A DNA stretch of 36,917 nucleotides, taken from positions 1 to 36,917 of the forward strand of contig CAZVBK010000002.1 of assembly GCA_964625485.1 (NCBI GenBank). Reading direction: 5' to 3'. Every line of letters starts with the position of its first letter. The first letter of the stretch is position 1. Shown here one piece after another: positions 1-36,917 of this stretch. Origin of the DNA: an uncultured Candidatus Saccharibacteria bacterium. Lineage in GTDB: Bacteria; Patescibacteriota; Minisyncoccia; Phycocordibacterales; UBA9973. Both the position numbers and the translations under genes were made by a program. The notes under the pieces were generated by a model, which had not been told where the DNA came from, did not search any database, and saw nothing but the letters and a program-made list of their open reading frames with translations.

Positions 1-127
1 TATTCGCGCTTATTTCATAGACAGTGTCGTACGCTCGGACAACTAAAGTATAAGCGATCAGAGAAGTCACCACAGTAAAAGCCAATAGGCAAAGCAAGGA
101 TTTATTGTGAGCAGAAAAAGATACCAT
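1..127 (-). CDS. hypothetical membrane protein, N-terminal fragment (continues past window start)
   Basis: ATG at 127-125 (minus) opens a frame still open at base 1: MVSFSAHNKSLLCLLAFTVVTSLIAYTLVVRAYDTVYEISAN... A hydrophobic helix follows a short N-region. TATAAT at 139-134 (minus) lies 6 nt upstream of the ATG. Too short for the ORF track. Confidence 0.3.
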   Translation of the reverse strand, partial: MVSFSAHNKSLLCLLAFTVVTSLIAYTLVVRAYDTVYEISAN

Positions 128-142
128 TACTTGATTATACAA

Positions 143-682
143 TTATTTTTTATAAAATTCATTTTTTAAATCATCAAACCCTTGCTTGTCGAAAACATAG
201 AAACCAATGTTGTGTATTTCGTCTTGGGCCCGATCAATTGTTTCTACTCCGATTCTTTTAAAAATAGACTTTGGGTAATGCTTATGGTTTTGTGTTGCTA
301 AGTAAAGCCTGGGCTGGCTTGAGGTGTTATATTTCCTCATTACTGAAGCAAGAAAACAGTCCGCCAGTTCAATTTTTAACTCCTTCTTCCACTCATAAAT
401 ATTAGCAATCTCAATAGCAGACTCTATTATGTCTTTTTCTATGTCTAATCCCAGCTCGTTAACATCAAGAAATTTGAGTAATTTTTCAAGCTCTTTCCTC
501 TTTTTATCGGAGTCCGTTTTTCTTAGGAATTCAAACTTAACAGTTTGATCTATTAAAAGCGTGATTCCGTTTTTTCTAAGGTCCAAGATTAATTCTTCAA
601 AAAAGGTGCCGTATTTTGAAAAATCAATCAGAACGTTGGTGTCTATTAGTAAAAATTTATTTTTTAAGGGAATATAATTCAT
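143..682 (-). CDS. PIN-domain nuclease (VapC-like toxin candidate)
   Basis: Track ORF 143-778 begins at a GTG. The first ATG (682) gives MNYIPLKNKFLLIDTNVLIDF..., the N-terminal acidic IDTN signature of PIN domains, with later LADCFLAS and LATQNHKHY segments typical of the fold. It overlaps a small upstream ORF, as in type II TA pairs. Confidence 0.6.
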   Translation of the reverse strand: MNYIPLKNKFLLIDTNVLIDFSKYGTFFEELILDLRKNGITLLIDQTVKFEFLRKTDSDKKRKELEKLLKFLDVNELGLDIEKDIIESAIEIANIYEWKKELKIELADCFLASVMRKYNTSSQPRLYLATQNHKHYPKSIFKRIGVETIDRAQDEIHNIGFYVFDKQGFDDLKNEFYKK

Positions 683-827
683 CTGAGTGCTCTCTTTTTT
701 CTGATTCGCGGATGATCTCACCTGCTCTTTTGGCAAGTTTTCTAAATTGAGAAATATCAAAAGATCCGGAATTTCCACTCCTGTTCATTTTATCTTCTTT
801 GATCTTTTCCAATATACTGTCAGCCAT
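657..827 (-). CDS. small ORF upstream of and overlapping the PIN gene (putative antitoxin, 56 aa)
   Basis: Hand translation: MADSILEKIKEDKMNRSGNSGSFDISQFRKLAKRAGEIIRESEKREHSDELYSLKK, stop TAA at 659-657. It is in a different frame from the GTG extension of the PIN ORF and is directly preceded by a near-consensus promoter. Below the 60-aa track cutoff. Confidence 0.4.
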   Translation of the reverse strand: MADSILEKIKEDKMNRSGNSGSFDISQFRKLAKRAGEIIRESEKREHSDELYSLKK

Positions 828-833
828 ACTTTA

Positions 834-863
834 ATTATAGCAAATTAAGAAAAATTCATGCAA
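834..863 (-). promoter_or_regulatory. sigma70-type promoter: TTGCAT-N18-(TGC)TATAAT, 6 nt upstream of ATG 827
   Basis: Minus strand reads TTGCAT (863-858), an 18-nt spacer, TGCTATAAT (842-834), TAAAGT, then ATG (827-825). Confidence 0.5.
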
Positions 864-884
864 TAAAAATAACTGCTTTCTGTG

Positions 885-957
885 TGCGCCCAGTTGGAAT
901 CGAACCAACGACCTTATCCTTAAAAGGGATCTGCTCTACCAGCTGAGCTATGGGCGC
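885..957 (-). tRNA. tRNA-Lys (anticodon UUU)
   Basis: Minus strand: GCGCCCATAGCTCAGCTGGTAGAGCAGATCCCTTTTAAGGATAAGGTCGTTGGTTCGATTCCAACTGGGCGCA. Acceptor stem is 7 bp (GCGCCCA/TGGGCGC) and the D arm is GCTC/GAGC. The anticodon loop is CTTTTAA and the T arm is GTTGG-TTCGATT-CCAAC. 73 nt, no encoded CCA. Confidence 0.93.
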
Positions 958-980
958 GATTGCTTGATAATACCAGATTT

Positions 981-1628
981 TTAAAAAGCTTCAAGTAGGA
1001 AGCGTTCAAAAGCCGCTTCGTCGTCGAGACCTTGCTTGCGCGCTTCCGGTAAAAGATACGATATTTTGCCAGCGAAATTCTGTAGTTCAGCTTCGGTAAA
1101 TTTACTAAAGTTCTTCTTTAGTAACATATCTTTGGCTTTCCAAAAGAGCACTCCTATAAGCTCCTCCATCCCAACACCTAAGTCCATGGCCTGCCGGAAA
1201 TGTATCCAAAGGTTTACCTTATCTCGAGCCCCAAAATCATTGGCTAAAATAAAATTATTATATTTTTCCTTTTTATCTTTTGATAATTCAAAAATATTGA
1301 GCTCAGCTCTCGCCTTCCTGAAAGCGTCAAGTATGGGTTTGCCGAGTTTACCCTCAAGGAAAATAAAATCGTTACTCGACTCTGCCATCTCAGGGAGTTT
1401 GTCTAAAATAAAATCAGTTGTCTCTTCTCGCTCTAGCACTTGAGTAAAAACAACAGAGCACTTGGAGAAAAACAGCCCTGCCCCAGAATACAGACTCTCT
1501 ATCTGGGTCTTATCGAAATCATTCCTGCCAATAAAAAACTTCTCATCTTCTTTAGGCAGAGAGTCTACGAACTTTTCATATACTTTATGACGAGTTGTGG
1601 CATCGTCTCCGGCGAAAAGGTATATCAT
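981..1628 (-). CDS. holA: DNA polymerase III delta subunit-like (HolA family, short form)
   Basis: 215 aa. The N-terminus MIYLFAGDDATTRHKVYEKF and the overall helical C-terminal half resemble clamp-loader delta subunits. Assigned by sequence resemblance only. Confidence 0.55.
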   Translation of the reverse strand: MIYLFAGDDATTRHKVYEKFVDSLPKEDEKFFIGRNDFDKTQIESLYSGAGLFFSKCSVVFTQVLEREETTDFILDKLPEMAESSNDFIFLEGKLGKPILDAFRKARAELNIFELSKDKKEKYNNFILANDFGARDKVNLWIHFRQAMDLGVGMEELIGVLFWKAKDMLLKKNFSKFTEAELQNFAGKISYLLPEARKQGLDDEAAFERFLLEAF

Positions 1629-1637
1629 TGTGATGTA

Positions 1638-2099
1638 TTAAAACCTAACAGACTTTTTGTAAGCAGAATAAGCCTCTCCGTATTTCTGCTCGAGGATCTC
1701 TTCTTGTTTCTTTATAAAAACGAGTTTGGTGATAACAAAACAAACCACTGACAGAACTACTATAAAGAATGCATTTGAAATAATCCCAAAACCAAGCACG
1801 AGGAGGAATAGACCCCAATGGGTAGGCGTACGACTGACTTTGTATGGACCACGAGCAAAAGTGTCTTTACTTAAATTCTCTATCCCCAAGTTCCTGCTAG
1901 TGGCCTGGGCCCAGACGATAAGTGCCGTCGCAAAACCAAGGCAAACGACACCTATTTTAACCATTAAAGTATCTCCGAAAAACTTTTGTGGAAAAAAGAA
2001 ATCAAGCAATAAGCCTAAAAGCAAGGCTCCTAGATATAAAGAATAAGAGTGAGCCAAAATCTTGTGCACAGTATCAGTCTTTTTTGTTTGCTCGTCCAT
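1638..2099 (-). CDS. isoprenylcysteine carboxyl / phospholipid methyltransferase family membrane protein
   Basis: 153 aa with about 4 TM helices. The GPYKVSRTPTHWG segment and the C-terminal EEILEQKYGEAYSAYKKSV tail are characteristic of ICMT/PEMT-type methyltransferases. Confidence 0.6.
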   Translation of the reverse strand: MDEQTKKTDTVHKILAHSYSLYLGALLLGLLLDFFFPQKFFGDTLMVKIGVVCLGFATALIVWAQATSRNLGIENLSKDTFARGPYKVSRTPTHWGLFLLVLGFGIISNAFFIVVLSVVCFVITKLVFIKKQEEILEQKYGEAYSAYKKSVRF

Positions 2100-2106
2100 A
2101 ATGCCT

Positions 2107-2115
2107 ATTATATCA
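2107..2115 (-). promoter_or_regulatory. extended -10 (TGATATAAT) 7 nt upstream of ATG 2099
   Basis: Minus strand reads GTGATATAAT-AGGCATT-ATG, in the 35-nt gap after the polA stop. Confidence 0.45.
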
Positions 2116-2134
2116 CAAAATCGAACCCATTTTA

Positions 2135-4603
2135 CTACTTCACTTCATCAAAATTCTGCCCTGCCCCAAAGTGAACTTCAAGTGGTATGTCCGTCTTATA
2201 CTTGAGGTATGACCTTTCAAGCACTCCCTCCATCGACTTCTTTATTATCTTTTGCGCTTCTTCCAGGACACCATCCTCTATCTCATAAACAAGTTCATCG
2301 TGAATCTGCAAAACAAGATGGGTTTTGCTTAAGATTCCCGCTTTCTCTAGATCTTCATCGGCATACCTGATGGCTAGTTTTATTATGTCGGCCGTAGCTG
2401 TCCCCTGTATCGGCGCATTCGTAGCTGTACGCTCCGCCATATTTTTCAAAAAAGGGATTCGAGAATTTATGTTTGGAAAATATCTGCGTCGTCCGAATAA
2501 TGTCTCGGTGTAATTGTTCTTGGTGGCAAAAACTTTTACACTTTCCAGATAATTCTTCACCCCGCTGAATTGATTAAAATAATTGTCATAAAACTTCTGG
2601 GCTTCTTCGCGAGTGCCTCCTAGGTTTTTACGAAGAGCAGATACGCCCATCCCATAAATAATCCCGAAGTTTATGACCTTGGCTCGCCTGCGCATCTCGG
2701 CATCCACTTTTTCTAGTGGAACATCAAACACAAAAGATGCCACTCCTGTATGAATGTCTTTTTTCTCTTTAAATATTTGAGTCATCTTTTTGTCCTCGGA
2801 AAGCATCGCTGCGACACGGAGCTCTATTTGAGAGTAGTCAAAAGCTGAAAGTTTGTGGCCCTTATCGGCTACAAAACCTTTGCGGATTCTCCTGCCAAGC
2901 TCAGTTTTAATAGGCAGGTTCTGCAGATTTGGGTCCTTGGAGGAAAACCGTCCTGTCGTTGTAGCGTTTTGTAAAAACTTGGCATGAAGCCTTCCATCTC
3001 CTCCAGCCATATCTGGTATAACATCCACATAAGTAGACAGAAGCTTCTGGAGTTCGCGGTAGGCCATTATGTCTTTTATAATAGGATTGTCTTCTTCTAA
3101 TTCTTCAAGCACAGACACCTTGGTAGAAAAAGCGCCATTGGCACCTTTTTTTGCCCCCTTCTTCCCTGGCATCTCCATGCCCATTTTTTCAAATAATACT
3201 TCTCCTAATTGTTTCGGAGAATTGATATTAAACTCCATCCCCGCCTGCTCGTAAATTTTCTTGGTTAGTTTGTCGAGCTCTTTGTGGTATAGAGTTGAAA
3301 GATCGGCAAAATATTTTTTGTCTATAAGAATCCCGCGGTCCTCCATCTTTTTTACTATCGGGATTATCGGCTTTTCTATTTCTTCATAAACCTGATCCAG
3401 TTTGTTTTCTTTGAGTTTTTTGAAAACGTATTCATAAGCCACATCAAAATCTTCAGTGTTGGCGTACATCAAAATATCAGAAAGCTCTGGGGTGCTTATG
3501 TCTGAATTTATGAGCCAAAGGGCGACAGAGGCCTCTTGGAGTTTTGTTGGGTCTGGAAGAAGAGGAGAATCTAGCAAAGTTTTCTCGGGTCCTCGGTTTA
3601 GGTCAGGAGTACCTGTCGCCAGACCAGCTCCAAAACTTTCTAGCTTCCCCCCTTCTTTTGATGTTCCGTCGCTATTTTCGTTAAAAAAATTCTTTAGTCG
3701 AGTGAACAAACTTCTAAATTCAAAAAGCTGAAACATTTGTTCAATCTTTTTCATATCAGCATTTTCCCAAAAAGTTTTTTCTGGTATTTTGAAATCCACC
3801 GGTGCGTCTCTTCTTATTTGAGCTAAGGTTTTGGAAAACAAAGCTTCTTCTTCGTTGTCTTTAAGAAGGTTTATCAACCTATCAGTCAATCCTATGTCTT
3901 TGAACTTTTTACTTTCAACTTTCAACTTCTTATACATTTCTTCTATTGTGCCGAAAGTACTTATGAGGGTTGTGGCTGTTTTCTCACCTATGCCCTTTAT
4001 GCCTATTATGTTATCTGAAGTATCCCCACGAAGACCTTTGTAGTCGGGCAAAAGCCCAGGCTTGAAACCAAACCGAGATAGCACAGCTTCTTCGTCGTAC
4101 AAAATAGTATCGTTGATCCCCTTCTTTAAGGTGTACACCTGCACTTTTTTGCCGTCGATCAACTGCATGGTATCCATGTCACCAGAAGCAATAATGATTT
4201 TGCTTTTCTTATCGTCTTTCAATTTGTCGACTATTGTGCCGAGCACATCGTCTGCTTCAAACCCCGGCGCGTCGTATATAGGGATATTGAAAGCTTCGAA
4301 AATTTGTCTGGATTTTTGTAGTTGTATTTTTAGGGCATCGTCCGTCTTGGCCCGTCCTGCTTTGTATTCCTTGTAAGCTTCGTGGCGAAAAGTCTTTTGG
4401 GGGAGGTCGTAACAGGCTATGATGTATTCGGGTTTGAGGTCAGTAACTATCTTCATCACCATAGTAGAAAGGCCGTACAGGGCTCCTGTAGGCTCGCCCT
4501 TAGAAGACATGAATTCTGGTAAGGCATGATAAGCCCGATGGATTATGGCGTGGGCATCAAGTAAAACAATGGTTTTGGTGTCTTTGGGGGTTTTAGAAGG
4601 CAT
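2135..4603 (-). CDS. polA: DNA polymerase I
   Basis: N-terminal 5-prime nuclease signatures (LLDAHAIIHRAYHA, GFEADDVLGT). C-terminal family A polymerase motifs (DYSQIELRV, RRRAKVINFGIIYG, QIHDELV). Start moved to ATG 4603 (MPSKTPKD...). The track start at 4678 would run through the divergent pilB start. Confidence 0.93.
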   Translation of the reverse strand: MPSKTPKDTKTIVLLDAHAIIHRAYHALPEFMSSKGEPTGALYGLSTMVMKIVTDLKPEYIIACYDLPQKTFRHEAYKEYKAGRAKTDDALKIQLQKSRQIFEAFNIPIYDAPGFEADDVLGTIVDKLKDDKKSKIIIASGDMDTMQLIDGKKVQVYTLKKGINDTILYDEEAVLSRFGFKPGLLPDYKGLRGDTSDNIIGIKGIGEKTATTLISTFGTIEEMYKKLKVESKKFKDIGLTDRLINLLKDNEEEALFSKTLAQIRRDAPVDFKIPEKTFWENADMKKIEQMFQLFEFRSLFTRLKNFFNENSDGTSKEGGKLESFGAGLATGTPDLNRGPEKTLLDSPLLPDPTKLQEASVALWLINSDISTPELSDILMYANTEDFDVAYEYVFKKLKENKLDQVYEEIEKPIIPIVKKMEDRGILIDKKYFADLSTLYHKELDKLTKKIYEQAGMEFNINSPKQLGEVLFEKMGMEMPGKKGAKKGANGAFSTKVSVLEELEEDNPIIKDIMAYRELQKLLSTYVDVIPDMAGGDGRLHAKFLQNATTTGRFSSKDPNLQNLPIKTELGRRIRKGFVADKGHKLSAFDYSQIELRVAAMLSEDKKMTQIFKEKKDIHTGVASFVFDVPLEKVDAEMRRRAKVINFGIIYGMGVSALRKNLGGTREEAQKFYDNYFNQFSGVKNYLESVKVFATKNNYTETLFGRRRYFPNINSRIPFLKNMAERTATNAPIQGTATADIIKLAIRYADEDLEKAGILSKTHLVLQIHDELVYEIEDGVLEEAQKIIKKSMEGVLERSYLKYKTDIPLEVHFGAGQNFDEVK

Positions 4604-4610
4604 TATGGAA

Positions 4611-4619
4611 ATTATATCA
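4611..4619 (-). promoter_or_regulatory. extended -10 (TGATATAAT) 7 nt upstream of polA ATG
   Basis: Minus strand reads GTGATATAAT-TTCCATA-ATG. This is the same 10-mer as in front of the ICMT-like gene. Confidence 0.45.
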
Positions 4620-4642
4620 CTTAAGTTATACTTTATATTAAT

Positions 4643-6340
4643 ATGGCAACATTTGACGAGACAAAACAAAATAAGCAACTCGATGACCTACACAGAACAG
4701 AAGAAGAAGAACTGGTGGCGATGCTAGCAGAAACAAAATTCAATTTACCGTACATAGACATCACTAAGGTCGGAGTAGACAACGAAGCCTTGCGATCTAT
4801 CGGTCAGACAGAAGCCCGAGAGAACCTCCTTGCGCCTTTCAAGCTTTCTGGAACCAATGTCCTCATCGCAATGCGATCTCCAACACCGGAGCTCATAGAA
4901 AAAATCACCGCAGAAATAACACCTCAAAAACTAACACCAATATTTTACATGGCTTCTATGAACAGCCTGAATAAAGTATGGGAAAGATACGAAGAGCTAT
5001 CTATGGCTGAAAACACCAAAATCGGGGGTATCGACATATCCATGGACGTGGTGAACGAAACAGCAAAAAACATCCACCAAATGGCGGACATTAAAAAATT
5101 AATCTCTGAATCTTTAGCTGAAAACCAAGTCCACCGCATCTCTAGAATACTAGAGGTTATCTTGGCAGGAGCTATAGCCATTAAGGCTTCCGACGTACAC
5201 ATAGAACCAGAGAAAGACACTAGCCGTTTGCGCATAAGACTAGACGGCGTTCTTCAAGATGTAATTTTTCTAGATACAAATATTTACAAACTCCTAAGCT
5301 CTAGAATCAAGCTCCTCTCTGGGGTCAAACTCAACTCTCAAACCTCTCAAGACGGACGATTTAGTATTATGGAAGGCGAAGATGAAATAAACATCCGTAC
5401 TTCCCTCATCCCTGGAGCTTACGGAGAGACCATAGTCATGAGAATCCTCGACCCAAAAGCTACCCGCATAGACCTAAAAGAAATAGGTATCGACCCTTTC
5501 TTGTACCAAATCGTAGAGAAAGAAATAATGAAACCAAACGGGATGATTTTAGTGACTGGTCCTACCGGCTCAGGTAAAACCACCACTTTGTACGCCTTTT
5601 TGAGTAAAATATATTCTACGGAAATAAACATAATAACCATCGAGGACCCTATCGAGTACCACCTAGACGGCATAACTCAAACCCAAACCAACGAAAAGAA
5701 AGACTATACCTTCGCAGAGGGTTTGCGTAGTGCCCTCCGCCAAGACCCTGATGTAATAATGGTCGGAGAAATCCGTGATGCCGATACTGCGAAAACAGCC
5801 GTGCAGGCCTCTCTTACTGGGCACCTTGTGCTATCAACACTCCACACCAACAACGCGGCAGGAACAATCCCCCGCCTGATAGACCTAGAGGTGAACCCTA
5901 AAATACTAGTCTCTGCTATATCCCTTTCTTTAGCTCAAAGACTTGTGAGGAAATTATGTCCTGTGTGTAAGCAAGAAACTGCTCCGACAGAAGAACAGAC
6001 CAAGACCATACAAATGGTTTTGGAAAGCATAAAAGCCGAAGGAAAAGATTTGAAAAATTATAATATAGACGCAAGTGCACCGATAAAAATGTTTAAGGCT
6101 GTGGGTTGCGATAGGTGTAACATGACTGGATACACTGGCCGTATCGGAATCTTTGAAGCCATCAAGACAGACGAAGCTATTGAAAAATTAATTTTAGAAA
6201 ATCCTAGCGAGCATGAAGTAAAGAAAGCTGCCCGAGCTCAGGGCATACTCTCCATGCGCCAAGACGGTATAGTGAAAATAATAACCGGAGTTACTTCTAT
6301 GGAAGAAGTACAGAGCGTCGTGGATCTAAATGAGGAGTAA
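4643..6340 (+). CDS. pilB: GspE/PilB-family secretion ATPase (type IV pilus assembly ATPase-like)
   Basis: Walker A GPTGSGKTTT, Asp box/Walker B DPDVIMVGEIRD, His box TGHLVLSTLHTN, tetracysteine CPVC...CDRC, and an N-terminal GSPII_E-N-like region. Confidence 0.88.
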   Translation: MATFDETKQNKQLDDLHRTEEEELVAMLAETKFNLPYIDITKVGVDNEALRSIGQTEARENLLAPFKLSGTNVLIAMRSPTPELIEKITAEITPQKLTPIFYMASMNSLNKVWERYEELSMAENTKIGGIDISMDVVNETAKNIHQMADIKKLISESLAENQVHRISRILEVILAGAIAIKASDVHIEPEKDTSRLRIRLDGVLQDVIFLDTNIYKLLSSRIKLLSGVKLNSQTSQDGRFSIMEGEDEINIRTSLIPGAYGETIVMRILDPKATRIDLKEIGIDPFLYQIVEKEIMKPNGMILVTGPTGSGKTTTLYAFLSKIYSTEINIITIEDPIEYHLDGITQTQTNEKKDYTFAEGLRSALRQDPDVIMVGEIRDADTAKTAVQASLTGHLVLSTLHTNNAAGTIPRLIDLEVNPKILVSAISLSLAQRLVRKLCPVCKQETAPTEEQTKTIQMVLESIKAEGKDLKNYNIDASAPIKMFKAVGCDRCNMTGYTGRIGIFEAIKTDEAIEKLILENPSEHEVKKAARAQGILSMRQDGIVKIITGVTSMEEVQSVVDLNEE

Positions 6341-6513
6341 TAGGAAGTGATAATAAAAAAACACTAATCTCTAAACAATCCTTTAAGGGCTAGGCCCCGA
6401 AAGTAACAAATTCTTATAGGATAGCACCAGTGAACTAATAAAAGTACCAAAGCGTCCTATGCAAATTTATATAACCAAAGGCTGATTGCTTAGAGATTAG
6501 TGTCTTCTTCCTA
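6341..6513. ncRNA. candidate structured RNA or MITE-like element closed by long inverted repeats
   Basis: ACACTAATCTCTAAACAATC (6361-6380) pairs with GATTGCTTAGAGATTAGTGT (6484-6503), 19 of 20 positions. The stem is extended by CTTT/AAAG (6381-6384/6477-6480) and by an outer TAGGAAG/CTTCCTA pair (6341-6347/6507-6513). Internal hairpins are GGGC-TAG-GCCC (6387-6397) and ATAGGA...TCCTAT (6416-6421/6455-6460). No ORF. Strand not determinable. Confidence 0.3.
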
Positions 6514-6580
6514 ACGAAAACATTAGAATGGGAGAGAAACCTCTTGAAATGTATTGTACTACCATTTGCGAGTTAGCAAA

Positions 6581-6589
6581 TGCTATAAT
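6581..6589 (+). promoter_or_regulatory. extended -10 (TGCTATAAT) upstream of ruvB, giving a ~70-nt leader that starts with a hairpin
   Basis: TGCTATAAT at 6581-6589. The predicted start, about 7 nt downstream, coincides with the 5-prime arm of the ATAGTGGT/ACCACTAT stem (6596-6603/6633-6640). ruvB ATG is at 6667. Confidence 0.35.
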
Positions 6590-6666
6590 GTGCATATAGT
6601 GGTGAATATCCTGTGAATAACTCACCAAACATACCACTATTAGAAGTATAGCATATTCTTACTGTA

Positions 6667-7695
6667 ATGTCAAGCACTACCCTCTCAAAATCGAATTCTC
6701 CCAATAATGACAAGGCTACTTTAGGAGTGGATTCTTTTTTGGATCAAACCCTCCGCCCAAACCGCTGGGACGAGTATATCGGCCAAAAACACATAAAAGA
6801 CAACGTTAAAATCCTGCTGAAGGCTGCGGAAGAGCGAGGACAAACCCCTGAACACATACTATTTTATGGCCCCCCAGGTCTAGGTAAGACAACTCTCGCC
6901 CATTTAATAGCCAAAGAAACAGGACGACAAATAAAAATAACTTCTGGGCCAGCAATAGAAAAGGTGGGAGACCTCGCTTCTATCCTTACCAACCTTGCTC
7001 CTGGAGATATTCTTTTCATCGACGAGATCCACCGACTAAATAAAATGGTGGAAGAGATACTCTACCCTGCTATGGAGTCAGGGGTTCTCGATATCATCAT
7101 CGGTAAGGGTCCTTCAGCTCGTACCATCCAGCTAGACTTGCCACCATTCACCATGATAGCCGCTACGACTCGCGTGGCAATGGTCTCCTCCCCTCTTCGC
7201 TCCAGATTTTCTGGTGGAGTGTTTCGACTAGAATTTTATTCCGACGAAGAGATAGGTGCTATCGTCAAACGCTCAAGCGCGCTTCTAAACACCGAGCTCG
7301 ATGATGGGGCTCTAAAAGAGATCGCTAAGCGAAGTCGTTTCACTCCCCGTATGGCCAACTACTTTTTGAAACGATGTCGTGACTACGCCCAGGTTCACAA
7401 GAAAAGTTTAGACAAAGAAACAGTAAAGAATGCCCTAGCTATGCTCTCGATAGATGAGATGGGTCTAAACGCTTCTGATAGAAAGTTCCTAGAGATACTA
7501 ATCGAAAAGTTCAACGGACGAGCTGTGGGACTAAAAACCTTAAGCGCTGCCCTAGGCGAAGAAGAGTCTACGCTTGAAGAAGTAGTCGAGCCGTACCTCA
7601 TCCAACTTGGACTCCTTGAACGAACTGTACGCGGAAGAGTGGCTACCCCGAAAGCCTATGTACATTTAGGCTTTGATTTACCTGAAGAAAAATAA
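6667..7695 (+). CDS. ruvB: Holliday junction branch migration helicase RuvB
   Basis: LRPNRWDEYIGQ, Walker A GPPGLGKTT, Walker B IDEIHRL, and the full-length family pattern. Confidence 0.96.
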   Translation: MSSTTLSKSNSPNNDKATLGVDSFLDQTLRPNRWDEYIGQKHIKDNVKILLKAAEERGQTPEHILFYGPPGLGKTTLAHLIAKETGRQIKITSGPAIEKVGDLASILTNLAPGDILFIDEIHRLNKMVEEILYPAMESGVLDIIIGKGPSARTIQLDLPPFTMIAATTRVAMVSSPLRSRFSGGVFRLEFYSDEEIGAIVKRSSALLNTELDDGALKEIAKRSRFTPRMANYFLKRCRDYAQVHKKSLDKETVKNALAMLSIDEMGLNASDRKFLEILIEKFNGRAVGLKTLSAALGEEESTLEEVVEPYLIQLGLLERTVRGRVATPKAYVHLGFDLPEEK

Positions 7696-7696
7696 A

Positions 7697-8176
7697 ATGA
7701 AAGTACTAGGAATAGACCCAGGATTTGAAAGATTAGGAATAGCAATTCTAGAAAAAGACAAAGTCACTCGAAAAGAAGTGGTGGTTCATTCAGAATGCTT
7801 CAAGACCTCTGCGAAATTAAAATTCGAAGAAAGGCTCGAGCTTATCGGCGCAAAAATTAAAGATATCATAAAAGAGCACGGGCCAGATGTGCTTTCTATT
7901 GAAACTCTTTTCCTGACCACCAACCACAAGACAGTCATGCATGTAGCGGAAGCTCGTGGGGTTGTTATATATGAAGGTATCGTCGGTGGTTTGAAAATTT
8001 TCGAGGCCTCCCCTCCTCAGATCAAAATGGCTATAACCTCGGACGGTCATGCTGACAAGAATCAAGTGATGAAAATGGTAAAGATGTTGGTAAAAATAGA
8101 TAACGACAAGAAATCCGACGACGAGCTCGACGCCATAGCTATAGCCCTCACGGCTTTTGCTCATCTTCGTGCTTAA
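7697..8176 (+). CDS. ruvC: crossover junction endodeoxyribonuclease RuvC
   Basis: MKVLGIDPGFERLGIAIL start (catalytic Asp) and C-terminal DELDAIAIAL. ATG 7697 lies 1 nt after the ruvB stop. The track start 7673 overlaps ruvB out of frame. Confidence 0.92.
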   Translation: MKVLGIDPGFERLGIAILEKDKVTRKEVVVHSECFKTSAKLKFEERLELIGAKIKDIIKEHGPDVLSIETLFLTTNHKTVMHVAEARGVVIYEGIVGGLKIFEASPPQIKMAITSDGHADKNQVMKMVKMLVKIDNDKKSDDELDAIAIALTAFAHLRA

Positions 8177-8300
8177 GCACCTTTGGGTTTATCCACAGAC
8201 GGAACACATAAGTCTTGCTAAATAATTTTGTTTTTGATAAAAATAAGAAAAATAATTTTTACCAAAAAATTGCATTAATAATTTTAAGAATAAAAACAAT

Positions 8301-8456
8301 ATGAGTTACGATGAAGAAGAGTTCGGAGTTAGCCAAGCAGCGTTTGGTGTCGGTGGAGACGATGACCTTGCAGATGATGACCTACTGCTAGACGAACAAC
8401 TTGAAGGCCTACCTGACTTTGGCCTAGATGAAGAAGACCCTGATAAGGACCACTAA
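8301..8456 (+). CDS. small highly acidic protein (51 aa), standalone transcription unit
   Basis: Hand translation: MSYDEEEFGVSQAAFGVGGDDDLADDDLLLDEQLEGLPDFGLDEEDPDKDH, stop TAA at 8454-8456. It is visibly more GC-rich than the AT-rich spacer before it. A perfect terminator hairpin starts 2 nt after the stop. Below the track cutoff. Confidence 0.5.
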   Translation: MSYDEEEFGVSQAAFGVGGDDDLADDDLLLDEQLEGLPDFGLDEEDPDKDH

Positions 8457-8457
8457 T

Positions 8458-8487
8458 ACAAAACCCCTAGCATGCTAGGGGTTTTGT
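8458..8487. terminator. bidirectional intrinsic terminator between the small acidic ORF and tyrS
   Basis: Perfect palindrome ACAAAACCCCTAGC-AT-GCTAGGGGTTTTGT, followed by TTGTTTT on the plus strand. It sits between two convergent stops. Confidence 0.85.
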
Positions 8488-8492
8488 TGTTT

Positions 8493-9695
8493 TCAGGAAG
8501 TAATTTTGAAGAAATTGTGTTTGCCCACTTTATATACATGACCCACCACAAACTCGTCTTTGAGCCCGAGCTTCTTGTCTTCTGTTATGTCAGTCACCGC
8601 CCCTGCCTCGAATAGTCTTCGGGCAGAAGACACCGAGTCAGCTGCGCCGGATACCACCAACACATCGACTGGTCGTCCTTCATTTTTTATTTCAGGTATA
8701 TTGTCAGGAATTTCTTTTTTTTGAAAAGTGCTTATAAAGTTTTGTTTCGCCTTCGTGGCAGAACTTTCTCCGTGACACATCTTTACTATCTCATACGCAA
8801 GCAACATTTTTGCGTCACGAGGGTTTACCCCAGAATCAATATCTTGTTTTATCTTACCGACTTCACTGAGCGGAAGGTCTGTTATTATTTCAAAACCAGG
8901 AACAATAAGACCGTCTGTCCAACTCATAACCTTACCAAACATTTCTTCTCCCGTTTGGTTTAGGGCCACCATGTTATTTTCAGTTTTGCCCATTTTCTTG
9001 CCGGTACTATCCACCAGCAGTTTGGTGGCTATGACGAACTTTTCTTTATTGTTCAAAGCCTTAACAAGATCCCGTCCAGCAAGCATATTGAACGTTTGAT
9101 CGTTACCACCTATCTCGCCATCTACCCCCATGGCCACAGAGTCATAGCCCTGCATTAAGGGGTATAAGAATTCGTGAATATAAATGGGTTTGCCTTCTTC
9201 TGTGCGCCTGGCAAACATGTCACGCTTTAGCATTTGATCTACGGTCATGAGTGACGCAAGGTCTAGCACTTCATTAAAATTCATTTTGCTCAACCATTTA
9301 GAATTAAATTTAAATTCAGCTCTGTTGGCAGAAAAAGGAGAAAAAGAGATAAACTTTGAGGCTTGTTTTTTGTATTCTCTTAAATTCTTCAGAACCTCTT
9401 CACGAGACAGTTTCTTTCTGGCAGCAGACTTATCGCTCGGGTCCCCTATCATCGCAGTGAAGTCTCCCATCAGTAAAATTATCTTGTGTCCCATCTTTTG
9501 GAACTTGGCTAGTGTGCGAATCGGAATGACATGACCCATGTGCAAGGTTGGACCAGTAGGATCAATTCCTAAATAAAGAGTTACTCTTTCCCCTCGCATC
9601 ATTTTAGCTTTCAAAAAATCTCGATTAGGGAAAATATTTTCAATTCCACGACTCAATAGTTCGTCTATTTGTTTTTCATCTACAACAACTTTCAT
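8493..9695 (-). CDS. tyrS: tyrosyl-tRNA synthetase
   Basis: HIGH motif as HMGH, KMSKS motif as KMGKT, MGDFTAMIGDPSDKSAARK (TyrRS-type), and a C-terminal S4-like domain. 400 aa. Confidence 0.9.
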   Translation of the reverse strand: MKVVVDEKQIDELLSRGIENIFPNRDFLKAKMMRGERVTLYLGIDPTGPTLHMGHVIPIRTLAKFQKMGHKIILLMGDFTAMIGDPSDKSAARKKLSREEVLKNLREYKKQASKFISFSPFSANRAEFKFNSKWLSKMNFNEVLDLASLMTVDQMLKRDMFARRTEEGKPIYIHEFLYPLMQGYDSVAMGVDGEIGGNDQTFNMLAGRDLVKALNNKEKFVIATKLLVDSTGKKMGKTENNMVALNQTGEEMFGKVMSWTDGLIVPGFEIITDLPLSEVGKIKQDIDSGVNPRDAKMLLAYEIVKMCHGESSATKAKQNFISTFQKKEIPDNIPEIKNEGRPVDVLVVSGAADSVSSARRLFEAGAVTDITEDKKLGLKDEFVVGHVYKVGKHNFFKITS

Positions 9696-9759
9696 CCCGT
9701 TAGAAATTTAGTTAAATTCTTAATAATCACAAACCCAACGTTAAATAATTTCTAACGGG
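9696..9759 (-). promoter_or_regulatory. tyrS leader hairpin abutting the start codon
   Basis: 13-bp perfect inverted repeat CCCGTTAGAAATT (9696-9708) / AATTTCTAACGGG (9747-9759) with a 38-nt loop. On the tyrS mRNA the 3-prime arm ends at the base immediately before AUG (9695). Confidence 0.45.
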
Positions 9760-9771
9760 ATTCATGCTCGA

Positions 9772-9780
9772 ATCATAACA
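9772..9780 (-). promoter_or_regulatory. extended -10 (TGTTATGAT) for tyrS
   Basis: Minus strand TGTTATGAT. The predicted start near 9765 places the whole hairpin in a ~70-nt 5-prime UTR. It stands back to back with the PBP promoter. Confidence 0.4.
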
Positions 9781-9787
9781 CATTTTC

Positions 9788-9796
9788 TGCTATGAT
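9788..9796 (+). promoter_or_regulatory. extended -10 (TGCTATGAT) 8 nt upstream of the PBP1A ATG
   Basis: TGCTATGAT-TAAATATC-ATG (ATG at 9805). Confidence 0.4.
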
Positions 9797-9804
9797 TAAA
9801 TATC

Positions 9805-12348
9805 ATGAAAATTTACCAAAAACTTCATCACCAACTAAAGAGACTTCTAAGGAAAAGGCCAAAAATCCATAAAAACATGGTTCTTTTGGCAGCTGGAGTC
9901 TGTATTTTAATGGCAGGGCTTATCGCTCTATGGCTAGCATCTTTTAAGATTCCTGATTTTGAATCTTTTCAGGATAGAAAGATAATAAATTCAACTAAAA
10001 TATATGACCGCACCGGTGAGATTCTTCTGTACGACATAAACAAAGACGTCCGAAGAACTGACATCAAATTCGAAGAGATGGGTCAAAATATTAAGAACGC
10101 GACTATCGCCGTAGAAGATGCGGAATTTTACAACCACAACGGTATCCGCATCAGCTCTATATTCCGCGCAACTGTCTGGGCCACACTTACAGGCAAAAGA
10201 GTAACTGGTGGTTCGACTATCACTCAGCAGTTGATAAAAAACACTTTATTGAACGCCAAAGTCACCCCAGCCCGAAAAATAAAGGAGTGGGTGCTGGCCA
10301 TAAAACTCGATAAGGCCCTGCCTAAAGATAAAATATTAGAACTTTATCTAAATGAGGTTCCCTACGGTGGAACTATTTACGGTATAAAGGAAGCTAGTCA
10401 AACCTACTTCGGCAAAAAGCCGGTAGATCTGACAATAGCCGAGGCTGCCTATTTGGCTTCTATCCCACAATCCCCTACAGTGCTTTCTCCTTATGGTAAA
10501 AACAAAGACAAACTAGAAGAAAGAAAAAACTTTGTATTGTTTAGAATGAGTGAGGTTGGTTACTTAACCAAAGAGGAATACGAGGCGGCAAAAGCTGAAG
10601 TAGTAACATTCTTGCCTCAATCCATAAGTGGAATAAAGGCACCCCACTTTGTTTTCTACATAAAGGAATACTTGGAACAAAAGTACGGTGTTGAAACAGC
10701 GCAAAGAGGAGGGCTAAGGGTCACCACAACCTTGGACTACGATCTTCAGATGAAGGGTGAAGAGTTTGTAAAAGCTGGGGCCCTAGCGAACGAAAAAGAT
10801 TGGGGTGGCAGTAATGCTAGTTTGGTGGCGATTGACCCCAAGACGGGCCAAATACTGACAATGGTGGGCTCTAGAGATTACTTTGACAAAGCAATCGATG
10901 GAAATTTCAACGTGGCCACCGCAAGCCGTCAGCCGGGTTCTTCTTTCAAGCCATTTATTTATGCTACAGCGTTCAATAAAGGCTTTACTCCGGACACAAC
11001 CTTATTCGATGTTCCAACAGAATTCCAAACAACATGTAACTCCGAAGGAAGAGCGGTCTCCGGCAGTCAATCAGACTGTTATATGCCTCAAAACTATGAT
11101 GGTTTAAACAGAGGGCCCATGAGACTACGTGACGCCTTAGCACAATCCATAAACGTGCCTGCAGTAAAACTATTTTACTTGGTTGGATTAAAGGACGCCC
11201 TTAAAACATCTGAAGATATGGGGATCAGCACCCTCACAAATGTAAATCAATACGGACTTACTTTGGTTATCGGAGGTGGAGAGGTTACCCTTCTCGACAT
11301 GACCTCAGCTTATGGTGTTTTTGCTAATAGTGGTATTAAAGAAAATTACAATGGAATACTAAAGATTGAGGATTCAAATGGAAACATATTGGAAGAGTAC
11401 CGATCAACCGCAAAGGAAGTTCTTCCTAAGAATACAGCATTAACAATCTCTGATATTTTATCTGACAACAAAGCAAGAACACCTACCTTCGGGGGGAACT
11501 CTGTTCTTGTTGTCCCTGGGCACGATGTAGCAGTAAAAACAGGTACCACAAACAGCAACAAGGACGCTTGGATAGTAGGCTACAATCCAAATCTTGTGGT
11601 TGGTGTATGGGCTGGTAACAACGACAATAAGCCAATGAAAAAAGGTGGTGCGGCTCTGGCTGGACCAATATGGAACAAATTCATGGCGGAAGCATTTAAA
11701 AAGATTCCAAGTGAGAGTTTTGAAGAACCAAACCTTATGCTTGATGTAACAACCGTAAAACCAGCACTCCGTGGATACTGGCAAGGAAATGAGAGTTTCT
11801 TTATTGATAAAGTATCCGGCAAACTAGCCACAGAGTTTACCCCAAGAGAAACAATGGAAGAAAAAGTGGTAACCAATGTTCACACAATTTTACATTGGGT
11901 AAACAAGCGCGACATCACTGGCCCTGCCCCAACAAACCCAAGTAGTGATCCTCAATACGACAACTGGGAAGCTCCTGTGCAAAAATGGTGGGCGCAAAAT
12001 AAAAATAGATACAATATCGTAGACTGGTCTACAAAGCCAACACAGTTCGACGATGTGCACACCGAAGCCGGAGCTCCTACTGTTTCCATATTGGAGCCAA
12101 ACAGTATGACGACTTATACTAAAAACCAAAAAATACAATTAAAAATAAATAGTTTCGGTAAATTCCCACTACAAAAAGTTGATGTGTTTATAAACGACAA
12201 CTATCTCGGGACCCTTAGTGCCCCATTCAACTTCTCTTTCGTTCCTGAGGGGCTAGAAAATTTGGAGGAAATAAATACCATCAGCGTAGTCGCTTACGAT
12301 ACTGCCTACAACAGATCTGAAACATCTGCCTCATTCATCGTAAAATAA
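9805..12348 (+). CDS. ponA: class A penicillin-binding protein (glycosyltransferase + transpeptidase) with C-terminal extension
   Basis: N-terminal TM anchor. GT51 motifs EDAEFYNHNG and GGSTITQQL. Transpeptidase motifs SSFKP (SxxK) and KTGTTN (KTG). About 150 extra C-terminal residues look like a beta-sandwich domain. Confidence 0.92.
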   Translation: MKIYQKLHHQLKRLLRKRPKIHKNMVLLAAGVCILMAGLIALWLASFKIPDFESFQDRKIINSTKIYDRTGEILLYDINKDVRRTDIKFEEMGQNIKNATIAVEDAEFYNHNGIRISSIFRATVWATLTGKRVTGGSTITQQLIKNTLLNAKVTPARKIKEWVLAIKLDKALPKDKILELYLNEVPYGGTIYGIKEASQTYFGKKPVDLTIAEAAYLASIPQSPTVLSPYGKNKDKLEERKNFVLFRMSEVGYLTKEEYEAAKAEVVTFLPQSISGIKAPHFVFYIKEYLEQKYGVETAQRGGLRVTTTLDYDLQMKGEEFVKAGALANEKDWGGSNASLVAIDPKTGQILTMVGSRDYFDKAIDGNFNVATASRQPGSSFKPFIYATAFNKGFTPDTTLFDVPTEFQTTCNSEGRAVSGSQSDCYMPQNYDGLNRGPMRLRDALAQSINVPAVKLFYLVGLKDALKTSEDMGISTLTNVNQYGLTLVIGGGEVTLLDMTSAYGVFANSGIKENYNGILKIEDSNGNILEEYRSTAKEVLPKNTALTISDILSDNKARTPTFGGNSVLVVPGHDVAVKTGTTNSNKDAWIVGYNPNLVVGVWAGNNDNKPMKKGGAALAGPIWNKFMAEAFKKIPSESFEEPNLMLDVTTVKPALRGYWQGNESFFIDKVSGKLATEFTPRETMEEKVVTNVHTILHWVNKRDITGPAPTNPSSDPQYDNWEAPVQKWWAQNKNRYNIVDWSTKPTQFDDVHTEAGAPTVSILEPNSMTTYTKNQKIQLKINSFGKFPLQKVDVFINDNYLGTLSAPFNFSFVPEGLENLEEINTISVVAYDTAYNRSETSASFIVK

Positions 12349-12606
12349 TTATCTTATATCGTCTGGAGCCTTGTCCCCCAAGGCTTCTTCGAGTTTTCTA
12401 AAAATCTCCTCCCTCTTCATTAATATTTCACTCTTATAGATTGGTTTTATGTTTAGATAGATAGTATTGTTTCTGATATTGATATCTTGCGAAGGAATAT
12501 TAATATTTAAAACTTCATTAAGGATTCGGAGCAGTGAAGCTTTCTTGACCTCTTCTTTGCCAAGCAGGTGGCTCCACTTCGATAATAAGTCCTTTATTTC
12601 AATCAT
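12349..12606 (-). CDS. DUF721/DciA-like small protein
   Basis: 85 aa, directly after the dnaN stop (TAA then ATG). The C-terminal half NTIYLNIKPIYKSEILMKREEIFRKLEEALGDKAPDDIR fits the DUF721 pattern. Position next to dnaN is typical for this family. Confidence 0.45.
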   Translation of the reverse strand: MIEIKDLLSKWSHLLGKEEVKKASLLRILNEVLNINIPSQDINIRNNTIYLNIKPIYKSEILMKREEIFRKLEEALGDKAPDDIR

Positions 12607-13704
12607 TTATCTGTTCATTGGCATTATTAAGTAGGTAAATGATGTATCAGAGCTCGGAGATATGACCAAGGGCCTTCCTGACTCATTTAGCTTGATAGAG
12701 ATGCTGTCTGTGGTGATAGACTGGAAGCAATCAAAGAAATATTTGTAATTAAAGCCAAGTTCTACGTCTTCCCCTTTTATGGCGCCATCAAGAAGGGTTT
12801 TATTTTCTCCAACATCATTATTCTCTGATGAGAGTTCGAATATTTTATCTTTTGGTTTTAGATTAAGATTTACTTGATTGAATTTGTCTGAAAATATATT
12901 TGATAACTTGAGGGCATTAAGCAAGTCTTGTTTCAGGACCACAGCTTCTGTCTTGAAAGTTTTTGGAATTATCTGGCGGTAGTCAGGAAAAGCTCCATCT
13001 ATAATTCTAGATGTTAGATATAGACCTTCTTTAGTAAAGGATATCTGGTTTTTATTGAAACAAACCTTTACATCCCCCTTTGATTCACCAAAAACCCTTA
13101 ATATTTCAGGTATATTCTTAAAGGGTATCAGTATTCCCGGTACTTCCTCGGTGCTTTTAAACTTTATTTTCTTTTCGGCTAATCTAAATGAGTCTGTGGA
13201 GACAAAAACCAAATTGTCCTCACTTGAGTAAACATAAACACTAGATATTTCTGGTTTTATATCAGAAACAGAAGAACTATAATAAACCGCCTTTATACCA
13301 TCTATTAATTTTTTAGTTTCTATCTCAAAACTAGTTCCTTCCACTGTCGGTATTGTCGGGAAATCATCATTTGGTTGACCTTTTAGTTTTATTTGATTCT
13401 TTTTGGTTTTAATTAAAAGATTACCATTGTCTTCCACTAGATGGATACTTTCATTTTGAAATATATTAGAAAATATGTTTCCTAAGACAGATCCAGATAT
13501 GGCCACTATACCTTCCTTCTCTATCTTGGCAGGAATCTCGATCTCTATACCAAGACTTAGGTTGGTAGCACGGAGTCTTAGTACCTTTCTTGTCGCGATA
13601 AGTAACACTGAACTCAAAACAGGCAGAGTTAGATTCTTCCCTGTTATCCTCTCAACTTGAGATATTCCATTCTTTAGTTTTTCCAATTCACATTCTAGTT
13701 TCAT
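12607..13704 (-). CDS. dnaN: DNA polymerase III beta sliding clamp
   Basis: 365 aa with three-domain clamp-like periodicity, a C-terminal LIMPMNR ending, and a position downstream of dnaA. Confidence 0.93.
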   Translation of the reverse strand: MKLECELEKLKNGISQVERITGKNLTLPVLSSVLLIATRKVLRLRATNLSLGIEIEIPAKIEKEGIVAISGSVLGNIFSNIFQNESIHLVEDNGNLLIKTKKNQIKLKGQPNDDFPTIPTVEGTSFEIETKKLIDGIKAVYYSSSVSDIKPEISSVYVYSSEDNLVFVSTDSFRLAEKKIKFKSTEEVPGILIPFKNIPEILRVFGESKGDVKVCFNKNQISFTKEGLYLTSRIIDGAFPDYRQIIPKTFKTEAVVLKQDLLNALKLSNIFSDKFNQVNLNLKPKDKIFELSSENNDVGENKTLLDGAIKGEDVELGFNYKYFFDCFQSITTDSISIKLNESGRPLVISPSSDTSFTYLIMPMNR

Positions 13705-13964
13705 ATAATTGTTTATATCTTATATATTTAAATTATTAATACTATTAGTAGTGTTGATAAGTGGATAAGTCTATGTTGCCTTGTATTTTATGGTTATTTT
13801 GGAATTTATTTATTAATCTTGCCTGTATAACTTAAGGTCATAATTGGGTAAATAAATCAGTTTCTGTATTTTCGTAAAACTTATCATTTTTTATCCCCAT
13901 CTCTACTTAAACTTTTCAACACTTTATAATATCTTTTCCACAGATTTAAACTACTTATACACAA
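13705..13964. other. oriC candidate (dnaA-dnaN spacer): AT-rich unwinding region plus DnaA boxes
   Basis: Nearly pure A/T tract at 13705-13750. Abutting boxes TGTTGATAA and AGTGGATAA at 13752-13768 (reverse complements TTATCAACA and TTATCCACT). Also TTATCCCCA at 13891-13899, TTTTCCACA at 13934-13942 and TTATACACA at 13955-13963. Confidence 0.7.
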
Positions 13965-15308
13965 CTATTTGAACATAACTCTGATTGTTTCTAATTCTTG
14001 CAACAATTGTGGATCATTCTTAATATCCTCTTTTATTTTTAAATAAGAGTGGATGACTGTGGTGTGGTCCTTCCCTCCCAGTTTCTGCCCTATCAGTGGG
14101 TAAGACACATTGAAATCTTCTCGAAGTAGGTACATGACTATCTGTCTAGCCTTCACAATCTCCTTTCGGCGAGTCTTTTCGTATACAGAATTTTCTTCTA
14201 GGCCATAATGATCGCTCACTATCTTCACTACATCTTTGATAGCAACATTCTTTTTTGGTCGGATGTTGTTCTTGAGAAGGTTTTTTACTTCTATTAAAGA
14301 CAAAGGTTTGTTTTTGAGACGATACTGGCAAACTATAGTGTTCAAACTCCCCTCTAGTTCGCGGATGTTGCCTTGAACAGCAGAGGCCACGTATTCAACT
14401 ATCTCTTTATCTAGCTCTATGCCCAACTCTTCTAGCTTAACCTTCAATATTGCGAGCCTAGACTCGTATTCTGGCTCAGAGACATCTACTATCATTCCGG
14501 CAGAAAACCTTGATTTTAAGCGGTCTGCGAGCTCTGGGATATAGTTTGGGTGCTTGTCAGAAGAAAAGACTATTTGTTTGTTGTTTTCATGGAAAGTATT
14601 GAAGGTGTGGAAGAGTTCTTCTTGGATTTTCTCCATTTTACCTATGAATTGGATGTCGTCTATGATCAATAGATCGTATTTTCGGTACTTTTCCTTGAAA
14701 GAATTAGCCTTATTGCTCTGGAGAGAGTTGATGAAGTCAGTAGCGAACTTCTCTAGGGTCATGTAGTGGACTTTTTTGTCTGGAAAGCGGTCTTTTATAG
14801 AGTTACCGATAGCTTGTAAAAGGTGGGTTTTACCCAAACCTGTCTGTCCGTAGACAAAGAAAGGGTTGTACTTGGTCCCCGGGCTCTCAACTATCGCTTG
14901 GGAGGCTGCATAAGCCAGCTCATTGAATCCACCAACGATAAAAGAGTCGAAGCGGTACCTTGAATTAAGGTTATCCCCAGGATTTACGTATAGATTTTGT
15001 AAAGGAAGCTCTTTGTTGGCCAAAACCTCATTGTTTTTAGGTATTTCTGTTTTATTGGCTTCTGCTTTAGCGATAACATACTCCACTGCCCTCATGTTCT
15101 CAAAGGCGTTGGCGATAGTCTTGGTTATTAGCTTGTGGTACTTGTTTTTAAGCCAATCCCTAACGAATTCATTCGGTACCCCTACGTAAATGATCCCAGT
15201 GTCCTCTTTTAAAATAGAAGTGTTTTTAAACCAAGTACTGAAATTCGCCTTTGAAACACCAGTTTCTATTTCAGAGAGGCAGTTTCTCCATAGTTCCTTT
15301 GTATCCAT
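13965..15308 (-). CDS. dnaA: chromosomal replication initiator DnaA
   Basis: Walker A GQTGLGKTHL, Walker B LLIIDDIQF, and a C-terminal DNA-binding helix-turn-helix (LGGKDHTTVIHS). Start set at ATG 15308 (MDTKELWRNC...), 7 nt after a TATAAT. ATG 15317 is the alternative. The track start 15449 would overlap the divergent rpmH start. Confidence 0.93.
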   Translation of the reverse strand: MDTKELWRNCLSEIETGVSKANFSTWFKNTSILKEDTGIIYVGVPNEFVRDWLKNKYHKLITKTIANAFENMRAVEYVIAKAEANKTEIPKNNEVLANKELPLQNLYVNPGDNLNSRYRFDSFIVGGFNELAYAASQAIVESPGTKYNPFFVYGQTGLGKTHLLQAIGNSIKDRFPDKKVHYMTLEKFATDFINSLQSNKANSFKEKYRKYDLLIIDDIQFIGKMEKIQEELFHTFNTFHENNKQIVFSSDKHPNYIPELADRLKSRFSAGMIVDVSEPEYESRLAILKVKLEELGIELDKEIVEYVASAVQGNIRELEGSLNTIVCQYRLKNKPLSLIEVKNLLKNNIRPKKNVAIKDVVKIVSDHYGLEENSVYEKTRRKEIVKARQIVMYLLREDFNVSYPLIGQKLGGKDHTTVIHSYLKIKEDIKNDPQLLQELETIRVMFK

Positions 15309-15315
15309 GAATTGC

Positions 15316-15321
15316 ATTATA
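15316..15321 (-). promoter_or_regulatory. -10 hexamer TATAAT 7 nt upstream of dnaA ATG 15308
   Basis: Minus strand reads GGTAGTATAAT-GCAATTC-ATGGATAC. Confidence 0.4.
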
Positions 15322-15364
15322 CTACCTTCTGCCGGCTTCGAAACTTCACAAAACCGAGTAATTG

Positions 15365-15384
15365 TGTTGATAAACTGTTGATAA
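15365..15384. promoter_or_regulatory. two direct TGTTGATAA DnaA-box-like repeats in the dnaA/rpmH divergent spacer
   Basis: TGTTGATAA at 15365-15373 and 15376-15384. This is the identical 9-mer found at 13752-13760 in the dnaA-dnaN spacer. Confidence 0.55.
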
Positions 15385-15442
15385 AGTGCAAAAGATCCCC
15401 AGCCTTGATTTTTTAAGCTTAATATTATAGTATGTAATACAC

Positions 15443-15577
15443 ATGTCATTCACATACAAACCCAAAAAACGAAAAAGAGCAAAAAGCCACGGCTTTTTAG
15501 TTCGTTCTAGAACCAAAACTGGTCAAGGGGTGCTTAAGCGCCGAAGACAAAAGGGCCGAGCAAAGCTTTCTGTATAA
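15443..15577 (+). CDS. rpmH: 50S ribosomal protein L34
   Basis: Hand translation: [44 protein letters not shown] (44 aa). Canonical L34 sequence in the canonical position before rnpA. Below the track cutoff. Confidence 0.93.
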
Positions 15578-15595
15578 GCTTATTCGGGTTTTTCC

Positions 15596-15958
15596 ATGCT
15601 TCCTAAACAAAATAGAGCTGATAAAAAAGCCATAGAGAGGATCTTTAAAGAAGGTAGGTTTATTGCCTCACCCAATTTTTCTTTTAAGTTTATTAAGGAT
15701 TTGAGTCAGAAAACCACCCAAATCTCTTTCGTTGTACCCAAGACGGTGTCCAAGAGTGCTGTCGTCAGGAATTTGCTTAGACGAAGAGGTTATCAAGCCC
15801 TCGCCTCACATCTCAACCGCTTCCCCCGGGGGTTGGTTGGGGTGTTTGTGTTCGGAAAGAAAAGCAAAGAAGTTTTTGGGGCCAAGAAAACCAAAGAATA
15901 TAATGGAGTTTCTAATATTGAAAATGAAATTAAAACAATCCTTAATAAAATTAATTGA
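15596..15958 (+). CDS. rnpA: ribonuclease P protein component
   Basis: 120 aa, basic, with a MLPKQNRADKKAIERIFKEG start. Sits in the rpmH-rnpA-yidD-yidC synteny. Confidence 0.88.
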   Translation: MLPKQNRADKKAIERIFKEGRFIASPNFSFKFIKDLSQKTTQISFVVPKTVSKSAVVRNLLRRRGYQALASHLNRFPRGLVGVFVFGKKSKEVFGAKKTKEYNGVSNIENEIKTILNKIN

Positions 15959-16139
15959 TTTATACCAAAAATATATCTCAAGACTAAAAAAACCAAGCTG
16001 CGTTTTTTATCCTACTTGTTCAGTCTATGCAAAAACAGCCTTAGAAAAACACGGTGCATTTAAGGGAACCAAGCTAACTTTTTTTCGCATACTTCGCTGT
16101 CATCCTTGGCAGAAGAACCAGATCGATCTTGTGCCCTAG
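15924..16139 (+). CDS. yidD: membrane protein insertion efficiency factor YidD
   Basis: LIKLIDLYQKYIS...CVFYPTCSVYAKTALEKHG...RILRCHPW is the YidD signature. Start is ATG 15924 (or 15903). The upstream part of track ORF 15732-16139 is an out-of-frame overlap with rnpA. Confidence 0.85.
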   Translation: MKLKQSLIKLIDLYQKYISRLKKPSCVFYPTCSVYAKTALEKHGAFKGTKLTFFRILRCHPWQKNQIDLVP

Positions 16140-16167
16140 TTTTCATTTGGAATTTCCGTCATTTTCG

Positions 16168-16175
16168 TATAGAAT
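16168..16175 (+). promoter_or_regulatory. -10-like TATAGAAT 6 nt upstream of yidC ATG
   Basis: TAGAAT (16170-16175)-GACAGA-ATG (16182). Confidence 0.3.
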
Positions 16176-16181
16176 GACAGA

Positions 16182-16928
16182 ATGTTACATAATCTTTGGG
16201 ATTTCTTACTTTTCAAGCCTCTAGTCAATCTTTTGGCCTTTCTTATATCTATTGTACCGGGTGGAGATGTGGGCATAGCCATCATCTTGCTTACTCTTTT
16301 GGTAAAAATTGCACTCTATCCCCTCTCTCAGAAGTCTATCGAGAGCCAGGGCAAAATGGCGATCCTTGCTCCAGAAATAAATAAAATAAAAGAAAGTGGA
16401 GCAAGCCAAGAAGAACAAGCTCGCCAGACTTTTGCTCTATACAAGAAACACAAGACTAATCCTTTTTCTGGTTGTCTTTTGGTGTTGATTCAAATACCAA
16501 TAATTTTTGCCCTATACTATGTTTTCTTGAAGGGAATAAAATTTGACCCAAGTCTTCTTTATTCTTTTATTGCTCACCCAGAAAACATGAACATGTCTTT
16601 CCTTGGGTTTATAGACATTGGTTCTAAGAGTGTTTTCTTGGCTATTTTAGCTGGACTATCTCAATACGCTCAAGCGCACTTTATGCCGAAGCCCGCACCG
16701 TCTTCTGGCAACAGTGGCTCTTTCCAAGATAGTTTTGCAAAGAGCATGCATATCCAGATGAGATACGTCTTCCCTTTCGTGGTGGCCTTTATCGCATACA
16801 CTATTTCTGGAGCGATTGCGCTTTACTGGATTGTAAGTAATATGTTTGCAGTAGGTCAGCAGATTTATGCCAATAAAAAGCACGCTAAGATGCTACCGCA
16901 AGAGATAAAAGTCCAAAATCAAAAATAA
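16182..16928 (+). CDS. yidC: membrane protein insertase YidC (short, monoderm/CPR-type)
   Basis: 248 aa, 5 TM helices, YidC/Oxa1 core pattern (PLSQKSIESQGKM..., LYKKHKTNPFSGCLLVLIQIPIIFALY). Synteny after yidD. Confidence 0.9.
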   Translation: MLHNLWDFLLFKPLVNLLAFLISIVPGGDVGIAIILLTLLVKIALYPLSQKSIESQGKMAILAPEINKIKESGASQEEQARQTFALYKKHKTNPFSGCLLVLIQIPIIFALYYVFLKGIKFDPSLLYSFIAHPENMNMSFLGFIDIGSKSVFLAILAGLSQYAQAHFMPKPAPSSGNSGSFQDSFAKSMHIQMRYVFPFVVAFIAYTISGAIALYWIVSNMFAVGQQIYANKKHAKMLPQEIKVQNQK

Positions 16929-16940
16929 ATTTATAACAGC

Positions 16941-17417
16941 ATGGAAAAAGAAGAAATAAAAAACTTCATAAAAGAATTAATAGAAAAGACAGGTGTGTCT
17001 GTGAAGGAAATTTCTGTGGCTGAAGAAGGCGCTAATAATACATGGTTTAAGGTGGAGATAAGTGAACCTCACTTGTACCTCGGACGTGACGGTGAAGCTT
17101 TGTCTGCACTCAATCATGTCGTCCGCAGAGTGTTTGATTCTAAGACTAAAAAAGATGAATCCGCGGCCAAGGAAGATACTTTTTTTATCGATATAAATGG
17201 TTTCCAAAAAGGAAGAATAGACAACATCAAGGCGCTAGCTCATATGATGGCCGAGCGAGCTCGATATTTCAAATCAAGCGTGGAGATAGACCCGATGTCT
17301 TCGTTCGACCGAAGAATCGTGCATGAGTTCTTGGCTGATGCCACAGATCTTAAAACCGAATCCGAGGGCGTAGGCCCTTCTAGGAGAGTGGTGATAAGGT
17401 ATATAGGTACTATCTAA
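16941..17417 (+). CDS. jag: Jag/KhpB-type RNA-binding protein (KH + R3H domains)
   Basis: C-terminal R3H motif region FDRRIVHEFLAD...GPSRRVVIRY. Synteny after yidC. Confidence 0.85.
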   Translation: MEKEEIKNFIKELIEKTGVSVKEISVAEEGANNTWFKVEISEPHLYLGRDGEALSALNHVVRRVFDSKTKKDESAAKEDTFFIDINGFQKGRIDNIKALAHMMAERARYFKSSVEIDPMSSFDRRIVHEFLADATDLKTESEGVGPSRRVVIRYIGTI

Positions 17418-17418
17418 T

Positions 17419-18729
17419 CTATTTTAGTGTTATTTCCCAAAGGAAGGAGTCTTTCTTGTTCACAAAGAACAAGTATTTTTCTGTCGGGTCTATTTGAAGT
17501 TTGATTCCGTCTACCTCTTCCCCGCCTGGCATGGTTATCGGATCAAGTATTAGATTTGTATTACCATTTTCTACGTCTATCAACCAGAAAGAATCGGAGA
17601 AAGAAATCTCTCCTTTATACCAAACATCTGGATAAGAAGATTCATAAATGAGTTTAGGGCTAGCACAATAAATAAATTTATTGGATTGAGACCAGGTACA
17701 TTTATCAGGAAGACCCTTTATTCCTATGGTCTTGGCTTCTCTGGTTTCTGTGTTGTAAATATTCATGGACATTACCCCATCACTATATAAAACCATTTTT
17801 CCGTCTGGACTCATTAAGGTTGTAAGTCCATTGATATTACCGAGAACTTGAGTGAAACTTTTTGTAGTAGGATTTATTTTGTACATATATCCAGGTACCA
17901 AAGAAGACGGTTTTGTTGTTAAGTTTATCGTGCTCGCATTAATCCAAGACGATAGCCATTCTGTAAAAGCGGAGTCAAACACCTGAGTTTTTTTGTCTCC
18001 AGTTGAACCAGCTGTTATACCCACAGAAGCATTGTTGGAATTAAATAAGTAGAACATTTTTGAGCCATCGTAAGACACAGACAGGTCGGTGATATTCTGA
18101 GGAAGAAATGTACCCTTTATTTCATTTGTGTTGCTTGTGTCTCCACCCAAAACTTCTTTAGGTAGTACTCCCACAAAGGTTTCTATTGTTCGGTCATCGG
18201 CTTTTAAGTATCGCATAACAACAGATTCTGCTTTAGCGCCGAAAAAAGCTTCGTGAATTCTTGGGATAATAGTAGAAGTAAATTTCCTCTCTTCTATTTT
18301 GTCAGCAAAGGTTTGATAGATATTACCGTTAGCCTTTTCTGTGTACCTTACCGCAGGCACAAACTCTGTTGTCGGTGCTGTTGGCGTCGTCTCTTGTTCA
18401 TCTATAGCCGGAGCGACTTCCTTGTATCTCTCTTTAGAAAATATACCAAACCCCGCTACTGGCATAGTGGAAACCTTTGTTAGCTTAATATTTGAGTTTA
18501 ACGGCTCTTCCTCGAAATCTTCATCGCCAGTTCCATTGTTTGGTGTTCCGGGTTTCGGGTCTACGATATTACTGTTACCAAAAGGGTTAAAATCAGAAAT
18601 AAAATTGGACCCATCTCCATCCCCAGTGTCCACTCCCCCATTGCCTCTGTTTAAATATAGATAAAGCAGTAACAAACCCACGACAAGGCCTAAGATGATT
18701 GCTAAAAGTGTAAAATTTCTTTTTGACAT
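17419..18729 (-). CDS. membrane-anchored protein with beta-propeller-like (TolB/PD40-like) ectodomain; last gene of the T4SS-like cluster
   Basis: N-terminal TM (FTLLAIILGLVVGLLLLYLYL), then a Gly/Asp/Pro-rich linker. Repeated beta-strand segments include MSPDGKMVLYS and EKYLFFVNKKDSFLWEI. Function unknown. Confidence 0.5.
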   Translation of the reverse strand: MSKRNFTLLAIILGLVVGLLLLYLYLNRGNGGVDTGDGDGSNFISDFNPFGNSNIVDPKPGTPNNGTGDEDFEEEPLNSNIKLTKVSTMPVAGFGIFSKERYKEVAPAIDEQETTPTAPTTEFVPAVRYTEKANGNIYQTFADKIEERKFTSTIIPRIHEAFFGAKAESVVMRYLKADDRTIETFVGVLPKEVLGGDTSNTNEIKGTFLPQNITDLSVSYDGSKMFYLFNSNNASVGITAGSTGDKKTQVFDSAFTEWLSSWINASTINLTTKPSSLVPGYMYKINPTTKSFTQVLGNINGLTTLMSPDGKMVLYSDGVMSMNIYNTETREAKTIGIKGLPDKCTWSQSNKFIYCASPKLIYESSYPDVWYKGEISFSDSFWLIDVENGNTNLILDPITMPGGEEVDGIKLQIDPTEKYLFFVNKKDSFLWEITLK

Positions 18730-18742
18730 ATTATATTTCTAA

Positions 18743-20038
18743 TTATCTACCACTTGTGGACCAATGCCAAGCCTCTGAAGGAAGGTTTATAAAACCATAA
18801 GTCTCTGCATTCTTATCTAGCCAAATAAAACAGGGACTGTTTTTGTCCGGTATTCCTCTCGTACTACCATTACAAGTAAAGTCTACTGCTAAGCCGGTTT
18901 CATGCATTGATGTGCCAGGGAAGGCTGTTGGAGGTTTGCATTGTGACGGAGGTGTGCTGTATAGGTCACCATTGCAGTGCTGAGCTCTCAGTTGCATCTG
19001 GCGGGCACGAGTCCTCCAACCCCAACCACCCAAATTTACCCCTTGGGCTTTAGCCGCTGCTATCATGTCAGTAAGTTTTTGGGCGATACGGCCACAAACA
19101 GTAAAATTTCCGCCTGCTGTGCTTACGCTTTTTATACCCTCAGGACACCTACTCGGGGTTGCAGCTGCTCCAGCTGGAACCCCTGTTGGGAAATTACTGG
19201 CAGTTGGTACCACTCCACCGTCGGAGTCCATACCAATTGTTACAAGTACGGCATCTTTTATCTGAGGATCGGTTATTAGTAGGTCTGGGTTTATCGTGTT
19301 TAATACAACATAAGAACCAAGCGCCAGTATTAATCCTCCTATTGCACCCAATATTCTTTTCTTTCCCTCATCTTTATGCGACACCAGCTCTGTGGTCATG
19401 TATTCTATTCCCCCTACCACTATCATTAGCATCGCCAAGACAGCGCAAATACCTATGAACAGTCTGATCATCAGGTTTAAATAGGTGCTAAACGAATTTG
19501 ATTTAGTTGCGTCAAAGTTTTGCCCGTCGAAATTACCTCCCATAGAAGGAAGAGGGGTCAGTAATTTGTAGTTTCTTGCTCCGTCAGGCAGACAACTGGT
19601 TTTTCCGCTGGCGTCAGTGTAGGACACTGTGTTCGTAGGACAGTTGTTCGGGTTATTTGAACCCATTCCTGTAGTACTAGGAGTAGCTACTGTTACTTGG
19701 ACACTGTTTGAGGCATATCCAGTCGCACTTGCAGTGATCGTGAAAGTTCCCGCAGGTGAACTGGCGCCGTGGACAAAATCTACTGCACAGAATCCTACGC
19801 TTGGAGAGATTGAGCACAATGTTGGAGACAGCGCTCCTCCTGTTGTAGAAAAATTTATATTTACGGCAGTGGTTTTAGGTGAAGGCAGAGCAACTGTTAT
19901 TTTGGTTTGTTGTCCTGGTTGGATTGTTGCCACCCCTGCTCCTATGTGTAGTTGAGGCGTCTGGGCAAGCAAGACACCTGGCAAAAATATGCTAAGTAGG
20001 ATAATTAGTATTAAAAATTTCTGTGGCCTTTGGTTCAT
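18743..20038 (-). CDS. tripartite envelope protein: signal peptide + Ig-like domain, T4SS-pilin-type double-TM module, C-terminal M15 (VanY-like) peptidoglycan peptidase
   Basis: Signal peptide FLILIILLSIFLPGVLLAQ. The pilin module YKLLTPLP...YLNLMIRLFIGICAVLAMLMIVVGGIEYM...ILGAIGGLILALGSYVVLNTINPDLL matches the CPR/monoderm T4SS_pilin (TrbC/VirB2-like) pattern. The C-terminus carries LAS-metallopeptidase motifs SMHETGLAVD and SEAWHW. Confidence 0.65.
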   Translation of the reverse strand: MNQRPQKFLILIILLSIFLPGVLLAQTPQLHIGAGVATIQPGQQTKITVALPSPKTTAVNINFSTTGGALSPTLCSISPSVGFCAVDFVHGASSPAGTFTITASATGYASNSVQVTVATPSTTGMGSNNPNNCPTNTVSYTDASGKTSCLPDGARNYKLLTPLPSMGGNFDGQNFDATKSNSFSTYLNLMIRLFIGICAVLAMLMIVVGGIEYMTTELVSHKDEGKKRILGAIGGLILALGSYVVLNTINPDLLITDPQIKDAVLVTIGMDSDGGVVPTASNFPTGVPAGAAATPSRCPEGIKSVSTAGGNFTVCGRIAQKLTDMIAAAKAQGVNLGGWGWRTRARQMQLRAQHCNGDLYSTPPSQCKPPTAFPGTSMHETGLAVDFTCNGSTRGIPDKNSPCFIWLDKNAETYGFINLPSEAWHWSTSGR

Positions 20039-20039
20039 T

Positions 20040-21047
20040 TTAAAATCCTATGGTTATGCTCTTACTTGCGGTTTGGAACAGCTTATCTGTGTTTTCAATA
20101 TCAAGCCTCAGCGTAGATGCGCCAGATATTCCCTCTTGTACTGTTAAGGGCATCATGTTTTTATTGTAATTCCTTATTTCTTGCATTTCTTCGTCTATAT
20201 ACCAGCGGAATACCCAGATAGGATAATTGAATTCTTTTGGAGATATATAATATGGCGCAGCGACCAAAACCATGCTTTGATCTATAGTGTGACCATCCTC
20301 CAAGGCATTGTTCCAGTCCACTCCAAAAACAGCGTCTTTTTTATAGAAAGTTATCTCAGGTTCGGATGCTGAGGTTGTAATACTTGCCTCTGCGGAAGCG
20401 CTTTGGTCTAAGGTCGAAGCAACGACAGACACACTACTAACTGGCTCCAGGAAGTCGCTCATAAACACATAAGAGTTTTTTCCGTACCCAGATCCATCTG
20501 GGTCATTAGTGTAGTCCTTTTTCCAAGAATAGGTGAGATTTTTAGGATTGATAGTTCCATTACCAGATTTTATCTCTGGCATAGCCACTATTTTTACATC
20601 ACTACCCTCTGTCAGCAGGGCTTTACCCTTATAAAAAGGTGGAACGTAAGCATCATTTGCTTGCCACAATAGAGTCATGACAGCTGGTTTGATGTTTAGC
20701 CTTTTCCTCAATTCCCCGTTTACTGTACCAATGACAACTTCTATCTGAGTGGTGACCCCAAGAGCCCCAGATTCAATGCTAAATGACTTTTTGCCCACCC
20801 CAGACAGAACACTTTTGCCGTTAACAAGCCAAGTTATGAGGAGACTGTCTAGGTTTAGAGAATATGTACTTAGTGTTAGGCTCACCTCTTCATGAGGATT
20901 TGGGTTTTCGGGAACCGAAGTTAGGAGTATGTCAGTTGCTGAAACGGCCAATGCTTTTTCTGGAATACCAAGAAAATAAAAAGCAAAGATGAAAATCGGT
21001 AGCATAACCGAAAGAACTGGAAGTACCGATGAAGTTTTTAATCTCAT
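20040..21047 (-). CDS. secreted/anchored protein, probable tandem beta-sandwich repeats; unknown function
   Basis: N-terminal hydrophobic segment (VLPVLSVMLPIFIFAFYFLGI). Three segments each contain a Trp-centred strand (ITWLVNGK, TYSWKKDY, VFRWYIDEE). No recognisable catalytic motif. Confidence 0.45.
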   Translation of the reverse strand: MRLKTSSVLPVLSVMLPIFIFAFYFLGIPEKALAVSATDILLTSVPENPNPHEEVSLTLSTYSLNLDSLLITWLVNGKSVLSGVGKKSFSIESGALGVTTQIEVVIGTVNGELRKRLNIKPAVMTLLWQANDAYVPPFYKGKALLTEGSDVKIVAMPEIKSGNGTINPKNLTYSWKKDYTNDPDGSGYGKNSYVFMSDFLEPVSSVSVVASTLDQSASAEASITTSASEPEITFYKKDAVFGVDWNNALEDGHTIDQSMVLVAAPYYISPKEFNYPIWVFRWYIDEEMQEIRNYNKNMMPLTVQEGISGASTLRLDIENTDKLFQTASKSITIGF

Positions 21048-21053
21048 AATTTA

Positions 21054-21059
21054 ATTATA
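21054..21059 (-). promoter_or_regulatory. -10 hexamer TATAAT 6 nt upstream of ATG 21047 (possible internal promoter)
   Basis: Minus strand reads GGTTATATAAT-TAAATT-ATG. Confidence 0.35.
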
Positions 21060-21064
21060 TAACC

Positions 21065-21089
21065 AAAGGGCTTTTTCACAAAGCCCTTT
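21065..21089 (-). terminator. intra-cluster hairpin after the virB4-like gene (attenuator or mRNA-stabilising stem)
   Basis: AAAGGGCTTT-TTCAC-AAAGCCCTTT, 10-bp perfect stem, 4 nt after the VirB4-like stop. The downstream U-tract on the minus strand is only TTTGGTT, so termination is probably partial. Confidence 0.45.
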
Positions 21090-21092
21090 CCT

Positions 21093-22946
21093 CTAACTCG
21101 TCTTCATTTCTGAGGCCTCTAGGTCCATCTTGGATTTCTTTATAGAAAGTAGTTGTGATGGATCAGAAGTAATAATCTGGTCTTCGGTATAAGAAGAAAT
21201 AACCTTTATGGCTACGTGCTTGAGACCGGCAAAGAAAATACCCTCCCCTACTCCGGATTCCAAAAGAAGATATTTTTCTTCGTTTGTTAGGTTGAAAGTT
21301 TTCTGAAGGACGTCTATCGTCGTCGGAGATTGTTTTAGTAAGAGTTGGATAGAAGAGTTGGTGACAATAGGCACACCATATGGAGATTTCATAAAGTCTG
21401 CCGCGTCTTGAGTGATAGTGGCCAGACCCAGATAGTATTTTCTACCTCTTTTGGCAATGGAGTACAAGAAAGATGCGGTGTCTTCGGACTTCATCATCCA
21501 CCAAGCCTCGTCCACTACTAGCAATCTCTTCTTGAGAGTTTTACGAATAGCGTTCCAGATGTAGTGCATGATTATATACATAGCTACTGGCTTGAGCTCG
21601 TCTTCCATATCTCGCACAGAGAAAACCACGAATTTCTTGTTTATGTCTACGTTTGATGGGCGGTTTAGGAATGTTGCCCATGTGCCTTTGGTGTACTTTG
21701 CTAGTCTTTGGACCACAGACTCACTCCCTTCCATACCAGTTAGAACCATTTCAAAGTCGGAAAGAAGTGGCGGTTCGATAGACGCGAAGTCTGAGTCTGC
21801 AGTGATGTCTTTGATGGCATAAGTCTCAGAGATTGCCCTGTCGACGATAGAATCCTCTTCTGGGGTTAGTCCTCCCAACATAAGACGGAAAAGACCGACA
21901 AGGTTTATGATGTTTGAACGTAGCACGTCCTCAGGAGCTTCGTCTTCTCTAGGTATCGGAAGTTCAAAAGGGTTGATGTGGTGATCCGAAGAAAGTGAGA
22001 TATTGAAATACCTACCGCCCACTGTTTCAGCCAAATATTCATATTCCCTTTCAGGGTCTATAACAATTACATCGATATCAAACATTAGTGAACGAAGTAT
22101 TTCTAGTTTAGTGGCATAACTTTTACCAGAACCAGACTTTGCGAAAGTCACAGAGTTGTAGTTTTCTAGTGAAAAACGATCAAATATAACGAGACTAGAG
22201 TTGTGCCTATTTACTCCATAGAGTATTCCCTTATCTGAAGTTAGGTCAAAAGAAATAAATGGGAAAACACTAGAAAGAGGCTCAGAGTTAAGCTTTTGAT
22301 GGATATTGAGAAGGTCTGAGCCTATAGGTATGACGCTCTTAAAACCATCCTCTTGTTGGAAAAGGGCTGGTTTGATGTAGATAAGCTTGGATTCGAGCAT
22401 GGATTTGATTTCGTTCTCCAGTTTAAATAGTTCTAGCTCATTGTCGGCATAGACTGTTATGTAGATACTTACATCAAACATTTTCTCTTGGGCTTGGACC
22501 AAGCTATCACGAAGAGAATCTAGGTCTTGGTAGGCGGTGTCGAGCATCGGGTCTCTCACCATTCCCTTTGCTTCTCGGACGCTTATCTGACTTTGGACTT
22601 CAGCTACTTTCTTTTGGAATTGGCGAAGTACTAGAGATGTGTCTATCGGATGTATGAAAATAGAAACGTCAAAGATTTTATCTAGGTTGATGATAGGCGA
22701 AAACCAGTTGTCGGTCAGAAATCTCGGATAAGAGATGATAAAGAACGTGCGGGCGATTTTGTCTCCGAGGTTTATGGACTTGGACTCGATTTTTAGGGCT
22801 GAAGGAGCGATGACGTCTTGGAGTTCTAGGTTTGCAGACTCATATATTTTGTCTGGGAGAACAGGCAAAACAGAGGAATTGATATCATTCGATCCCGTGT
22901 ATCCATCTATTTTATTTTTTCCAAAAACTTTATCAAAAATTCCCAT
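21093..22946 (-). CDS. virB4: VirB4/TrbE/TraC-family type IV secretion ATPase
   Basis: Walker A FAKSGSGKSYATK and Walker B RLLVVDEAWWMM. N-terminal VirB4-type domain (ARTFFIISYPRFLTDNWFSPIINL...). SD-like GGGGAG lies 6 nt upstream of the ATG. Confidence 0.85.
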   Translation of the reverse strand: MGIFDKVFGKNKIDGYTGSNDINSSVLPVLPDKIYESANLELQDVIAPSALKIESKSINLGDKIARTFFIISYPRFLTDNWFSPIINLDKIFDVSIFIHPIDTSLVLRQFQKKVAEVQSQISVREAKGMVRDPMLDTAYQDLDSLRDSLVQAQEKMFDVSIYITVYADNELELFKLENEIKSMLESKLIYIKPALFQQEDGFKSVIPIGSDLLNIHQKLNSEPLSSVFPFISFDLTSDKGILYGVNRHNSSLVIFDRFSLENYNSVTFAKSGSGKSYATKLEILRSLMFDIDVIVIDPEREYEYLAETVGGRYFNISLSSDHHINPFELPIPREDEAPEDVLRSNIINLVGLFRLMLGGLTPEEDSIVDRAISETYAIKDITADSDFASIEPPLLSDFEMVLTGMEGSESVVQRLAKYTKGTWATFLNRPSNVDINKKFVVFSVRDMEDELKPVAMYIIMHYIWNAIRKTLKKRLLVVDEAWWMMKSEDTASFLYSIAKRGRKYYLGLATITQDAADFMKSPYGVPIVTNSSIQLLLKQSPTTIDVLQKTFNLTNEEKYLLLESGVGEGIFFAGLKHVAIKVISSYTEDQIITSDPSQLLSIKKSKMDLEASEMKTS

Positions 22947-22965
22947 ATCGTACTCCCCTATTATA

Positions 22966-23610
22966 CTACATTTGGTCGAGACGTATCTTGCCTTGCAGTT
23001 CTCCTGGATTGAAAACTTTATAAAAAGCCTCCACTACTTCTTCTGTGCCTAGCTGTGCGGACTTGATGCCACAGCTTGATAATCCTTGCTGGACCACGCT
23101 CACCCTTTGTTCTAATTGGGATCTTTTTTCTTCAAAATCAAACTGTCGTGAGGCTTCTTCCTCGAGCTTGGCCTCTTTAGAGAAAAAATTCTTGAATCCC
23201 CCGTAGTTAGATTTTAGGCTAGTGTGACTATATGGTATGACCACAAAGAAACTTTTGGTCATGATGCTCACCGAGTCGGTAAAATTCCTTATGAATTCCA
23301 TGTATTCCTTAGTTTGCATTTTGAGTAGTGGTTCAGTTTGCAGATTCATCCTCTCTTCGAGCAGGAGAAGATATGGCCTGATGTCCAGACGCCTAGACTG
23401 CACTGCTATTTGCACAGAAAAATCCAAGGTGTTTAAAAAGTTTTGGAACTGGAGAATCGTCGCCCTTTGCTCATCTTCGGATTTCAAAGATAGGTTTACA
23501 GAGTTTGCTAGCACTATCGCTCGCAAACCCTCATCTTTTAAGATGACTATACCATCGCGCACTGCTTGGATGGGGACAAACTCTTGAGTTGCTTTTGCGT
23601 TTAATGCCAT
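22966..23610 (-). CDS. standalone protein resembling the N-terminal domain of monoderm VirB4 ATPases (no NTPase motifs)
   Basis: TQEFVPIQAVRDGIVILKDEGLRAIVLANSVNLSLKSEDEQRATILQFQNFLNTLDFSVQIAVQSRRLD and FFVVIPY follow the pattern seen at the N-terminus of VirB4/TraE-like proteins. No Walker motifs and no TM. Confidence 0.4.
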   Translation of the reverse strand: MALNAKATQEFVPIQAVRDGIVILKDEGLRAIVLANSVNLSLKSEDEQRATILQFQNFLNTLDFSVQIAVQSRRLDIRPYLLLLEERMNLQTEPLLKMQTKEYMEFIRNFTDSVSIMTKSFFVVIPYSHTSLKSNYGGFKNFFSKEAKLEEEASRQFDFEEKRSQLEQRVSVVQQGLSSCGIKSAQLGTEEVVEAFYKVFNPGELQGKIRLDQM

Positions 23611-23613
23611 AAA

Positions 23614-24045
23614 TTAATAATTATTTCTTTGATTGGGCTTCTTTAAATCTAACACATCTAGACTCCAAGCCAAGTCCCTAAGCTTACTGCCATCTAGTTT
23701 AGAGGTCGTGTGGTCTATGATAAGTTTTTTGTCAGCAGATTCGTCTTTGCTCTCTTTCTTTTCATAAGTTCTTCTCTTCCATATATATAGCTTGTCTTGC
23801 ATTAGGAATTTTAGGCCAGACTCGAGCATCTCCACAAAAGGTTTACCGTTAGGCTTGTAGAAAGTAAGTGAACCAGAAAGTGCGGCGATCATGACCATGG
23901 GAATCAAACCCAGGGTCAACCCTAGCCATTTATACAATACAAAACAGAGCCCTGCCCCACCTATCAAGTAAATAAACTCCCGAAAGGTAAAAGGTCCGAA
24001 TATTTTGTCTTCTATTTCTAAAAATTGTGGAACTTTGAATTGCAT
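23614..24045 (-). CDS. PrgI-family (VirB3-like) small membrane protein
   Basis: MQFKVPQFLEIEDKIFGPFTFREFIYLIGGAGLCFVLYKW... followed by a second TM helix. This is the characteristic PrgI-family N-terminus, positioned immediately upstream of the VirB4-related genes. Confidence 0.65.
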   Translation of the reverse strand: MQFKVPQFLEIEDKIFGPFTFREFIYLIGGAGLCFVLYKWLGLTLGLIPMVMIAALSGSLTFYKPNGKPFVEMLESGLKFLMQDKLYIWKRRTYEKKESKDESADKKLIIDHTTSKLDGSKLRDLAWSLDVLDLKKPNQRNNY

Positions 24046-24086
24046 AACTTTCTGCTTTACACTTTTACTTTATAAATATATGGGGT

Positions 24087-25061
24087 CTATTCATCAGGGC
24101 TTAGTCTGTATGGATCTGCTTTGGGTGGATAGGCTACGGGCGCCTTTGGTGTAGTTGGCTTTGCAATGTTGTCTAGAGAGTGTTCGGTTTTCTGGCTTCC
24201 CATTTGGAATGTTCCACCAAGCTTTTGGCTCAGAACTGGGGCTTTGGGTGGTACAGGGACAGGAGGGACTATGCTTTTCATGACTTCCGGAGCTTCAAGC
24301 TCCATAGCATTTAGGGTTACTGGCTGAGGAGCGACTGGCTTTGTCTCGTTTTCTGCAGGTCGAACTATTTTGGGTATATAAGCTTTTTCTTCTGGCTTAA
24401 CAAAAACCCCCATCATTTCCCTCCTTATGTCTTTCAAGACAGTGTCATTTACTTCATTTACGATCGTCCTACTTTCTGTTTCGTCTACCGATAGTCTAGA
24501 TTTTATTTCGTCAGCAAATTTATCCGGAGAGGTCGCACCCAACATGATATTTACAGTCACTTCTTCGAGTTTACCCATCTGGTCCACGGTGAGTTTGTGT
24601 TTCTGGGCTACTGCATAAAGTTTGTTTGCGTAGCCTGAGTTCTTGATGGCTCGTTGGATGTCCGTAGATAGAGACGCAAATCTTTGATCAAGATTACTTT
24701 CCACTAGATCATTTTCACCTGCCATTTCCTTTTCGTTTTGAGCAAAAACTTTCTCAAGATCCCCTTTGATGTCTTTGAGAATAGAGTTGTTTATTTGTTC
24801 TAGGATTTTTGTGCCGATATCCGCTGAGAGTTTGGAATTATTTTTTATGGTCTCCTCGTATTCTTTATAAGAAATAGCACCCAGCATGAACAGTGTGGTC
24901 TCGGTGGCGATATCGCTTGTTTCTTCTTCTGTTAGGACCATGTCCGAACAAATATTTTTCAGAGTTTCAAGCCAAGCCATGTCAGAAAAAACCTTTTGAG
25001 CTTGTGGTGTAAGCTTGGAATAATACAGGGCGATATTCTTTTGTAATTCTTGTTTATCCAT
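24087..25061 (-). CDS. soluble protein with an internal ~64-aa duplication and a Pro-rich tail; unknown function
   Basis: Repeat 1: LTEEETSDIATETTLFMLGAISYKEYEETIKNNSKLSADIGTKILEQINNSILKDIKGDLEKVF. Repeat 2: LTVDQMGKLEEVTVNIMLGATSPDKFADEIKSRLSVDETESRTIVNEVNDTVLKDIRREMMGVF. The C-terminus is P/V/A-rich. No TM. Confidence 0.5.
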   Translation of the reverse strand: MDKQELQKNIALYYSKLTPQAQKVFSDMAWLETLKNICSDMVLTEEETSDIATETTLFMLGAISYKEYEETIKNNSKLSADIGTKILEQINNSILKDIKGDLEKVFAQNEKEMAGENDLVESNLDQRFASLSTDIQRAIKNSGYANKLYAVAQKHKLTVDQMGKLEEVTVNIMLGATSPDKFADEIKSRLSVDETESRTIVNEVNDTVLKDIRREMMGVFVKPEEKAYIPKIVRPAENETKPVAPQPVTLNAMELEAPEVMKSIVPPVPVPPKAPVLSQKLGGTFQMGSQKTEHSLDNIAKPTTPKAPVAYPPKADPYRLSPDE

Positions 25062-25113
25062 TTGATTCTAAATTTATTTTTACTTTCTACTTTGAACTTT
25101 TCACTTTAGACTT

Positions 25114-27573
25114 CTAGTGATGTCCTCCGCCTCCTCCATGGTCACCTTTGTCTGGGGCATGAGCTGCGCTGGGTTTTCCGTGTCCGTCCCCTCCACCCAG
25201 ATCACTTAATTTCACATCAACCTTCATATTTTTTAACGATTCGTTTATGATCTGTCCAAGGTCACCCATGAAGTTGCCTTTTGGTGTTCCTGTGTCAAAC
25301 CCAGTTGCTTTCTTCATACCCATTCTCATTCCTGCGGCCACCGCGGTGATTATTCCCAAACCGACTTTTGCTGACAATCCCTCTCTTTTGTCTGTAGCGA
25401 TATTGGCTATATTTCTAACATCATAAGTTCCAGTTGTTGATTTTGCTGCCATTCTGTTTAGAATACCGACTGATTGTTTGGCTTCGTCTTGTATGTGATC
25501 AAAATCTGCGTTTGCTCTGGTTTTTGCCAGATTTTTTAATATGTCGTTAAATTCAGAATTTAGTGTATCTTCTACTCCCTTTTTGGCAGAATCTTTTAGT
25601 TCTCCAGTGGATGGGTCTATATTATTAATATCGTAACCAACTTGTTTAGTTAAGGCATCTCGTCTTTCCTTTTTGTATTGAGCTTCACCTTTTGCGTCGA
25701 CGACACCGTTTTCACTAATCAAAATATCTTTGTCGTCATTGTCGTAGCCTCTTCTTATTTGCTTCTCTATCTCTGCTAGTTTTTCTTTTCTAAAGGTAGA
25801 TTTAATTTTTTCTTCTTCTACCCCGGAGAGTCGATCGTTACCTACTCCTTCTAATCCAAGTTTCTTTTTTACGGCGTCTACTTCGTGTCTCGCGTGCTCA
25901 ATTTTACCAGAAGTTTTTTGGCTAGCGTTTATTCTTCCACCGATAATTGTCTTTAGGTTTGTCTGAGCACCTGCTGCCCCTGGCGTAGTCCTCTTGTAGT
26001 TTTCCCAATGATCATTGAAAGACCCTTGCTTGCCACCGAGCTCCCACTGACTTCTAGCTTTGCCGTAGTGCATAGCATCTTCTGTTCTAGAATAACCCGC
26101 CAATACCTTACTACCTTGTCTTCCCGCCGCAGCTGCACCTACGGCTGTTAGTGCGGCACCACCCAACACCAAACCGCCTGCAATTTTAGCACTAGACATC
26201 GCCATAGACCCCAACTGCCCAGAGCCCTTCTTTGCATAGTCGGTAGCTTTAATAAGTAAAATAATGAATATCAATGATGGTATGAGTATGAGTATGAGCA
26301 CTTGCATGAATTCCATTGTGTCTGTTGGCTTTGGCGTAAGAGGATGTTTAGACATCACGGCTATCAGATACAAGAAGAACATGAAAACTGGCGCCATAAA
26401 AGCACTTGATAGCAATTTGGTGGACCAGTTGGACCAACCTATCCCCTCCACCCCACTGAGTTTGGGCACAGGATAAGACATGAAAGCAAACGGAGAAAAT
26501 ATGATAAGGATCCAGAGTTCCACTAGTCTTCCCAAGAAGCTCAAACCGGAAATAAAGAAAGCATAGGCAGCAAATAGCATGATCGCTCCAGCAATGATCG
26601 CGATCATTATCATCAAAGAGGTGGATTCGCGAAGTGGTTCTGAGAGTATGCCGAATACCGTTACGCGTTTGTTCAACAACCCTTCGTCCATCATCCTAGT
26701 GATATTGAATGCGCCTACGAGTTGACCGGCTATGTCTTTTTCTGCCACGCCAGTGAAGCTCGGAGAGAGTGATGCGGAGTAAGCGACTTGGCTACTTATG
26801 GCTATTTTGTTGTAGATAGTCAACGCCATGATGTTTGAAGCATCGATAACGACTTTAGTAAAGAACATACTAAAGTTTATGAGCATGGCCATGATGATGA
26901 CCCAGACGATCATTTTATTGGAGTCATGCCCCCCGAGGCCAAGTATCATTTTGATAGCTATATACAGGAGAATAAAAATGAAGAAAATATTGGACAAGTC
27001 TCGTACTACTGCCCATGAGTTTTCGATGAAGCCCCCTTCGTATAGTTGGGTGCCTATCGACAGTGCCAACAATGAATTGAAAAGCTTGGCCGTAACCGTC
27101 AGGATACCAGCTGGGATACTGAAAAATATCCAGTAAGCAAAAGCCCGCAGACAACCTTGCATAAAATTGGCGGAAAAAATTTCACAATTTCGGATACTCA
27201 TCGCTTTTTCGAATTCTGTGGGTTCGTTGCCAGGGGTCGGCTGAACTGGAGCATTCCCTCCAGTATTGTTGTTACCACCGGTGTTTGCGACTGGGCCACA
27301 ATTCGCTATTGCTGTTGCTTGGGCTGAGTTTAGTGCGGGGGTCCCGGCAGGCAAAACATAAGCAGCAGCCAAGCACACCTCTTGAGGTGTTGCCGCCAAG
27401 CTCTGACAAGAAGAGTAATTTGGTAGTGTCCCCACTGGTGTTGATCGCGTAGTGTTGCTTAGGCAAGTCTGGAAAGGCGAAGTTCCCTGAGCGTTTATCT
27501 CTGTTTTCGCAAAGAAAACACCACCAACTATGGCAAGGGCGAGTATTATGATTTTTCCAATAATTTTTTTCAT
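25114..27573 (-). CDS. VirB6/TrbL-like polytopic membrane protein with Cys-containing exposed N-domain and long charged C-terminal domain
   Basis: Signal peptide, then a ~110-aa Cys/Thr/Asn-rich segment. Roughly 7-8 TM helices lie between residues ~140 and ~470 (FAYWIFFSIPAGILTV..., IFFIFILLYIAIKMILGL..., LILILIPSLIFIILLI). A ~330-aa K/E/D-rich domain follows, ending in GGGDGHGKPSAAHAPDKGDHGGGGGHH. Confidence 0.55.
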   Translation of the reverse strand: MKKIIGKIIILALAIVGGVFFAKTEINAQGTSPFQTCLSNTTRSTPVGTLPNYSSCQSLAATPQEVCLAAAYVLPAGTPALNSAQATAIANCGPVANTGGNNNTGGNAPVQPTPGNEPTEFEKAMSIRNCEIFSANFMQGCLRAFAYWIFFSIPAGILTVTAKLFNSLLALSIGTQLYEGGFIENSWAVVRDLSNIFFIFILLYIAIKMILGLGGHDSNKMIVWVIIMAMLINFSMFFTKVVIDASNIMALTIYNKIAISSQVAYSASLSPSFTGVAEKDIAGQLVGAFNITRMMDEGLLNKRVTVFGILSEPLRESTSLMIMIAIIAGAIMLFAAYAFFISGLSFLGRLVELWILIIFSPFAFMSYPVPKLSGVEGIGWSNWSTKLLSSAFMAPVFMFFLYLIAVMSKHPLTPKPTDTMEFMQVLILILIPSLIFIILLIKATDYAKKGSGQLGSMAMSSAKIAGGLVLGGAALTAVGAAAAGRQGSKVLAGYSRTEDAMHYGKARSQWELGGKQGSFNDHWENYKRTTPGAAGAQTNLKTIIGGRINASQKTSGKIEHARHEVDAVKKKLGLEGVGNDRLSGVEEEKIKSTFRKEKLAEIEKQIRRGYDNDDKDILISENGVVDAKGEAQYKKERRDALTKQVGYDINNIDPSTGELKDSAKKGVEDTLNSEFNDILKNLAKTRANADFDHIQDEAKQSVGILNRMAAKSTTGTYDVRNIANIATDKREGLSAKVGLGIITAVAAGMRMGMKKATGFDTGTPKGNFMGDLGQIINESLKNMKVDVKLSDLGGGDGHGKPSAAHAPDKGDHGGGGGHH

Positions 27574-27611
27574 GCTAATTCAACTAACAATTTAACTAAC
27601 CCCAAACAAAA

Positions 27612-30167
27612 CTAAAATGTCGGATCACCTGCGCGTTTGTACTCCTGGTCGTTAACTTCAAACAATGACATGCATTCAATATCAACTATAACTGGAGCAT
27701 ATGTCTTGGTGTAATCTCCGTATATTCCCTGTGCGTTCACCATCGGCAGTGTTTCATATCCAGGATTCCCCTTCGGGTTGACTACGTTTCTGAAAGTAAA
27801 GAAATTATTCGTTCCCAAATAGTTTTTATTAGAAGCCTCTCCTTGGCGAATTACTTCTCCGTGACTGTATCCACTGTTAATAGGCAGTAAGCAGAATTGT
27901 TCGAGCTCCGTACCGTTTGAAATATAGTCAACAATATTGTTTTTAAAGACACCACCAGATTTGCCGCCCAATGTGGTTATGGGACGTACTCCTACAGCGC
28001 TTGGTTGATAACTAAGATATTTCCTTGTGCGGTCAGTCGGTAGTCTAAATCCAGCCAGGAGTTTCGGTGCACCTCCTGGCGTGCCCATCCAGAAATAAGC
28101 AACAGGGTTTGGTGGTAGCCATCCAGCAGCTGTTCTTTCTTTATTGCAGTCGTCTAAAAGCGCCAAGATTCTTTGGTGTTTTTGTTCTATTAGATCTTTT
28201 TCGTTTCTAGTGTTTTCAATGCTGGCTTCACTTGCTATTTGGTTCTCGAGTGCTAGGTATTGTCTTCTAATTGTTTTTAGTTGGGTGTCTGGTTGTGACC
28301 CAGGAGTTGGCTGAGATGTTATCGCGGACAGTGCTCTCTCGATAGCCTTTAGTTTTGCAAGGACTGTTGTCTTCTCCCTTCTTTTATCTGTAAATTCTTT
28401 AAGCTTTTGTCCGAGGCTATCTGTTTCTTTCACGGCATCGATAAATAGCGCTGAGCTAGGAAGAGCCAAACCACCCCTTTGAGGATAATTTGGATCAGGC
28501 ACCGTTATCATTTGGACACTTATCCAGTCTTTAAACTCGCTGACTGCAAATTTTAAATCTTCTATTACGCCATGCACAGCTTTAACTTTCTCCTCGTCTT
28601 GGCTGGATGTTTCGTCCATTAGTTGACCATTGGTGATCCTCTCTTTCTCTGCGTCTAGTCTAGCTTCCCAACCTTTGTTTGGTCCTGGGATACACTGGTC
28701 TAATTCTTTGACTTTAGGCCATGAGAGATCTAGTAGTTGTATTATGCCCAATTTGAGAGTGTTTACCGGCCCCTTGCCGTCATTATTTGCTGTTCCGTCA
28801 TGGGTCATAATATCAAGCTCGGCTTGAGTTAATTCTACGGCGCCAGGGACGAACTTTGTGATAGGTAGACCGTTTATGTCTACTGTATTTACAGTACCAC
28901 CACTGACTTGTTGTTTGAAAACTCCCAAGTCTACTTCAAGGTTTGTCCAGTTGTTTCCGCTTCCGCCTGTTACAGAAGAGTCCAGACTGTTGCCATAGTA
29001 GTCGAAATCATCGGCTGCTGGCGCAGGGTTGCTGTTGGTTGCGAGTCCTCCCAGACCGCTATCTTTCGCAAAGAACTTCACAAGCATCGCATCAAATATC
29101 GCACCAATACCTGTGCCCAATGCGGCGGCGAGTTCTTTTTGGGTTTGAGTTGTGCCGAGTGTTTTGGTTATCTGGCTACCTATGACAAATCCAGGAGTTG
29201 TTTTTTTGAGTCCTTCAGGGCAGGTGTTTGTCAAAGCCCAGGTGCTATAAGCGGAATTTTTCAAATTGTCGTATTGTTGTGCGTATTGGTTTTGAGCAGC
29301 GATATAAGCAGGGTCAAATTCATCTCCTCCATACTTGTTTATATCAGGAAAAACAAGACTTGCTGGAGGCGTGAAATTAAAGCTTGGACGATTGTATTCA
29401 TTTTTTGAAAGACTGTTGTAAGCAGGACGGGATTCACAGTAATCCGGAGAAAGAAAGCCCAAGCCTTGTTGGAGCATGTCGTTCACCTTCTCCGCTGGCT
29501 TTTTTATTGCTCCGTCTATACGCCTAGATATTTCTTGGCTGGCGACAGCGTCGAACCCCATAGGATTGTTCTGAGGGAACTGAGTATTTACCAGAAATGC
29601 ATCCCAGCCACCGGTCTCGAAGTTAATGCGTAGGTTTCTTTGAGCTACTGGGTCATTGGTCACCTGACTTAGGGAGTAAGCCGCGTTATCCTGAAGTTGT
29701 TTTTTGTATGCGCTTATGACATTTAAAGCATACTGTTTGCCGAAGGGGTACTGGATGTTGTCATAGCCGATGACTTGTATAAAGTCTTTTACTTGAAACT
29801 TGGCGACATCTTTGAAAAAAGATTGAGGATTTTCGAGAAATAGCGGTGCTCCGTGGAAACCGCTATTGATCCAATTCACGGTGCTCTTAGTCATTTCAGC
29901 TAGCGCCCTTTTTGCCAGCACCATCAACATTTGTTTGGCAATTTCTTTAACAAAGTCTTTAAGTGATAGTGATGTTTGCGTCCCTTCCGCTGCGGCACTG
30001 CTTCCTGAGAATATCGTGAGTATGCCACGCTGAAGGGCGGCTACGAAATCCGTAAACTGAGCCTCTGCTTTTTTAGGCTTAGCAAAAACAGCCACAGATG
30101 GGGCTAATATAGCAAGAATCAATAGGGAGGAGATGAACTGTTGGATTTTTTTATTTTGAAAATTCAT
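27612..30167 (-). CDS. large signal-anchored/secreted protein, no recognisable family
   Basis: 851 aa with N-terminal FISSLLILAILAPSVAVFA. The rest is hydrophilic, with a central coiled-coil-like stretch (KLKEFTDKRREKTTVLAKLKAIERAL...). No motif I can name. Confidence 0.45.
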   Translation of the reverse strand: MNFQNKKIQQFISSLLILAILAPSVAVFAKPKKAEAQFTDFVAALQRGILTIFSGSSAAAEGTQTSLSLKDFVKEIAKQMLMVLAKRALAEMTKSTVNWINSGFHGAPLFLENPQSFFKDVAKFQVKDFIQVIGYDNIQYPFGKQYALNVISAYKKQLQDNAAYSLSQVTNDPVAQRNLRINFETGGWDAFLVNTQFPQNNPMGFDAVASQEISRRIDGAIKKPAEKVNDMLQQGLGFLSPDYCESRPAYNSLSKNEYNRPSFNFTPPASLVFPDINKYGGDEFDPAYIAAQNQYAQQYDNLKNSAYSTWALTNTCPEGLKKTTPGFVIGSQITKTLGTTQTQKELAAALGTGIGAIFDAMLVKFFAKDSGLGGLATNSNPAPAADDFDYYGNSLDSSVTGGSGNNWTNLEVDLGVFKQQVSGGTVNTVDINGLPITKFVPGAVELTQAELDIMTHDGTANNDGKGPVNTLKLGIIQLLDLSWPKVKELDQCIPGPNKGWEARLDAEKERITNGQLMDETSSQDEEKVKAVHGVIEDLKFAVSEFKDWISVQMITVPDPNYPQRGGLALPSSALFIDAVKETDSLGQKLKEFTDKRREKTTVLAKLKAIERALSAITSQPTPGSQPDTQLKTIRRQYLALENQIASEASIENTRNEKDLIEQKHQRILALLDDCNKERTAAGWLPPNPVAYFWMGTPGGAPKLLAGFRLPTDRTRKYLSYQPSAVGVRPITTLGGKSGGVFKNNIVDYISNGTELEQFCLLPINSGYSHGEVIRQGEASNKNYLGTNNFFTFRNVVNPKGNPGYETLPMVNAQGIYGDYTKTYAPVIVDIECMSLFEVNDQEYKRAGDPTF

Positions 30168-30206
30168 TTTCTGGTTTAACCTTGTTCTTATTATATAATT
30201 TAAAAC

Positions 30207-31202
30207 TTAGTTATTCAATTTATTCACTATTCCTGCGTTCAGTTTAATGATACTTTCTTCAAGTAATGCAGAATTTTTCTCAAATTGGCTCATGGCTGAC
30301 ATGGCGATGATGGTGTCAGTGCCGAAAAGCTGGATGTCTTCTAGCGTCTCCATATTTTGTTCTAGAGAATTCATGAAGTTTAGGTGAAGTGGCATTATCG
30401 AAATCGGTACTTCCATCTTGGCCATTCCAGACAGTACGGCCGAGGTTTGTTTTATTATAGGGTCAAGTTTTAAAAGAATGGTGGAATCCGGCTCTTCTCC
30501 GCTAGCTATAAATTCTTGGATTATGTCTAAAACATACATGTCCTTAGAGTAAATCAGATACAGCCTTCCTAGGTCATCGTTGTATTTTGTAATAGCTGTT
30601 TTGTCGTCTTTAGCAGAGATCTTGATGTCAGACGCTAAAAAAACCTTACGAATCGGGACGTTTTGAAGTTGTCCTGCAAGTGTCTCCCCTAGTTTGTCTA
30701 CGGTTTCTTGGTCAATGGGTCCTGATTGGGTGAGAGTAGCCACTGTAGAGAAAAGCTCTCTTGAGAATTTGTCGGTTTGGGTAAGTACCTCTTCTTCGTC
30801 TCCTTCGATTGGAGTAAAGCCAGATTCGTTTTCTGCCTTGAGTTTGGCTATGGCTATGTCGTCTTCTCTGCCGTCCCCGTCTGTGTCTCTTACGTTCGGG
30901 TCAGTGCCCCAAAGATTCTCCTCCCAGTCAGCTACGCCATCTTGGTCTGAGTCTAGACTCACCAAGTCCCCTATTTTCTCTTCTCCAAACGCGAGACCTA
31001 TTTGGTTTGCCACCTCATTTTTGTGCTCAGATTTTGTTTTTAAGAAGAAAACGACGCCAAGAAATAGCACCGCTAAAACGATTACAAGAATCCTTTTGTT
31101 TTTTAGCCAATTAAATTTAGTTATGCTAGTAATTATAGCACTTCTGCCTAAGTAAACTAGCAAAAAAGTGTGAAAAACTATTGCTTTGCAAGATTTATCC
31201 AA
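30207..31202 (-). CDS. membrane-anchored protein with thrombospondin-type-3-like Ca-binding Asp repeats; first gene of the cluster, start uncertain
   Basis: TM ILVIVLAVLFLGVVFFL, then DSDQDGVADWEENLWGTDPNVRDTDGDGREDD (DxDxDG-type repeats). The track start is a TTG that overlaps rsmA by 25 nt. Alternatives are in-frame TTG 31163 or a start near 31124 (see findings). Confidence 0.5.
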   Translation of the reverse strand: MDKSCKAIVFHTFLLVYLGRSAIITSITKFNWLKNKRILVIVLAVLFLGVVFFLKTKSEHKNEVANQIGLAFGEEKIGDLVSLDSDQDGVADWEENLWGTDPNVRDTDGDGREDDIAIAKLKAENESGFTPIEGDEEEVLTQTDKFSRELFSTVATLTQSGPIDQETVDKLGETLAGQLQNVPIRKVFLASDIKISAKDDKTAITKYNDDLGRLYLIYSKDMYVLDIIQEFIASGEEPDSTILLKLDPIIKQTSAVLSGMAKMEVPISIMPLHLNFMNSLEQNMETLEDIQLFGTDTIIAMSAMSQFEKNSALLEESIIKLNAGIVNKLNN

Positions 31203-31978
31203 TCTTCGAGTTTTAGGTTTTCAGCACGAGAGTTTTCGAGTCCGAGTTTGGTGATTTTTTCAGTCGAAACAATGTTTTTTAGATTACCGGAAAGCATTTT
31301 TCTCTTGTGGGCAAAACCGGTTTTAACTATTTCCCAAAAAACCTCTTCCGAGATGTTGTTTTCCTGGAAAGTGCCCCTGGAAATGCCTGAAATTGAGATA
31401 ATTGCCGAGTCCACCTTGGGCGCTGGAGAAAAGTACCTTGCTGGGACTTTCATGACAAGCTTTGGATCCCCGTAAACCCTTACAGAGATTGATAGAATGC
31501 TTTCTTTGCCATCCCTAGCCACTACCCTTTCAGCCACCTCTTTCTGGACCATAAGGACCATTCTTTCTGGTTGAGTGTGCCCGGCGAGGAATTTCTTGAG
31601 TATTGCGCCCGTGATGTTGTAAGGAATGTTGGCTATAACTTTGTAACCGCCAGACTTGAGTCCGTTCTCGCTGGGCTCGAACTCTAAAGCGTCCCCCTCA
31701 ATCAACATAAATCTTTTCGTTTTTATTTCTTCAGCAAATTTCTCTCGGAGTGTTTCTAGTAGGTCTCTATCTTTCTCTATCGCTATCACCAGACCAGCGT
31801 TTTCTAAAAGTTTGGCAGTCAATGCGCCCTTACCCGGCCCGATTTCTAAAATTGTGTCTGAGTTTTTTATTTCTCCTACTTCAATTATTTTATTTAGCGC
31901 AGGCACAGACTTCAGGAAATTTTGCCCAAGGGATTTCTTTGCCTTATGTATTTTGGGAAACTTGTTTAAATTTTGCAT
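31178..31978 (-). CDS. rsmA: 16S rRNA (adenine1518/1519-N6)-dimethyltransferase
   Basis: KKSLGQNFL, SAM-binding EIGPGKGALT, ANIPYNIT. 266 aa. Confidence 0.93.
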   Translation of the reverse strand: MQNLNKFPKIHKAKKSLGQNFLKSVPALNKIIEVGEIKNSDTILEIGPGKGALTAKLLENAGLVIAIEKDRDLLETLREKFAEEIKTKRFMLIEGDALEFEPSENGLKSGGYKVIANIPYNITGAILKKFLAGHTQPERMVLMVQKEVAERVVARDGKESILSISVRVYGDPKLVMKVPARYFSPAPKVDSAIISISGISRGTFQENNISEEVFWEIVKTGFAHKRKMLSGNLKNIVSTEKITKLGLENSRAENLKLEDWINLAKQ

Positions 31979-32021
31979 TTTACTTTATACTTTTAACTTT
32001 CTACTTTAAACTCTGCGTCTT

Positions 32022-34169
32022 CTAGATGTAAATCGTCTTTACTCTATCGCTCTCCCCTTCTCTTTCCAAAATGTTTAGTGGGATGTCGGCAATAAATTCT
32101 GATGGAGCGTTGATCTGACGTGAGCCGAATATTGTACGGAAATTTGCGAAAGATAAAAATAATTTATTTCGCGCACGAGTGAGGGCTACATAGAAAAGTC
32201 GGCGTTCTTCTTCGCTGTCTTCTCCGCTCTTACTGTCTCCCATTCTCTGGTGTGGGAAAAGTCCATCTTCGAGTCCGGTGATGAAAACATATTTAAATTC
32301 TAAACCTTTCGCGGCGTGGACAGTCATCAGTTTTACGGCGTTAGCGACTTCTTTTTTATTTTCACTTATCATTATGGAATCCTGGTCTGATGCTAATGAC
32401 GCATCTTCTAACAATTTTTCTATGCCTGCGCCGTTTTCTAGAGCATCGTATTTTAAGGCCAAAGTGGCTAATTCCTTAATGTTTTCAAGCCTTTCTTGGT
32501 CTTCGTCACTTCCGGTGGACAGCTCCATTTCTATCCCAGATTTCTTGACTGCGAACTTGATAACATCCGAAGCTTTCGCTGTTTTTATTTTTTCTTTTAT
32601 TTCTTCGAGAGCTTGATAAAAGCCATCCACTTTTATTTTTACTTTTGTTGGCAAGCTTGCTGTTTCTTTCGCAAAAACTTTTGCTACCGTAACCTTGCCT
32701 ATTCCTCGTACTGGAAAGTTTATAATTCTTTTTATGTCGGACAAACTGTCAGGGTTTAGTGCGGCACGCAAATACGCCAGGGTATCTTTGATTTCTTTTC
32801 TTTCGAAGAATTTTACTCCAAGAACTTGATATGGGATATTATAACGAAGCATGGCTTCTTCGAGCGCACGAGATTGAAAGTTGGCTCTGTAAAGAACTGC
32901 GATATCAGAAAGCTCGGAGGATAAATTTTTGTCACGGTCTGGCGACACGATAGACTTTTTTGTTAAGTCAGTCGCAGAAGTTTTTCCAAGGTCCTCACTT
33001 TGGGTGTTTTTAGCAAAATCGGAGGATAAATTTTTGTCACGGTCTGGCGACACGTACTCGTGCTTAACCCCGAGGACCTGAGAAAAATTTGATCCTCCGA
33101 TTTTGCTTCCGTCCAGAATCTCCACAATTTTTGTCGCCACAAAATCGGCCTCGTCTCCCTCGTCGAGTGCTTCGTAAAGTCCTATCTTATCCCCTACTTC
33201 GTTTTTGGTAAATAAGTTTTTATCAGGACGGAATTGGTTTTTTTTGATGACGATATTTGCTGCCTCTAAAATATTTTGAGTTGAACGATAATTCTCTTCT
33301 AGCAATACCACAGTCGCATTCGGATAATCTTTCTCAAAATTCAAAATATTCTTTAGATTTGCTCCACGCCAGGAATAAATATTTTGGTCGGCATCGCCAA
33401 CCACGCAGATATTCTTGGTTTTTTCCGATAAAAGCTTGGACATGAGGTATTGGACCTCATTGGTGTCCTGATACTCGTCTATGTGCACAAATTCCCATTT
33501 GTCTTGATAAATCTGCCTTATTTCGGTGTTTTCTTTCAGTAATTTAGTAGCTTTTAGTAATAAATCATCAAAATCTAGGCTGTTTTCAGCCATTTTCTTC
33601 TTTTCATACAGTCTCCACACTTGAGCGACGATTCTGCCCATCGAGCTACCTTCCCCTCGCAGGGGATCATTGATACGTTCTTCGTAGGTCTCTGGGGTCA
33701 CAAATTTACCCTTCTCTCTAGAGATAACACCCTTTATTTTCCTTGGTTCCCATTGCTTCGGGTCCAGATTGAGTTCTTTTAAAGCGTCCTTTATTAAACT
33801 ATTTGCATCTGATTCATCCAAGATGGTGAAATACTTGGTTAAACCCAATAGACGTGCGTTTTCTTTGATTATATATACTCCTAGAGAGTGAAAGGTGCTG
33901 ACGAAAGGCACAGTGTCTTGCTCGCCAGCCGATTTCCTTATCTCAGCGATTATCCTTTCCCGCATTTCTTTGGCTGCTTTGTTGGTGAAAGTAACCGCGA
34001 GGATTTTCTCTGGAGCGACGCCTTCTTTGATAAGATTCACGATTCGGTGAGTAATAGTCTTAGTTTTCCCGGCCCCTGCGCCAGCCAAAATAAGAAGCGG
34101 ACCCTTCGTGTGAAGAGCCGCTTCTTTTTGTTTTTCATTTAGTCCAGAAAGGTGTAACACAATATCCAA
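32022..34169 (-). CDS. pcrA: UvrD/PcrA-family ATP-dependent DNA helicase with a lineage-specific insertion
   Basis: Motifs AGAGAGKT, DEYQDTN, VGDADQNIYSWRGA, TVHAAKGLEF and LFYVALTRA. The start codon is TTG (34169) or GTG (34160). A ~60-aa insertion lies before DIAVLYR. Confidence 0.9.
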   Translation of the reverse strand: MDIVLHLSGLNEKQKEAALHTKGPLLILAGAGAGKTKTITHRIVNLIKEGVAPEKILAVTFTNKAAKEMRERIIAEIRKSAGEQDTVPFVSTFHSLGVYIIKENARLLGLTKYFTILDESDANSLIKDALKELNLDPKQWEPRKIKGVISREKGKFVTPETYEERINDPLRGEGSSMGRIVAQVWRLYEKKKMAENSLDFDDLLLKATKLLKENTEIRQIYQDKWEFVHIDEYQDTNEVQYLMSKLLSEKTKNICVVGDADQNIYSWRGANLKNILNFEKDYPNATVVLLEENYRSTQNILEAANIVIKKNQFRPDKNLFTKNEVGDKIGLYEALDEGDEADFVATKIVEILDGSKIGGSNFSQVLGVKHEYVSPDRDKNLSSDFAKNTQSEDLGKTSATDLTKKSIVSPDRDKNLSSELSDIAVLYRANFQSRALEEAMLRYNIPYQVLGVKFFERKEIKDTLAYLRAALNPDSLSDIKRIINFPVRGIGKVTVAKVFAKETASLPTKVKIKVDGFYQALEEIKEKIKTAKASDVIKFAVKKSGIEMELSTGSDEDQERLENIKELATLALKYDALENGAGIEKLLEDASLASDQDSIMISENKKEVANAVKLMTVHAAKGLEFKYVFITGLEDGLFPHQRMGDSKSGEDSEEERRLFYVALTRARNKLFLSFANFRTIFGSRQINAPSEFIADIPLNILEREGESDRVKTIYI
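32914..33054. repeat. 36-bp perfect direct repeat (two copies, period 105 bp) inside pcrA
   Basis: TCGGAGGATAAATTTTTGTCACGGTCTGGCGACACG at 32914-32949 and 33019-33054. In frame, it encodes VSPDRDKNLSS twice. Confidence 0.9.
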
Positions 34170-34180
34170 TATAACATGGA

Positions 34181-36871
34181 TTACTGCATTTCAAGAGATT
34201 TTAGTTTGCCATTTTGTCGTGCCCAAACAAGTCCACGCTTTATGTATTCTTCAGTGGTTTCACCTTTCCAATTGAAAAGACCTCTACCATTTGGTTCTAG
34301 GCCGGTGACCTCTTTAATTCTGTCTAGGTACTTGGCCATTTTATACTTACTTACATCTTCTACCGTTTCTGCATCCAAAGTCAAAATTTCTTTTGCTTGT
34401 TTACCGCTTACTGCACTCCAAGCCTCTTCTGTATTCTCTGGAAATATCTTTTCTATATTATGAGAATAAAGAGCTTCAGACTGCCTTATTAACTCTGGAG
34501 AGATTACCGCTCCAGGACCTCGGGTTATGCCTACCCGAGAATCATATTCCACATTGTATCCATCAGGAGTATTTCTTGGGACAGATGCTCCAGTGTTTGG
34601 GCGAGCTTGTTCGTATGCTTCAGCGACAGAAGACCTGCCTCCTGTACCAAAAACAACGTTTTGTCCATCTTTTCCAGAGCTAGTGACTATGACATCGTTT
34701 TCTACTTTATTTTTCAATACATCATGTAGTGGGTCGAGCTTGGTGGTAGGCTCGACGTCTTTAGGAAGTTTTGGTTCTGGGATGGGCTGTTCTTCGTGGG
34801 CGATGTCATTTTCAAATACATCCGCTTTTATTTCTAGTTTCTGGCCTTCTTTTAATCCCAACTTTGCACGCAGTGCAGATATTTGCTCTTCTTGTTTGGC
34901 TAAAGTTTCATCGGTTATAGGTTCTGGTGTATCCGCAACTGGTGTTTCTGGTGTATCTGCCATTGGGTCTACGTAGTTCATGTTGCCATACTGGTCATAC
35001 TCCACCTGTCCGTCTGGGACCGCCTCTGTTTTCAAAGGTTCTGGTTCAAATACGGGCGCGGTCGGAGCGGGTGTTATTGGTTCTGGTGTTTCAGCAGCTG
35101 GTGCCTCTGGAATCGGCGTTGTTTCTATTTGTTGTGGAATTGGTGTTGGAGCAACTGGCGCCACTTCGGAACCTTTTGCCTTTGAGGAGAAATCTTGCCA
35201 CTTTCGAGCACCTCCTTTTATGGATTCTACTATTTCTTCTTTATCGATAGGACCTATGACACGAGCAAGTCCTTCAAAAAGTTTTTCCGCAGAAAGAAAC
35301 AAGCTGTAAGCCGTCATTCCTCTCACGACGTTTTTGCTTGTTGACTCAGCGAGCTTAGCGAGCATGGCGTATTCATCTATTTCTCCATGCTTGGATATCA
35401 ATCTGTCATAGTCCAGGAGTCTTTTTTCAAAGAAGCTTATTTTTTGGGCGATAAGCTTCCTTTTCTCTTTCTCAGATATTTTTTGGTTTTCCTCTATTTT
35501 TAAAATATCCGAGTTTAGCAAATCCACCTTAACTGAGAGTCTTTCTCGGAGTACTTTTTGCAAAAAGCCATTACCCACAGCTGGGTTCTCTAGTCTTTTT
35601 TGGAGATCCTCTGGTAGTTCCCTTAGGTACGCATTTTGTAGTTCCTCTACCGACACATTGTCTTTCCCCTCCTTTCCGCCCTTTGTCTTTCCTGCTCTTC
35701 CTTGAGCTTTCTCGTATATTTTCATGGCTTCTTCATAAGCCCTTTCAACATCTTTAACGTCTTCTTCTGTTCTCGCAAGAACAGAATTTTCGCCTTCACT
35801 AAGATCTTTGGTTCTGCCTATTCTTGTTTTTTGTATAACCTCTTCATTTGCAAGTCGAGCCTCTTTCATTGCGCCCGTCATTCTTCCTGACAACATGGCT
35901 CCCGCCAAAATTAATCGTTGGGCACTTCCTGGGGTTGCACCTGTGGCGTCAGCAAGCAGCTTAACTGGTCTAACTATATTTTTTACTAGATAACCAATGT
36001 TTGCAACTTTGCTTAATTTTCTTACCTCCCTCCCCGCAAGGACTCTGTGTGAGGCTATCTTCTCTTCTTCTTTGTAAGATTTCTCTATTCCTTTTATGAA
36101 CCTTGCAGTAGTACTCTTTTTGTCTTTAAGTCTAGAACCTATCCAGCCAAAAGTTTTTGCAAAATATTCACTTTTCTTTTTTTCTACTATAAATCCTATG
36201 TTATGTAGACCTATTTCTACTCTTTCTTTTTCTTTTGGGGTTAGGTTTTTGACCTCATCTTTTATTTCTTTTTCATTTACATTTACATCAAGGGCGTCGC
36301 TAGTTTCCTTCTCAGGCACTGTTTTTTCTTGATCAGCGTTTTCTTGCTGTTTAGGCCCATATTTTATTTCATCTTGGCTTTTACCTACCGCTGCTGTTGT
36401 TTCTGTTTTTGGTTGAACTACCCCAGTTATTAAGTCTGGCTCACCTTTTTGTTTTTTAGATCGACTTTTTTTAACTTCAAATTCCCCCCAATTGTTGGCT
36501 TCGTCCCTAACTTTCTTTACATGTTGGTTTAGACCACGATTTCTCTTGTCATTGCTTTTTTGAGACTGAGGCTTACTGTCAGCATTCTTTTTTTGAATTA
36601 ACATTTCGGCCTCTCCTATCCAGTTATTCAAAGCATTAGACAGTTCTGAGTCTGGATTTAGCTCAAGCAAACTCATCATTTCTGAGATCTTGGATTCTAG
36701 CTCTTGGGGGGTGTGTTGGTCCCAATTTTCATTCCCAATTTTTGCCATCCTATCTTTGATGGCCATGTTATTGCTTTCTTTTTTAGCTTCTTCCGTTGCT
36801 TTAATTAGTATATTTATTTCTTCTGTTGTGAGGCCTTCTCTTTTTTCTTTTTTGTCAGCGACCTGGTCCAC
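34181..36871 (-). CDS. very large K/E/P-rich protein, mostly low complexity; possibly 5-prime truncated by the window
   Basis: 896 aa from a GTG. The same frame stays open up to base 36916 (...AKKYGKKTTVVETAA before the GTG), so the true start may lie outside the window. Contains Pro-rich acidic repeats (TPEPITPAPTAPVFEPEP, DTPETPVADTPEPI) and a more ordered C-terminal ~200 aa. Confidence 0.55.
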   Translation of the reverse strand: MDQVADKKEKREGLTTEEINILIKATEEAKKESNNMAIKDRMAKIGNENWDQHTPQELESKISEMMSLLELNPDSELSNALNNWIGEAEMLIQKKNADSKPQSQKSNDKRNRGLNQHVKKVRDEANNWGEFEVKKSRSKKQKGEPDLITGVVQPKTETTAAVGKSQDEIKYGPKQQENADQEKTVPEKETSDALDVNVNEKEIKDEVKNLTPKEKERVEIGLHNIGFIVEKKKSEYFAKTFGWIGSRLKDKKSTTARFIKGIEKSYKEEEKIASHRVLAGREVRKLSKVANIGYLVKNIVRPVKLLADATGATPGSAQRLILAGAMLSGRMTGAMKEARLANEEVIQKTRIGRTKDLSEGENSVLARTEEDVKDVERAYEEAMKIYEKAQGRAGKTKGGKEGKDNVSVEELQNAYLRELPEDLQKRLENPAVGNGFLQKVLRERLSVKVDLLNSDILKIEENQKISEKEKRKLIAQKISFFEKRLLDYDRLISKHGEIDEYAMLAKLAESTSKNVVRGMTAYSLFLSAEKLFEGLARVIGPIDKEEIVESIKGGARKWQDFSSKAKGSEVAPVAPTPIPQQIETTPIPEAPAAETPEPITPAPTAPVFEPEPLKTEAVPDGQVEYDQYGNMNYVDPMADTPETPVADTPEPITDETLAKQEEQISALRAKLGLKEGQKLEIKADVFENDIAHEEQPIPEPKLPKDVEPTTKLDPLHDVLKNKVENDVIVTSSGKDGQNVVFGTGGRSSVAEAYEQARPNTGASVPRNTPDGYNVEYDSRVGITRGPGAVISPELIRQSEALYSHNIEKIFPENTEEAWSAVSGKQAKEILTLDAETVEDVSKYKMAKYLDRIKEVTGLEPNGRGLFNWKGETTEEYIKRGLVWARQNGKLKSLEMQ

Positions 36872-36917
36872 AGCAGCTGTTTCTACAACTGTAGTTTTCT
36901 TTCCGTACTTTTTTGCT

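Follow-up and report, generated by a model that had tools for sequence, protein, structure and literature searches.

The window examined here, a stretch of 36,917 nucleotides from the genome of an ultra-small bacterium of groundwater type (Candidatus Nomurabacteria, Patescibacteria), raises the question of why a -10-like hexamer so often stands a few nucleotides before the ATG of a gene, and whether the mRNAs of such genes have a 5' leader. Eight hexamer-ATG strings had been picked out in a first-pass annotation of the window, and all were found, with positions and strands unchanged:

125-139, minus strand: membrane protein cut by the contig end; TATAAT 139-134, 6-nt spacer, ATG 127-125.
825-863, minus strand: 56-aa ORF; -35 TTGCAT 863-858, 18-bp hexamer spacing, TGC-TATAAT 842-834, 6-nt spacer, ATG 827-825.
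2097-2115, minus strand: PEMT/ICMT-like methyltransferase; TGA-TATAAT 2115-2107, 7-nt spacer, ATG 2099-2097; PWM score 14.1.
4601-4619, minus strand: polA; TGA-TATAAT 4619-4611, 7-nt spacer, ATG 4603-4601.
9788-9807, plus strand: PBP1A; TGC-TATGAT 9788-9796, 8-nt spacer, ATG 9805-9807.
15306-15321, minus strand: dnaA; TATAAT 15321-15316, 7-nt spacer, ATG 15308-15306.
16170-16184, plus strand: yidC; TAGAAT 16170-16175, 6-nt spacer, ATG 16182-16184.
21045-21059, minus strand: 335-aa protein; TATAAT 21059-21054, 6-nt spacer, ATG 21047-21045.

All eight ATGs open real genes. The 56-aa ORF precedes and overlaps a PIN-domain gene, and a tRNA gene (885-957) immediately precedes its promoter site; the strings of this site were read correctly, whereas the spacing had been misworded, TTGCAT being followed by 15 nt and then TGCTATAAT, which leaves 18 nt between the hexamers. 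When PolA is translated from ATG 4603, its Pfam 5'-3' exonuclease domain begins at residue 12; the TTG of a longer ORF (4678) was rejected as the polA start. The 335-aa protein has no Pfam match, and a hairpin and then a T-run come immediately before its -10. The pattern TATAATN{6,8}ATG occurs seven times in the window, against 1.17 +/- 1.16 expected (100 dinucleotide shuffles, none of which reached 7). An Rfam scan of the window at gathering scores returned only a tRNA, and a generic promoter scan was uninformative (55 found, 40 expected).

Distances from -10 hexamer to start codon were then tabulated genome-wide (634 kb, 627 called genes), as had been proposed. Genes were taken from a simple in-house caller and leaderless starts were picked with the help of the motif, so that the percentages given here are estimates. 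TATAAT-N(k)-ATG strings opening at least 100 codons numbered 38, 20 and 9 at k = 6, 7 and 8, compared with about 2 for k = 9-40; the peak at spacers 6-8 is sharp, with no second one elsewhere. Equal frequency of the hexamer at any offset, the outcome named as fatal to the leaderless reading, was thus not observed, the 10- to 20-fold peak being limited to N6-7. The peak was confined to ATG starts, with none for GTG or TTG. At a threshold passed by 1% of control ATGs, 163 of the 627 genes (26%) have the layout, with spacers of N6 (80), N7 (32), N8 (20), N9 (13) and N5 (4); this distribution fits the usual distance from -10 to transcription start site, a distance borrowed from model bacteria, and so supports the leaderless reading. 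Only 1.6% of in-frame internal ATGs have a -10-like hexamer at N5-9, and the pattern outnumbers its reversed version by 85 to 8.

The sites are concentrated on operon-leading genes. Among genes whose upstream neighbour is divergent, an estimated 47-55% truly have such a site; for genes lying within 10 nt of the one before, the estimate is 14-25%. Start codons are at most 60 bp apart in 13 of 58 divergent pairs (39 bp for polA/pilB), and promoters within the preceding gene are common, some of them in its 3' end. Leaderless mRNAs had been called the default for operon-leading genes; the layout is indeed widespread, but it covers only about half of the unambiguous leading genes, and the other half, which lack it, count against a uniform design.

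The sites have the make-up of a sigma-70-type promoter (-10 TATAAT, optional TGn, -35 TTGACA-like at 16-19 bp). A -35 TTG at a 17-bp spacer was present in 41% of sites and in 16% of controls with at most 2 mismatches, and TGn in 50% of sites and 5% of controls; in a set chosen regardless of TG, T was found in 63% and G in 56%. Positions T1, A2 and T6 of the -10 matrix are near-invariant.

We put the probability at about 85% that these hexamers are sigma-70-type -10 elements placed 6-8 nt before the ATG, specifying leaderless mRNAs as a genome-wide design. A promoter of -35 TTG, 17-bp spacer, often TGn, and TAtAAT would end 6-8 nt before the ATG, so that RNA polymerase would start at, or 1-2 nt from, the A of the start codon and produce an mRNA with no 5' leader, whose 5'-terminal AUG would be recognised directly by ribosomes. 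Such a pathway is known from the E. coli cI and tetR mRNAs, Actinobacteria, Deinococcus and archaea. With N8-N9 spacers, N8 being usual among dnaA relatives, a leader of 1-3 nt is possible. For the rest of the genes, initiation seems to depend on start regions that are rich in A/U, poor in G and unstructured, and on short distances between stop and start codons. Both the 5' ends of the transcripts and the way in which ribosomes load are predicted here from sequence; the earlier proposal that the geometry puts the 5' end at the AUG, with no room for a Shine-Dalgarno (SD) sequence, gains support from the spacing peak, the TGn and -35 marks, the operon-leading enrichment and the conservation described below.

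No SD signal was detected upstream of any gene class. At 201 high-confidence non-leaderless starts, G falls to 5% at -6 to -4, upstream regions pair with the canonical anti-SD to the same extent as shuffled sequence does, and no positioned hexamer was found. Residual SD use was considered and rejected, a weak excess of GGAG at k = 5 among all long-ORF ATGs (45 against about 25) being gone at the high-confidence starts. The 16S rRNA gene of this genome is missing from the assembly; in three same-genus and three same-order relatives the 16S rRNA lacks CCUCC, as the first-pass annotation had anticipated when it proposed this check. The same-genus 16S rRNAs end in ...GGAAUAAUUCAAUUU. This tail was rejected as a replacement anti-SD, since duplex energies with the 201 upstream regions matched those of the reversed tail and of shuffled sequence, and 5-mers complementary to it showed no positional peak. 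A search for uL1 (PF00687) gave no match here, with the 88.8% completeness of the genome as a caveat, and a match in all 14 control genomes. Upstream regions of all genes are A/U-rich and G-poor. Predicted leaderless mRNAs have unstructured 5' ends (-2.5 against -5.5 kcal/mol), and non-leaderless genes have 58-59% A at -6/-5 and similarly weak structure (-2.0 against -5.4 kcal/mol). The genome encodes IF3, a factor that works against leaderless initiation in E. coli, and an S1-like protein of 366 aa.

One gene in the window had been credited with an SD-like element:

22944-22965, minus strand: virB4-like gene; TATAAT 22965-22960, 13 nt including GGGGAG, ATG 22946-22944.

On a ribosome without an anti-SD, as expected in this lineage, this GGGGAG could not serve as an SD; the N13 spacing that contains it probably marks a short-leader promoter.

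The layout is conserved in relatives. Of 80 related species, 66 have retained a -10 at N5-10 in front of dnaA, mostly with N8-N9 spacers; at yidC, 57 of 78 species keep it, 56 of those at exactly N6 and with TAGAAT retained. The internal genes rnpA (0 of 78) and dnaN (6 of 78) served as negative controls. In one relative, 18 TATAAT-N6-ATG sites were counted on a background of about 1, on the same contig as a 16S gene without CCUCC. Geometry, statistics and conservation are observed directly, as are the lack of SD signals in this genome and that of the anti-SD in the 16S of relatives. In a set of 300 genomes, TATAATN{6,7}ATG was compared with the same pattern reversed; the ratio of the two, a crude and composition-dependent index, was at least 2 in 119 of 266 and at least 3 in 47 of 266. 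It did not differ clearly with CCUCC status across the phylum (median 1.63 with CCUCC and 2.17 without; p = 0.18). The index supports no more than a leaderless signal that is widespread and heterogeneous.

A structured leader of about 70 nt had been assigned to tyrS. The hairpin is present, but its nature is different, a dispersed element inserted into a formerly leaderless start:

9763-9780, minus strand: original leaderless tyrS start; TGT-TATGAT 9780-9772, 6-nt spacer, ATG 9765-9763.
9696-9759, minus strand: 64-bp hairpin copy; arms CCCGTTAGAAAT and ATTTCTAACGGG, flanks ATGAAT and ATGAAA.

The old ATG (9765-9763) now opens a 12-codon mini-ORF (MNPVRNYLTLGL), and the working tyrS ATG (9695-9693) abuts the hairpin copy. 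Rfam gave nothing credible for this leader, the best hit being a plant miRNA model (E = 0.2). The element has TCCCGTTAGAR ends, terminal inverted repeats and dispersed copies in both orientations, five in genome G000 and about 27 in G360; a strict pattern for it occurs in 25 of 201 genomes of the class, and a reversed control in none. It is flanked by 6-bp direct repeats (for example ATGGGT/ATGGGT, ATGCAT/ATGCAT and ACGCAT/ACGCAT), and 12 of 20 unselected G360 copies have a target-site duplication matching at 5 or more of 6 positions. The dnaA start is filled by the hairpin in L043, L046, L064, L005, L014 and L016 and empty in most relatives. Arm pairs in three genomes are nearly all 27-190 nt apart, and one oppositely oriented pair in G475 is separated by about 5 kb (C2:28041/33045). 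On these sequence marks the tyrS leader element is classed as a MITE-like mobile hairpin. Correia/NEMIS elements of Neisseria and other bacterial MITEs are likewise short, hairpin-forming dispersed repeats with terminal inverted and flanking direct repeats, co-transcribed with neighbouring genes and present in many copies per genome. Unlike Correia/NEMIS, the element here sits on start codons, duplicates the ATG and leaves a leaderless mini-ORF.

Of the other explanations, the one that survives best accepts the promoters and treats the leaderless transcript as one isoform, read-through or starts 2-5 nt upstream yielding mostly short-leadered or polycistronic mRNAs with internal, SD-independent initiation. 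Some sites do lie within 10 nt of a preceding same-strand gene, where read-through is likely, and the dnaA relatives are mostly N8-N9; non-leaderless genes here initiate without an SD, which makes internal AUGs usable, and the genes carrying hairpin insertions are presumably still expressed from an internal AUG. Set against this, the modal spacer N6 puts +1 on the A, the peak exists for ATG only, as expected if a 5'-terminal AUG is the signal, and the yidC spacing is kept to the nucleotide, and we consider this account unlikely. Still less probable, and in our view quite doubtful, is that the hexamer is no promoter and works at the mRNA level, as an A/U-rich element of non-SD type that binds ribosomes or enhances translation, resembling the 'group B' motifs of Bacteroidota. 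The A/U-rich, G-poor regions upstream of all genes and the S1-like protein would suit such an element; its accompaniment by TGn and by a -35 TTG at 17 bp, its near-invariant T1, A2 and T6, as in -10 elements, its enrichment on operon-leading genes and absence from conserved internal ones such as rnpA, and the lack of a positioned hexamer at high-confidence non-leaderless starts all argue for a promoter instead. Chance co-occurrence of TATAAT-like words and ATG, although intergenic regions are AT-rich and TAnnnT words are frequent whatever the offset (about 350 at each, counted over all ATGs), is refuted by the offset profile, and the window count (7 against 1.2 in shuffles), the reversed-pattern control and the cross-species conservation likewise oppose it.

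With promoters abutting the ATG of leaderless genes as the preferred reading, a wider proposal can be put forward tentatively: in anti-SD-less Paceibacteria, recognition of a 5' AUG may be the main mode of ribosome loading, around which the genome is built, with promoters on start codons even inside upstream genes, and TCCCGTTAGAR hairpins may land preferentially on leaderless start codons, duplicate the ATG and survive on the essential genes dnaA, dnaN, tyrS and pth. They might survive because ribosomes translating a leaderless mini-ORF from the duplicated 5' AUG would melt the hairpin and then be handed on to the displaced gene.

The layout offers a practical start-codon rule for poorly annotated genomes, placing dnaA at 15308 and not 15449, and polA at 4603 and not 4678. 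It also predicts promoter positions, including those inside genes, which matters for future genetics and metatranscriptomics. It would also show how translation can begin in a bacterium that has lost the anti-SD: the leaderless route would be available to about a quarter of the genes, and an SD-independent one would serve the rest. Patescibacteria make up a very large, possibly deep-branching share of bacterial diversity and have reduced ribosomes; if it extends across the lineage, a design that is SD-free and rich in leaderless genes would offer a naturally occurring model in which to ask which initiation mode needs the fewest parts.

The leaderless layout is a known one; the papers searched do not describe it for this lineage, and the loss of CCUCC is already published for a Parcubacteria subgroup. 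In the GeneMarkS-2 'group C' (Mycobacterium tuberculosis, Streptomyces, Corynebacterium, Deinococcus deserti), leaderless transcription is frequent, with a Pribnow box 6-8 nt before the start of first operon genes and 25-50% of operons predicted leaderless (Lomsadze et al. 2018, PMC6028130). The -10 distance here is about the same, and 47-55% of the leading genes that are unambiguous have the layout; unlike group C, which uses SD sites for other genes and keeps the anti-SD, there is no SD here and the 16S of relatives lacks CCUCC. Patescibacteria are not among the lineages named in that paper (PMC6028130), and a further difference is that promoters here often lie within the preceding gene. Anti-SD-less 16S rRNAs, together with the lack of uL1, are described for a Parcubacteria subgroup (Tsurumaki et al. 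2022, PMC9297842), and 'SD-scarce' organisms without CCUCC include Campbellbacteria and Wolfebacteria (PMC10783764). This genome resembles that subgroup in its phylum, the CCUCC-less 16S of its relatives, the absence of a detected uL1 and mRNAs without SD; those papers treat rRNA loss and SD scarcity, and the passages found in them describe no start-codon-abutting promoters or leaderless mRNAs in these lineages. Flavobacterium johnsoniae (Bacteroidota) naturally lacks SD sequences, and weak mRNA structure and A-rich upstream positions tune its initiation (PMC6847099). Non-leaderless genes here are similarly A-rich upstream and weakly structured; Bacteroidota differ in having retained the anti-SD, and an abundance of leaderless mRNA is not reported for them. 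In archaeal leaderless genomes ('group D'; Haloferax volcanii, Sulfolobus solfataricus), transcription begins at the AUG for most, or at least a large share, of the units. The large leaderless share, and an SD used little or not at all, are common to these archaea and the present genome, whereas in archaea the promoter consists of a TATA box some 26 nt upstream, served by a different polymerase and different initiation factors.

All eight strings of a -10 hexamer, a short spacer and an ATG reported for the window by the first-pass annotation were located at the right coordinates and on the right strands. Inspection of open reading frames and domains showed that every one of the eight ATGs starts a real gene:

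PolA, with the 5'-3' exonuclease domain beginning at residue 12 of the short form
PBP1A
YidC
DnaA
a PEMT/ICMT-like methyltransferase
a 56-aa ORF that precedes and overlaps a PIN gene
a 335-aa protein without a Pfam match
a membrane protein truncated by the contig end

The pattern TATAATN{6,8}ATG occurred seven times in the window, compared with 1.17 +/- 1.16 times in shuffled sequences, and six of these matches are among the eight sites; the recurrence is real. The seventh match, TATAAT-N7-ATG at 32721-32736 on the plus strand, lies antisense within a large minus-strand gene (32022-34169) and is either a chance match or an antisense start.

The source genome (633,755 bp in 79 contigs, 42% GC, estimated to be 88.8% complete) contributes the window as the first 36.9 kb of contig C2. 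Its DnaA was 81-88% identical to the DnaA of 80 species, mostly Candidatus Nomurabacteria, Paceibacterota and Patescibacteria group, and on this basis the organism is classed by sequence as an ultra-small CPR/Patescibacteria bacterium of Parcubacteria type.

Independently of gene models, TATAAT was counted at each offset k before every ATG opening at least 100 codons. At k = 6, 7 and 8 there were 38, 20 and 9 exact hexamers, compared with about 2 at each of the remaining offsets between 0 and 40; with up to one mismatch allowed, the counts were 86, 42 and 22 against about 16. The prospect, raised by the first-pass annotation, that the hexamer is equally frequent at every upstream offset was thus not borne out genome-wide. 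GTG and TTG starts showed no spacing peak in the same count, and a composition-matched reversed pattern gave 8 sites compared with 85 for the real pattern.

Genes were then taken from an ORF and dicodon caller of our own (627 genes, 88% coding) and scored at spacers of 5-9 nt with an 11-position matrix, TRTGnTAtAAT, built from the sites, in which T1, A2 and T6 are near-invariant. The threshold was passed by 163 of the 627 genes (26%), compared with 1% of internal in-frame ATGs, and the spacers were distributed as N6:80, N7:32, N8:20, N9:13 and N5:4. In model bacteria transcription usually begins at the seventh nucleotide past the -10 hexamer, so with the N6 mode the A of the ATG would itself be +1. 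The claim that leaderless mRNAs are the default for operon leaders needs correcting to about half of them; among genes with a divergent upstream neighbour, the unambiguous operon leaders, its share was 47-55% once expected false hits had been subtracted. With the same correction, the share was about 40-60% where a same-strand gene ends 41-100 nt upstream and 14-25% for genes no more than 10 nt from the preceding gene, so that some promoters fall within the 3'-terminal part of the gene before them.

Alignment of the sites on the hexamer revealed T (55%), T (56%) and G/T at positions -23 to -21, corresponding to a -35 TTG at a 17-bp spacer, in an analysis independent of the site-selection procedure. 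TTGACA with at most two mismatches was found 16-19 bp away at 41% of sites, compared with 16% of intragenic -10-like words, and TGn preceded the hexamer at 50% of sites and 5% of controls; in a site set picked regardless of TG, the T was present at 63% and the G at 56%. Start codons were no more than 60 bp apart in 13 of 58 divergent gene pairs, a distance into which two promoters plus two leaders would not fit. The divergent polA and pilB start codons are 39 bp apart (window 4601-4645), and their promoters must therefore overlap; pilB has TATACT 10 nt upstream of its ATG. Elsewhere, TTGACA-17-TATACT with TG at 6645-6673 on the minus strand is the top sigma-70 consensus match (11/12) in the first 20 kb. 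Its direction is away from ruvB and into the spacer between pilB and ruvB, where a 20-bp inverted repeat is found, so its product may be a small RNA or antisense transcript.

The layout was also followed in related species. A -10 hexamer with at most one mismatch lies at N5-10 before dnaA in 66 of 80 species, and a further six carry a dispersed hairpin element there; in the last eight, TATAAT is mostly a few nucleotides farther off, probably reflecting an aligned start that is off by one or two codons. The TAGAAT-N6-ATG of yidC is kept in 57 of 78 species, with exactly N6 in 56, whereas the layout was found in 0 of 78 species for the internal gene rnpA and in 6 of 78 for dnaN. This difference between genes argues that the geometry is under gene-by-gene selection. 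Upstream of dnaN (window 13705-13745, minus strand), an A/T-only block, TAATAGTATTAATAGATTAAATATATAAGATATAAACA, adjoins the ATG, and related species share it almost to the nucleotide; it may serve as a promoter, act as a conserved leader or belong to a replication origin between dnaA and dnaN. Taken together, the sequence statistics, promoter anatomy and conservation make the leaderless reading of the layout well supported.

The anti-Shine-Dalgarno (anti-SD) check proposed in the first-pass annotation was made in relatives, the 16S gene of this genome being unassembled. In all six inspected, three of the same genus and three of the same order, GGAUCACCUCCUUA after helix 45 is replaced by GGAAUAAUUCAAUUU, GGAAUCAUUCAAUUU or a similar sequence. 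A 336-kb contig of a genome of the same genus (G006) carries such a 16S gene and shows the N6 peak (18 vs about 1 in its first 260 kb), so the two features are physically linked. For 201 unambiguous, non-leaderless starts of the genome under study, the upstream 20 nt were A/T-rich and G-depleted (G 5% at -6 to -4, A 58-59% at -6 and -5), and their predicted pairing to the canonical anti-SD was no better than that of shuffled sequence. The new 16S tail, considered as a substitute anti-SD, was rejected on the same grounds. Start regions were weakly structured both at the non-leaderless genes (40-mers, -2.0 vs -5.4 kcal/mol) and at the predicted leaderless 5' ends (-2.5 vs -5.5 kcal/mol).

Since starts lack anti-SD pairing and the 16S of relatives is altered, the GGGGAG before the virB4-like gene, previously read as an SD-like element, cannot work as one. 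At 22944-22965 on the minus strand, TATAAT is followed by 13 nt containing GGGGAG and then the ATG, which suggests a short-leader internal promoter with a leader of 6-7 nt; this -10 begins immediately past the preceding gene's stop codon. Genome-wide, besides the 163 leaderless-type genes, 140 start no more than 10 nt from the previous same-strand gene and are for that reason candidates for termination-reinitiation, and 324 are leadered without an SD or unclassified. No match to uL1 (PF00687) or bS21 (PF01165) was found, a provisional result at 88.8% completeness; a short S1-like protein (frame of about 366 aa, C7:8649-9578) and IF3 are encoded.

The structured leader proposed for tyrS does contain a 12-bp helix. 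The helix is a copy of the dispersed hairpin element, with arms CCCGTTAGAA(A/G)T and A(C/T)TTCTAACGGG, and an older leaderless start lies upstream of it. The genome holds five copies, each adjoining a start codon; the genes are tyrS, a gene starting MKLIVGLGNP (probably pth) and three others:

window 9696-9759, minus strand, the tyrS leader
C46:2236-2301, hairpin copy
C17:4936-5010, hairpin copy
C17:6035-6095, hairpin copy
C4:22607-22724, hairpin copy

About 27 copies occur in a related genome, G360, and a strict pattern was matched in 25 of 201 genomes of the class, compared with 0 for the reversed control. The arms co-vary (TTAG/CTAA, TACG/CGTA, AAAT/ATTT, AAGT/ACTT), the cores vary in length and sequence, and both orientations occur. 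Direct repeats of 6 bp flank the element (such as ATGGGT/ATGGGT, ATGCAT/ATGCAT, ATGAGT/ATGAGT, ACGCAT/ACGCAT, GTCAAC/GTCAAC), matching at 5 or more of 6 positions in 12 of 20 unselected G360 copies. At the copies of the genome under study the flanking repeats include the ATG. At dnaA most species have TATAAT-N7/8-ATGAAT..., and six (L043, L046, L064, L005, L014 and L016) have TATAAT-N8-ATG(A/G)AT-[element]-ATG(A/G)AT..., an occupied site whose target has been duplicated, beside the empty sites of relatives. The element looks like a MITE landing on leaderless start codons. No transposase partner came to light among the arm pairs listed in three genomes, nearly all of which are 27-190 nt apart. 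At one G360 locus (L130, C9:1483-1673), two arms enclose 191 nt with tRNA-like sequence (GGTGAGGTGGCCGAGTGG...); they may be two half-elements or one element with a tRNA.

The 5' copy of the tyrS ATG (9765-9763, minus strand) is still N6 from a -10 TATGAT (9777-9772), which indicates that tyrS was formerly leaderless too. The gene is now preceded by a predicted-leaderless mini-ORF of 12 codons, whose codons form the 5' arm of the hairpin, and the first two bases of the displaced AUG can lengthen the helix. Ribosomes on the mini-ORF might melt the hairpin and then re-initiate, or the displaced AUG might be reached through hairpin processing. No Rfam family matches the tyrS leader.

Across 300 Patescibacteria genomes, 266 of them informative, a crude index (matches to TATAATN{6,7}ATG divided by matches to the reversed pattern) was at least 2 in 119 and at least 3 in 47, with the genome under study (85 vs 8) at the top. 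CCUCC follows helix 45 in 160 genomes and is missing from 22 others that have the 16S motif; the index did not clearly separate the two groups. By this crude measure the layout appears widespread but uneven, with no simple link to anti-SD loss.

Full-text searches yielded no description of leaderless promoters for Patescibacteria, Saccharibacteria or the candidate phyla radiation, and work on SD usage in Parcubacteria and Patescibacteria included no leaderless-promoter paper by title or abstract, most subscription journals being outside the coverage of both searches. Two papers describe a Parcubacteria subgroup that lost the anti-SD motif and also lacks uL1 (PMC9297842), and Campbellbacteria and Wolfebacteria as SD-scarce organisms without CCUCC (PMC10783764). 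The "group C" of GeneMarkS-2 is defined by a Pribnow box lying 6-8 nt ahead of the start codon in operon-first genes, and was reported mainly for Actinobacteria and Deinococcus-Thermus, in which 25-50% of operons are predicted to be leaderless (PMC6028130). In contrast to these classical group C genomes, the layout described here stands without an accompanying SD system.

Follow-up and report, generated by a model that had tools for sequence, protein, structure and literature searches.

The inverted repeat found between a pilB-like gene and ruvB in an uncultured Candidatus Saccharibacteria bacterium is the closing stem of a single-copy gene for a structured RNA of about 160 nt, which is encoded on the minus strand with a core that runs from position 6510 to position 6352. 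Coordinates are those of the window, meaning the whole stretch of 36,917 nucleotides that was analysed. The RNA family is new, in the sense that it is without counterpart among described RNA families, and the explanation that best accounts for the locus, to which we attach a moderate degree of confidence, is that of a strand-assigned, single-copy RNA gene with transcription signals inferred from sequence, the product of which would act in trans and the transcription of which would antagonize that of ruvBC. According to Pfam, the genes follow one another as polA (minus strand), a PilB-like ATPase (plus), the RNA (minus), ruvB (plus), ruvC (plus) and tyrS (minus). The immediate setting of the RNA gene is as follows.

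4643-6340, plus strand: pilB-like T2SSE ATPase gene with an MshEN domain (Pfam), convergent with the RNA gene
6352-6510, minus strand: conserved core of the small RNA, 159 nt, with its 5' end at 6510 and its 3' end near 6352 (R1 score, BLAST)
6667-8176, plus strand: ruvB-ruvC operon (Pfam RuvB_N/RuvB_C and RuvC), divergent from the RNA gene, with ruvB at 6667-7695

The PilB-like ATPase adjacent to the RNA has an MshEN N-domain of the c-di-GMP-binding type, and is one of four or five T2SSE/PilB paralogues in this genome (the others lie on contigs C3, C5, C19 and C57).

Much of what an earlier note had described from the letters of this region proved accurate. The spacer between pilB and ruvB does extend over 326 nt (6341-6666), and the only ORFs that it holds are unconserved and no longer than 46 aa. 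A sequence check bore out the 19 of 20 complementary positions between 6361-6380 (ACACTAATCTCTAAACAATC) and 6484-6503 (GATTGCTTAGAGATTAGTGT), the sole exception being an A-C mismatch on the plus strand that reads as a G-U pair on the minus strand, and a repeat search lengthened the arms to 6355-6380 and 6484-6509 (26 nt, 88%). The two hairpins that had been pointed out inside the repeat are real as well: GGGC-TAG-GCCC, with CTTT/AAAG on its flanks, is helix P5 (6381-6403) of the fold described below, and ATAGGA...TCCTAT is helix P4 (6418-6458). An outer pairing that had been proposed between TAGGAAG (6341-6347) and CTTCCTA (6507-6513) is present in the window, but it is conserved in no relative; as it is unconserved and its left half lies past the U-tract, this pairing probably falls outside the RNA. 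Where the description erred was in reading the element on the plus strand, for both the G-U bias and the covariance model scores place the RNA on the minus strand.

The evidence for a minus-strand product is of several kinds. Folded as the minus strand, the element reaches -66.3 kcal/mol (z -7.6 against dinucleotide shuffles), as compared with -48.0 kcal/mol (z -5.0) for the plus strand, and none of 200 shuffles on either strand is as stable as the real fold. When read as the minus strand, the paired cells of the alignment of 35 congeners contain 365 G-U and 6 A-C combinations, and those of an alignment covering about 30 families contain 236 and 26, respectively. This excess of G-U over A-C indicates that selection acts on the folded minus-strand product. 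In the same vein, 97.9% of cells in the genus alignment are paired if read as the minus strand, versus 79.5% as the plus strand, and the covariance model built for the RNA (R1) gives the window 170.8 bits when applied to its minus strand and 48.5 bits when applied to its plus strand. BLAST conservation across all 36 congeners covers exactly the core at 6352-6510.

The consensus fold obtained with RNAalifold on the minus strand from 35 congeners comprises five helices and 56 pairs, of which 18 show compensatory changes within the genus. P1, P2, P3 and P5 meet in a tight four-way junction with linkers of 0-3 nt, and each helix is backed by double changes. From 5' to 3', the elements of the fold are the following.

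6484-6509, minus strand: 5' strand of P1, the 26-bp closing helix, with its inner half (...AAUCUCUAAGCAAUC) conserved in sequence
6473-6483, minus strand: P2, hairpin AGCC-UUU-GGUU, with no linker to P1, covarying between families
6464-6470, minus strand: 5' strand of P3 (7 bp), paired with 6406-6412
6418-6458, minus strand: P4 arm (consensus fold, conservation), with a variable tip at 6431-6446
6406-6412, minus strand: 3' strand of P3, paired with 6464-6470 (consensus fold, family-level covariation)
6381-6403, minus strand: P5 hairpin, with a conserved CUUU:AAAG base and a covarying top, with no linker to P1
6355-6380, minus strand: 3' strand of P1 (GAUUGUUUAGAGAUUAGUGU plus the U-run), including the G-U pair 6375/6489

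Beyond the genus, 32 sequences from about 30 families were aligned to the model, and although an alignment fitted in this way favours the structure, 93.1% of its cells are paired, versus 42-53% when the partners are slid by 1-3 columns, and double changes occur in 46 of the 56 pairs; none of 500 shuffles reaches any of these measures. The alignment of the 35 congeners, which was not fitted to the model, yields the same helices. At the family level, double changes affect 22 of the 26 pairs of P1, all nine pairs of P5 and all seven of P3, which is yet the weakest helix, with 79% of its cells paired. The G-U pair 6375/6489 of P1 is invariant across the genus. In P4, an invariant AGGA:UCCU helix leads through a 1x2 loop (C opposite UA) to a 7-bp helix, which terminates in an invariant tandem U-G/G-U wobble (UGG/CUG) and is capped by a tip that varies in both length and sequence. 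A single congener (G009, locus L038 on contig C48) is missing about 30 nt of the P4 arm, through either deletion or misassembly. Overall, the 15 innermost bp of P1 and the bases of P4 and P5 are conserved in sequence, in contrast to the four tips, all of which vary freely. We infer that this combination of conserved junction-proximal helices and variable tips, which cores that bind proteins or ligands usually display, may have the same meaning here.

A compact multi-helix junction with a conserved core and variable tips is also what is seen in four-way-junction aptamers, and an orphan aptamer or ribozyme that senses a ligand or performs catalysis on its own might thus be envisaged. We deem such a reading very improbable, as the RNA has no downstream gene on its strand to regulate, its P1 helix is far too stable for a switch and no Rfam riboswitch or ribozyme matches it. 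A riboswitch or cis-acting leader was rejected on similar grounds: what follows the RNA on its own strand is the 3' end of the convergent pilB, and the 26 bp of P1 are constitutively stable.

With regard to known RNA classes, the Rfam scan that the earlier note had recommended returned no match to Rfam 15 at the gathering score in the window. Permissive thresholds, applied to the window, the spacer and 20 relatives, produced only chance matches of snoRNA type that lie far below threshold, and we found nothing relevant to this RNA, and no description of it, in the literature searched on structured RNAs, 6S or SRP in CPR/Patescibacteria. Of the several identities put forward for the element, that of a novel structured RNA was the right one, since the Rfam, copy-number and covariation checks all agree with it. 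Two other candidates were also set aside. A bacterial Y RNA (YrlA) has no Rfam match here, and the neighbours at the locus are pilB-like, ruvB and ruvC; an RNase P RNA or tmRNA in disguise is discounted by the presence of both elsewhere in these genomes. As a separate matter, two RNase P RNA matches exceed the gathering score in the assembly (C41:4153-4505 and C29:1160-1605, with 116.8 and 106.3 bits, respectively), a pair that could stem from contamination, from a second strain or from a genuine duplication.

A 6S-like regulator had been among the options listed as well, in which case the RNA would bind the RNA polymerase holoenzyme, and several features lend this identity some appeal. At about 160-190 nt, the RNA has a rod-like overall shape made by two long arms, with a conserved centre and ends that vary; it is single-copy, with strong tandem promoters and a leader that would be processed; and no Rfam 6S RNA is found in this genome, either in the window at the gathering score or anywhere else in the assembly. 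We nonetheless regard this identity as improbable. The centre of the RNA is a closed, covariation-supported four-way junction with linkers of 0-3 nt instead of a large open bubble. The arms of 6S typically have bulges, of which the perfect A-form duplex of P1 is free. Nor do 6S models match positions 6200-6800 (at E-values up to 10) or the loci of 20 relatives (at E-values up to 1).

The distribution of the RNA gene is that of a fixed, single-copy locus rather than a mobile one. A single copy was detected in the 633,755-bp assembly and in each of 36 out of 36 congeners, with 77-90% identity. The only sign of duplication of the element is an extra 33-nt copy of the P1 5' arm in congener G026 (C5:23071-23103), which has 94% identity; the main RNA gene of that genome is about 500 bp away. 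A miniature inverted-repeat transposable element, which 20-26-bp terminal inverted repeats around some 100 bp might bring to mind and which the earlier note had entertained, can be dismissed for practical purposes. The copy-number check gives one copy per genome, at the same fixed syntenic position in the 36 congeners and in more than 100 families; there is no target-site duplication, and the interior covaries as an RNA.

Under strict filters, an order-wide search with R1 turned up the full-length RNA, as one copy each, in 114 of 151 genomes. When the ruvB locus of five complete genomes scored as negative was searched with the filters off, the RNA was present beside ruvB in four of them, and the fifth locus stops at a contig edge; hence, the misses at order level are a problem of sensitivity. 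In the other orders of the class, 17 of 24 ruvB-anchored loci have a full-length match that immediately precedes ruvB and reads away from it. A pattern built on the core sequence occurs in at least 114 species genomes, a count that is not exact given a chance expectation on the order of a hundred across all phyla, but the titles of these genomes are almost all Paceibacterota, Nomurabacteria, Taylorbacteria, Zambryskibacteria or Parcubacteria, and this near-exclusive restriction to Patescibacteria shows that the matches are real. Whole-genome searches with the covariance model are insensitive and missed positive controls, so that absences outside the order are not trustworthy, and their E-values, which derive from a shortened calibration, are rough.

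Conservation extends to the arrangement of the locus. The order ruvB, RNA, pilB, with the RNA opposite to both genes, is observed in 30 of 32 families, and the same disposition (pilB and ruvB reading in one direction and the RNA between them in the other) recurs in other orders of the class Paceibacteria. Among 29 ruvB loci from other classes of Patescibacteria, pilB is adjacent to ruvB in none, and three (L123, L134 and L131) carry a related RNA head-to-head with ruvB. The RNAs at L123 (1239-1367, minus strand) and L134 are smaller and that at L131 is larger, but all share an inner P1 of the type ACUGUAGRCAU, and a P4-like motif and an upstream TTGACA promoter are seen in L123 and L134. These RNAs probably belong to the same superfamily, and the existence of ruvB-linked relatives without pilB implies that the linkage to ruvB is older than that to pilB. 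A search for the RNA where ruvB is lost, made in a whole-genome mode that missed known positives, gave one match, in genome G353 (locus L166, contig C24); there the RNA is still next to pilB, and in place of the ruvB side stands a transposase-like ORF with which the contig ends. At two further loci with broken synteny (L074 and L067), the only neighbours are a LOG-family gene and a tRNA synthetase gene.

The spacer also contains a dense set of putative transcription signals, which are listed here in the direction of RNA synthesis.

6645-6673, minus strand: predicted distal promoter PA, with -35 TTGACA at 6673-6668, a 17-nt spacer and extended -10 TGCTATACT at 6653-6645
6612-6620, no strand assigned: DnaA-box-like 9-mer TGTGAATAA (8/9 of TGTGGATAA), between the facing promoters
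6581-6589, plus strand: predicted ruvB extended -10 TGCTATAAT, back-to-back with PB and face-to-face with PA
6553-6561, minus strand: proximal -10-like box PB, TAGTACAAT (genus consensus TAGTATAAT), with a predicted start near 6546
6511-6638, minus strand: predicted 5' leader of the primary transcript, derived from the promoter positions, of species-variable length
6350-6361, minus strand: U7 (6361-6355) plus AUUAU, a putative intrinsic-terminator tail read from the sequence directly after P1

In a promoter scan, PA matches the consensus at 11 of 12 positions and has the additional TG, with a predicted start near 6638. Its -35 overlaps the ruvB ATG (6667-6669) as TTGACAT. Under a strict pattern, PA is conserved in 28 of 36 congeners and 23 of 24 families, and the overlap with the start codon is kept in 13 of the 24. 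PB is found in 32 of the 36 congeners, 5-55 nt upstream of P1, and is put forward only as a candidate promoter because its -35 is weak. The ruvB -10 is present in 35 of 36 congeners, at a fixed distance of 36-37 nt from PB. As the predicted start of the ruvB promoter is near 6596 and the two promoters face each other, the transcripts from PA and from the ruvB promoter would overlap and collide, and between 6596 and 6638 the leader would be complementary to the predicted ruvB 5' UTR. With respect to the ruvB -10, PA is thus a convergent promoter that overlaps the unit it might regulate, in the genus as in the order, which is the configuration expected of cis-antisense control or transcriptional interference. 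The distance between PA and P1 ranges from 8 to 161 nt in other families, pointing to leaders that differ in length. At the DnaA-box-like site, most congeners carry TTATCAACA and/or TATCCACA, which suggests that ruvBC, the RNA or both may be under DnaA-linked control.

At the opposite end, the terminator tail lies at most 15 nt (10-15) from the pilB stop codon (6338-6340), and the run of six or seven A residues on the plus strand that corresponds to the U tract is conserved in all congeners. The notion of a long terminator-like insulator, also raised in the earlier note, captures a side role of P1 in this genus, and in this genus only. Many other families have no U-run after P1 and carry a separate small terminator hairpin instead, which makes the terminator role of P1 local to the genus; more generally, P1 looks like a helix for processing and stability. 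With respect to a simple intrinsic terminator in the genus itself, P1 plus U7 are there, but the "loop" that they close is a covarying structure of 100 nt, and the unit has putative promoters of its own.

These arrangements open the way to a reading in which the locus is mainly a cis module, with strong antisense transcription from PA colliding with or occluding the ruvBC promoter and the transcript being antisense also to any pilB read-through, in the manner of GadY at gadX-gadW and RnaG at icsA. As part of the same reading, the folded RNA would be chiefly a stable end-cap, terminator and insulator. This reading strikes us as unlikely. In its favour, PA combines its consensus extended -10 and its position over the ruvB start codon with the wide conservation reported above, PB and the ruvB -10 are held back-to-back at a fixed spacing, linkage to ruvB persists where linkage to pilB has been lost, and P1 and its U-run abut the pilB stop codon. 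However, neither interference nor termination requires a four-way junction, covariation in 46 of 56 pairs or motifs that are invariant across orders; the G-U bias speaks of selection on a folded minus-strand product; and in other families P1 is succeeded by a terminator of its own standing. Complementarity to the ruvB leader is not in excess of what physical overlap provides (mean z +0.3), and pairing in trans with that leader was likewise rejected for want of a signal.

Our preferred reading is that the RNA is a product in its own right. Transcription would proceed from PA, starting at about 6638, and perhaps also from PB, starting at about 6546, and would stop next to the pilB stop codon, at P1 and its U7 tract. 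The leader would then probably be trimmed at P1, RNase III being encoded in the genome. We rate as even or slightly less the odds that, once matured, the RNA is a stable, protein-binding molecule with a role in trans, be it as the scaffold of a ribonucleoprotein or as a decoy, in which case recognition would presumably take place through the sequence-conserved helices around the junction. Transcription from PA would run head-on into the ruvBC promoter, and the production of RNA and that of ruvBC mRNA would hence be mutually antagonistic, as facing promoters imply. The interlock of promoters, together with the end shared with pilB, would be enough to explain the frozen synteny of the locus. Two observations weigh against a trans-acting ribonucleoprotein. 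A perfect duplex of 26 bp is unusual for the RNA of a stable ribonucleoprotein and should be a substrate for RNase III, and synteny as strict as this could mean that the locus serves mainly to act in cis on ruvBC and pilB.

The nature of the neighbouring genes invites a more specific variant, by analogy, in which the RNA would be a four-way-junction decoy or cofactor for RuvA, RuvB or RuvC, or else an RNA cofactor of one of the flanking hexameric ATPases, in the way that pRNA serves the phi29 packaging ATPase. The junction is tight and has two long arms (the 26-bp P1 and P3-P4) and two short ones, the head-to-head linkage to ruvB-ruvC holds across classes, and RuvA is encoded elsewhere in the genome, so that the full machinery is present; the same location of ruvA at another locus led us to reject the RNA as a replacement for RuvA. 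What speaks for a junction decoy of Ruv proteins or ring ATPases is hence shape and neighbourhood, and we judge it quite improbable: as far as is known, RuvABC are specific for DNA, while RNA helices are A-form; the conserved internal motifs of P4 would be left unexplained; and interlocked promoters alone can account for the synteny. Were it true, the RNA would be a decoy for a recombination motor, much as 6S is for RNA polymerase, with its synthesis reciprocal to ruvBC expression.

The identification of the RNA as that of the signal recognition particle was also tried, and was attractive because no SRP RNA is otherwise found. It was rejected given that the apex of P4 is variable and that Ffh and FtsY were nowhere found. 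SRP RNA (RF00169) is detected neither in this genome nor in any of five complete congeners or 101 genomes of the order. The M domain of Ffh (PF02978) is likewise missing from 151 genomes of the class and 151 of the phylum; the SRP54 GTPase domain (PF00448) is represented in 81 genomes of the order by nothing more than P-loop fragments, and has no match in 151 of the phylum at 1e-10; and a tblastn search with E. coli Ffh returned nothing at E below 1 in this genome, with five complete congeners also negative. As controls, 14 reference genomes were included, of which 13-14 gave a positive result. If this pattern is real, Patescibacteria are altogether without Ffh, FtsY and SRP RNA, an absence that we did not find reported for Patescibacteria in any paper.

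Few RNAs beyond rRNA, tRNA, RNase P, tmRNA, SRP and 6S are kept in single copy across a whole bacterial class. Paceibacteria are the largest class of the CPR, with genomes of about 0.6 Mb from which almost everything dispensable has been discarded, and the fact that the RNA has been kept in a lineage that sheds dispensable genes suggests that it probably does something basic. The analysis quantifies the strand of the element, traces its apparent order-level absences to filter artefacts and describes the interlock of three putative promoters with DnaA-like boxes, and adds to these the ruvB-linked relatives without pilB outside the class and the undetectability of SRP proteins. It thus offers a handle on the biology of uncultivated CPR, in the form of a defined RNA, a promoter interlock with ruvBC and a set of candidate protein partners, and a caution for annotators, insofar as "inverted-repeat elements" in such genomes can be RNA genes on the opposite strand.

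Comparison with known systems places the RNA near several of them and within none. It resembles 6S RNA (SsrS; RF00013) in size, in being a stand-alone, single-copy gene with strong tandem promoters and a leader in need of trimming, and in setting two long arms around a conserved centre with variable ends; it departs from it in the lack of a model match, the closed four-way junction with two additional hairpins and the perfect duplex of P1. With SRP (4.5S) RNA it shares a small size, a universal-looking, single-copy gene and a long 5'/3' closing helix, but its apex is variable where that of SRP RNA is a conserved, GNRA-capped helix 8, and Ffh and FtsY are not found alongside it. The likeness to the phi29 pRNA (a long 5'/3' helix, a multi-helix junction and a gene beside that of a ring ATPase) is one of analogy, with no homology, phage context or sign of oligomerisation. 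Cis-encoded antisense RNAs such as GadY at gadX-gadW and RnaG at icsA, which work through RNase III processing or transcriptional interference, also lie on the opposite strand between genes of the same strand, with a promoter that faces that of the downstream gene and with a long duplex and RNase III available, but they are short and do not form class-wide covarying folds, whereas here the structure of the product is strongly selected. Finally, raiA, OLE, ROOL and HEARO are orphan classes of noncoding RNA that, like this one, are known only by their conservation and covariation and are restricted to particular lineages. The RNA described here differs from them in matching nothing in Rfam 15, in its restriction to the Patescibacteria and in being interlocked with ruvB.

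Follow-up and report, generated by a model that had tools for sequence, protein, structure and literature searches.

A conserved, origin-proximal T4SS cluster of Patescibacteria type and its mosaic pilin-enzyme protein in a Nomurabacteria-like genome

Genes resembling parts of a T4SS are clustered close to the probable replication origin in the DNA analysed here (the window, 36,917 nt in full), and the question is whether they form a conjugative element or an inherited machine of the cell envelope. ORF calling recovered all ten minus-strand ORFs (17419-31202) that the sequence-only reading had placed between rsmA and jag, and their coordinates leave gaps of 1-52 nt. At the downstream border, the stop codon of the last gene, g10 (17419-17421), lies 1 nt from that of the convergent plus-strand gene jag/khpB (16941-17417; R3H and KH domains), which closes the rpmH-rnpA-yidD-yidC-jag block. 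At the upstream border, the cluster does adjoin rsmA/ksgA (31178-31978, minus strand; RrnaAD, 197 bits) as had been claimed, but the first ORF, read from the TTG at 31202, shares 25 nt with rsmA; g1 could equally well start from an in-frame TTG at 31163, past the stop codon of rsmA. The origin-proximal position was also borne out: dnaA, dnaN, rpmH, rnpA, yidD and yidC adjoin the cluster, dnaA at a distance of about 2 kb, and a probable oriC segment (13752-13963, no strand assigned), where the AT-rich spacer between dnaA and dnaN contains five DnaA-box-like sites, is 3.5 kb away. The whole window holds 16 such sites against 9.1 expected, and the GC content of 13001-14000 is 0.31. Transcription of the cluster as a single operon is unproven, because a promoter and terminator scan gave a result no better than on shuffled sequence.

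To compare the locus among species-level Paceibacteria/Nomurabacteria genomes, we used the best 80 of 587 relatives, all of which carry Patescibacteria-type or unclassified MAG labels, including some labelled as Saccharibacteria by their depositors. The order rsmA-g1..g10-jag-yidC-rnpA-dnaA-dnaN is kept in essentially all of these 80 where the contig is long enough, and the conserved gene order runs from uvrD and rsmA to dnaN. Among the same best 80, rsmA/ksgA was found in the same position in 25 loci and jag/khpB in 56, and the span from jag to rsmA is 14.1-18.1 kb, compared with 15.0 kb here. Since the block recurs in the same order in essentially all relatives, it is vertically inherited and not an ICE. 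VirB4, PrgI and a TrsD-like protein are hallmarks of Gram-positive conjugation modules, and they would suit an ICE, or a decayed remnant of one, that lies near the origin by chance. However, in domain searches none of the large ORFs of the window matched a relaxase, T4CP, VirB11 or integrase, the sole tRNA of the window (tRNA-Lys, 884-957) is not at a border, the block is not flanked by direct repeats of any note, and the GC content of the cluster (0.40-0.47) is similar to that of the rest of the window. Moreover, across dozens of species the block has the same housekeeping neighbours, identically ordered, and the conservation of VirB4 exceeds that of DnaA: VirB4 is 76-89% identical across the 80 species, DnaA is the less conserved of the two in 57 of 58 loci, and the median identity is 85% for VirB4, compared with 77% for DnaA and 70% for DnaN. 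Judged from these identities, VirB4 appears to be under purifying selection. Published work agrees (PMC12102498), and the explanation by an ICE is effectively refuted, being highly improbable in our estimation. Thus, the sequence-only reading, which saw in the cluster an envelope machine of the core genome with a monoderm T4SS as its scaffold and rejected a conjugative element, is supported by the conserved gene order and by the nearest relatives of VirB4.

The VirB4-type ATPase of MPF_FATA (CD1110) type (21093-22946) matched the NCBIfam model NF045971 of the CD1110-family VirB4 at 365 bits (cutoff, 325) and Pfam P-loop_TraG at E 2e-24, and the Walker A (AKSGSGKS, aa 269-276) and Walker B (LLVVDEAW, aa 475-482) motifs noticed earlier are in place. 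Its best relatives outside the CPR are Gram-positive ATPases of this type with 29-36% identity, and the identity to VirB4s of plasmids is likewise only 29-36%. The ATPase covers positions 182-733 of the 752 of NF045971, and positions 2-130 of the model are matched by the product of 22966-23610. This protein, regarded as an orphan in the sequence-only reading, is TrsD-like, namely a VirB4 N-terminal domain as a separate polypeptide, with matches to NF045975 (E 3e-10, model positions 102-254) and NF041427 TrsD (E 5e-5); PF26593 TraC-like was found on its orthologue in one related locus (L082). It is present in all 80 of the best 80 loci (49-80% identity). The adjacent 23614-24045 encodes a two-TM PrgI-family protein, the VirB3 equivalent and membrane partner of VirB4, which was confirmed by PF12666 (38.1 bits; cutoff, 27) and TcpE (E 6e-4), has its TM region at aa 33-63, and is present in 75 of the best 80 loci (36-67% identity). 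The membrane core is thus a VirB4 split into a TrsD-like N-domain protein and an ATPase, the putative motor, together with PrgI/VirB3. We found no VirB8-like protein. For comparison, the Clostridium perfringens plasmid pSXP-169_2 has the order PrgI, unsplit VirB4 (783 aa) and SLT hydrolase, and carries MobC, relaxase and VirD4 ahead of PrgI, all three of which are missing here.

With regard to VirB6, the assignment of g3 (25114-27573, 819 aa) as VirB6/TrbL-like stands for topology and position, but homology was not demonstrable. The protein consists of a signal sequence, a Cys-containing ectodomain, about seven TM helices (aa about 137-470; predicted with pLDDT 85-96) and a hydrophilic C-terminal domain of 335 aa with a terminal Gly/His tail, and in this layout it resembles an 'extended VirB6'. 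There was no Pfam match to TrbL/VirB6, only one of 45 orthologues gave a match (E 0.14), and a profile search against PDB found no relatives. In Foldseek, R388 TrwI/VirB6 chains appeared at ranks 5, 12 and 18, all non-significant; the chain at rank 5 had the top probability of the list (0.41) with TMt 0.36 and E about 1. Southlakia SEML1_0013, whose position g3 matches, was named VirB6-like on a structure match that scored only ~0.50, a value which we read as a TM-score (PMC10633639). The identity of g3 as VirB6 is thus unproven.

The protein encoded by g9 (18743-20038) is a mosaic, as seen from domain matches and orthologue comparison: a signal peptide is followed by a variable Ig-like N-terminal ectodomain, a YxLLxPLP motif, a hairpin, an NTINP motif and a zinc peptidase. 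The pilin module that had been suspected here was verified as a VirB2-type two-TM hairpin (aa 156-254, 19277-19573): PF18895 gave 26.4 bits, just below the cutoff of 26.6, and matched 42 of 45 orthologues, TrbC/VirB2 matched 15 of 45, and an HMM made for this analysis matched 69 of 70. The same HMM detected no second copy elsewhere in the window. The hairpin is the sole conserved part of g9, belongs to a family with 39,453 representative clusters at E <= 1e-3, and is free-standing at the same locus in some relatives. The loop between its TM helices is rich in Lys/Arg, which implies that both flanks are extracellular. The N-terminal flank (aa about 31-155, 19574-19948), Ig-like by weak matches (CarboxypepD_reg, E 0.013), varies from 27 to 477 aa among orthologues, and clustering of the 42 N-terminal regions with 100 aa or more gave 33 unrelated groups; TIG, Big_1, Filamin or CBM_10 domains occur in some orthologues. 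The C-terminal flank (aa about 300-431, 18746-19141) is a VanY/LdcB-like LAS zinc peptidase domain (PF02557, 43.1 bits) with the motifs SMHETGLAVD (aa 377-386) and EAWH (aa 422-425), and its PDB relatives are VanY-type D,D-carboxypeptidases (E 2.5e-8) and LdcB/YodJ (E 2e-4). At this flank, at least eight unrelated Pfam families of cell-wall enzymes were found among genomes whose VirB4 is 90-95% identical. What appears to be new here, from the comparison of orthologues, is the fusion of a pilin to a cell-wall enzyme and the exchange of the enzyme module between related species.

The fusion gene sits downstream of virB4, where Gram-positive systems carry a VirB1-type hydrolase. The enzyme may be a VirB1 that opens the cell's own wall for assembly, the diversity of cassettes a neutral replacement and the hairpin a mere membrane anchor. 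Such membrane-anchored hydrolases directly follow virB4 in Gram-positive T4SSs, for example the 850-aa SLT protein of pSXP-169_2; PrgK, TcpG and CD419 are established to differ in catalytic fold (also cited in PMC12102498); and the Southlakia hydrolases downstream of virB4 are essential. On the other hand, the hairpin is a recognisable T4SS pilin in most orthologues and can stand alone, and two of the cassette classes, a VanY-type carboxypeptidase and a YkuD L,D-transpeptidase, are not enzymes that one would readily expect to punch holes. Moreover, the other flank of the hairpin is even more variable, as is typical rather of surfaces facing another organism. None of these points is decisive, and we consider the VirB1 role a real possibility, somewhat short of even chances.

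The remaining genes g1, g2, g4, g8 and g10 stayed orphans in family and PDB profile searches, and g2 also in Foldseek, so that the sequence-only count of six orphans is correct except for the TrsD-like protein. Four of them encode signal-anchored ectoproteins and g4 a presumably cytoplasmic one, and all five are lineage-specific and co-inherited with the core. Their domain hints come from a pooled scan of 113 proteins, including 31 members of the g1 family, in which the assignment of matches to genes is our own attribution. g1 (30207-31202; TM, aa 32-59) has an acidic TSP3-type calcium-binding repeat, after which comes an ectodomain that by eye is mostly helical; the bacterial TSP3 repeat was hit in 11 of the 113 proteins and was attributed to g1 by its DSDQDGVADWEE...DTDGDG repeat. 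A PDB profile search found no relative of g1, and its position is kept in 33 of the best 80 loci (21-49% identity). In g2 (27612-30167, 851 aa; TM, aa 8-31), the N-terminal domain is conserved, and aa 410-680 are confidently predicted as a long helical bundle (AlphaFold2, mean pLDDT 73.9). The Foldseek matches of g2 in PDB and BFVD were all generic helical bundles, none at E <= 0.001 and all with low TM-scores, and its PDB profile search gave no matches; among its 216 homologues, all with a source name are Paceibacteria, Nomurabacteria, Patescibacteria or unclassified-bacterium MAGs. g4 (24087-25061) is soluble with no TM segment; helical repeats, two in number, can be seen in it by eye, besides a Pro-rich linker and a C-terminal D-P-Y motif, invariant in the alignment as D316 P317 Y318. 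It has no relatives in Pfam, NCBIfam or PDB, and is found in 50 of the best 80 loci (20-42% identity). The ectodomain of g8 (20040-21047; TM, aa 3-30) probably consists of three Ig-like beta-sandwich repeats, judging from a three-fold pattern seen by eye and from Ig_3 (4), PKD_3 (3), BiPBP_C (3) and Big_1 (1) matches among the 113 proteins attributed to it. A beta-propeller is probable in g10 (17419-18729; TM, aa 2-29), to which PD40 (3) and NBCH_WD40 (2) matches of the pooled scan were attributed. Neither g8 nor g10 found a relative in PDB; they are present in 75 (28-52% identity) and 69 (30-59% identity) of the best 80 loci, respectively.

A pilin accompanied by many ectoproteins with binding-type folds (Ig-like, beta-propeller, TSP3) and by no coupling protein would fit an organelle only for adhesion, in which VirB4 powers a pilus for host attachment and nothing is translocated. 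We think this quite unlikely, since Saccharibacteria already adhere by means of type IV pili (PMC10633639; PMC12857230) and the window also encodes a PilB-type ATPase; that VirB4 and its partners are so extremely conserved, we infer, also fits a more central role.

The interpretation of the cluster is right but not new: it is the documented typical non-conjugative T4SS of Patescibacteria, here in Paceibacteria. The suggestion that its composition was undescribed is contradicted by publications (PMC10633639; PMC12102498; PMC12857230). A homologous cluster of Saccharibacteria, without coupling protein and relaxase, is essential for epibiotic growth of Southlakia (Wang 2023, PMC10633639), though this evidence is Tn-seq in another class, Saccharimonadia, in which the accessory genes differ and the pilins are free-standing. 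Quinonero-Coronel 2025 described a phylum-wide clade with TrsD, PrgI, VirB6 and VirB2 but missing the relaxase, whose T4SS lies near dnaA, dnaN, rnpA, ksgA and rpmH, with Paceibacteria named (PMC12102498), and a 2025 review also treats the patescibacterial T4SS (PMC12857230). A cultivated Minisyncoccota strain is reported to have tubular structures that reach the host (bioRxiv 10.64898/2026.06.21.733656).

The cluster may be a dedicated machine, analogous to ComB/Ced, for the uptake of environmental or host DNA or RNA, serving neither attachment nor export. Patescibacteria do not synthesize nucleotides, import of DNA or other macromolecules was proposed by the authors of PMC12102498, the T4SS of the ABY1 class is linked to comF, recG and radA, and a 2026 preprint on a cultivated relative reported uptake of host RNA with possible T4SS pili, although it explicitly leaves the mechanism of uptake open (bioRxiv 10.64898/2026.06.21.733656). 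Domain searches of the cluster, however, turned up neither a component that binds DNA or RNA nor a translocase or nuclease, and competence of Southlakia needs type IV pili and ComEC, whereas the essentiality of its T4SS is independent of ComEC (PMC12857230). We therefore regard such a dedicated nucleic-acid importer as rather unlikely.

Finally, our preferred reading, to which we give a probability of roughly four in five, is that the cluster is a vertically inherited, origin-proximal T4SS of Patescibacteria type in a Paceibacteria (Nomurabacteria-like) genome, derived from monoderm conjugation machinery (MPF_FATA, CD1110-like) that lost its DNA-processing module. In this T4SS, VirB4, TrsD and PrgI would energise assembly of a channel and/or pilus via the g3 platform, and the g9 hairpin would supply the subunit of the pilus or channel. 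The extracellular part that touches the host cell may be made up of g1, g2, g8, g10 and the exported domains of g9. The exchangeable enzyme of g9 most likely acts at this contact zone, with a slight lean, hardly beyond even, to the host wall over the own wall as its target; against this reading, the VanY-type domain could just trim stem peptides and not open the wall. The machine would serve the epibiotic way of life by transferring macromolecules between the epibiont and its host, and as to direction we lean to import or extraction of host material.

The cluster consists of ten consecutive minus-strand ORFs (here g1 to g10) running from 31202 down to 17419 with gaps of only 1-52 nt, as the sequence-only reading had described. 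Its downstream end is convergent with jag/khpB (16941-17417), the two stop codons lying 1 nt apart as also claimed, and its upstream end abuts rsmA/ksgA (31178-31978). Translation of g1 may start at the TTG at 31202, which overlaps rsmA by 25 nt, or, equally plausibly, at a second in-frame TTG at 31163 directly past the rsmA stop codon. The left flank carries jag, yidC, yidD, rnpA and rpmH on the plus strand and then dnaA, dnaN and a DciA-like gene on the minus strand. Five DnaA-box-like sites are located in the AT-rich 260-nt spacer between dnaA and dnaN and two further ones upstream of dnaA, and the cluster is separated from dnaA by about 2 kb and from the probable oriC by about 3.5 kb. The origin-proximal location proposed earlier is evident from dnaA, dnaN, rnpA, rpmH and ksgA nearby.

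Several other features of this region deserve mention. The listed dnaA ORF (13965-15449, minus strand, 494 aa) overlaps rpmH (15443-15577, plus strand; L34, 44 aa). Because the DnaA_N domain begins at residue 52, dnaA translation probably begins at Met45 or Met48 instead (about 15316), which would place two DnaA-box-like sites (15365-15384) inside the dnaA-rpmH spacer. The small DciA-like ORF (12349-12606, minus strand) directly downstream of dnaN matches PF05258 with E 4.6e-4, under the cutoff, and would fit a DciA-type helicase loader at the origin. A 22-nt motif (TTTTTACTTTCTACTTTGAACT, plus strand) is present once in the g3/g4 spacer (25077-25098) and as two tandem copies in the uvrD/rsmA spacer (31977-32012); every copy is intergenic and upstream of minus-strand genes, and the motif may represent a promoter or leader element common to these genes. 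A promoter and terminator scan of the window performed no better than on shuffled sequence. A PilB/GspE-type ATPase (4643-6340, plus strand; T2SSE, E 2e-115, with a MshEN domain), whose gene start overlaps the listed polA start (2135-4678, minus strand), indicates that the motor of a type IV pilus or T2SS is encoded 11 kb away from the T4SS cluster. Upstream of uvrD/pcrA, an 896-aa protein (34181-36871, minus strand) is highly charged and partly low-complexity with a Pro/Glu/Thr-rich linker; it was considered as a possible hidden T4CP or relaxase, for which Pfam and PDB gave no match.

A VirB4 scan of one genome per species gave 587 relatives, and the best 80 were used for locus comparison by tblastn. 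Wherever the contig reaches, the arrangement recurs next to jag and rsmA with few local exceptions, the shared order and orientation being uvrD, rsmA, g1 to g10, jag, yidC, rnpA, dnaA and dnaN, and the jag-to-rsmA span is 14.1-18.1 kb in the relatives and 15.0 kb in the window. The gene calls of an independent contig follow this arrangement as well. Across many species, the ten genes are inherited together as a single unit. The best 80 of the 587 relatives are labeled with Patescibacteria-type names (Paceibacterota, Nomurabacteria, Minisyncoccia and similar) or are unclassified, some being Saccharibacteria according to the depositor. Many of the closest relatives (L001-L080) were deposited as "uncultured Candidatus Saccharibacteria bacterium"; since, in VirB4 as in the remainder of the locus, they group with MAGs labeled Paceibacterota or Nomurabacteria, these depositor labels look unreliable.

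The window contains no relaxase, T4CP, VirB11, integrase, bordering tRNA or bordering repeat, in agreement with the absences reported from the sequence alone. A search for direct repeats at the borders returned short chance matches only, and neither a relaxase nor a VirD4 or TcpA coupling ATPase was found among the window ORFs. Integrase, att repeats, a border tRNA and variable presence were all missing, with the synteny fixed among the relatives. The cluster is not mobile, and the view that it is not a conjugative element is upheld by the fixed synteny and by the lack of mobility genes in the window.

This combination corresponds to a known system. The main text of Quinonero-Coronel et al. 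(2025; PMC12102498), based on 3,035 genomes, describes a monophyletic Patescibacteria VirB4 clade within MPF_FATA, with TrsD, PrgI/VirB3, VirB6 and VirB2-like genes near virB4, relaxases nearly absent and, explicitly for Paceibacteria, proximity to dnaA, dnaN, rnpA, ksgA and rpmH. The window shares with the system as presented there the MPF_FATA VirB4, the TrsD, PrgI/VirB3, VirB6-position and VirB2-like pilin proteins by virB4, the lack of a relaxase and of a T4CP near virB4, and the chromosomal site by the same five genes. Judged by that main text there is no essential difference, and the window is an instance of the system. A 2025 review likewise treats Patescibacteria T4SSs as a recognized T4SS subgroup (PMC12857230). 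The suggestion that the system was undescribed is thus untenable, since it is already in PMC10633639, PMC12102498 and PMC12857230, and the inference of a core-genome envelope machine on a monoderm T4SS scaffold matches the published view nearly point for point.

A homologous cluster, SEML1_0006-0019, is essential for epibiotic growth of Southlakia, and it is Gram-positive-like in composition, with pilins and without coupling protein and relaxase (Wang et al., 2023; PMC10633639). Essentiality of the T4SS for host-dependent growth is on record for Southlakia only, one Saccharibacteria strain (PMC10633639). The core shared with SEML1_0005-0019 of Southlakia epibionticum ML1 comprises a VirB6-like gene, at least one extra gene, PrgI, a small gene in the TrsD position (TrsD-like according to the main text of PMC12102498), VirB4 and, past VirB4, a hydrolase and an Ig-like exported protein. 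Both clusters lie beside the chromosome start, and neither includes a recognized relaxase or coupling protein. On the other hand, a divergent array in Southlakia contains six pilins, all of them free, lysozyme and peptidase are encoded separately and an NTF2-like protein is present, whereas the window has a single pilin fused to an enzyme, no recognized NTF2-like protein, and different g1, g2, g4, g8 and g10.

With regard to the conserved core, the VirB4 ATPase (21093-22946) had been correctly recognized. It scores 365 bits with NF045971 (cutoff 325) and so belongs to the Gram-positive CD1110 family, matches P-loop_TraG with E 2e-24, and retains both Walker A (AKSGSGKS, residues 269-276) and Walker B (LLVVDEAW, residues 475-482) intact. 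This NF045971 match and the CD1110-family annotation of its best plasmid relatives mark it as MPF_FATA type. The PrgI/VirB3 protein (23614-24045) was also assigned correctly: it is a PrgI-family member equivalent to VirB3 (38 bits, cutoff 27). The gene between them (22966-23610) had been listed among six orphans, yet it matches TrsD plus the N-terminal 130-250 positions of full-length VirB4 models. Because the ATPase gene covers positions 182-733 of the same model, VirB4 is split into two polypeptides, of 214 aa (TrsD-like) and 617 aa (ATPase). An orthologue of the TrsD-like protein is assigned to the Pfam TraC-like family in precomputed annotation. The orphan status therefore fails for this gene and holds for g1, g2, g4, g8 and g10.

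Constraint on these core proteins is strong: the TrsD-like gene is kept beside virB4 in all of the 80 loci and PrgI/VirB3 in 75. VirB4 is 76-89% identical to the best 80 of the 587 relatives and at most 36% identical to any plasmid VirB4, and these similarity values strongly suggest that it falls in the monophyletic Patescibacteria clade. It is the most conserved protein of the neighborhood (median identity 85%; DnaA 77%, DnaN 70%) and exceeds DnaA in 57 of 58 related genomes. Such a rank is unusual for a secretion ATPase, although it is qualified by the choice of the loci, which were picked by VirB4 similarity.

The nearest non-CPR VirB4s are CD1110-family proteins on Firmicutes and Actinobacteria plasmids (29-36% identity). 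In the Clostridium perfringens plasmid pSXP-169_2, which carries a CD1110/CD1115-type module, the order is MobC, relaxase, VirD4, hairpin protein, polytopic protein, PrgI, unsplit VirB4 and SLT hydrolase. This order shows the ancestral layout, of which the PrgI-VirB4-hydrolase core survives in the Paceibacteria cluster and the DNA-processing half is missing. The two share a VirB4 of the same NCBIfam family, the order of PrgI, VirB4 and cell-wall hydrolase, and, as a further likeness, a small protein with a signal and a two-TM hairpin and a polytopic protein upstream of PrgI in the plasmid. They differ in that the plasmid has MobC, relaxase, VirD4 and a VirB4 of one 783-aa polypeptide, whereas the window has no DNA-processing genes, a split VirB4 with about 32% identity, and a fixed chromosomal locus. 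The plasmid hairpin protein (L081:6599-6976, 125 aa) is pilin-like, with a signal sequence and a two-TM hairpin, and is encoded just before the polytopic protein. The Gram-positive CD1110-type system class is usually said to lack pilins.

Mycoplasma ICEs offer another comparison. The hairpin of g9 matches NF045849, the model of the pilin-like protein Mbov_0395, with E 6e-4, and NF045975, the model of the ICE VirB4 Mbov_0397, is matched by VirB4 (E 2.8e-79) and by the TrsD-like protein (E 3e-10), all under the family cutoffs. These matches show that pilin-like hairpins are possible in MPF_FATA systems of the wall-less or monoderm kind. The Mycoplasma genes differ in being part of mobile ICEs, in which we know of no enzyme fusion. 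Searches of the cluster proteins with Pfam and NCBIfam found no VirB7, VirB9 or VirB10-like domains of a ComB-type core complex, and a resemblance to ComB may be one of functional analogy.

The 819-aa product of g3 (25114-27573) combines a signal sequence and a Cys-containing ectodomain with about seven TM helices and, at the C-terminus, a hydrophilic domain of 335 aa. It is thus polytopic, with at least five TM helices and a big hydrophilic domain, and is encoded near VirB3 and VirB4; the architecture is that of "extended VirB6", and the gene position is the VirB6 position of the Southlakia cluster. Its AlphaFold2 model has a mean pLDDT of 76 (85-96 in the TM core). Pfam and NCBIfam gave no match to TrbL/VirB6 or PrgH, per-member Pfam scans on 45 orthologues a single TrbL match (E 0.14), and a profile search against the PDB and tblastn of the TM core against plasmids nothing. 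An hhalign comparison with the polytopic protein of pSXP-169_2 was not significant (E 0.13). Foldseek against the PDB placed the R388 TrwI/VirB6 chains 7o3v_G, 8rtd_I and 8rtd_H at ranks 5, 12 and 18, with a top probability in the list of 0.41, TMt of 0.30-0.36 and non-significant E of about 1-2.5. PF19590, precomputed for two g3 homologues, was not reproduced with the Pfam scan and was dropped. The VirB6-like assignment therefore stands for position and topology, and not for family membership, where every homology test failed or was non-significant. The g3 family also has a highly conserved LLxKATxxAKKGSG motif past the last TM helix, several positions of which are invariant, and a conserved Gly/His tail (GGGGGHH) at the C-terminus. 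The 264-aa plasmid protein that gave the non-significant hhalign result (L081:7040-7834, upstream of PrgI) carries a similar C-terminal LVKSGSWAKKLTG.

Five accessory proteins remain. The signal-anchored g2 (27612-30167) has a very confident helical bundle in its model (residues 410-680), for which Foldseek against the PDB and BFVD returned generic helical bundles and tape-measure-like helices only, and a profile search against the PDB found nothing beyond these. Pfam, run on a pool of 113 orthologues of g1, g4, g8 and g10, detected TSP3_bac in 11 proteins and weak matches to Ig_3, PKD_3, BiPBP_C, PD40 and WD40; the pooled scan gives no protein of origin, and the assignment to g1, g8 and g10 is ours. 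From the sequences themselves, g1 (30207-31202) reads as signal-anchored with a putative TSP3-type calcium-binding repeat, g8 (20040-21047) as signal-anchored with an apparent three-fold Ig-like repeat pattern, and g10 (17419-18729) as signal-anchored with a probable beta-propeller. The g4 protein (24087-25061, minus strand) has no TM segment, and its C-terminal D-P-Y is invariant across 43 orthologues (consensus DPYRExPE); this end looks like a docking peptide, making g4 a candidate adaptor or substrate. By eye, g4 also shows two helical repeats of about 100 aa each and a Pro-rich linker. Profile searches against the PDB found no solved-structure relative of g1, g4, g8 or g10. In all the sequence searches the five come out as genuine orphans, and for g2 the same holds at the level of fold.

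The T4SS-pilin module noticed within g9 (18743-20038) is real. PF18895 matches residues 181-240 with 26.4 bits (cutoff 26.6) and is found in 42 of 45 orthologues with E < 0.01, and TrbC/VirB2 matches with E 0.015. As in VirB2/TrbC pilins, there are a signal peptide, two hydrophobic helices and a short basic cytoplasmic loop, and free-standing hairpin orthologues occur at the same locus. Because the loop between the TM helices is basic, the hairpin would be inserted with both flanks outside. The C-terminal region matches a VanY-type peptidase domain (43.1 bits against a cutoff of 25), with SxHxxGxAxD at residues 377-386 and ExxH at residues 422-425, and its similarity to solved VanY and LdcB enzymes is clear (PDB VanY, E 2.5e-8); it is a predicted VanY/LdcB (M15B) LAS zinc peptidase. 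Indirect literature evidence for a pilus comes from tubular structures reported in a cultivated relative (bioRxiv 10.64898/2026.06.21.733656).

Comparison among relatives revealed that this pilin gene is a mosaic, which is our addition to the published picture. The hairpin was detected by HMM in 69 of 70 orthologues at the g9 locus position, and the window has no second hairpin besides g9. On its N-terminal side lie 27-477 aa; where this region reaches at least 100 aa (42 cases), blastp sorts it into 33 unrelated clusters. On its C-terminal side, 66 of the 69 proteins have a tail of 154-280 aa, and the tails form 18 unrelated clusters. Tail classes, named by Pfam on cluster representatives and by direct scans of ten further members, are NlpC/P60 (13 members), VanY (10, including g9 of the window), YkuD (5), SLT_2 (3), Peptidase_M15_4 (3), SLT (1), Amidase_2 (1) and CHAP (1, a weak match with E 0.0035). 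Several classes carry no Pfam label; for the two largest of them a PDB profile search gave no significant match, and LAS-like (HxxxxxxxD...HxH) and SLT-like (ES...GLFQIN) motifs were recognized by eye only.

Tail class is almost uncoupled from VirB4 relatedness. Of 66 genomes, only 14 have the same tail class as their nearest VirB4 neighbor, and among pairs whose VirB4s are 90-95% identical the class agrees in only 18%. For example, two loci whose VirB4s are 94.5% identical have NlpC/P60 (L033) and YkuD (L029) tails. DNA homology is continuous over virB4 and g8, is lost in the N-terminal region of g9, comes back over the hairpin only (175-340 nt), is lost again over the tail and returns at the g10 start. 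The hairpin borders are the conserved motifs YxLLAPLP and (L)NTINPxLL, and some genomes have at the same locus a free-standing 160-aa pilin with both motifs and without the enzyme. A word-index protein search with the short hairpin query returned only 20 short pilins, and an exhaustive profile search was used instead; 39,453 representative clusters carry the hairpin, and 93 of the best 142 new representatives have tails of at least 120 aa over the same classes. One g9 orthologue (L068:13882-15306) has two pilin-module stretches in one ORF, and more than one hairpin is also present in 4 of the 142 representatives, indicating that tandem hairpin duplications occur in the family. The main text of PMC12102498 counts pilins and VirB1-like hydrolases near virB4 separately and does not describe the accessory ectoproteins or a single mosaic pilin-hydrolase ORF; no description of the fusion or cassette pattern was found in the searched literature, in which that paper is represented by its main text.

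The architecture of g9 resembles that of polymorphic toxins (Rhs, CDI, LXG and similar), where a conserved module is followed by non-homologous C-terminal domains, and DNA homology breaks exactly at the module borders YxLLAPLP and TINPDLL in the same manner. However, the conserved module of g9 is a T4SS pilin and not a toxin-delivery domain, the cargo is cell-wall enzymes only, and no immunity gene adjoins g9, because g10 is directly next. We regard the parallel as one of logic, not homology.

Starting from the directly observed composition, topology, synteny, core constraint and cassette structure, a scheme may be drawn from what is established for T4SSs. A membrane platform would consist of the split VirB4, PrgI and the polytopic g3, the g9 hairpin would be a pilus or channel subunit with both flanks outside, and the g9 enzyme together with g1, g2, g8 and g10 would build the extracellular part. 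Judging from the literature on relatives, the machine is probably indispensable and may act in contact with the host and in the exchange of macromolecules. The g9 enzyme might be VirB1-like and act on the cell's own wall, which is nearly as likely as action on the host wall; the double hypervariability around the conserved hairpin and the non-lytic enzyme types make us lean slightly to the host wall. A more speculative reading, to which we assign a probability of roughly 0.3, is that g9 is a polymorphic cassette locus, in which the hairpin carries an exchangeable wall enzyme and a hypervariable ectodomain; these would be displayed on the pilus or channel, or released from it, at the contact site, breach or remodel the host wall and help to set the host range.

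Patescibacteria account for a large share of bacterial diversity. The T4SS is among the few systems shown to be essential for their host-exploiting lifestyle, in one Saccharibacteria strain only. The window presents no new system and is a clean Paceibacteria example of a known one, to which it adds a constraint on VirB4 above that on DnaA and five accessory proteins without sequence relatives in the searched libraries, the modeled one, g2, having no structural relative either. The sequence-only finding is real, correctly interpreted and already published, and the remaining interest is in the mosaic pilin-enzyme gene and the unplaced accessory proteins. If the cassette-locus reading is true, g9 would be the first T4SS pilin serving as a delivery scaffold for swappable effectors, a role for which no description was found in the searched literature. 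Moreover, should the swapped enzymes prove to match the wall chemistry of the host, they would provide a readable host-range marker in metagenomes and a direct biochemical entry to the mechanism.

Follow-up and report, generated by a model that had tools for sequence, protein, structure and literature searches.

The stretch of DNA analysed here (36,917 nucleotides, hereafter the window) encodes a protein in which a pilin-like membrane hairpin is fused to a VanY-type peptidase domain (Table 1). The ORF is uninterrupted from its ATG start and lies in a tight operon, PrgI-TrsD-VirB4-335aa-fusion gene-436aa, beside jag, yidC, rnpA, dnaA and dnaN; it begins 1 nt past the upstream stop and ends 13 nt ahead of the next start. 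The 335-aa and 436-aa flanking proteins gave no family match and no match in the PDB, and the 819-aa polytopic protein of the same operon may be VirB6-like, judging by its topology and position. The window contains no pilin-like ORF besides the fusion gene. Searches found no further wall hydrolase in the operon, no second wall-enzyme cassette in the 37-kb window, and no relaxase or T4CP among the window ORFs scanned. A class A PBP is encoded 7 kb away. Promoter and terminator scans returned background levels, and a search for recombination signals found only trivial repeats around the gene.

Table 1. The fusion gene, its domains and the surrounding operon, listed in the direction of transcription (coordinates of the window).
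Feature	Position	Strand	Basis or occurrence
Operon remainder, without family match: 324-aa soluble, 819-aa polytopic membrane, 851-aa exported and 331-aa membrane-anchored proteins	24087..31202	minus	
PrgI / VirB3-like small membrane protein	23614..24045	minus	
TrsD-like protein, related to VirB4 N-terminal region; 'TraC-like' in relatives	22966..23610	minus	
VirB4-like T4SS ATPase (TraG P-loop, AAA_10, DUF87)	21093..22946	minus	
Conserved upstream partner gene: 335 aa, secreted or anchored, no family match	20040..21047	minus	82/83 related loci
Whole gene: pilin-like/VanY fusion protein, 431 aa	18743..20038	minus	
N-terminal signal peptide or anchor, aa 1-25	19964..20038	minus	Hydropathy; model helix 6-18
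Variable extracytoplasmic beta-sandwich domain (predicted), aa 30-118	19685..19951	minus	AlphaFold2 model; relatives
Conserved core, aa 155-257: YKLLTPLP, VirB2/T4SS_pilin-like two-helix membrane hairpin, NTINPDLL	19268..19576	minus	
Linker, aa 258-299, disordered, Pro/Thr/Ser/Ala-rich	19142..19267	minus	Model; relatives
C-terminal VanY / peptidase M15B (LAS) zinc peptidase domain, aa 300-431	18746..19141	minus	
Conserved downstream partner gene: 436 aa, N-terminal TM segment, no family match	17419..18729	minus	79/83 related loci

An earlier note, made from the sequence alone, had divided the ORF into four parts; this layout was borne out, with every motif quoted for it present in the intact ORF. 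The N-terminal signal peptide or anchor has a basic start (MNQRPQK), a hydrophobic core and a probable cleavage site at VLLA|QT. The second part, which contains the stretches TKITVALPSPKTTAVNINFSTTGG (amino acids 45-68) and TFTITASATGYASNSVQVTV (amino acids 98-117), had been described as Ig-like: AlphaFold2 does predict a beta-sandwich for residues 30-118, with moderate confidence (pLDDT about 66-77), but neither Pfam nor Foldseek gave a significant family or structure match for it. Hydropathy identified three hydrophobic segments, at residues 4-30 (the signal peptide or anchor), 183-216 and 228-249, the last two joined by a basic loop, KDEGKKR, and modelled as a helical hairpin (182-215 and 219-249; pLDDT 80-86). 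The conserved core holds YKLLTPLP at amino acids 157-164, GGIEYM at 209-214 and NTINPDLL at 250-257. The linker between pilin module and peptidase, which had been thought flexible, was modelled as disordered at residues 258-275 (pLDDT <50) and includes the low-complexity stretch DSDGGVVPTASNFPTGVPAGAAATPS (amino acids 272-297). The C-terminal domain, with SMHETGLAVD at amino acids 377-386 and EAWHW at 422-426, was modelled confidently over residues 300-431 (pLDDT >90).

A frameshift that joins two genes, or a chimeric contig, would give the same layout as an artefact of assembly or annotation. This is refuted by independent assemblies and we give it practically no weight: the ORF is intact, an independent NCBI assembly has a fused copy of 99% identity, the fused architecture recurs in about 30 clusters of more distant sequences (JGI, ENA, Logan and NCBI), and dozens of independent contigs carry the fusion in identical synteny. 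Among the best 150 matches to the core in a library of 1.84 billion proteins, 118 continue for at least 100 amino acids past the core, and a GTDB scan with an alignment of 27 sequences found the fusion in at least 180 species genomes. The fusion is kept in related genomes, but the class of the enzyme varies between them or the enzyme is absent.

The assignment of the C-terminal 110 amino acids to the M15/VanY peptidases proved significant by profile, by PDB sequence and by fold. Pfam VanY (PF02557) matched amino acids 317-417 with E=4.4e-11 (43.1 bits against a cutoff of 25), the NCBIfam VanY-B/G and LdcB models matched partially, a sequence search of the PDB returned a VanY-type carboxypeptidase (5zhf, E=4.8e-8), and Foldseek returned VanXYc (4oak, E=1.7e-6, target TM 0.51) and LdcB (4mph, E=8e-6). 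The predicted active-site set is complete, with H379, D386 and H425 as putative Zn ligands, E422 as the candidate catalytic residue, R342 and also S377; on alignment these six residues, the His/Asp metal ligands included, were retained in 35-36 of 36 fused VanY relatives. The domain shares the fold and the active site (R, S-x-H-x6-D, E-x-x-H) of the VanY, VanXY and LdcB enzymes (M15B, LAS superfamily), but is only about 20% identical to them, is fused to a T4SS hairpin and is rich in cysteine, with six Cys residues of which four are conserved. Its activity may be that of a D,D- or L,D-carboxypeptidase, or of a stem endopeptidase like the VanY-fold phage lysins. Enzymes of the VanY/LdcB type are mostly carboxypeptidases, which trim peptide stems rather than open holes, so that cutting of cross-links by the window enzyme, as the earlier note had envisaged, is not established.

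The proposed pilin module stands as a two-helix module that matches Pfam T4SS_pilin (PF18895) in 104 of 120 relatives (best E=1.5e-12), but the window protein itself scores just under the Pfam cutoff (26.4 against 26.6 bits, E=7.2e-6, amino acids 181-240). TrbC (PF04956) was matched weakly by the window protein (E=0.015) and by 17 of the 120 relatives (best E=9.3e-7), and a pilin-like family of Mycoplasma ICE was matched by the hairpin as well. When all PDB sequences (E up to 10) were searched with a core profile, no solved conjugative pilin came up, only chance efflux-pump matches, and tblastn with the core gave no match in 72,556 plasmids. The homology that suggests pilin membership is therefore weak. 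In its organisation the protein shares with VirB2/TrbC pilins a signal peptide, two hydrophobic helices, a short basic loop and encoding within a T4SS locus, where it has the VirB3/VirB4-adjacent position of a pilin, two genes after VirB4. The mature pilins, however, are of ~7-12 kDa (about 70-120 aa) without passengers, whereas the window protein has ~125 aa before the core and ~175 aa after it; at 431 aa, it falls outside the small subunits without additional globular domains that define T4SS_pilin and TrbC/VirB2.

By gene content and location, with VirB4, TrsD and PrgI/VirB3 near dnaA/dnaN/rnpA/ksgA and no relaxase found among the window ORFs scanned, the locus is the oriC-proximal chromosomal T4SS operon previously described for Patescibacteria. 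A chromosomal, MPF-FATA-like T4SS with VirB2-like pilins has already been published for these bacteria (Quinonero-Coronel et al., 2025, PMC12102498; Wang et al., 2023, PMC10633639); the window shares with it VirB4, TrsD, PrgI/VirB3, a polytopic VirB6-like protein, a PF18895 pilin-like protein and the dnaA/dnaN/rnpA/ksgA neighbourhood. In the published accounts VirB1 and VirB2 are treated as separate components and the pilins are described as short and often in arrays, whereas here the sole pilin-like gene encodes 431 aa with a wall enzyme (PMC12102498; PMC10633639). The fusion can be seen in their Table S3, as a 'VirB2' with cluster Pfam PF00877, but is not discussed there or elsewhere in the literature searched. 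The gene order recurs in loci L001-L003 and across 83 loci that belong mostly to different species, with VirB4 upstream of the fusion gene in 77 of the 83.

The main new result, more striking than the single fusion, concerns the C-terminal enzyme, which is an exchangeable cassette. In relatives the slot that it occupies holds VanY, M15_4, NlpC/P60, YkuD, SLT_2, SLT_3-like or further domains, or a domain that was not recognised, and in some the slot is empty; the catalytic motifs are retained in each recognised enzyme class. Two relatives, P0025 and P0108, are 95% identical over residues 1-200 and unrelated beyond; on their contigs, DNA of 97.1% and 98.4% identity flanks an unrelated segment of ~510 bp that encodes VanY in one and NlpC/P60 in the other. 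The swapped segment (506 bp against 521 bp) falls entirely within the ORF and the downstream gene is conserved at 98.4%. The junction in relatives coincides with the start of the linker, and the downstream 436-aa gene would serve as the 3' homology arm. One VanY cassette is shared at 97.9% identity by backbones whose own identity is only about 77%. Both the length (0 to about 450 aa) and the fold of the N-terminal region are hypervariable, and the region is swapped independently.

VirB4 is up to 100% identical in protein while the DNA diverges by 15%, and is too conserved to resolve relationships, so enzyme class was mapped with the two flanking proteins. On this flanking-gene tree, enzyme class is distributed almost at random: 15 of 72 nearest neighbours were of the same class (10.4 expected), and Fitch parsimony needed 43 changes, against 46.8 with shuffled labels. 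Clean alleles with neither a C-terminal domain nor a separate hydrolase within 6 kb were found at 4-6 of the 83 loci, from which it follows that the enzyme is not universally required. YkuD domains are primarily transpeptidases; since they occupy the same slot, 'wall-active' is a safer term for the cassettes than 'hydrolase'.

One C-terminal class, 'unk22', has invariant GGTE-W-H, H..T-D and E..HWH motifs and a confident AlphaFold2 model, but matched nothing in Pfam, nothing in a profile search of the PDB, and no structure by Foldseek at E<0.001 in PDB or BFVD; local hhalign comparison with the VanY and M15_4 classes gave low probabilities. Its motifs may be LAS-like, which is only a guess. 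At least one confidently folded domain without recognisable relatives thus occupies a slot otherwise reserved for wall enzymes.

These exchanges bear on whether the protein could be a housekeeping LdcB/VanY-type carboxypeptidase for the cell's own peptidoglycan, with its two-helix anchor and T4SS neighbourhood coincidental. The closest solved relatives of the domain are indeed VanY/VanXY/LdcB carboxypeptidases and the class A PBP gene is near, but the gene is embedded in a T4SS operon with gaps of 1 nt and 13 nt and synteny kept in 77-82 of 83 loci, its anchor is of a family that mostly matches T4SS_pilin, and a housekeeping carboxypeptidase would be neither interchangeable with SLT, NlpC/P60 and YkuD domains nor absent. 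We rejected this explanation, which is strongly disfavoured and very improbable.

The idea of the peptidase as a stand-in for VirB1, with which the earlier note had compared it, is strengthened by the SLT-type domains in the same slot, which use the classical VirB1 chemistry, by the lack of any other wall hydrolase found in the operon, and by the essentiality of an M15B-like protein in Southlakia. There, an M15B-like/DD-peptidase protein (SEML1_0007) and a lysozyme/cysteine-peptidase protein (SEML1_0006) are encoded directly after VirB4, and both are essential by Tn-seq (PMC10633639). Most Patescibacteria with VirB2 have no recognisable VirB1 (PMC12102498), and a wall enzyme built into the pilin-like subunit of Paceibacteria is a possible explanation of this shortage. 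As a predicted extracytoplasmic peptidoglycan-active domain inside a T4SS operon, the window domain would belong to the VirB1-like class; homology to VirB1/TrsG/CD419 (SLT or CHAP/NlpC-P60) is absent from the window protein, which has VanY only, and relatives with NlpC/P60 or SLT would qualify.

Monoderm VirB1-type enzymes vary in domain content between systems (SLT, CHAP/NlpC-P60, M23). PrgK (pCF10), TraG (pIP501) and CwlT (ICEBs1) are, like the window protein, membrane-tethered, extracytoplasmic and modular peptidoglycan enzymes encoded in a T4SS operon, but their anchor is a single N-terminal TM helix where the window protein has a VirB2-like hairpin. To our knowledge, VanY/M15B and YkuD are not among the usual catalytic domains of such enzymes, and we know of no description of enzyme exchange between near-identical strains for them. 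The principle of a structural subunit with a wall-cutting or binding module is also that of FlgJ (flagellar rod cap and muramidase), evolved VgrG (e.g. VgrG-3), phage tail-associated lysins and the modular type IV pilins of Streptococcus sanguinis, in which fused and split forms vary between lineages and catalytic domains are mosaic; these belong to unrelated machines with other carrier folds, and none is known to have a VirB2-like hairpin.

Taking these observations together, we consider it most probable (about 0.6) that the protein is a modular display VirB2-like subunit of a Paceibacteria-class T4SS, which carries its exchangeable peptidoglycan-processing module, the counterpart of VirB1. 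The conserved two-helix hairpin would sit in the cytoplasmic membrane and perhaps also in a T4SS filament; its basic loop would face the cytoplasm, an orientation that would place both ends of the protein outside the cell. The conserved Cys residues of the C-terminal domain, the signal peptide and the two TM helices with their basic loop were all counted for the topology. Displayed outside would be the hypervariable N-terminal beta-sandwich, presumably a binding domain, and, on a flexible linker of roughly 40 residues, the VanY/M15B zinc peptidase, predicted to be catalytically intact. In function the peptidase would correspond to the VirB1 of diderms and to the PrgK/TraG/CwlT of monoderms, and wall remodelling would occur exactly at the site of apparatus assembly because the enzyme is supplied in cis. 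Homologous recombination, with the conserved core as its 5' arm and the downstream gene as its 3' arm, would swap the enzyme for other wall-active domains.

Several observations sit uneasily with such a subunit. VanY/LdcB enzymes typically trim stems, some alleles lack the C-terminal domain and the pilin homology is weak; the random-like turnover of the enzyme and the hypervariable N-terminus resemble inter-organism conflict more than housekeeping.

A possible but clearly less probable explanation is that the protein is a weapon directed at a host: displayed on a filament or at a contact site, the N-terminal domain would bind the host and the enzyme would digest the host wall for penetration or nutrients, with diversifying selection behind the exchange of cassettes, either to fit the chemistry of the host wall or to escape inhibitors or phages. 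Evolved VgrG spikes, phage tail-associated lysins and polymorphic toxins follow the same logic. The near absence of correlation between enzyme class and backbone phylogeny, the strain-level swap, the transfer of a cassette between diverged backbones and the independent swapping of the N-terminal domain all fit it, and every enzyme class seen has precedents as an antibacterial effector or tail lysin. The T4SS of one studied relative, which is without a relaxase, is essential for epibiotic growth, which also counts for such a weapon. Polymorphic toxin and effector systems likewise have a conserved N-terminal carrier with exchange of the C-terminal domain between close relatives, but they have a co-varying downstream immunity gene, whereas here no immunity-like gene accompanies the cassette, the swapped segment lies within the ORF and the downstream gene is conserved (98.4%; 79 of 83 loci). 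Further, a tether of ~40 residues would reach only the producer's own wall unless the subunit were extruded, and filament formation by this hairpin is hypothetical; passengers of ~15 kDa at both ends would probably crowd a VirB2-type helical lattice, and some Paceibacteria-type organisms are reported in the literature on archaeal hosts without peptidoglycan.

The alternative raised in the earlier note, processing into separate products, would make the protein a precursor from which the N-terminal domain, the enzyme or both are cleaved after export to leave a small pilin (about amino acids 155-260) and a soluble wall enzyme. The linker, disordered and of low complexity, would lend itself to cleavage; alleles without a cassette show that the core can work alone; the conserved YxLLxPLP and NTINPxLL motifs that bracket the core could be processing or recognition sites; and N- and C-terminal trimming is established for TrbC/VirB2. 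We nonetheless regard it as doubtful, and as less probable than a host-directed function, as no TraF-like maturation peptidase was found among the scanned window ORFs and, if its products act separately, it is hard to see why the fusion should have been kept in at least 180 species genomes.

For the modular display subunit that we favour, the outward ends count among the most rapidly changing parts of a machine that is otherwise extremely conserved, which suggests that the subunit is likely to be the interface with the outside, whether wall, host or phage. A bolder proposal, which we think unlikely, is that the hairpin is a true polymerising VirB2-type pilin, and the product an enzymatically armed filament that presents a variable domain for host binding together with an enzyme that cleaves peptidoglycan. 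If true, such a filament would be a drill through the host wall and a concrete route for ultra-small bacteria into their hosts; populations would share a pool of enzyme and adhesin cassettes, recombined to track host wall chemistry or to escape phages; and the filament would constitute a new class of functionalised conjugative-type pilus. The natural isogenic alleles, with VanY, NlpC/P60, YkuD, SLT or no enzyme on the same backbone, could be used to probe the role of the enzyme. A recent perspective called the function of the Patescibacteria T4SS "completely unknown", and the exchangeable wall-active cassette offers points that can be tested.

The fusion gene is an uninterrupted ORF of 431 codons in which every sequence string quoted in the earlier note was located at its expected position. 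Kyte-Doolittle analysis of the product gave hydrophobic segments at residues 4–30, 183–216 and 228–249, the last two being separated by a basic loop (KDEGKKR), and an AlphaFold2 model built with 120 homologues as input (mean pLDDT 77) divided the protein into the regions listed in the table. The C-terminal region had been read as an M15/VanY peptidase, and this was borne out: Pfam VanY (PF02557) matched amino acids 317–417 with 43.1 bits against a cutoff of 25, the NCBIfam models VanY-B/G, LdcB and VanXY were matched partially, phmmer recovered VanY-type carboxypeptidases among PDB sequences, and Foldseek grouped the predicted domain with VanXYc and LdcB (E about 1e-6). By all computable criteria, the protein is a member of VanY/M15B. 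The N-terminal domain had been called Ig-like; a beta-sandwich is indeed predicted there but has no significant match to any family or structure, so the term should be taken as 'predicted beta-sandwich'.

Assignment of the hairpin to VirB2/T4SS_pilin is supported by sequence profiles. T4SS_pilin (PF18895) matched amino acids 181–240 with 26.4 bits, 0.2 below its cutoff, and the TrbC/VirB2 match was weak; the proposed pilin module gains from the homologues, T4SS_pilin being detected in 104 of 120. The 'small subunit' feature of VirB2/T4SS_pilin is lacking in the fusion protein. Amino acids 180–249 also matched NCBIfam NF045849, 'Mbov_0395 family pilin-like conjugal transfer protein', from Mycoplasma ICEs (E=5.9e-4). 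On this sequence similarity VirB2-like hairpins may be present already in MPF-FATA elements, which a 2025 survey (PMC12102498) regarded as being without pilins. The TrsD of the window operon matches a Mycoplasma VirB4 model.

An assembly artefact was ruled out, since an independent NCBI assembly encodes the fused protein at 99% identity, and the pilin plus VanY architecture was present in about 30 further 90%-identity clusters (NCBI, JGI, ENA, Logan). The metal and catalytic residues were kept on alignment, R342, S377, H379, D386, E422 and H425 being invariant or nearly so (35–36 of 36 fused VanY relatives), and the enzyme is thus under purifying selection. G+C content varies within the gene (N-domain 0.48, core 0.405, linker 0.52, VanY 0.475; window 0.41, neighbouring genes 0.39–0.43), which fits both passenger regions having a history unlike that of the core.

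Features of the fusion protein and of the window (aa, residues of the fusion protein; other positions in nucleotides of the window)
Feature	Position	Strand	Remark
Fusion ORF	18743-20038	-	
Seven-strand beta-sandwich	aa 30-118		AlphaFold2, moderate confidence
Long helical hairpin	aa 182-249		AlphaFold2
Disordered linker	aa 258-275		AlphaFold2
C-terminal domain	aa 300-431		AlphaFold2, very confident
436-aa protein flanking pilin gene	17419-18729	-	in about 80/83 related loci
335-aa protein flanking pilin gene	20040-21047	-	in about 80/83 related loci
VirB4	21093-22946	-	
851-aa exported protein	27612-30167	-	inside operon
896-aa soluble protein	34181-36871	-	past uvrD
PilB/GspE-type (T2SSE) ATPase	4643-6340	+	MshEN domain

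In this lineage pilin and enzyme are as a rule fused, and the enzyme forms an exchangeable cassette; a survey of related genomes, through which the earlier note had proposed to follow the fusion, showed that the fused form prevails and its C-terminal enzyme varies. Among the 120 homologues Pfam identified C-terminal VanY (43 proteins), NlpC/P60 (14), SLT_2 (6), Peptidase_M15_4, YkuD and Amidase_5 (5 each), SLT and SLT_3 (2 each), and every recognised class keeps its catalytic motifs. With the core located in each homologue, the median length beyond it was 172 aa and that ahead of it 91 aa (range 0–453). The C-terminal regions cluster into eight multi-member families, three of them without a significant Pfam match; two of these three bear the E-S...G-L/P-F-Q-I motifs of lytic transglycosylases, a 13-protein family including one member with a weak SLT_3 match (E=1.9e-4), and the third has 22 members. 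When the 106-aa core was searched alone against 1.84 billion representative proteins, it gave 12,848 matches at E<=1e-3, and 118 of the best 150 extend at least 100 aa beyond it.

A GTDB scan (one genome per species) found the core motif in 180 genomes, from which 80 loci were kept; with three long contigs that share the exact gene order of the window and carry VanY (L001), NlpC/P60 (L002) or YkuD (L003), these make 83 loci, L002 and L054 being the same contig. VirB4 lies upstream on the same strand in 77/83, the two flanking genes were found in 82/83 and 79/83, and downstream jag and yidC in 74/83 and 72/83. The slot holds VanY in 24 (over-represented because the query is a VanY form), NlpC/P60 in 12, the unassigned 22-member domain in 10, an SLT_3-like domain in 7, M15_4 in 6, YkuD in 5, SLT_2 in 5 and another or none in 16. 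Clean alleles lacking a C-terminal domain occur at four to six loci; there, no more than about 10 nt lie between the stop and the following gene, and a hydrolase encoded separately was not found within 6 kb.

The 22-member class (P0033, amino acids 150–306, P0034, P0036 and others; alignments A2 and A5), found at 10 GTDB loci, sits in the slot that elsewhere carries VanY, NlpC or SLT. It has invariant motifs (GGTE-W-H, H..T-D and E..HWH), the domain is modelled at pLDDT >90, it had no match in Pfam, PDB sequences, PDB folds or BFVD folds, and it may represent a metal-dependent wall enzyme not described so far. One species (locus L020) has tandem pilin-core genes in the slot (3335–4339 and 4365–5516), the C-terminal domain being VanY in one and an unassigned domain of 192 aa in the other. 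In P0121 (443 aa) two separate stretches match the pilin core, and in P0122 (618 aa) four; each would seem to be either a single polypeptide in which several hairpin modules are fused or a set of tandem genes called incorrectly.

Median core identity was as high between enzyme classes (61%) as within them (59%), and some protein pairs have cores 92–99% identical with different enzymes. P0025 (VanY) and P0108 (NlpC/P60) are 95% identical over residues 1–200 and unrelated beyond; their contigs show 97.1% DNA identity as far as codon 200 (1,504 bp), then about 510 bp of unrelated sequence, with identity resuming at 98.4% where the downstream gene begins. One cassette has been replaced precisely by another in strains that are otherwise almost identical, with no additional gene. 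P0045 and P0055 have the core alone in common, so both ends have been exchanged. On a backbone tree of the two flanking proteins (72 tips), the nearest neighbour had the same enzyme class in 15/72 cases (10.4 +/- 3.6 with shuffled labels; at least 15 in 264/2000 shuffles), and Fitch parsimony required 43 changes against 46.8 with shuffled labels (minimum 41); enzyme identity is thus near random relative to the backbone. One VanY cassette was 97.9% identical across backbones only about 77% identical, indicating a common pool of cassettes. Neither repeats nor other signals of recombination were found beside the cassette, and homologous recombination between the core and the downstream gene would be the simplest mechanism of exchange.

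The fusion gene belongs to a compact operon on the minus strand, with gaps of 1 nt and 13 nt to its neighbours. The order is a 331-aa anchored protein, the 851-aa exported protein, an 819-aa polytopic membrane protein, a 324-aa soluble protein, PrgI/VirB3, TrsD-like, VirB4, the 335-aa exported protein, the fusion gene and the 436-aa anchored protein. Immediately past it are jag (R3H), yidC, rnpA, dnaA, dnaN, a class A PBP and an aminoacyl-tRNA synthetase; ksgA and uvrD lie on the other side. The operon is the chromosomal T4SS near oriC that was described previously in Patescibacteria, above all in class Paceibacteria (PMC12102498), and homologues of the fusion protein carry the names Paceibacterota, Nomurabacteria and Parcubacteria. 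An HMM of the conserved core found no second pilin-like ORF across the 37-kb window, and the window ORFs scanned included no further wall hydrolase and neither a relaxase nor a coupling protein. The 436-, 335-, 851- and 896-aa proteins had no family or PDB match; the first two are probably uncharacterised T4SS components. VirB4, encoded next to the fusion operon's pilin genes, is 99–100% identical over 600 aa between loci (pairs L013/L071, L006/L033 and L035/L028) with DNA identity of only about 85–93% (L013 and L071 have zero amino-acid changes despite about 15% nucleotide divergence), and is under extraordinarily strong purifying selection while adjoining hypervariable pilin ends. The PilB/GspE-type ATPase, about 12 kb from the operon, presumably derives from a type IV pilus system; the window also encodes PolA, a PIN protein, a PEMT-like membrane protein, RuvB and a class A PBP with a C-terminal Big_7 domain.

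The positive-inside charge distribution and the signal peptide would put the passenger domains at both ends on the outer side of the membrane, with the leader either cleaved or retained, and the conserved cysteines of the predicted C-domain would fit an extracytoplasmic location. Processing of the fusion protein into separate products we consider improbable. Monoderm T4SSs require a dedicated, membrane-tethered peptidoglycan hydrolase. References 72–76 cited in PMC12102498 state the same need. No other candidate was found among the ORFs scanned in the window operon. In Southlakia epibionticum, the two genes directly after VirB4 encode a 1,113-aa protein with a C-terminal Hedgehog/DD-peptidase (M15B-like) domain and a protein that combines a cysteine peptidase domain with two lysozyme-like domains. 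Tn-seq showed both to be essential (PMC10633639), and short pilins are encoded there by genes of their own, so that Saccharimonadia have as separate proteins the functional pair that Paceibacteria have fused. On these grounds we read the C-terminal domain as a putative wall-processing module of the T4SS, borne in cis on a VirB2-like subunit (probability roughly 0.6). The near-random turnover of the enzyme, its hypervariable N-terminal partner region and life as an epibiont would suit action on the wall of the host, which we regard as a less likely reading; the shortness of the tether and the general need of monoderm T4SSs for a hydrolase would suit action on the producer's own wall.

As a wall-processing module, the fusion protein would be like VirB1-type enzymes in its working, by analogy and not by homology. 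It shares a carrier-plus-cassette architecture with polymorphic toxins but differs in having no co-varying immunity gene. The 2025 survey found VirB1 missing from most VirB2-bearing genomes, with VirB1 matches tied to VirB4 in Paceibacteria only (PMC12102498). Its Supplementary Table S3 enters KKT24894.1 (GCA_001000035.1; gene 645, two genes after VirB4, 643) as VirB2 with the cluster Pfam PF00877 (NlpC/P60); the fusion signal thus sits, uninterpreted, in published data. Patescibacteria T4SSs and VirB2-like pilins are already known (PMC12102498, PMC10633639, PMC12857230); no discussion of pilin–enzyme fusions was found in the searchable literature, and the fusion is of real interest to T4SS researchers and to the biology of ultra-small bacteria.
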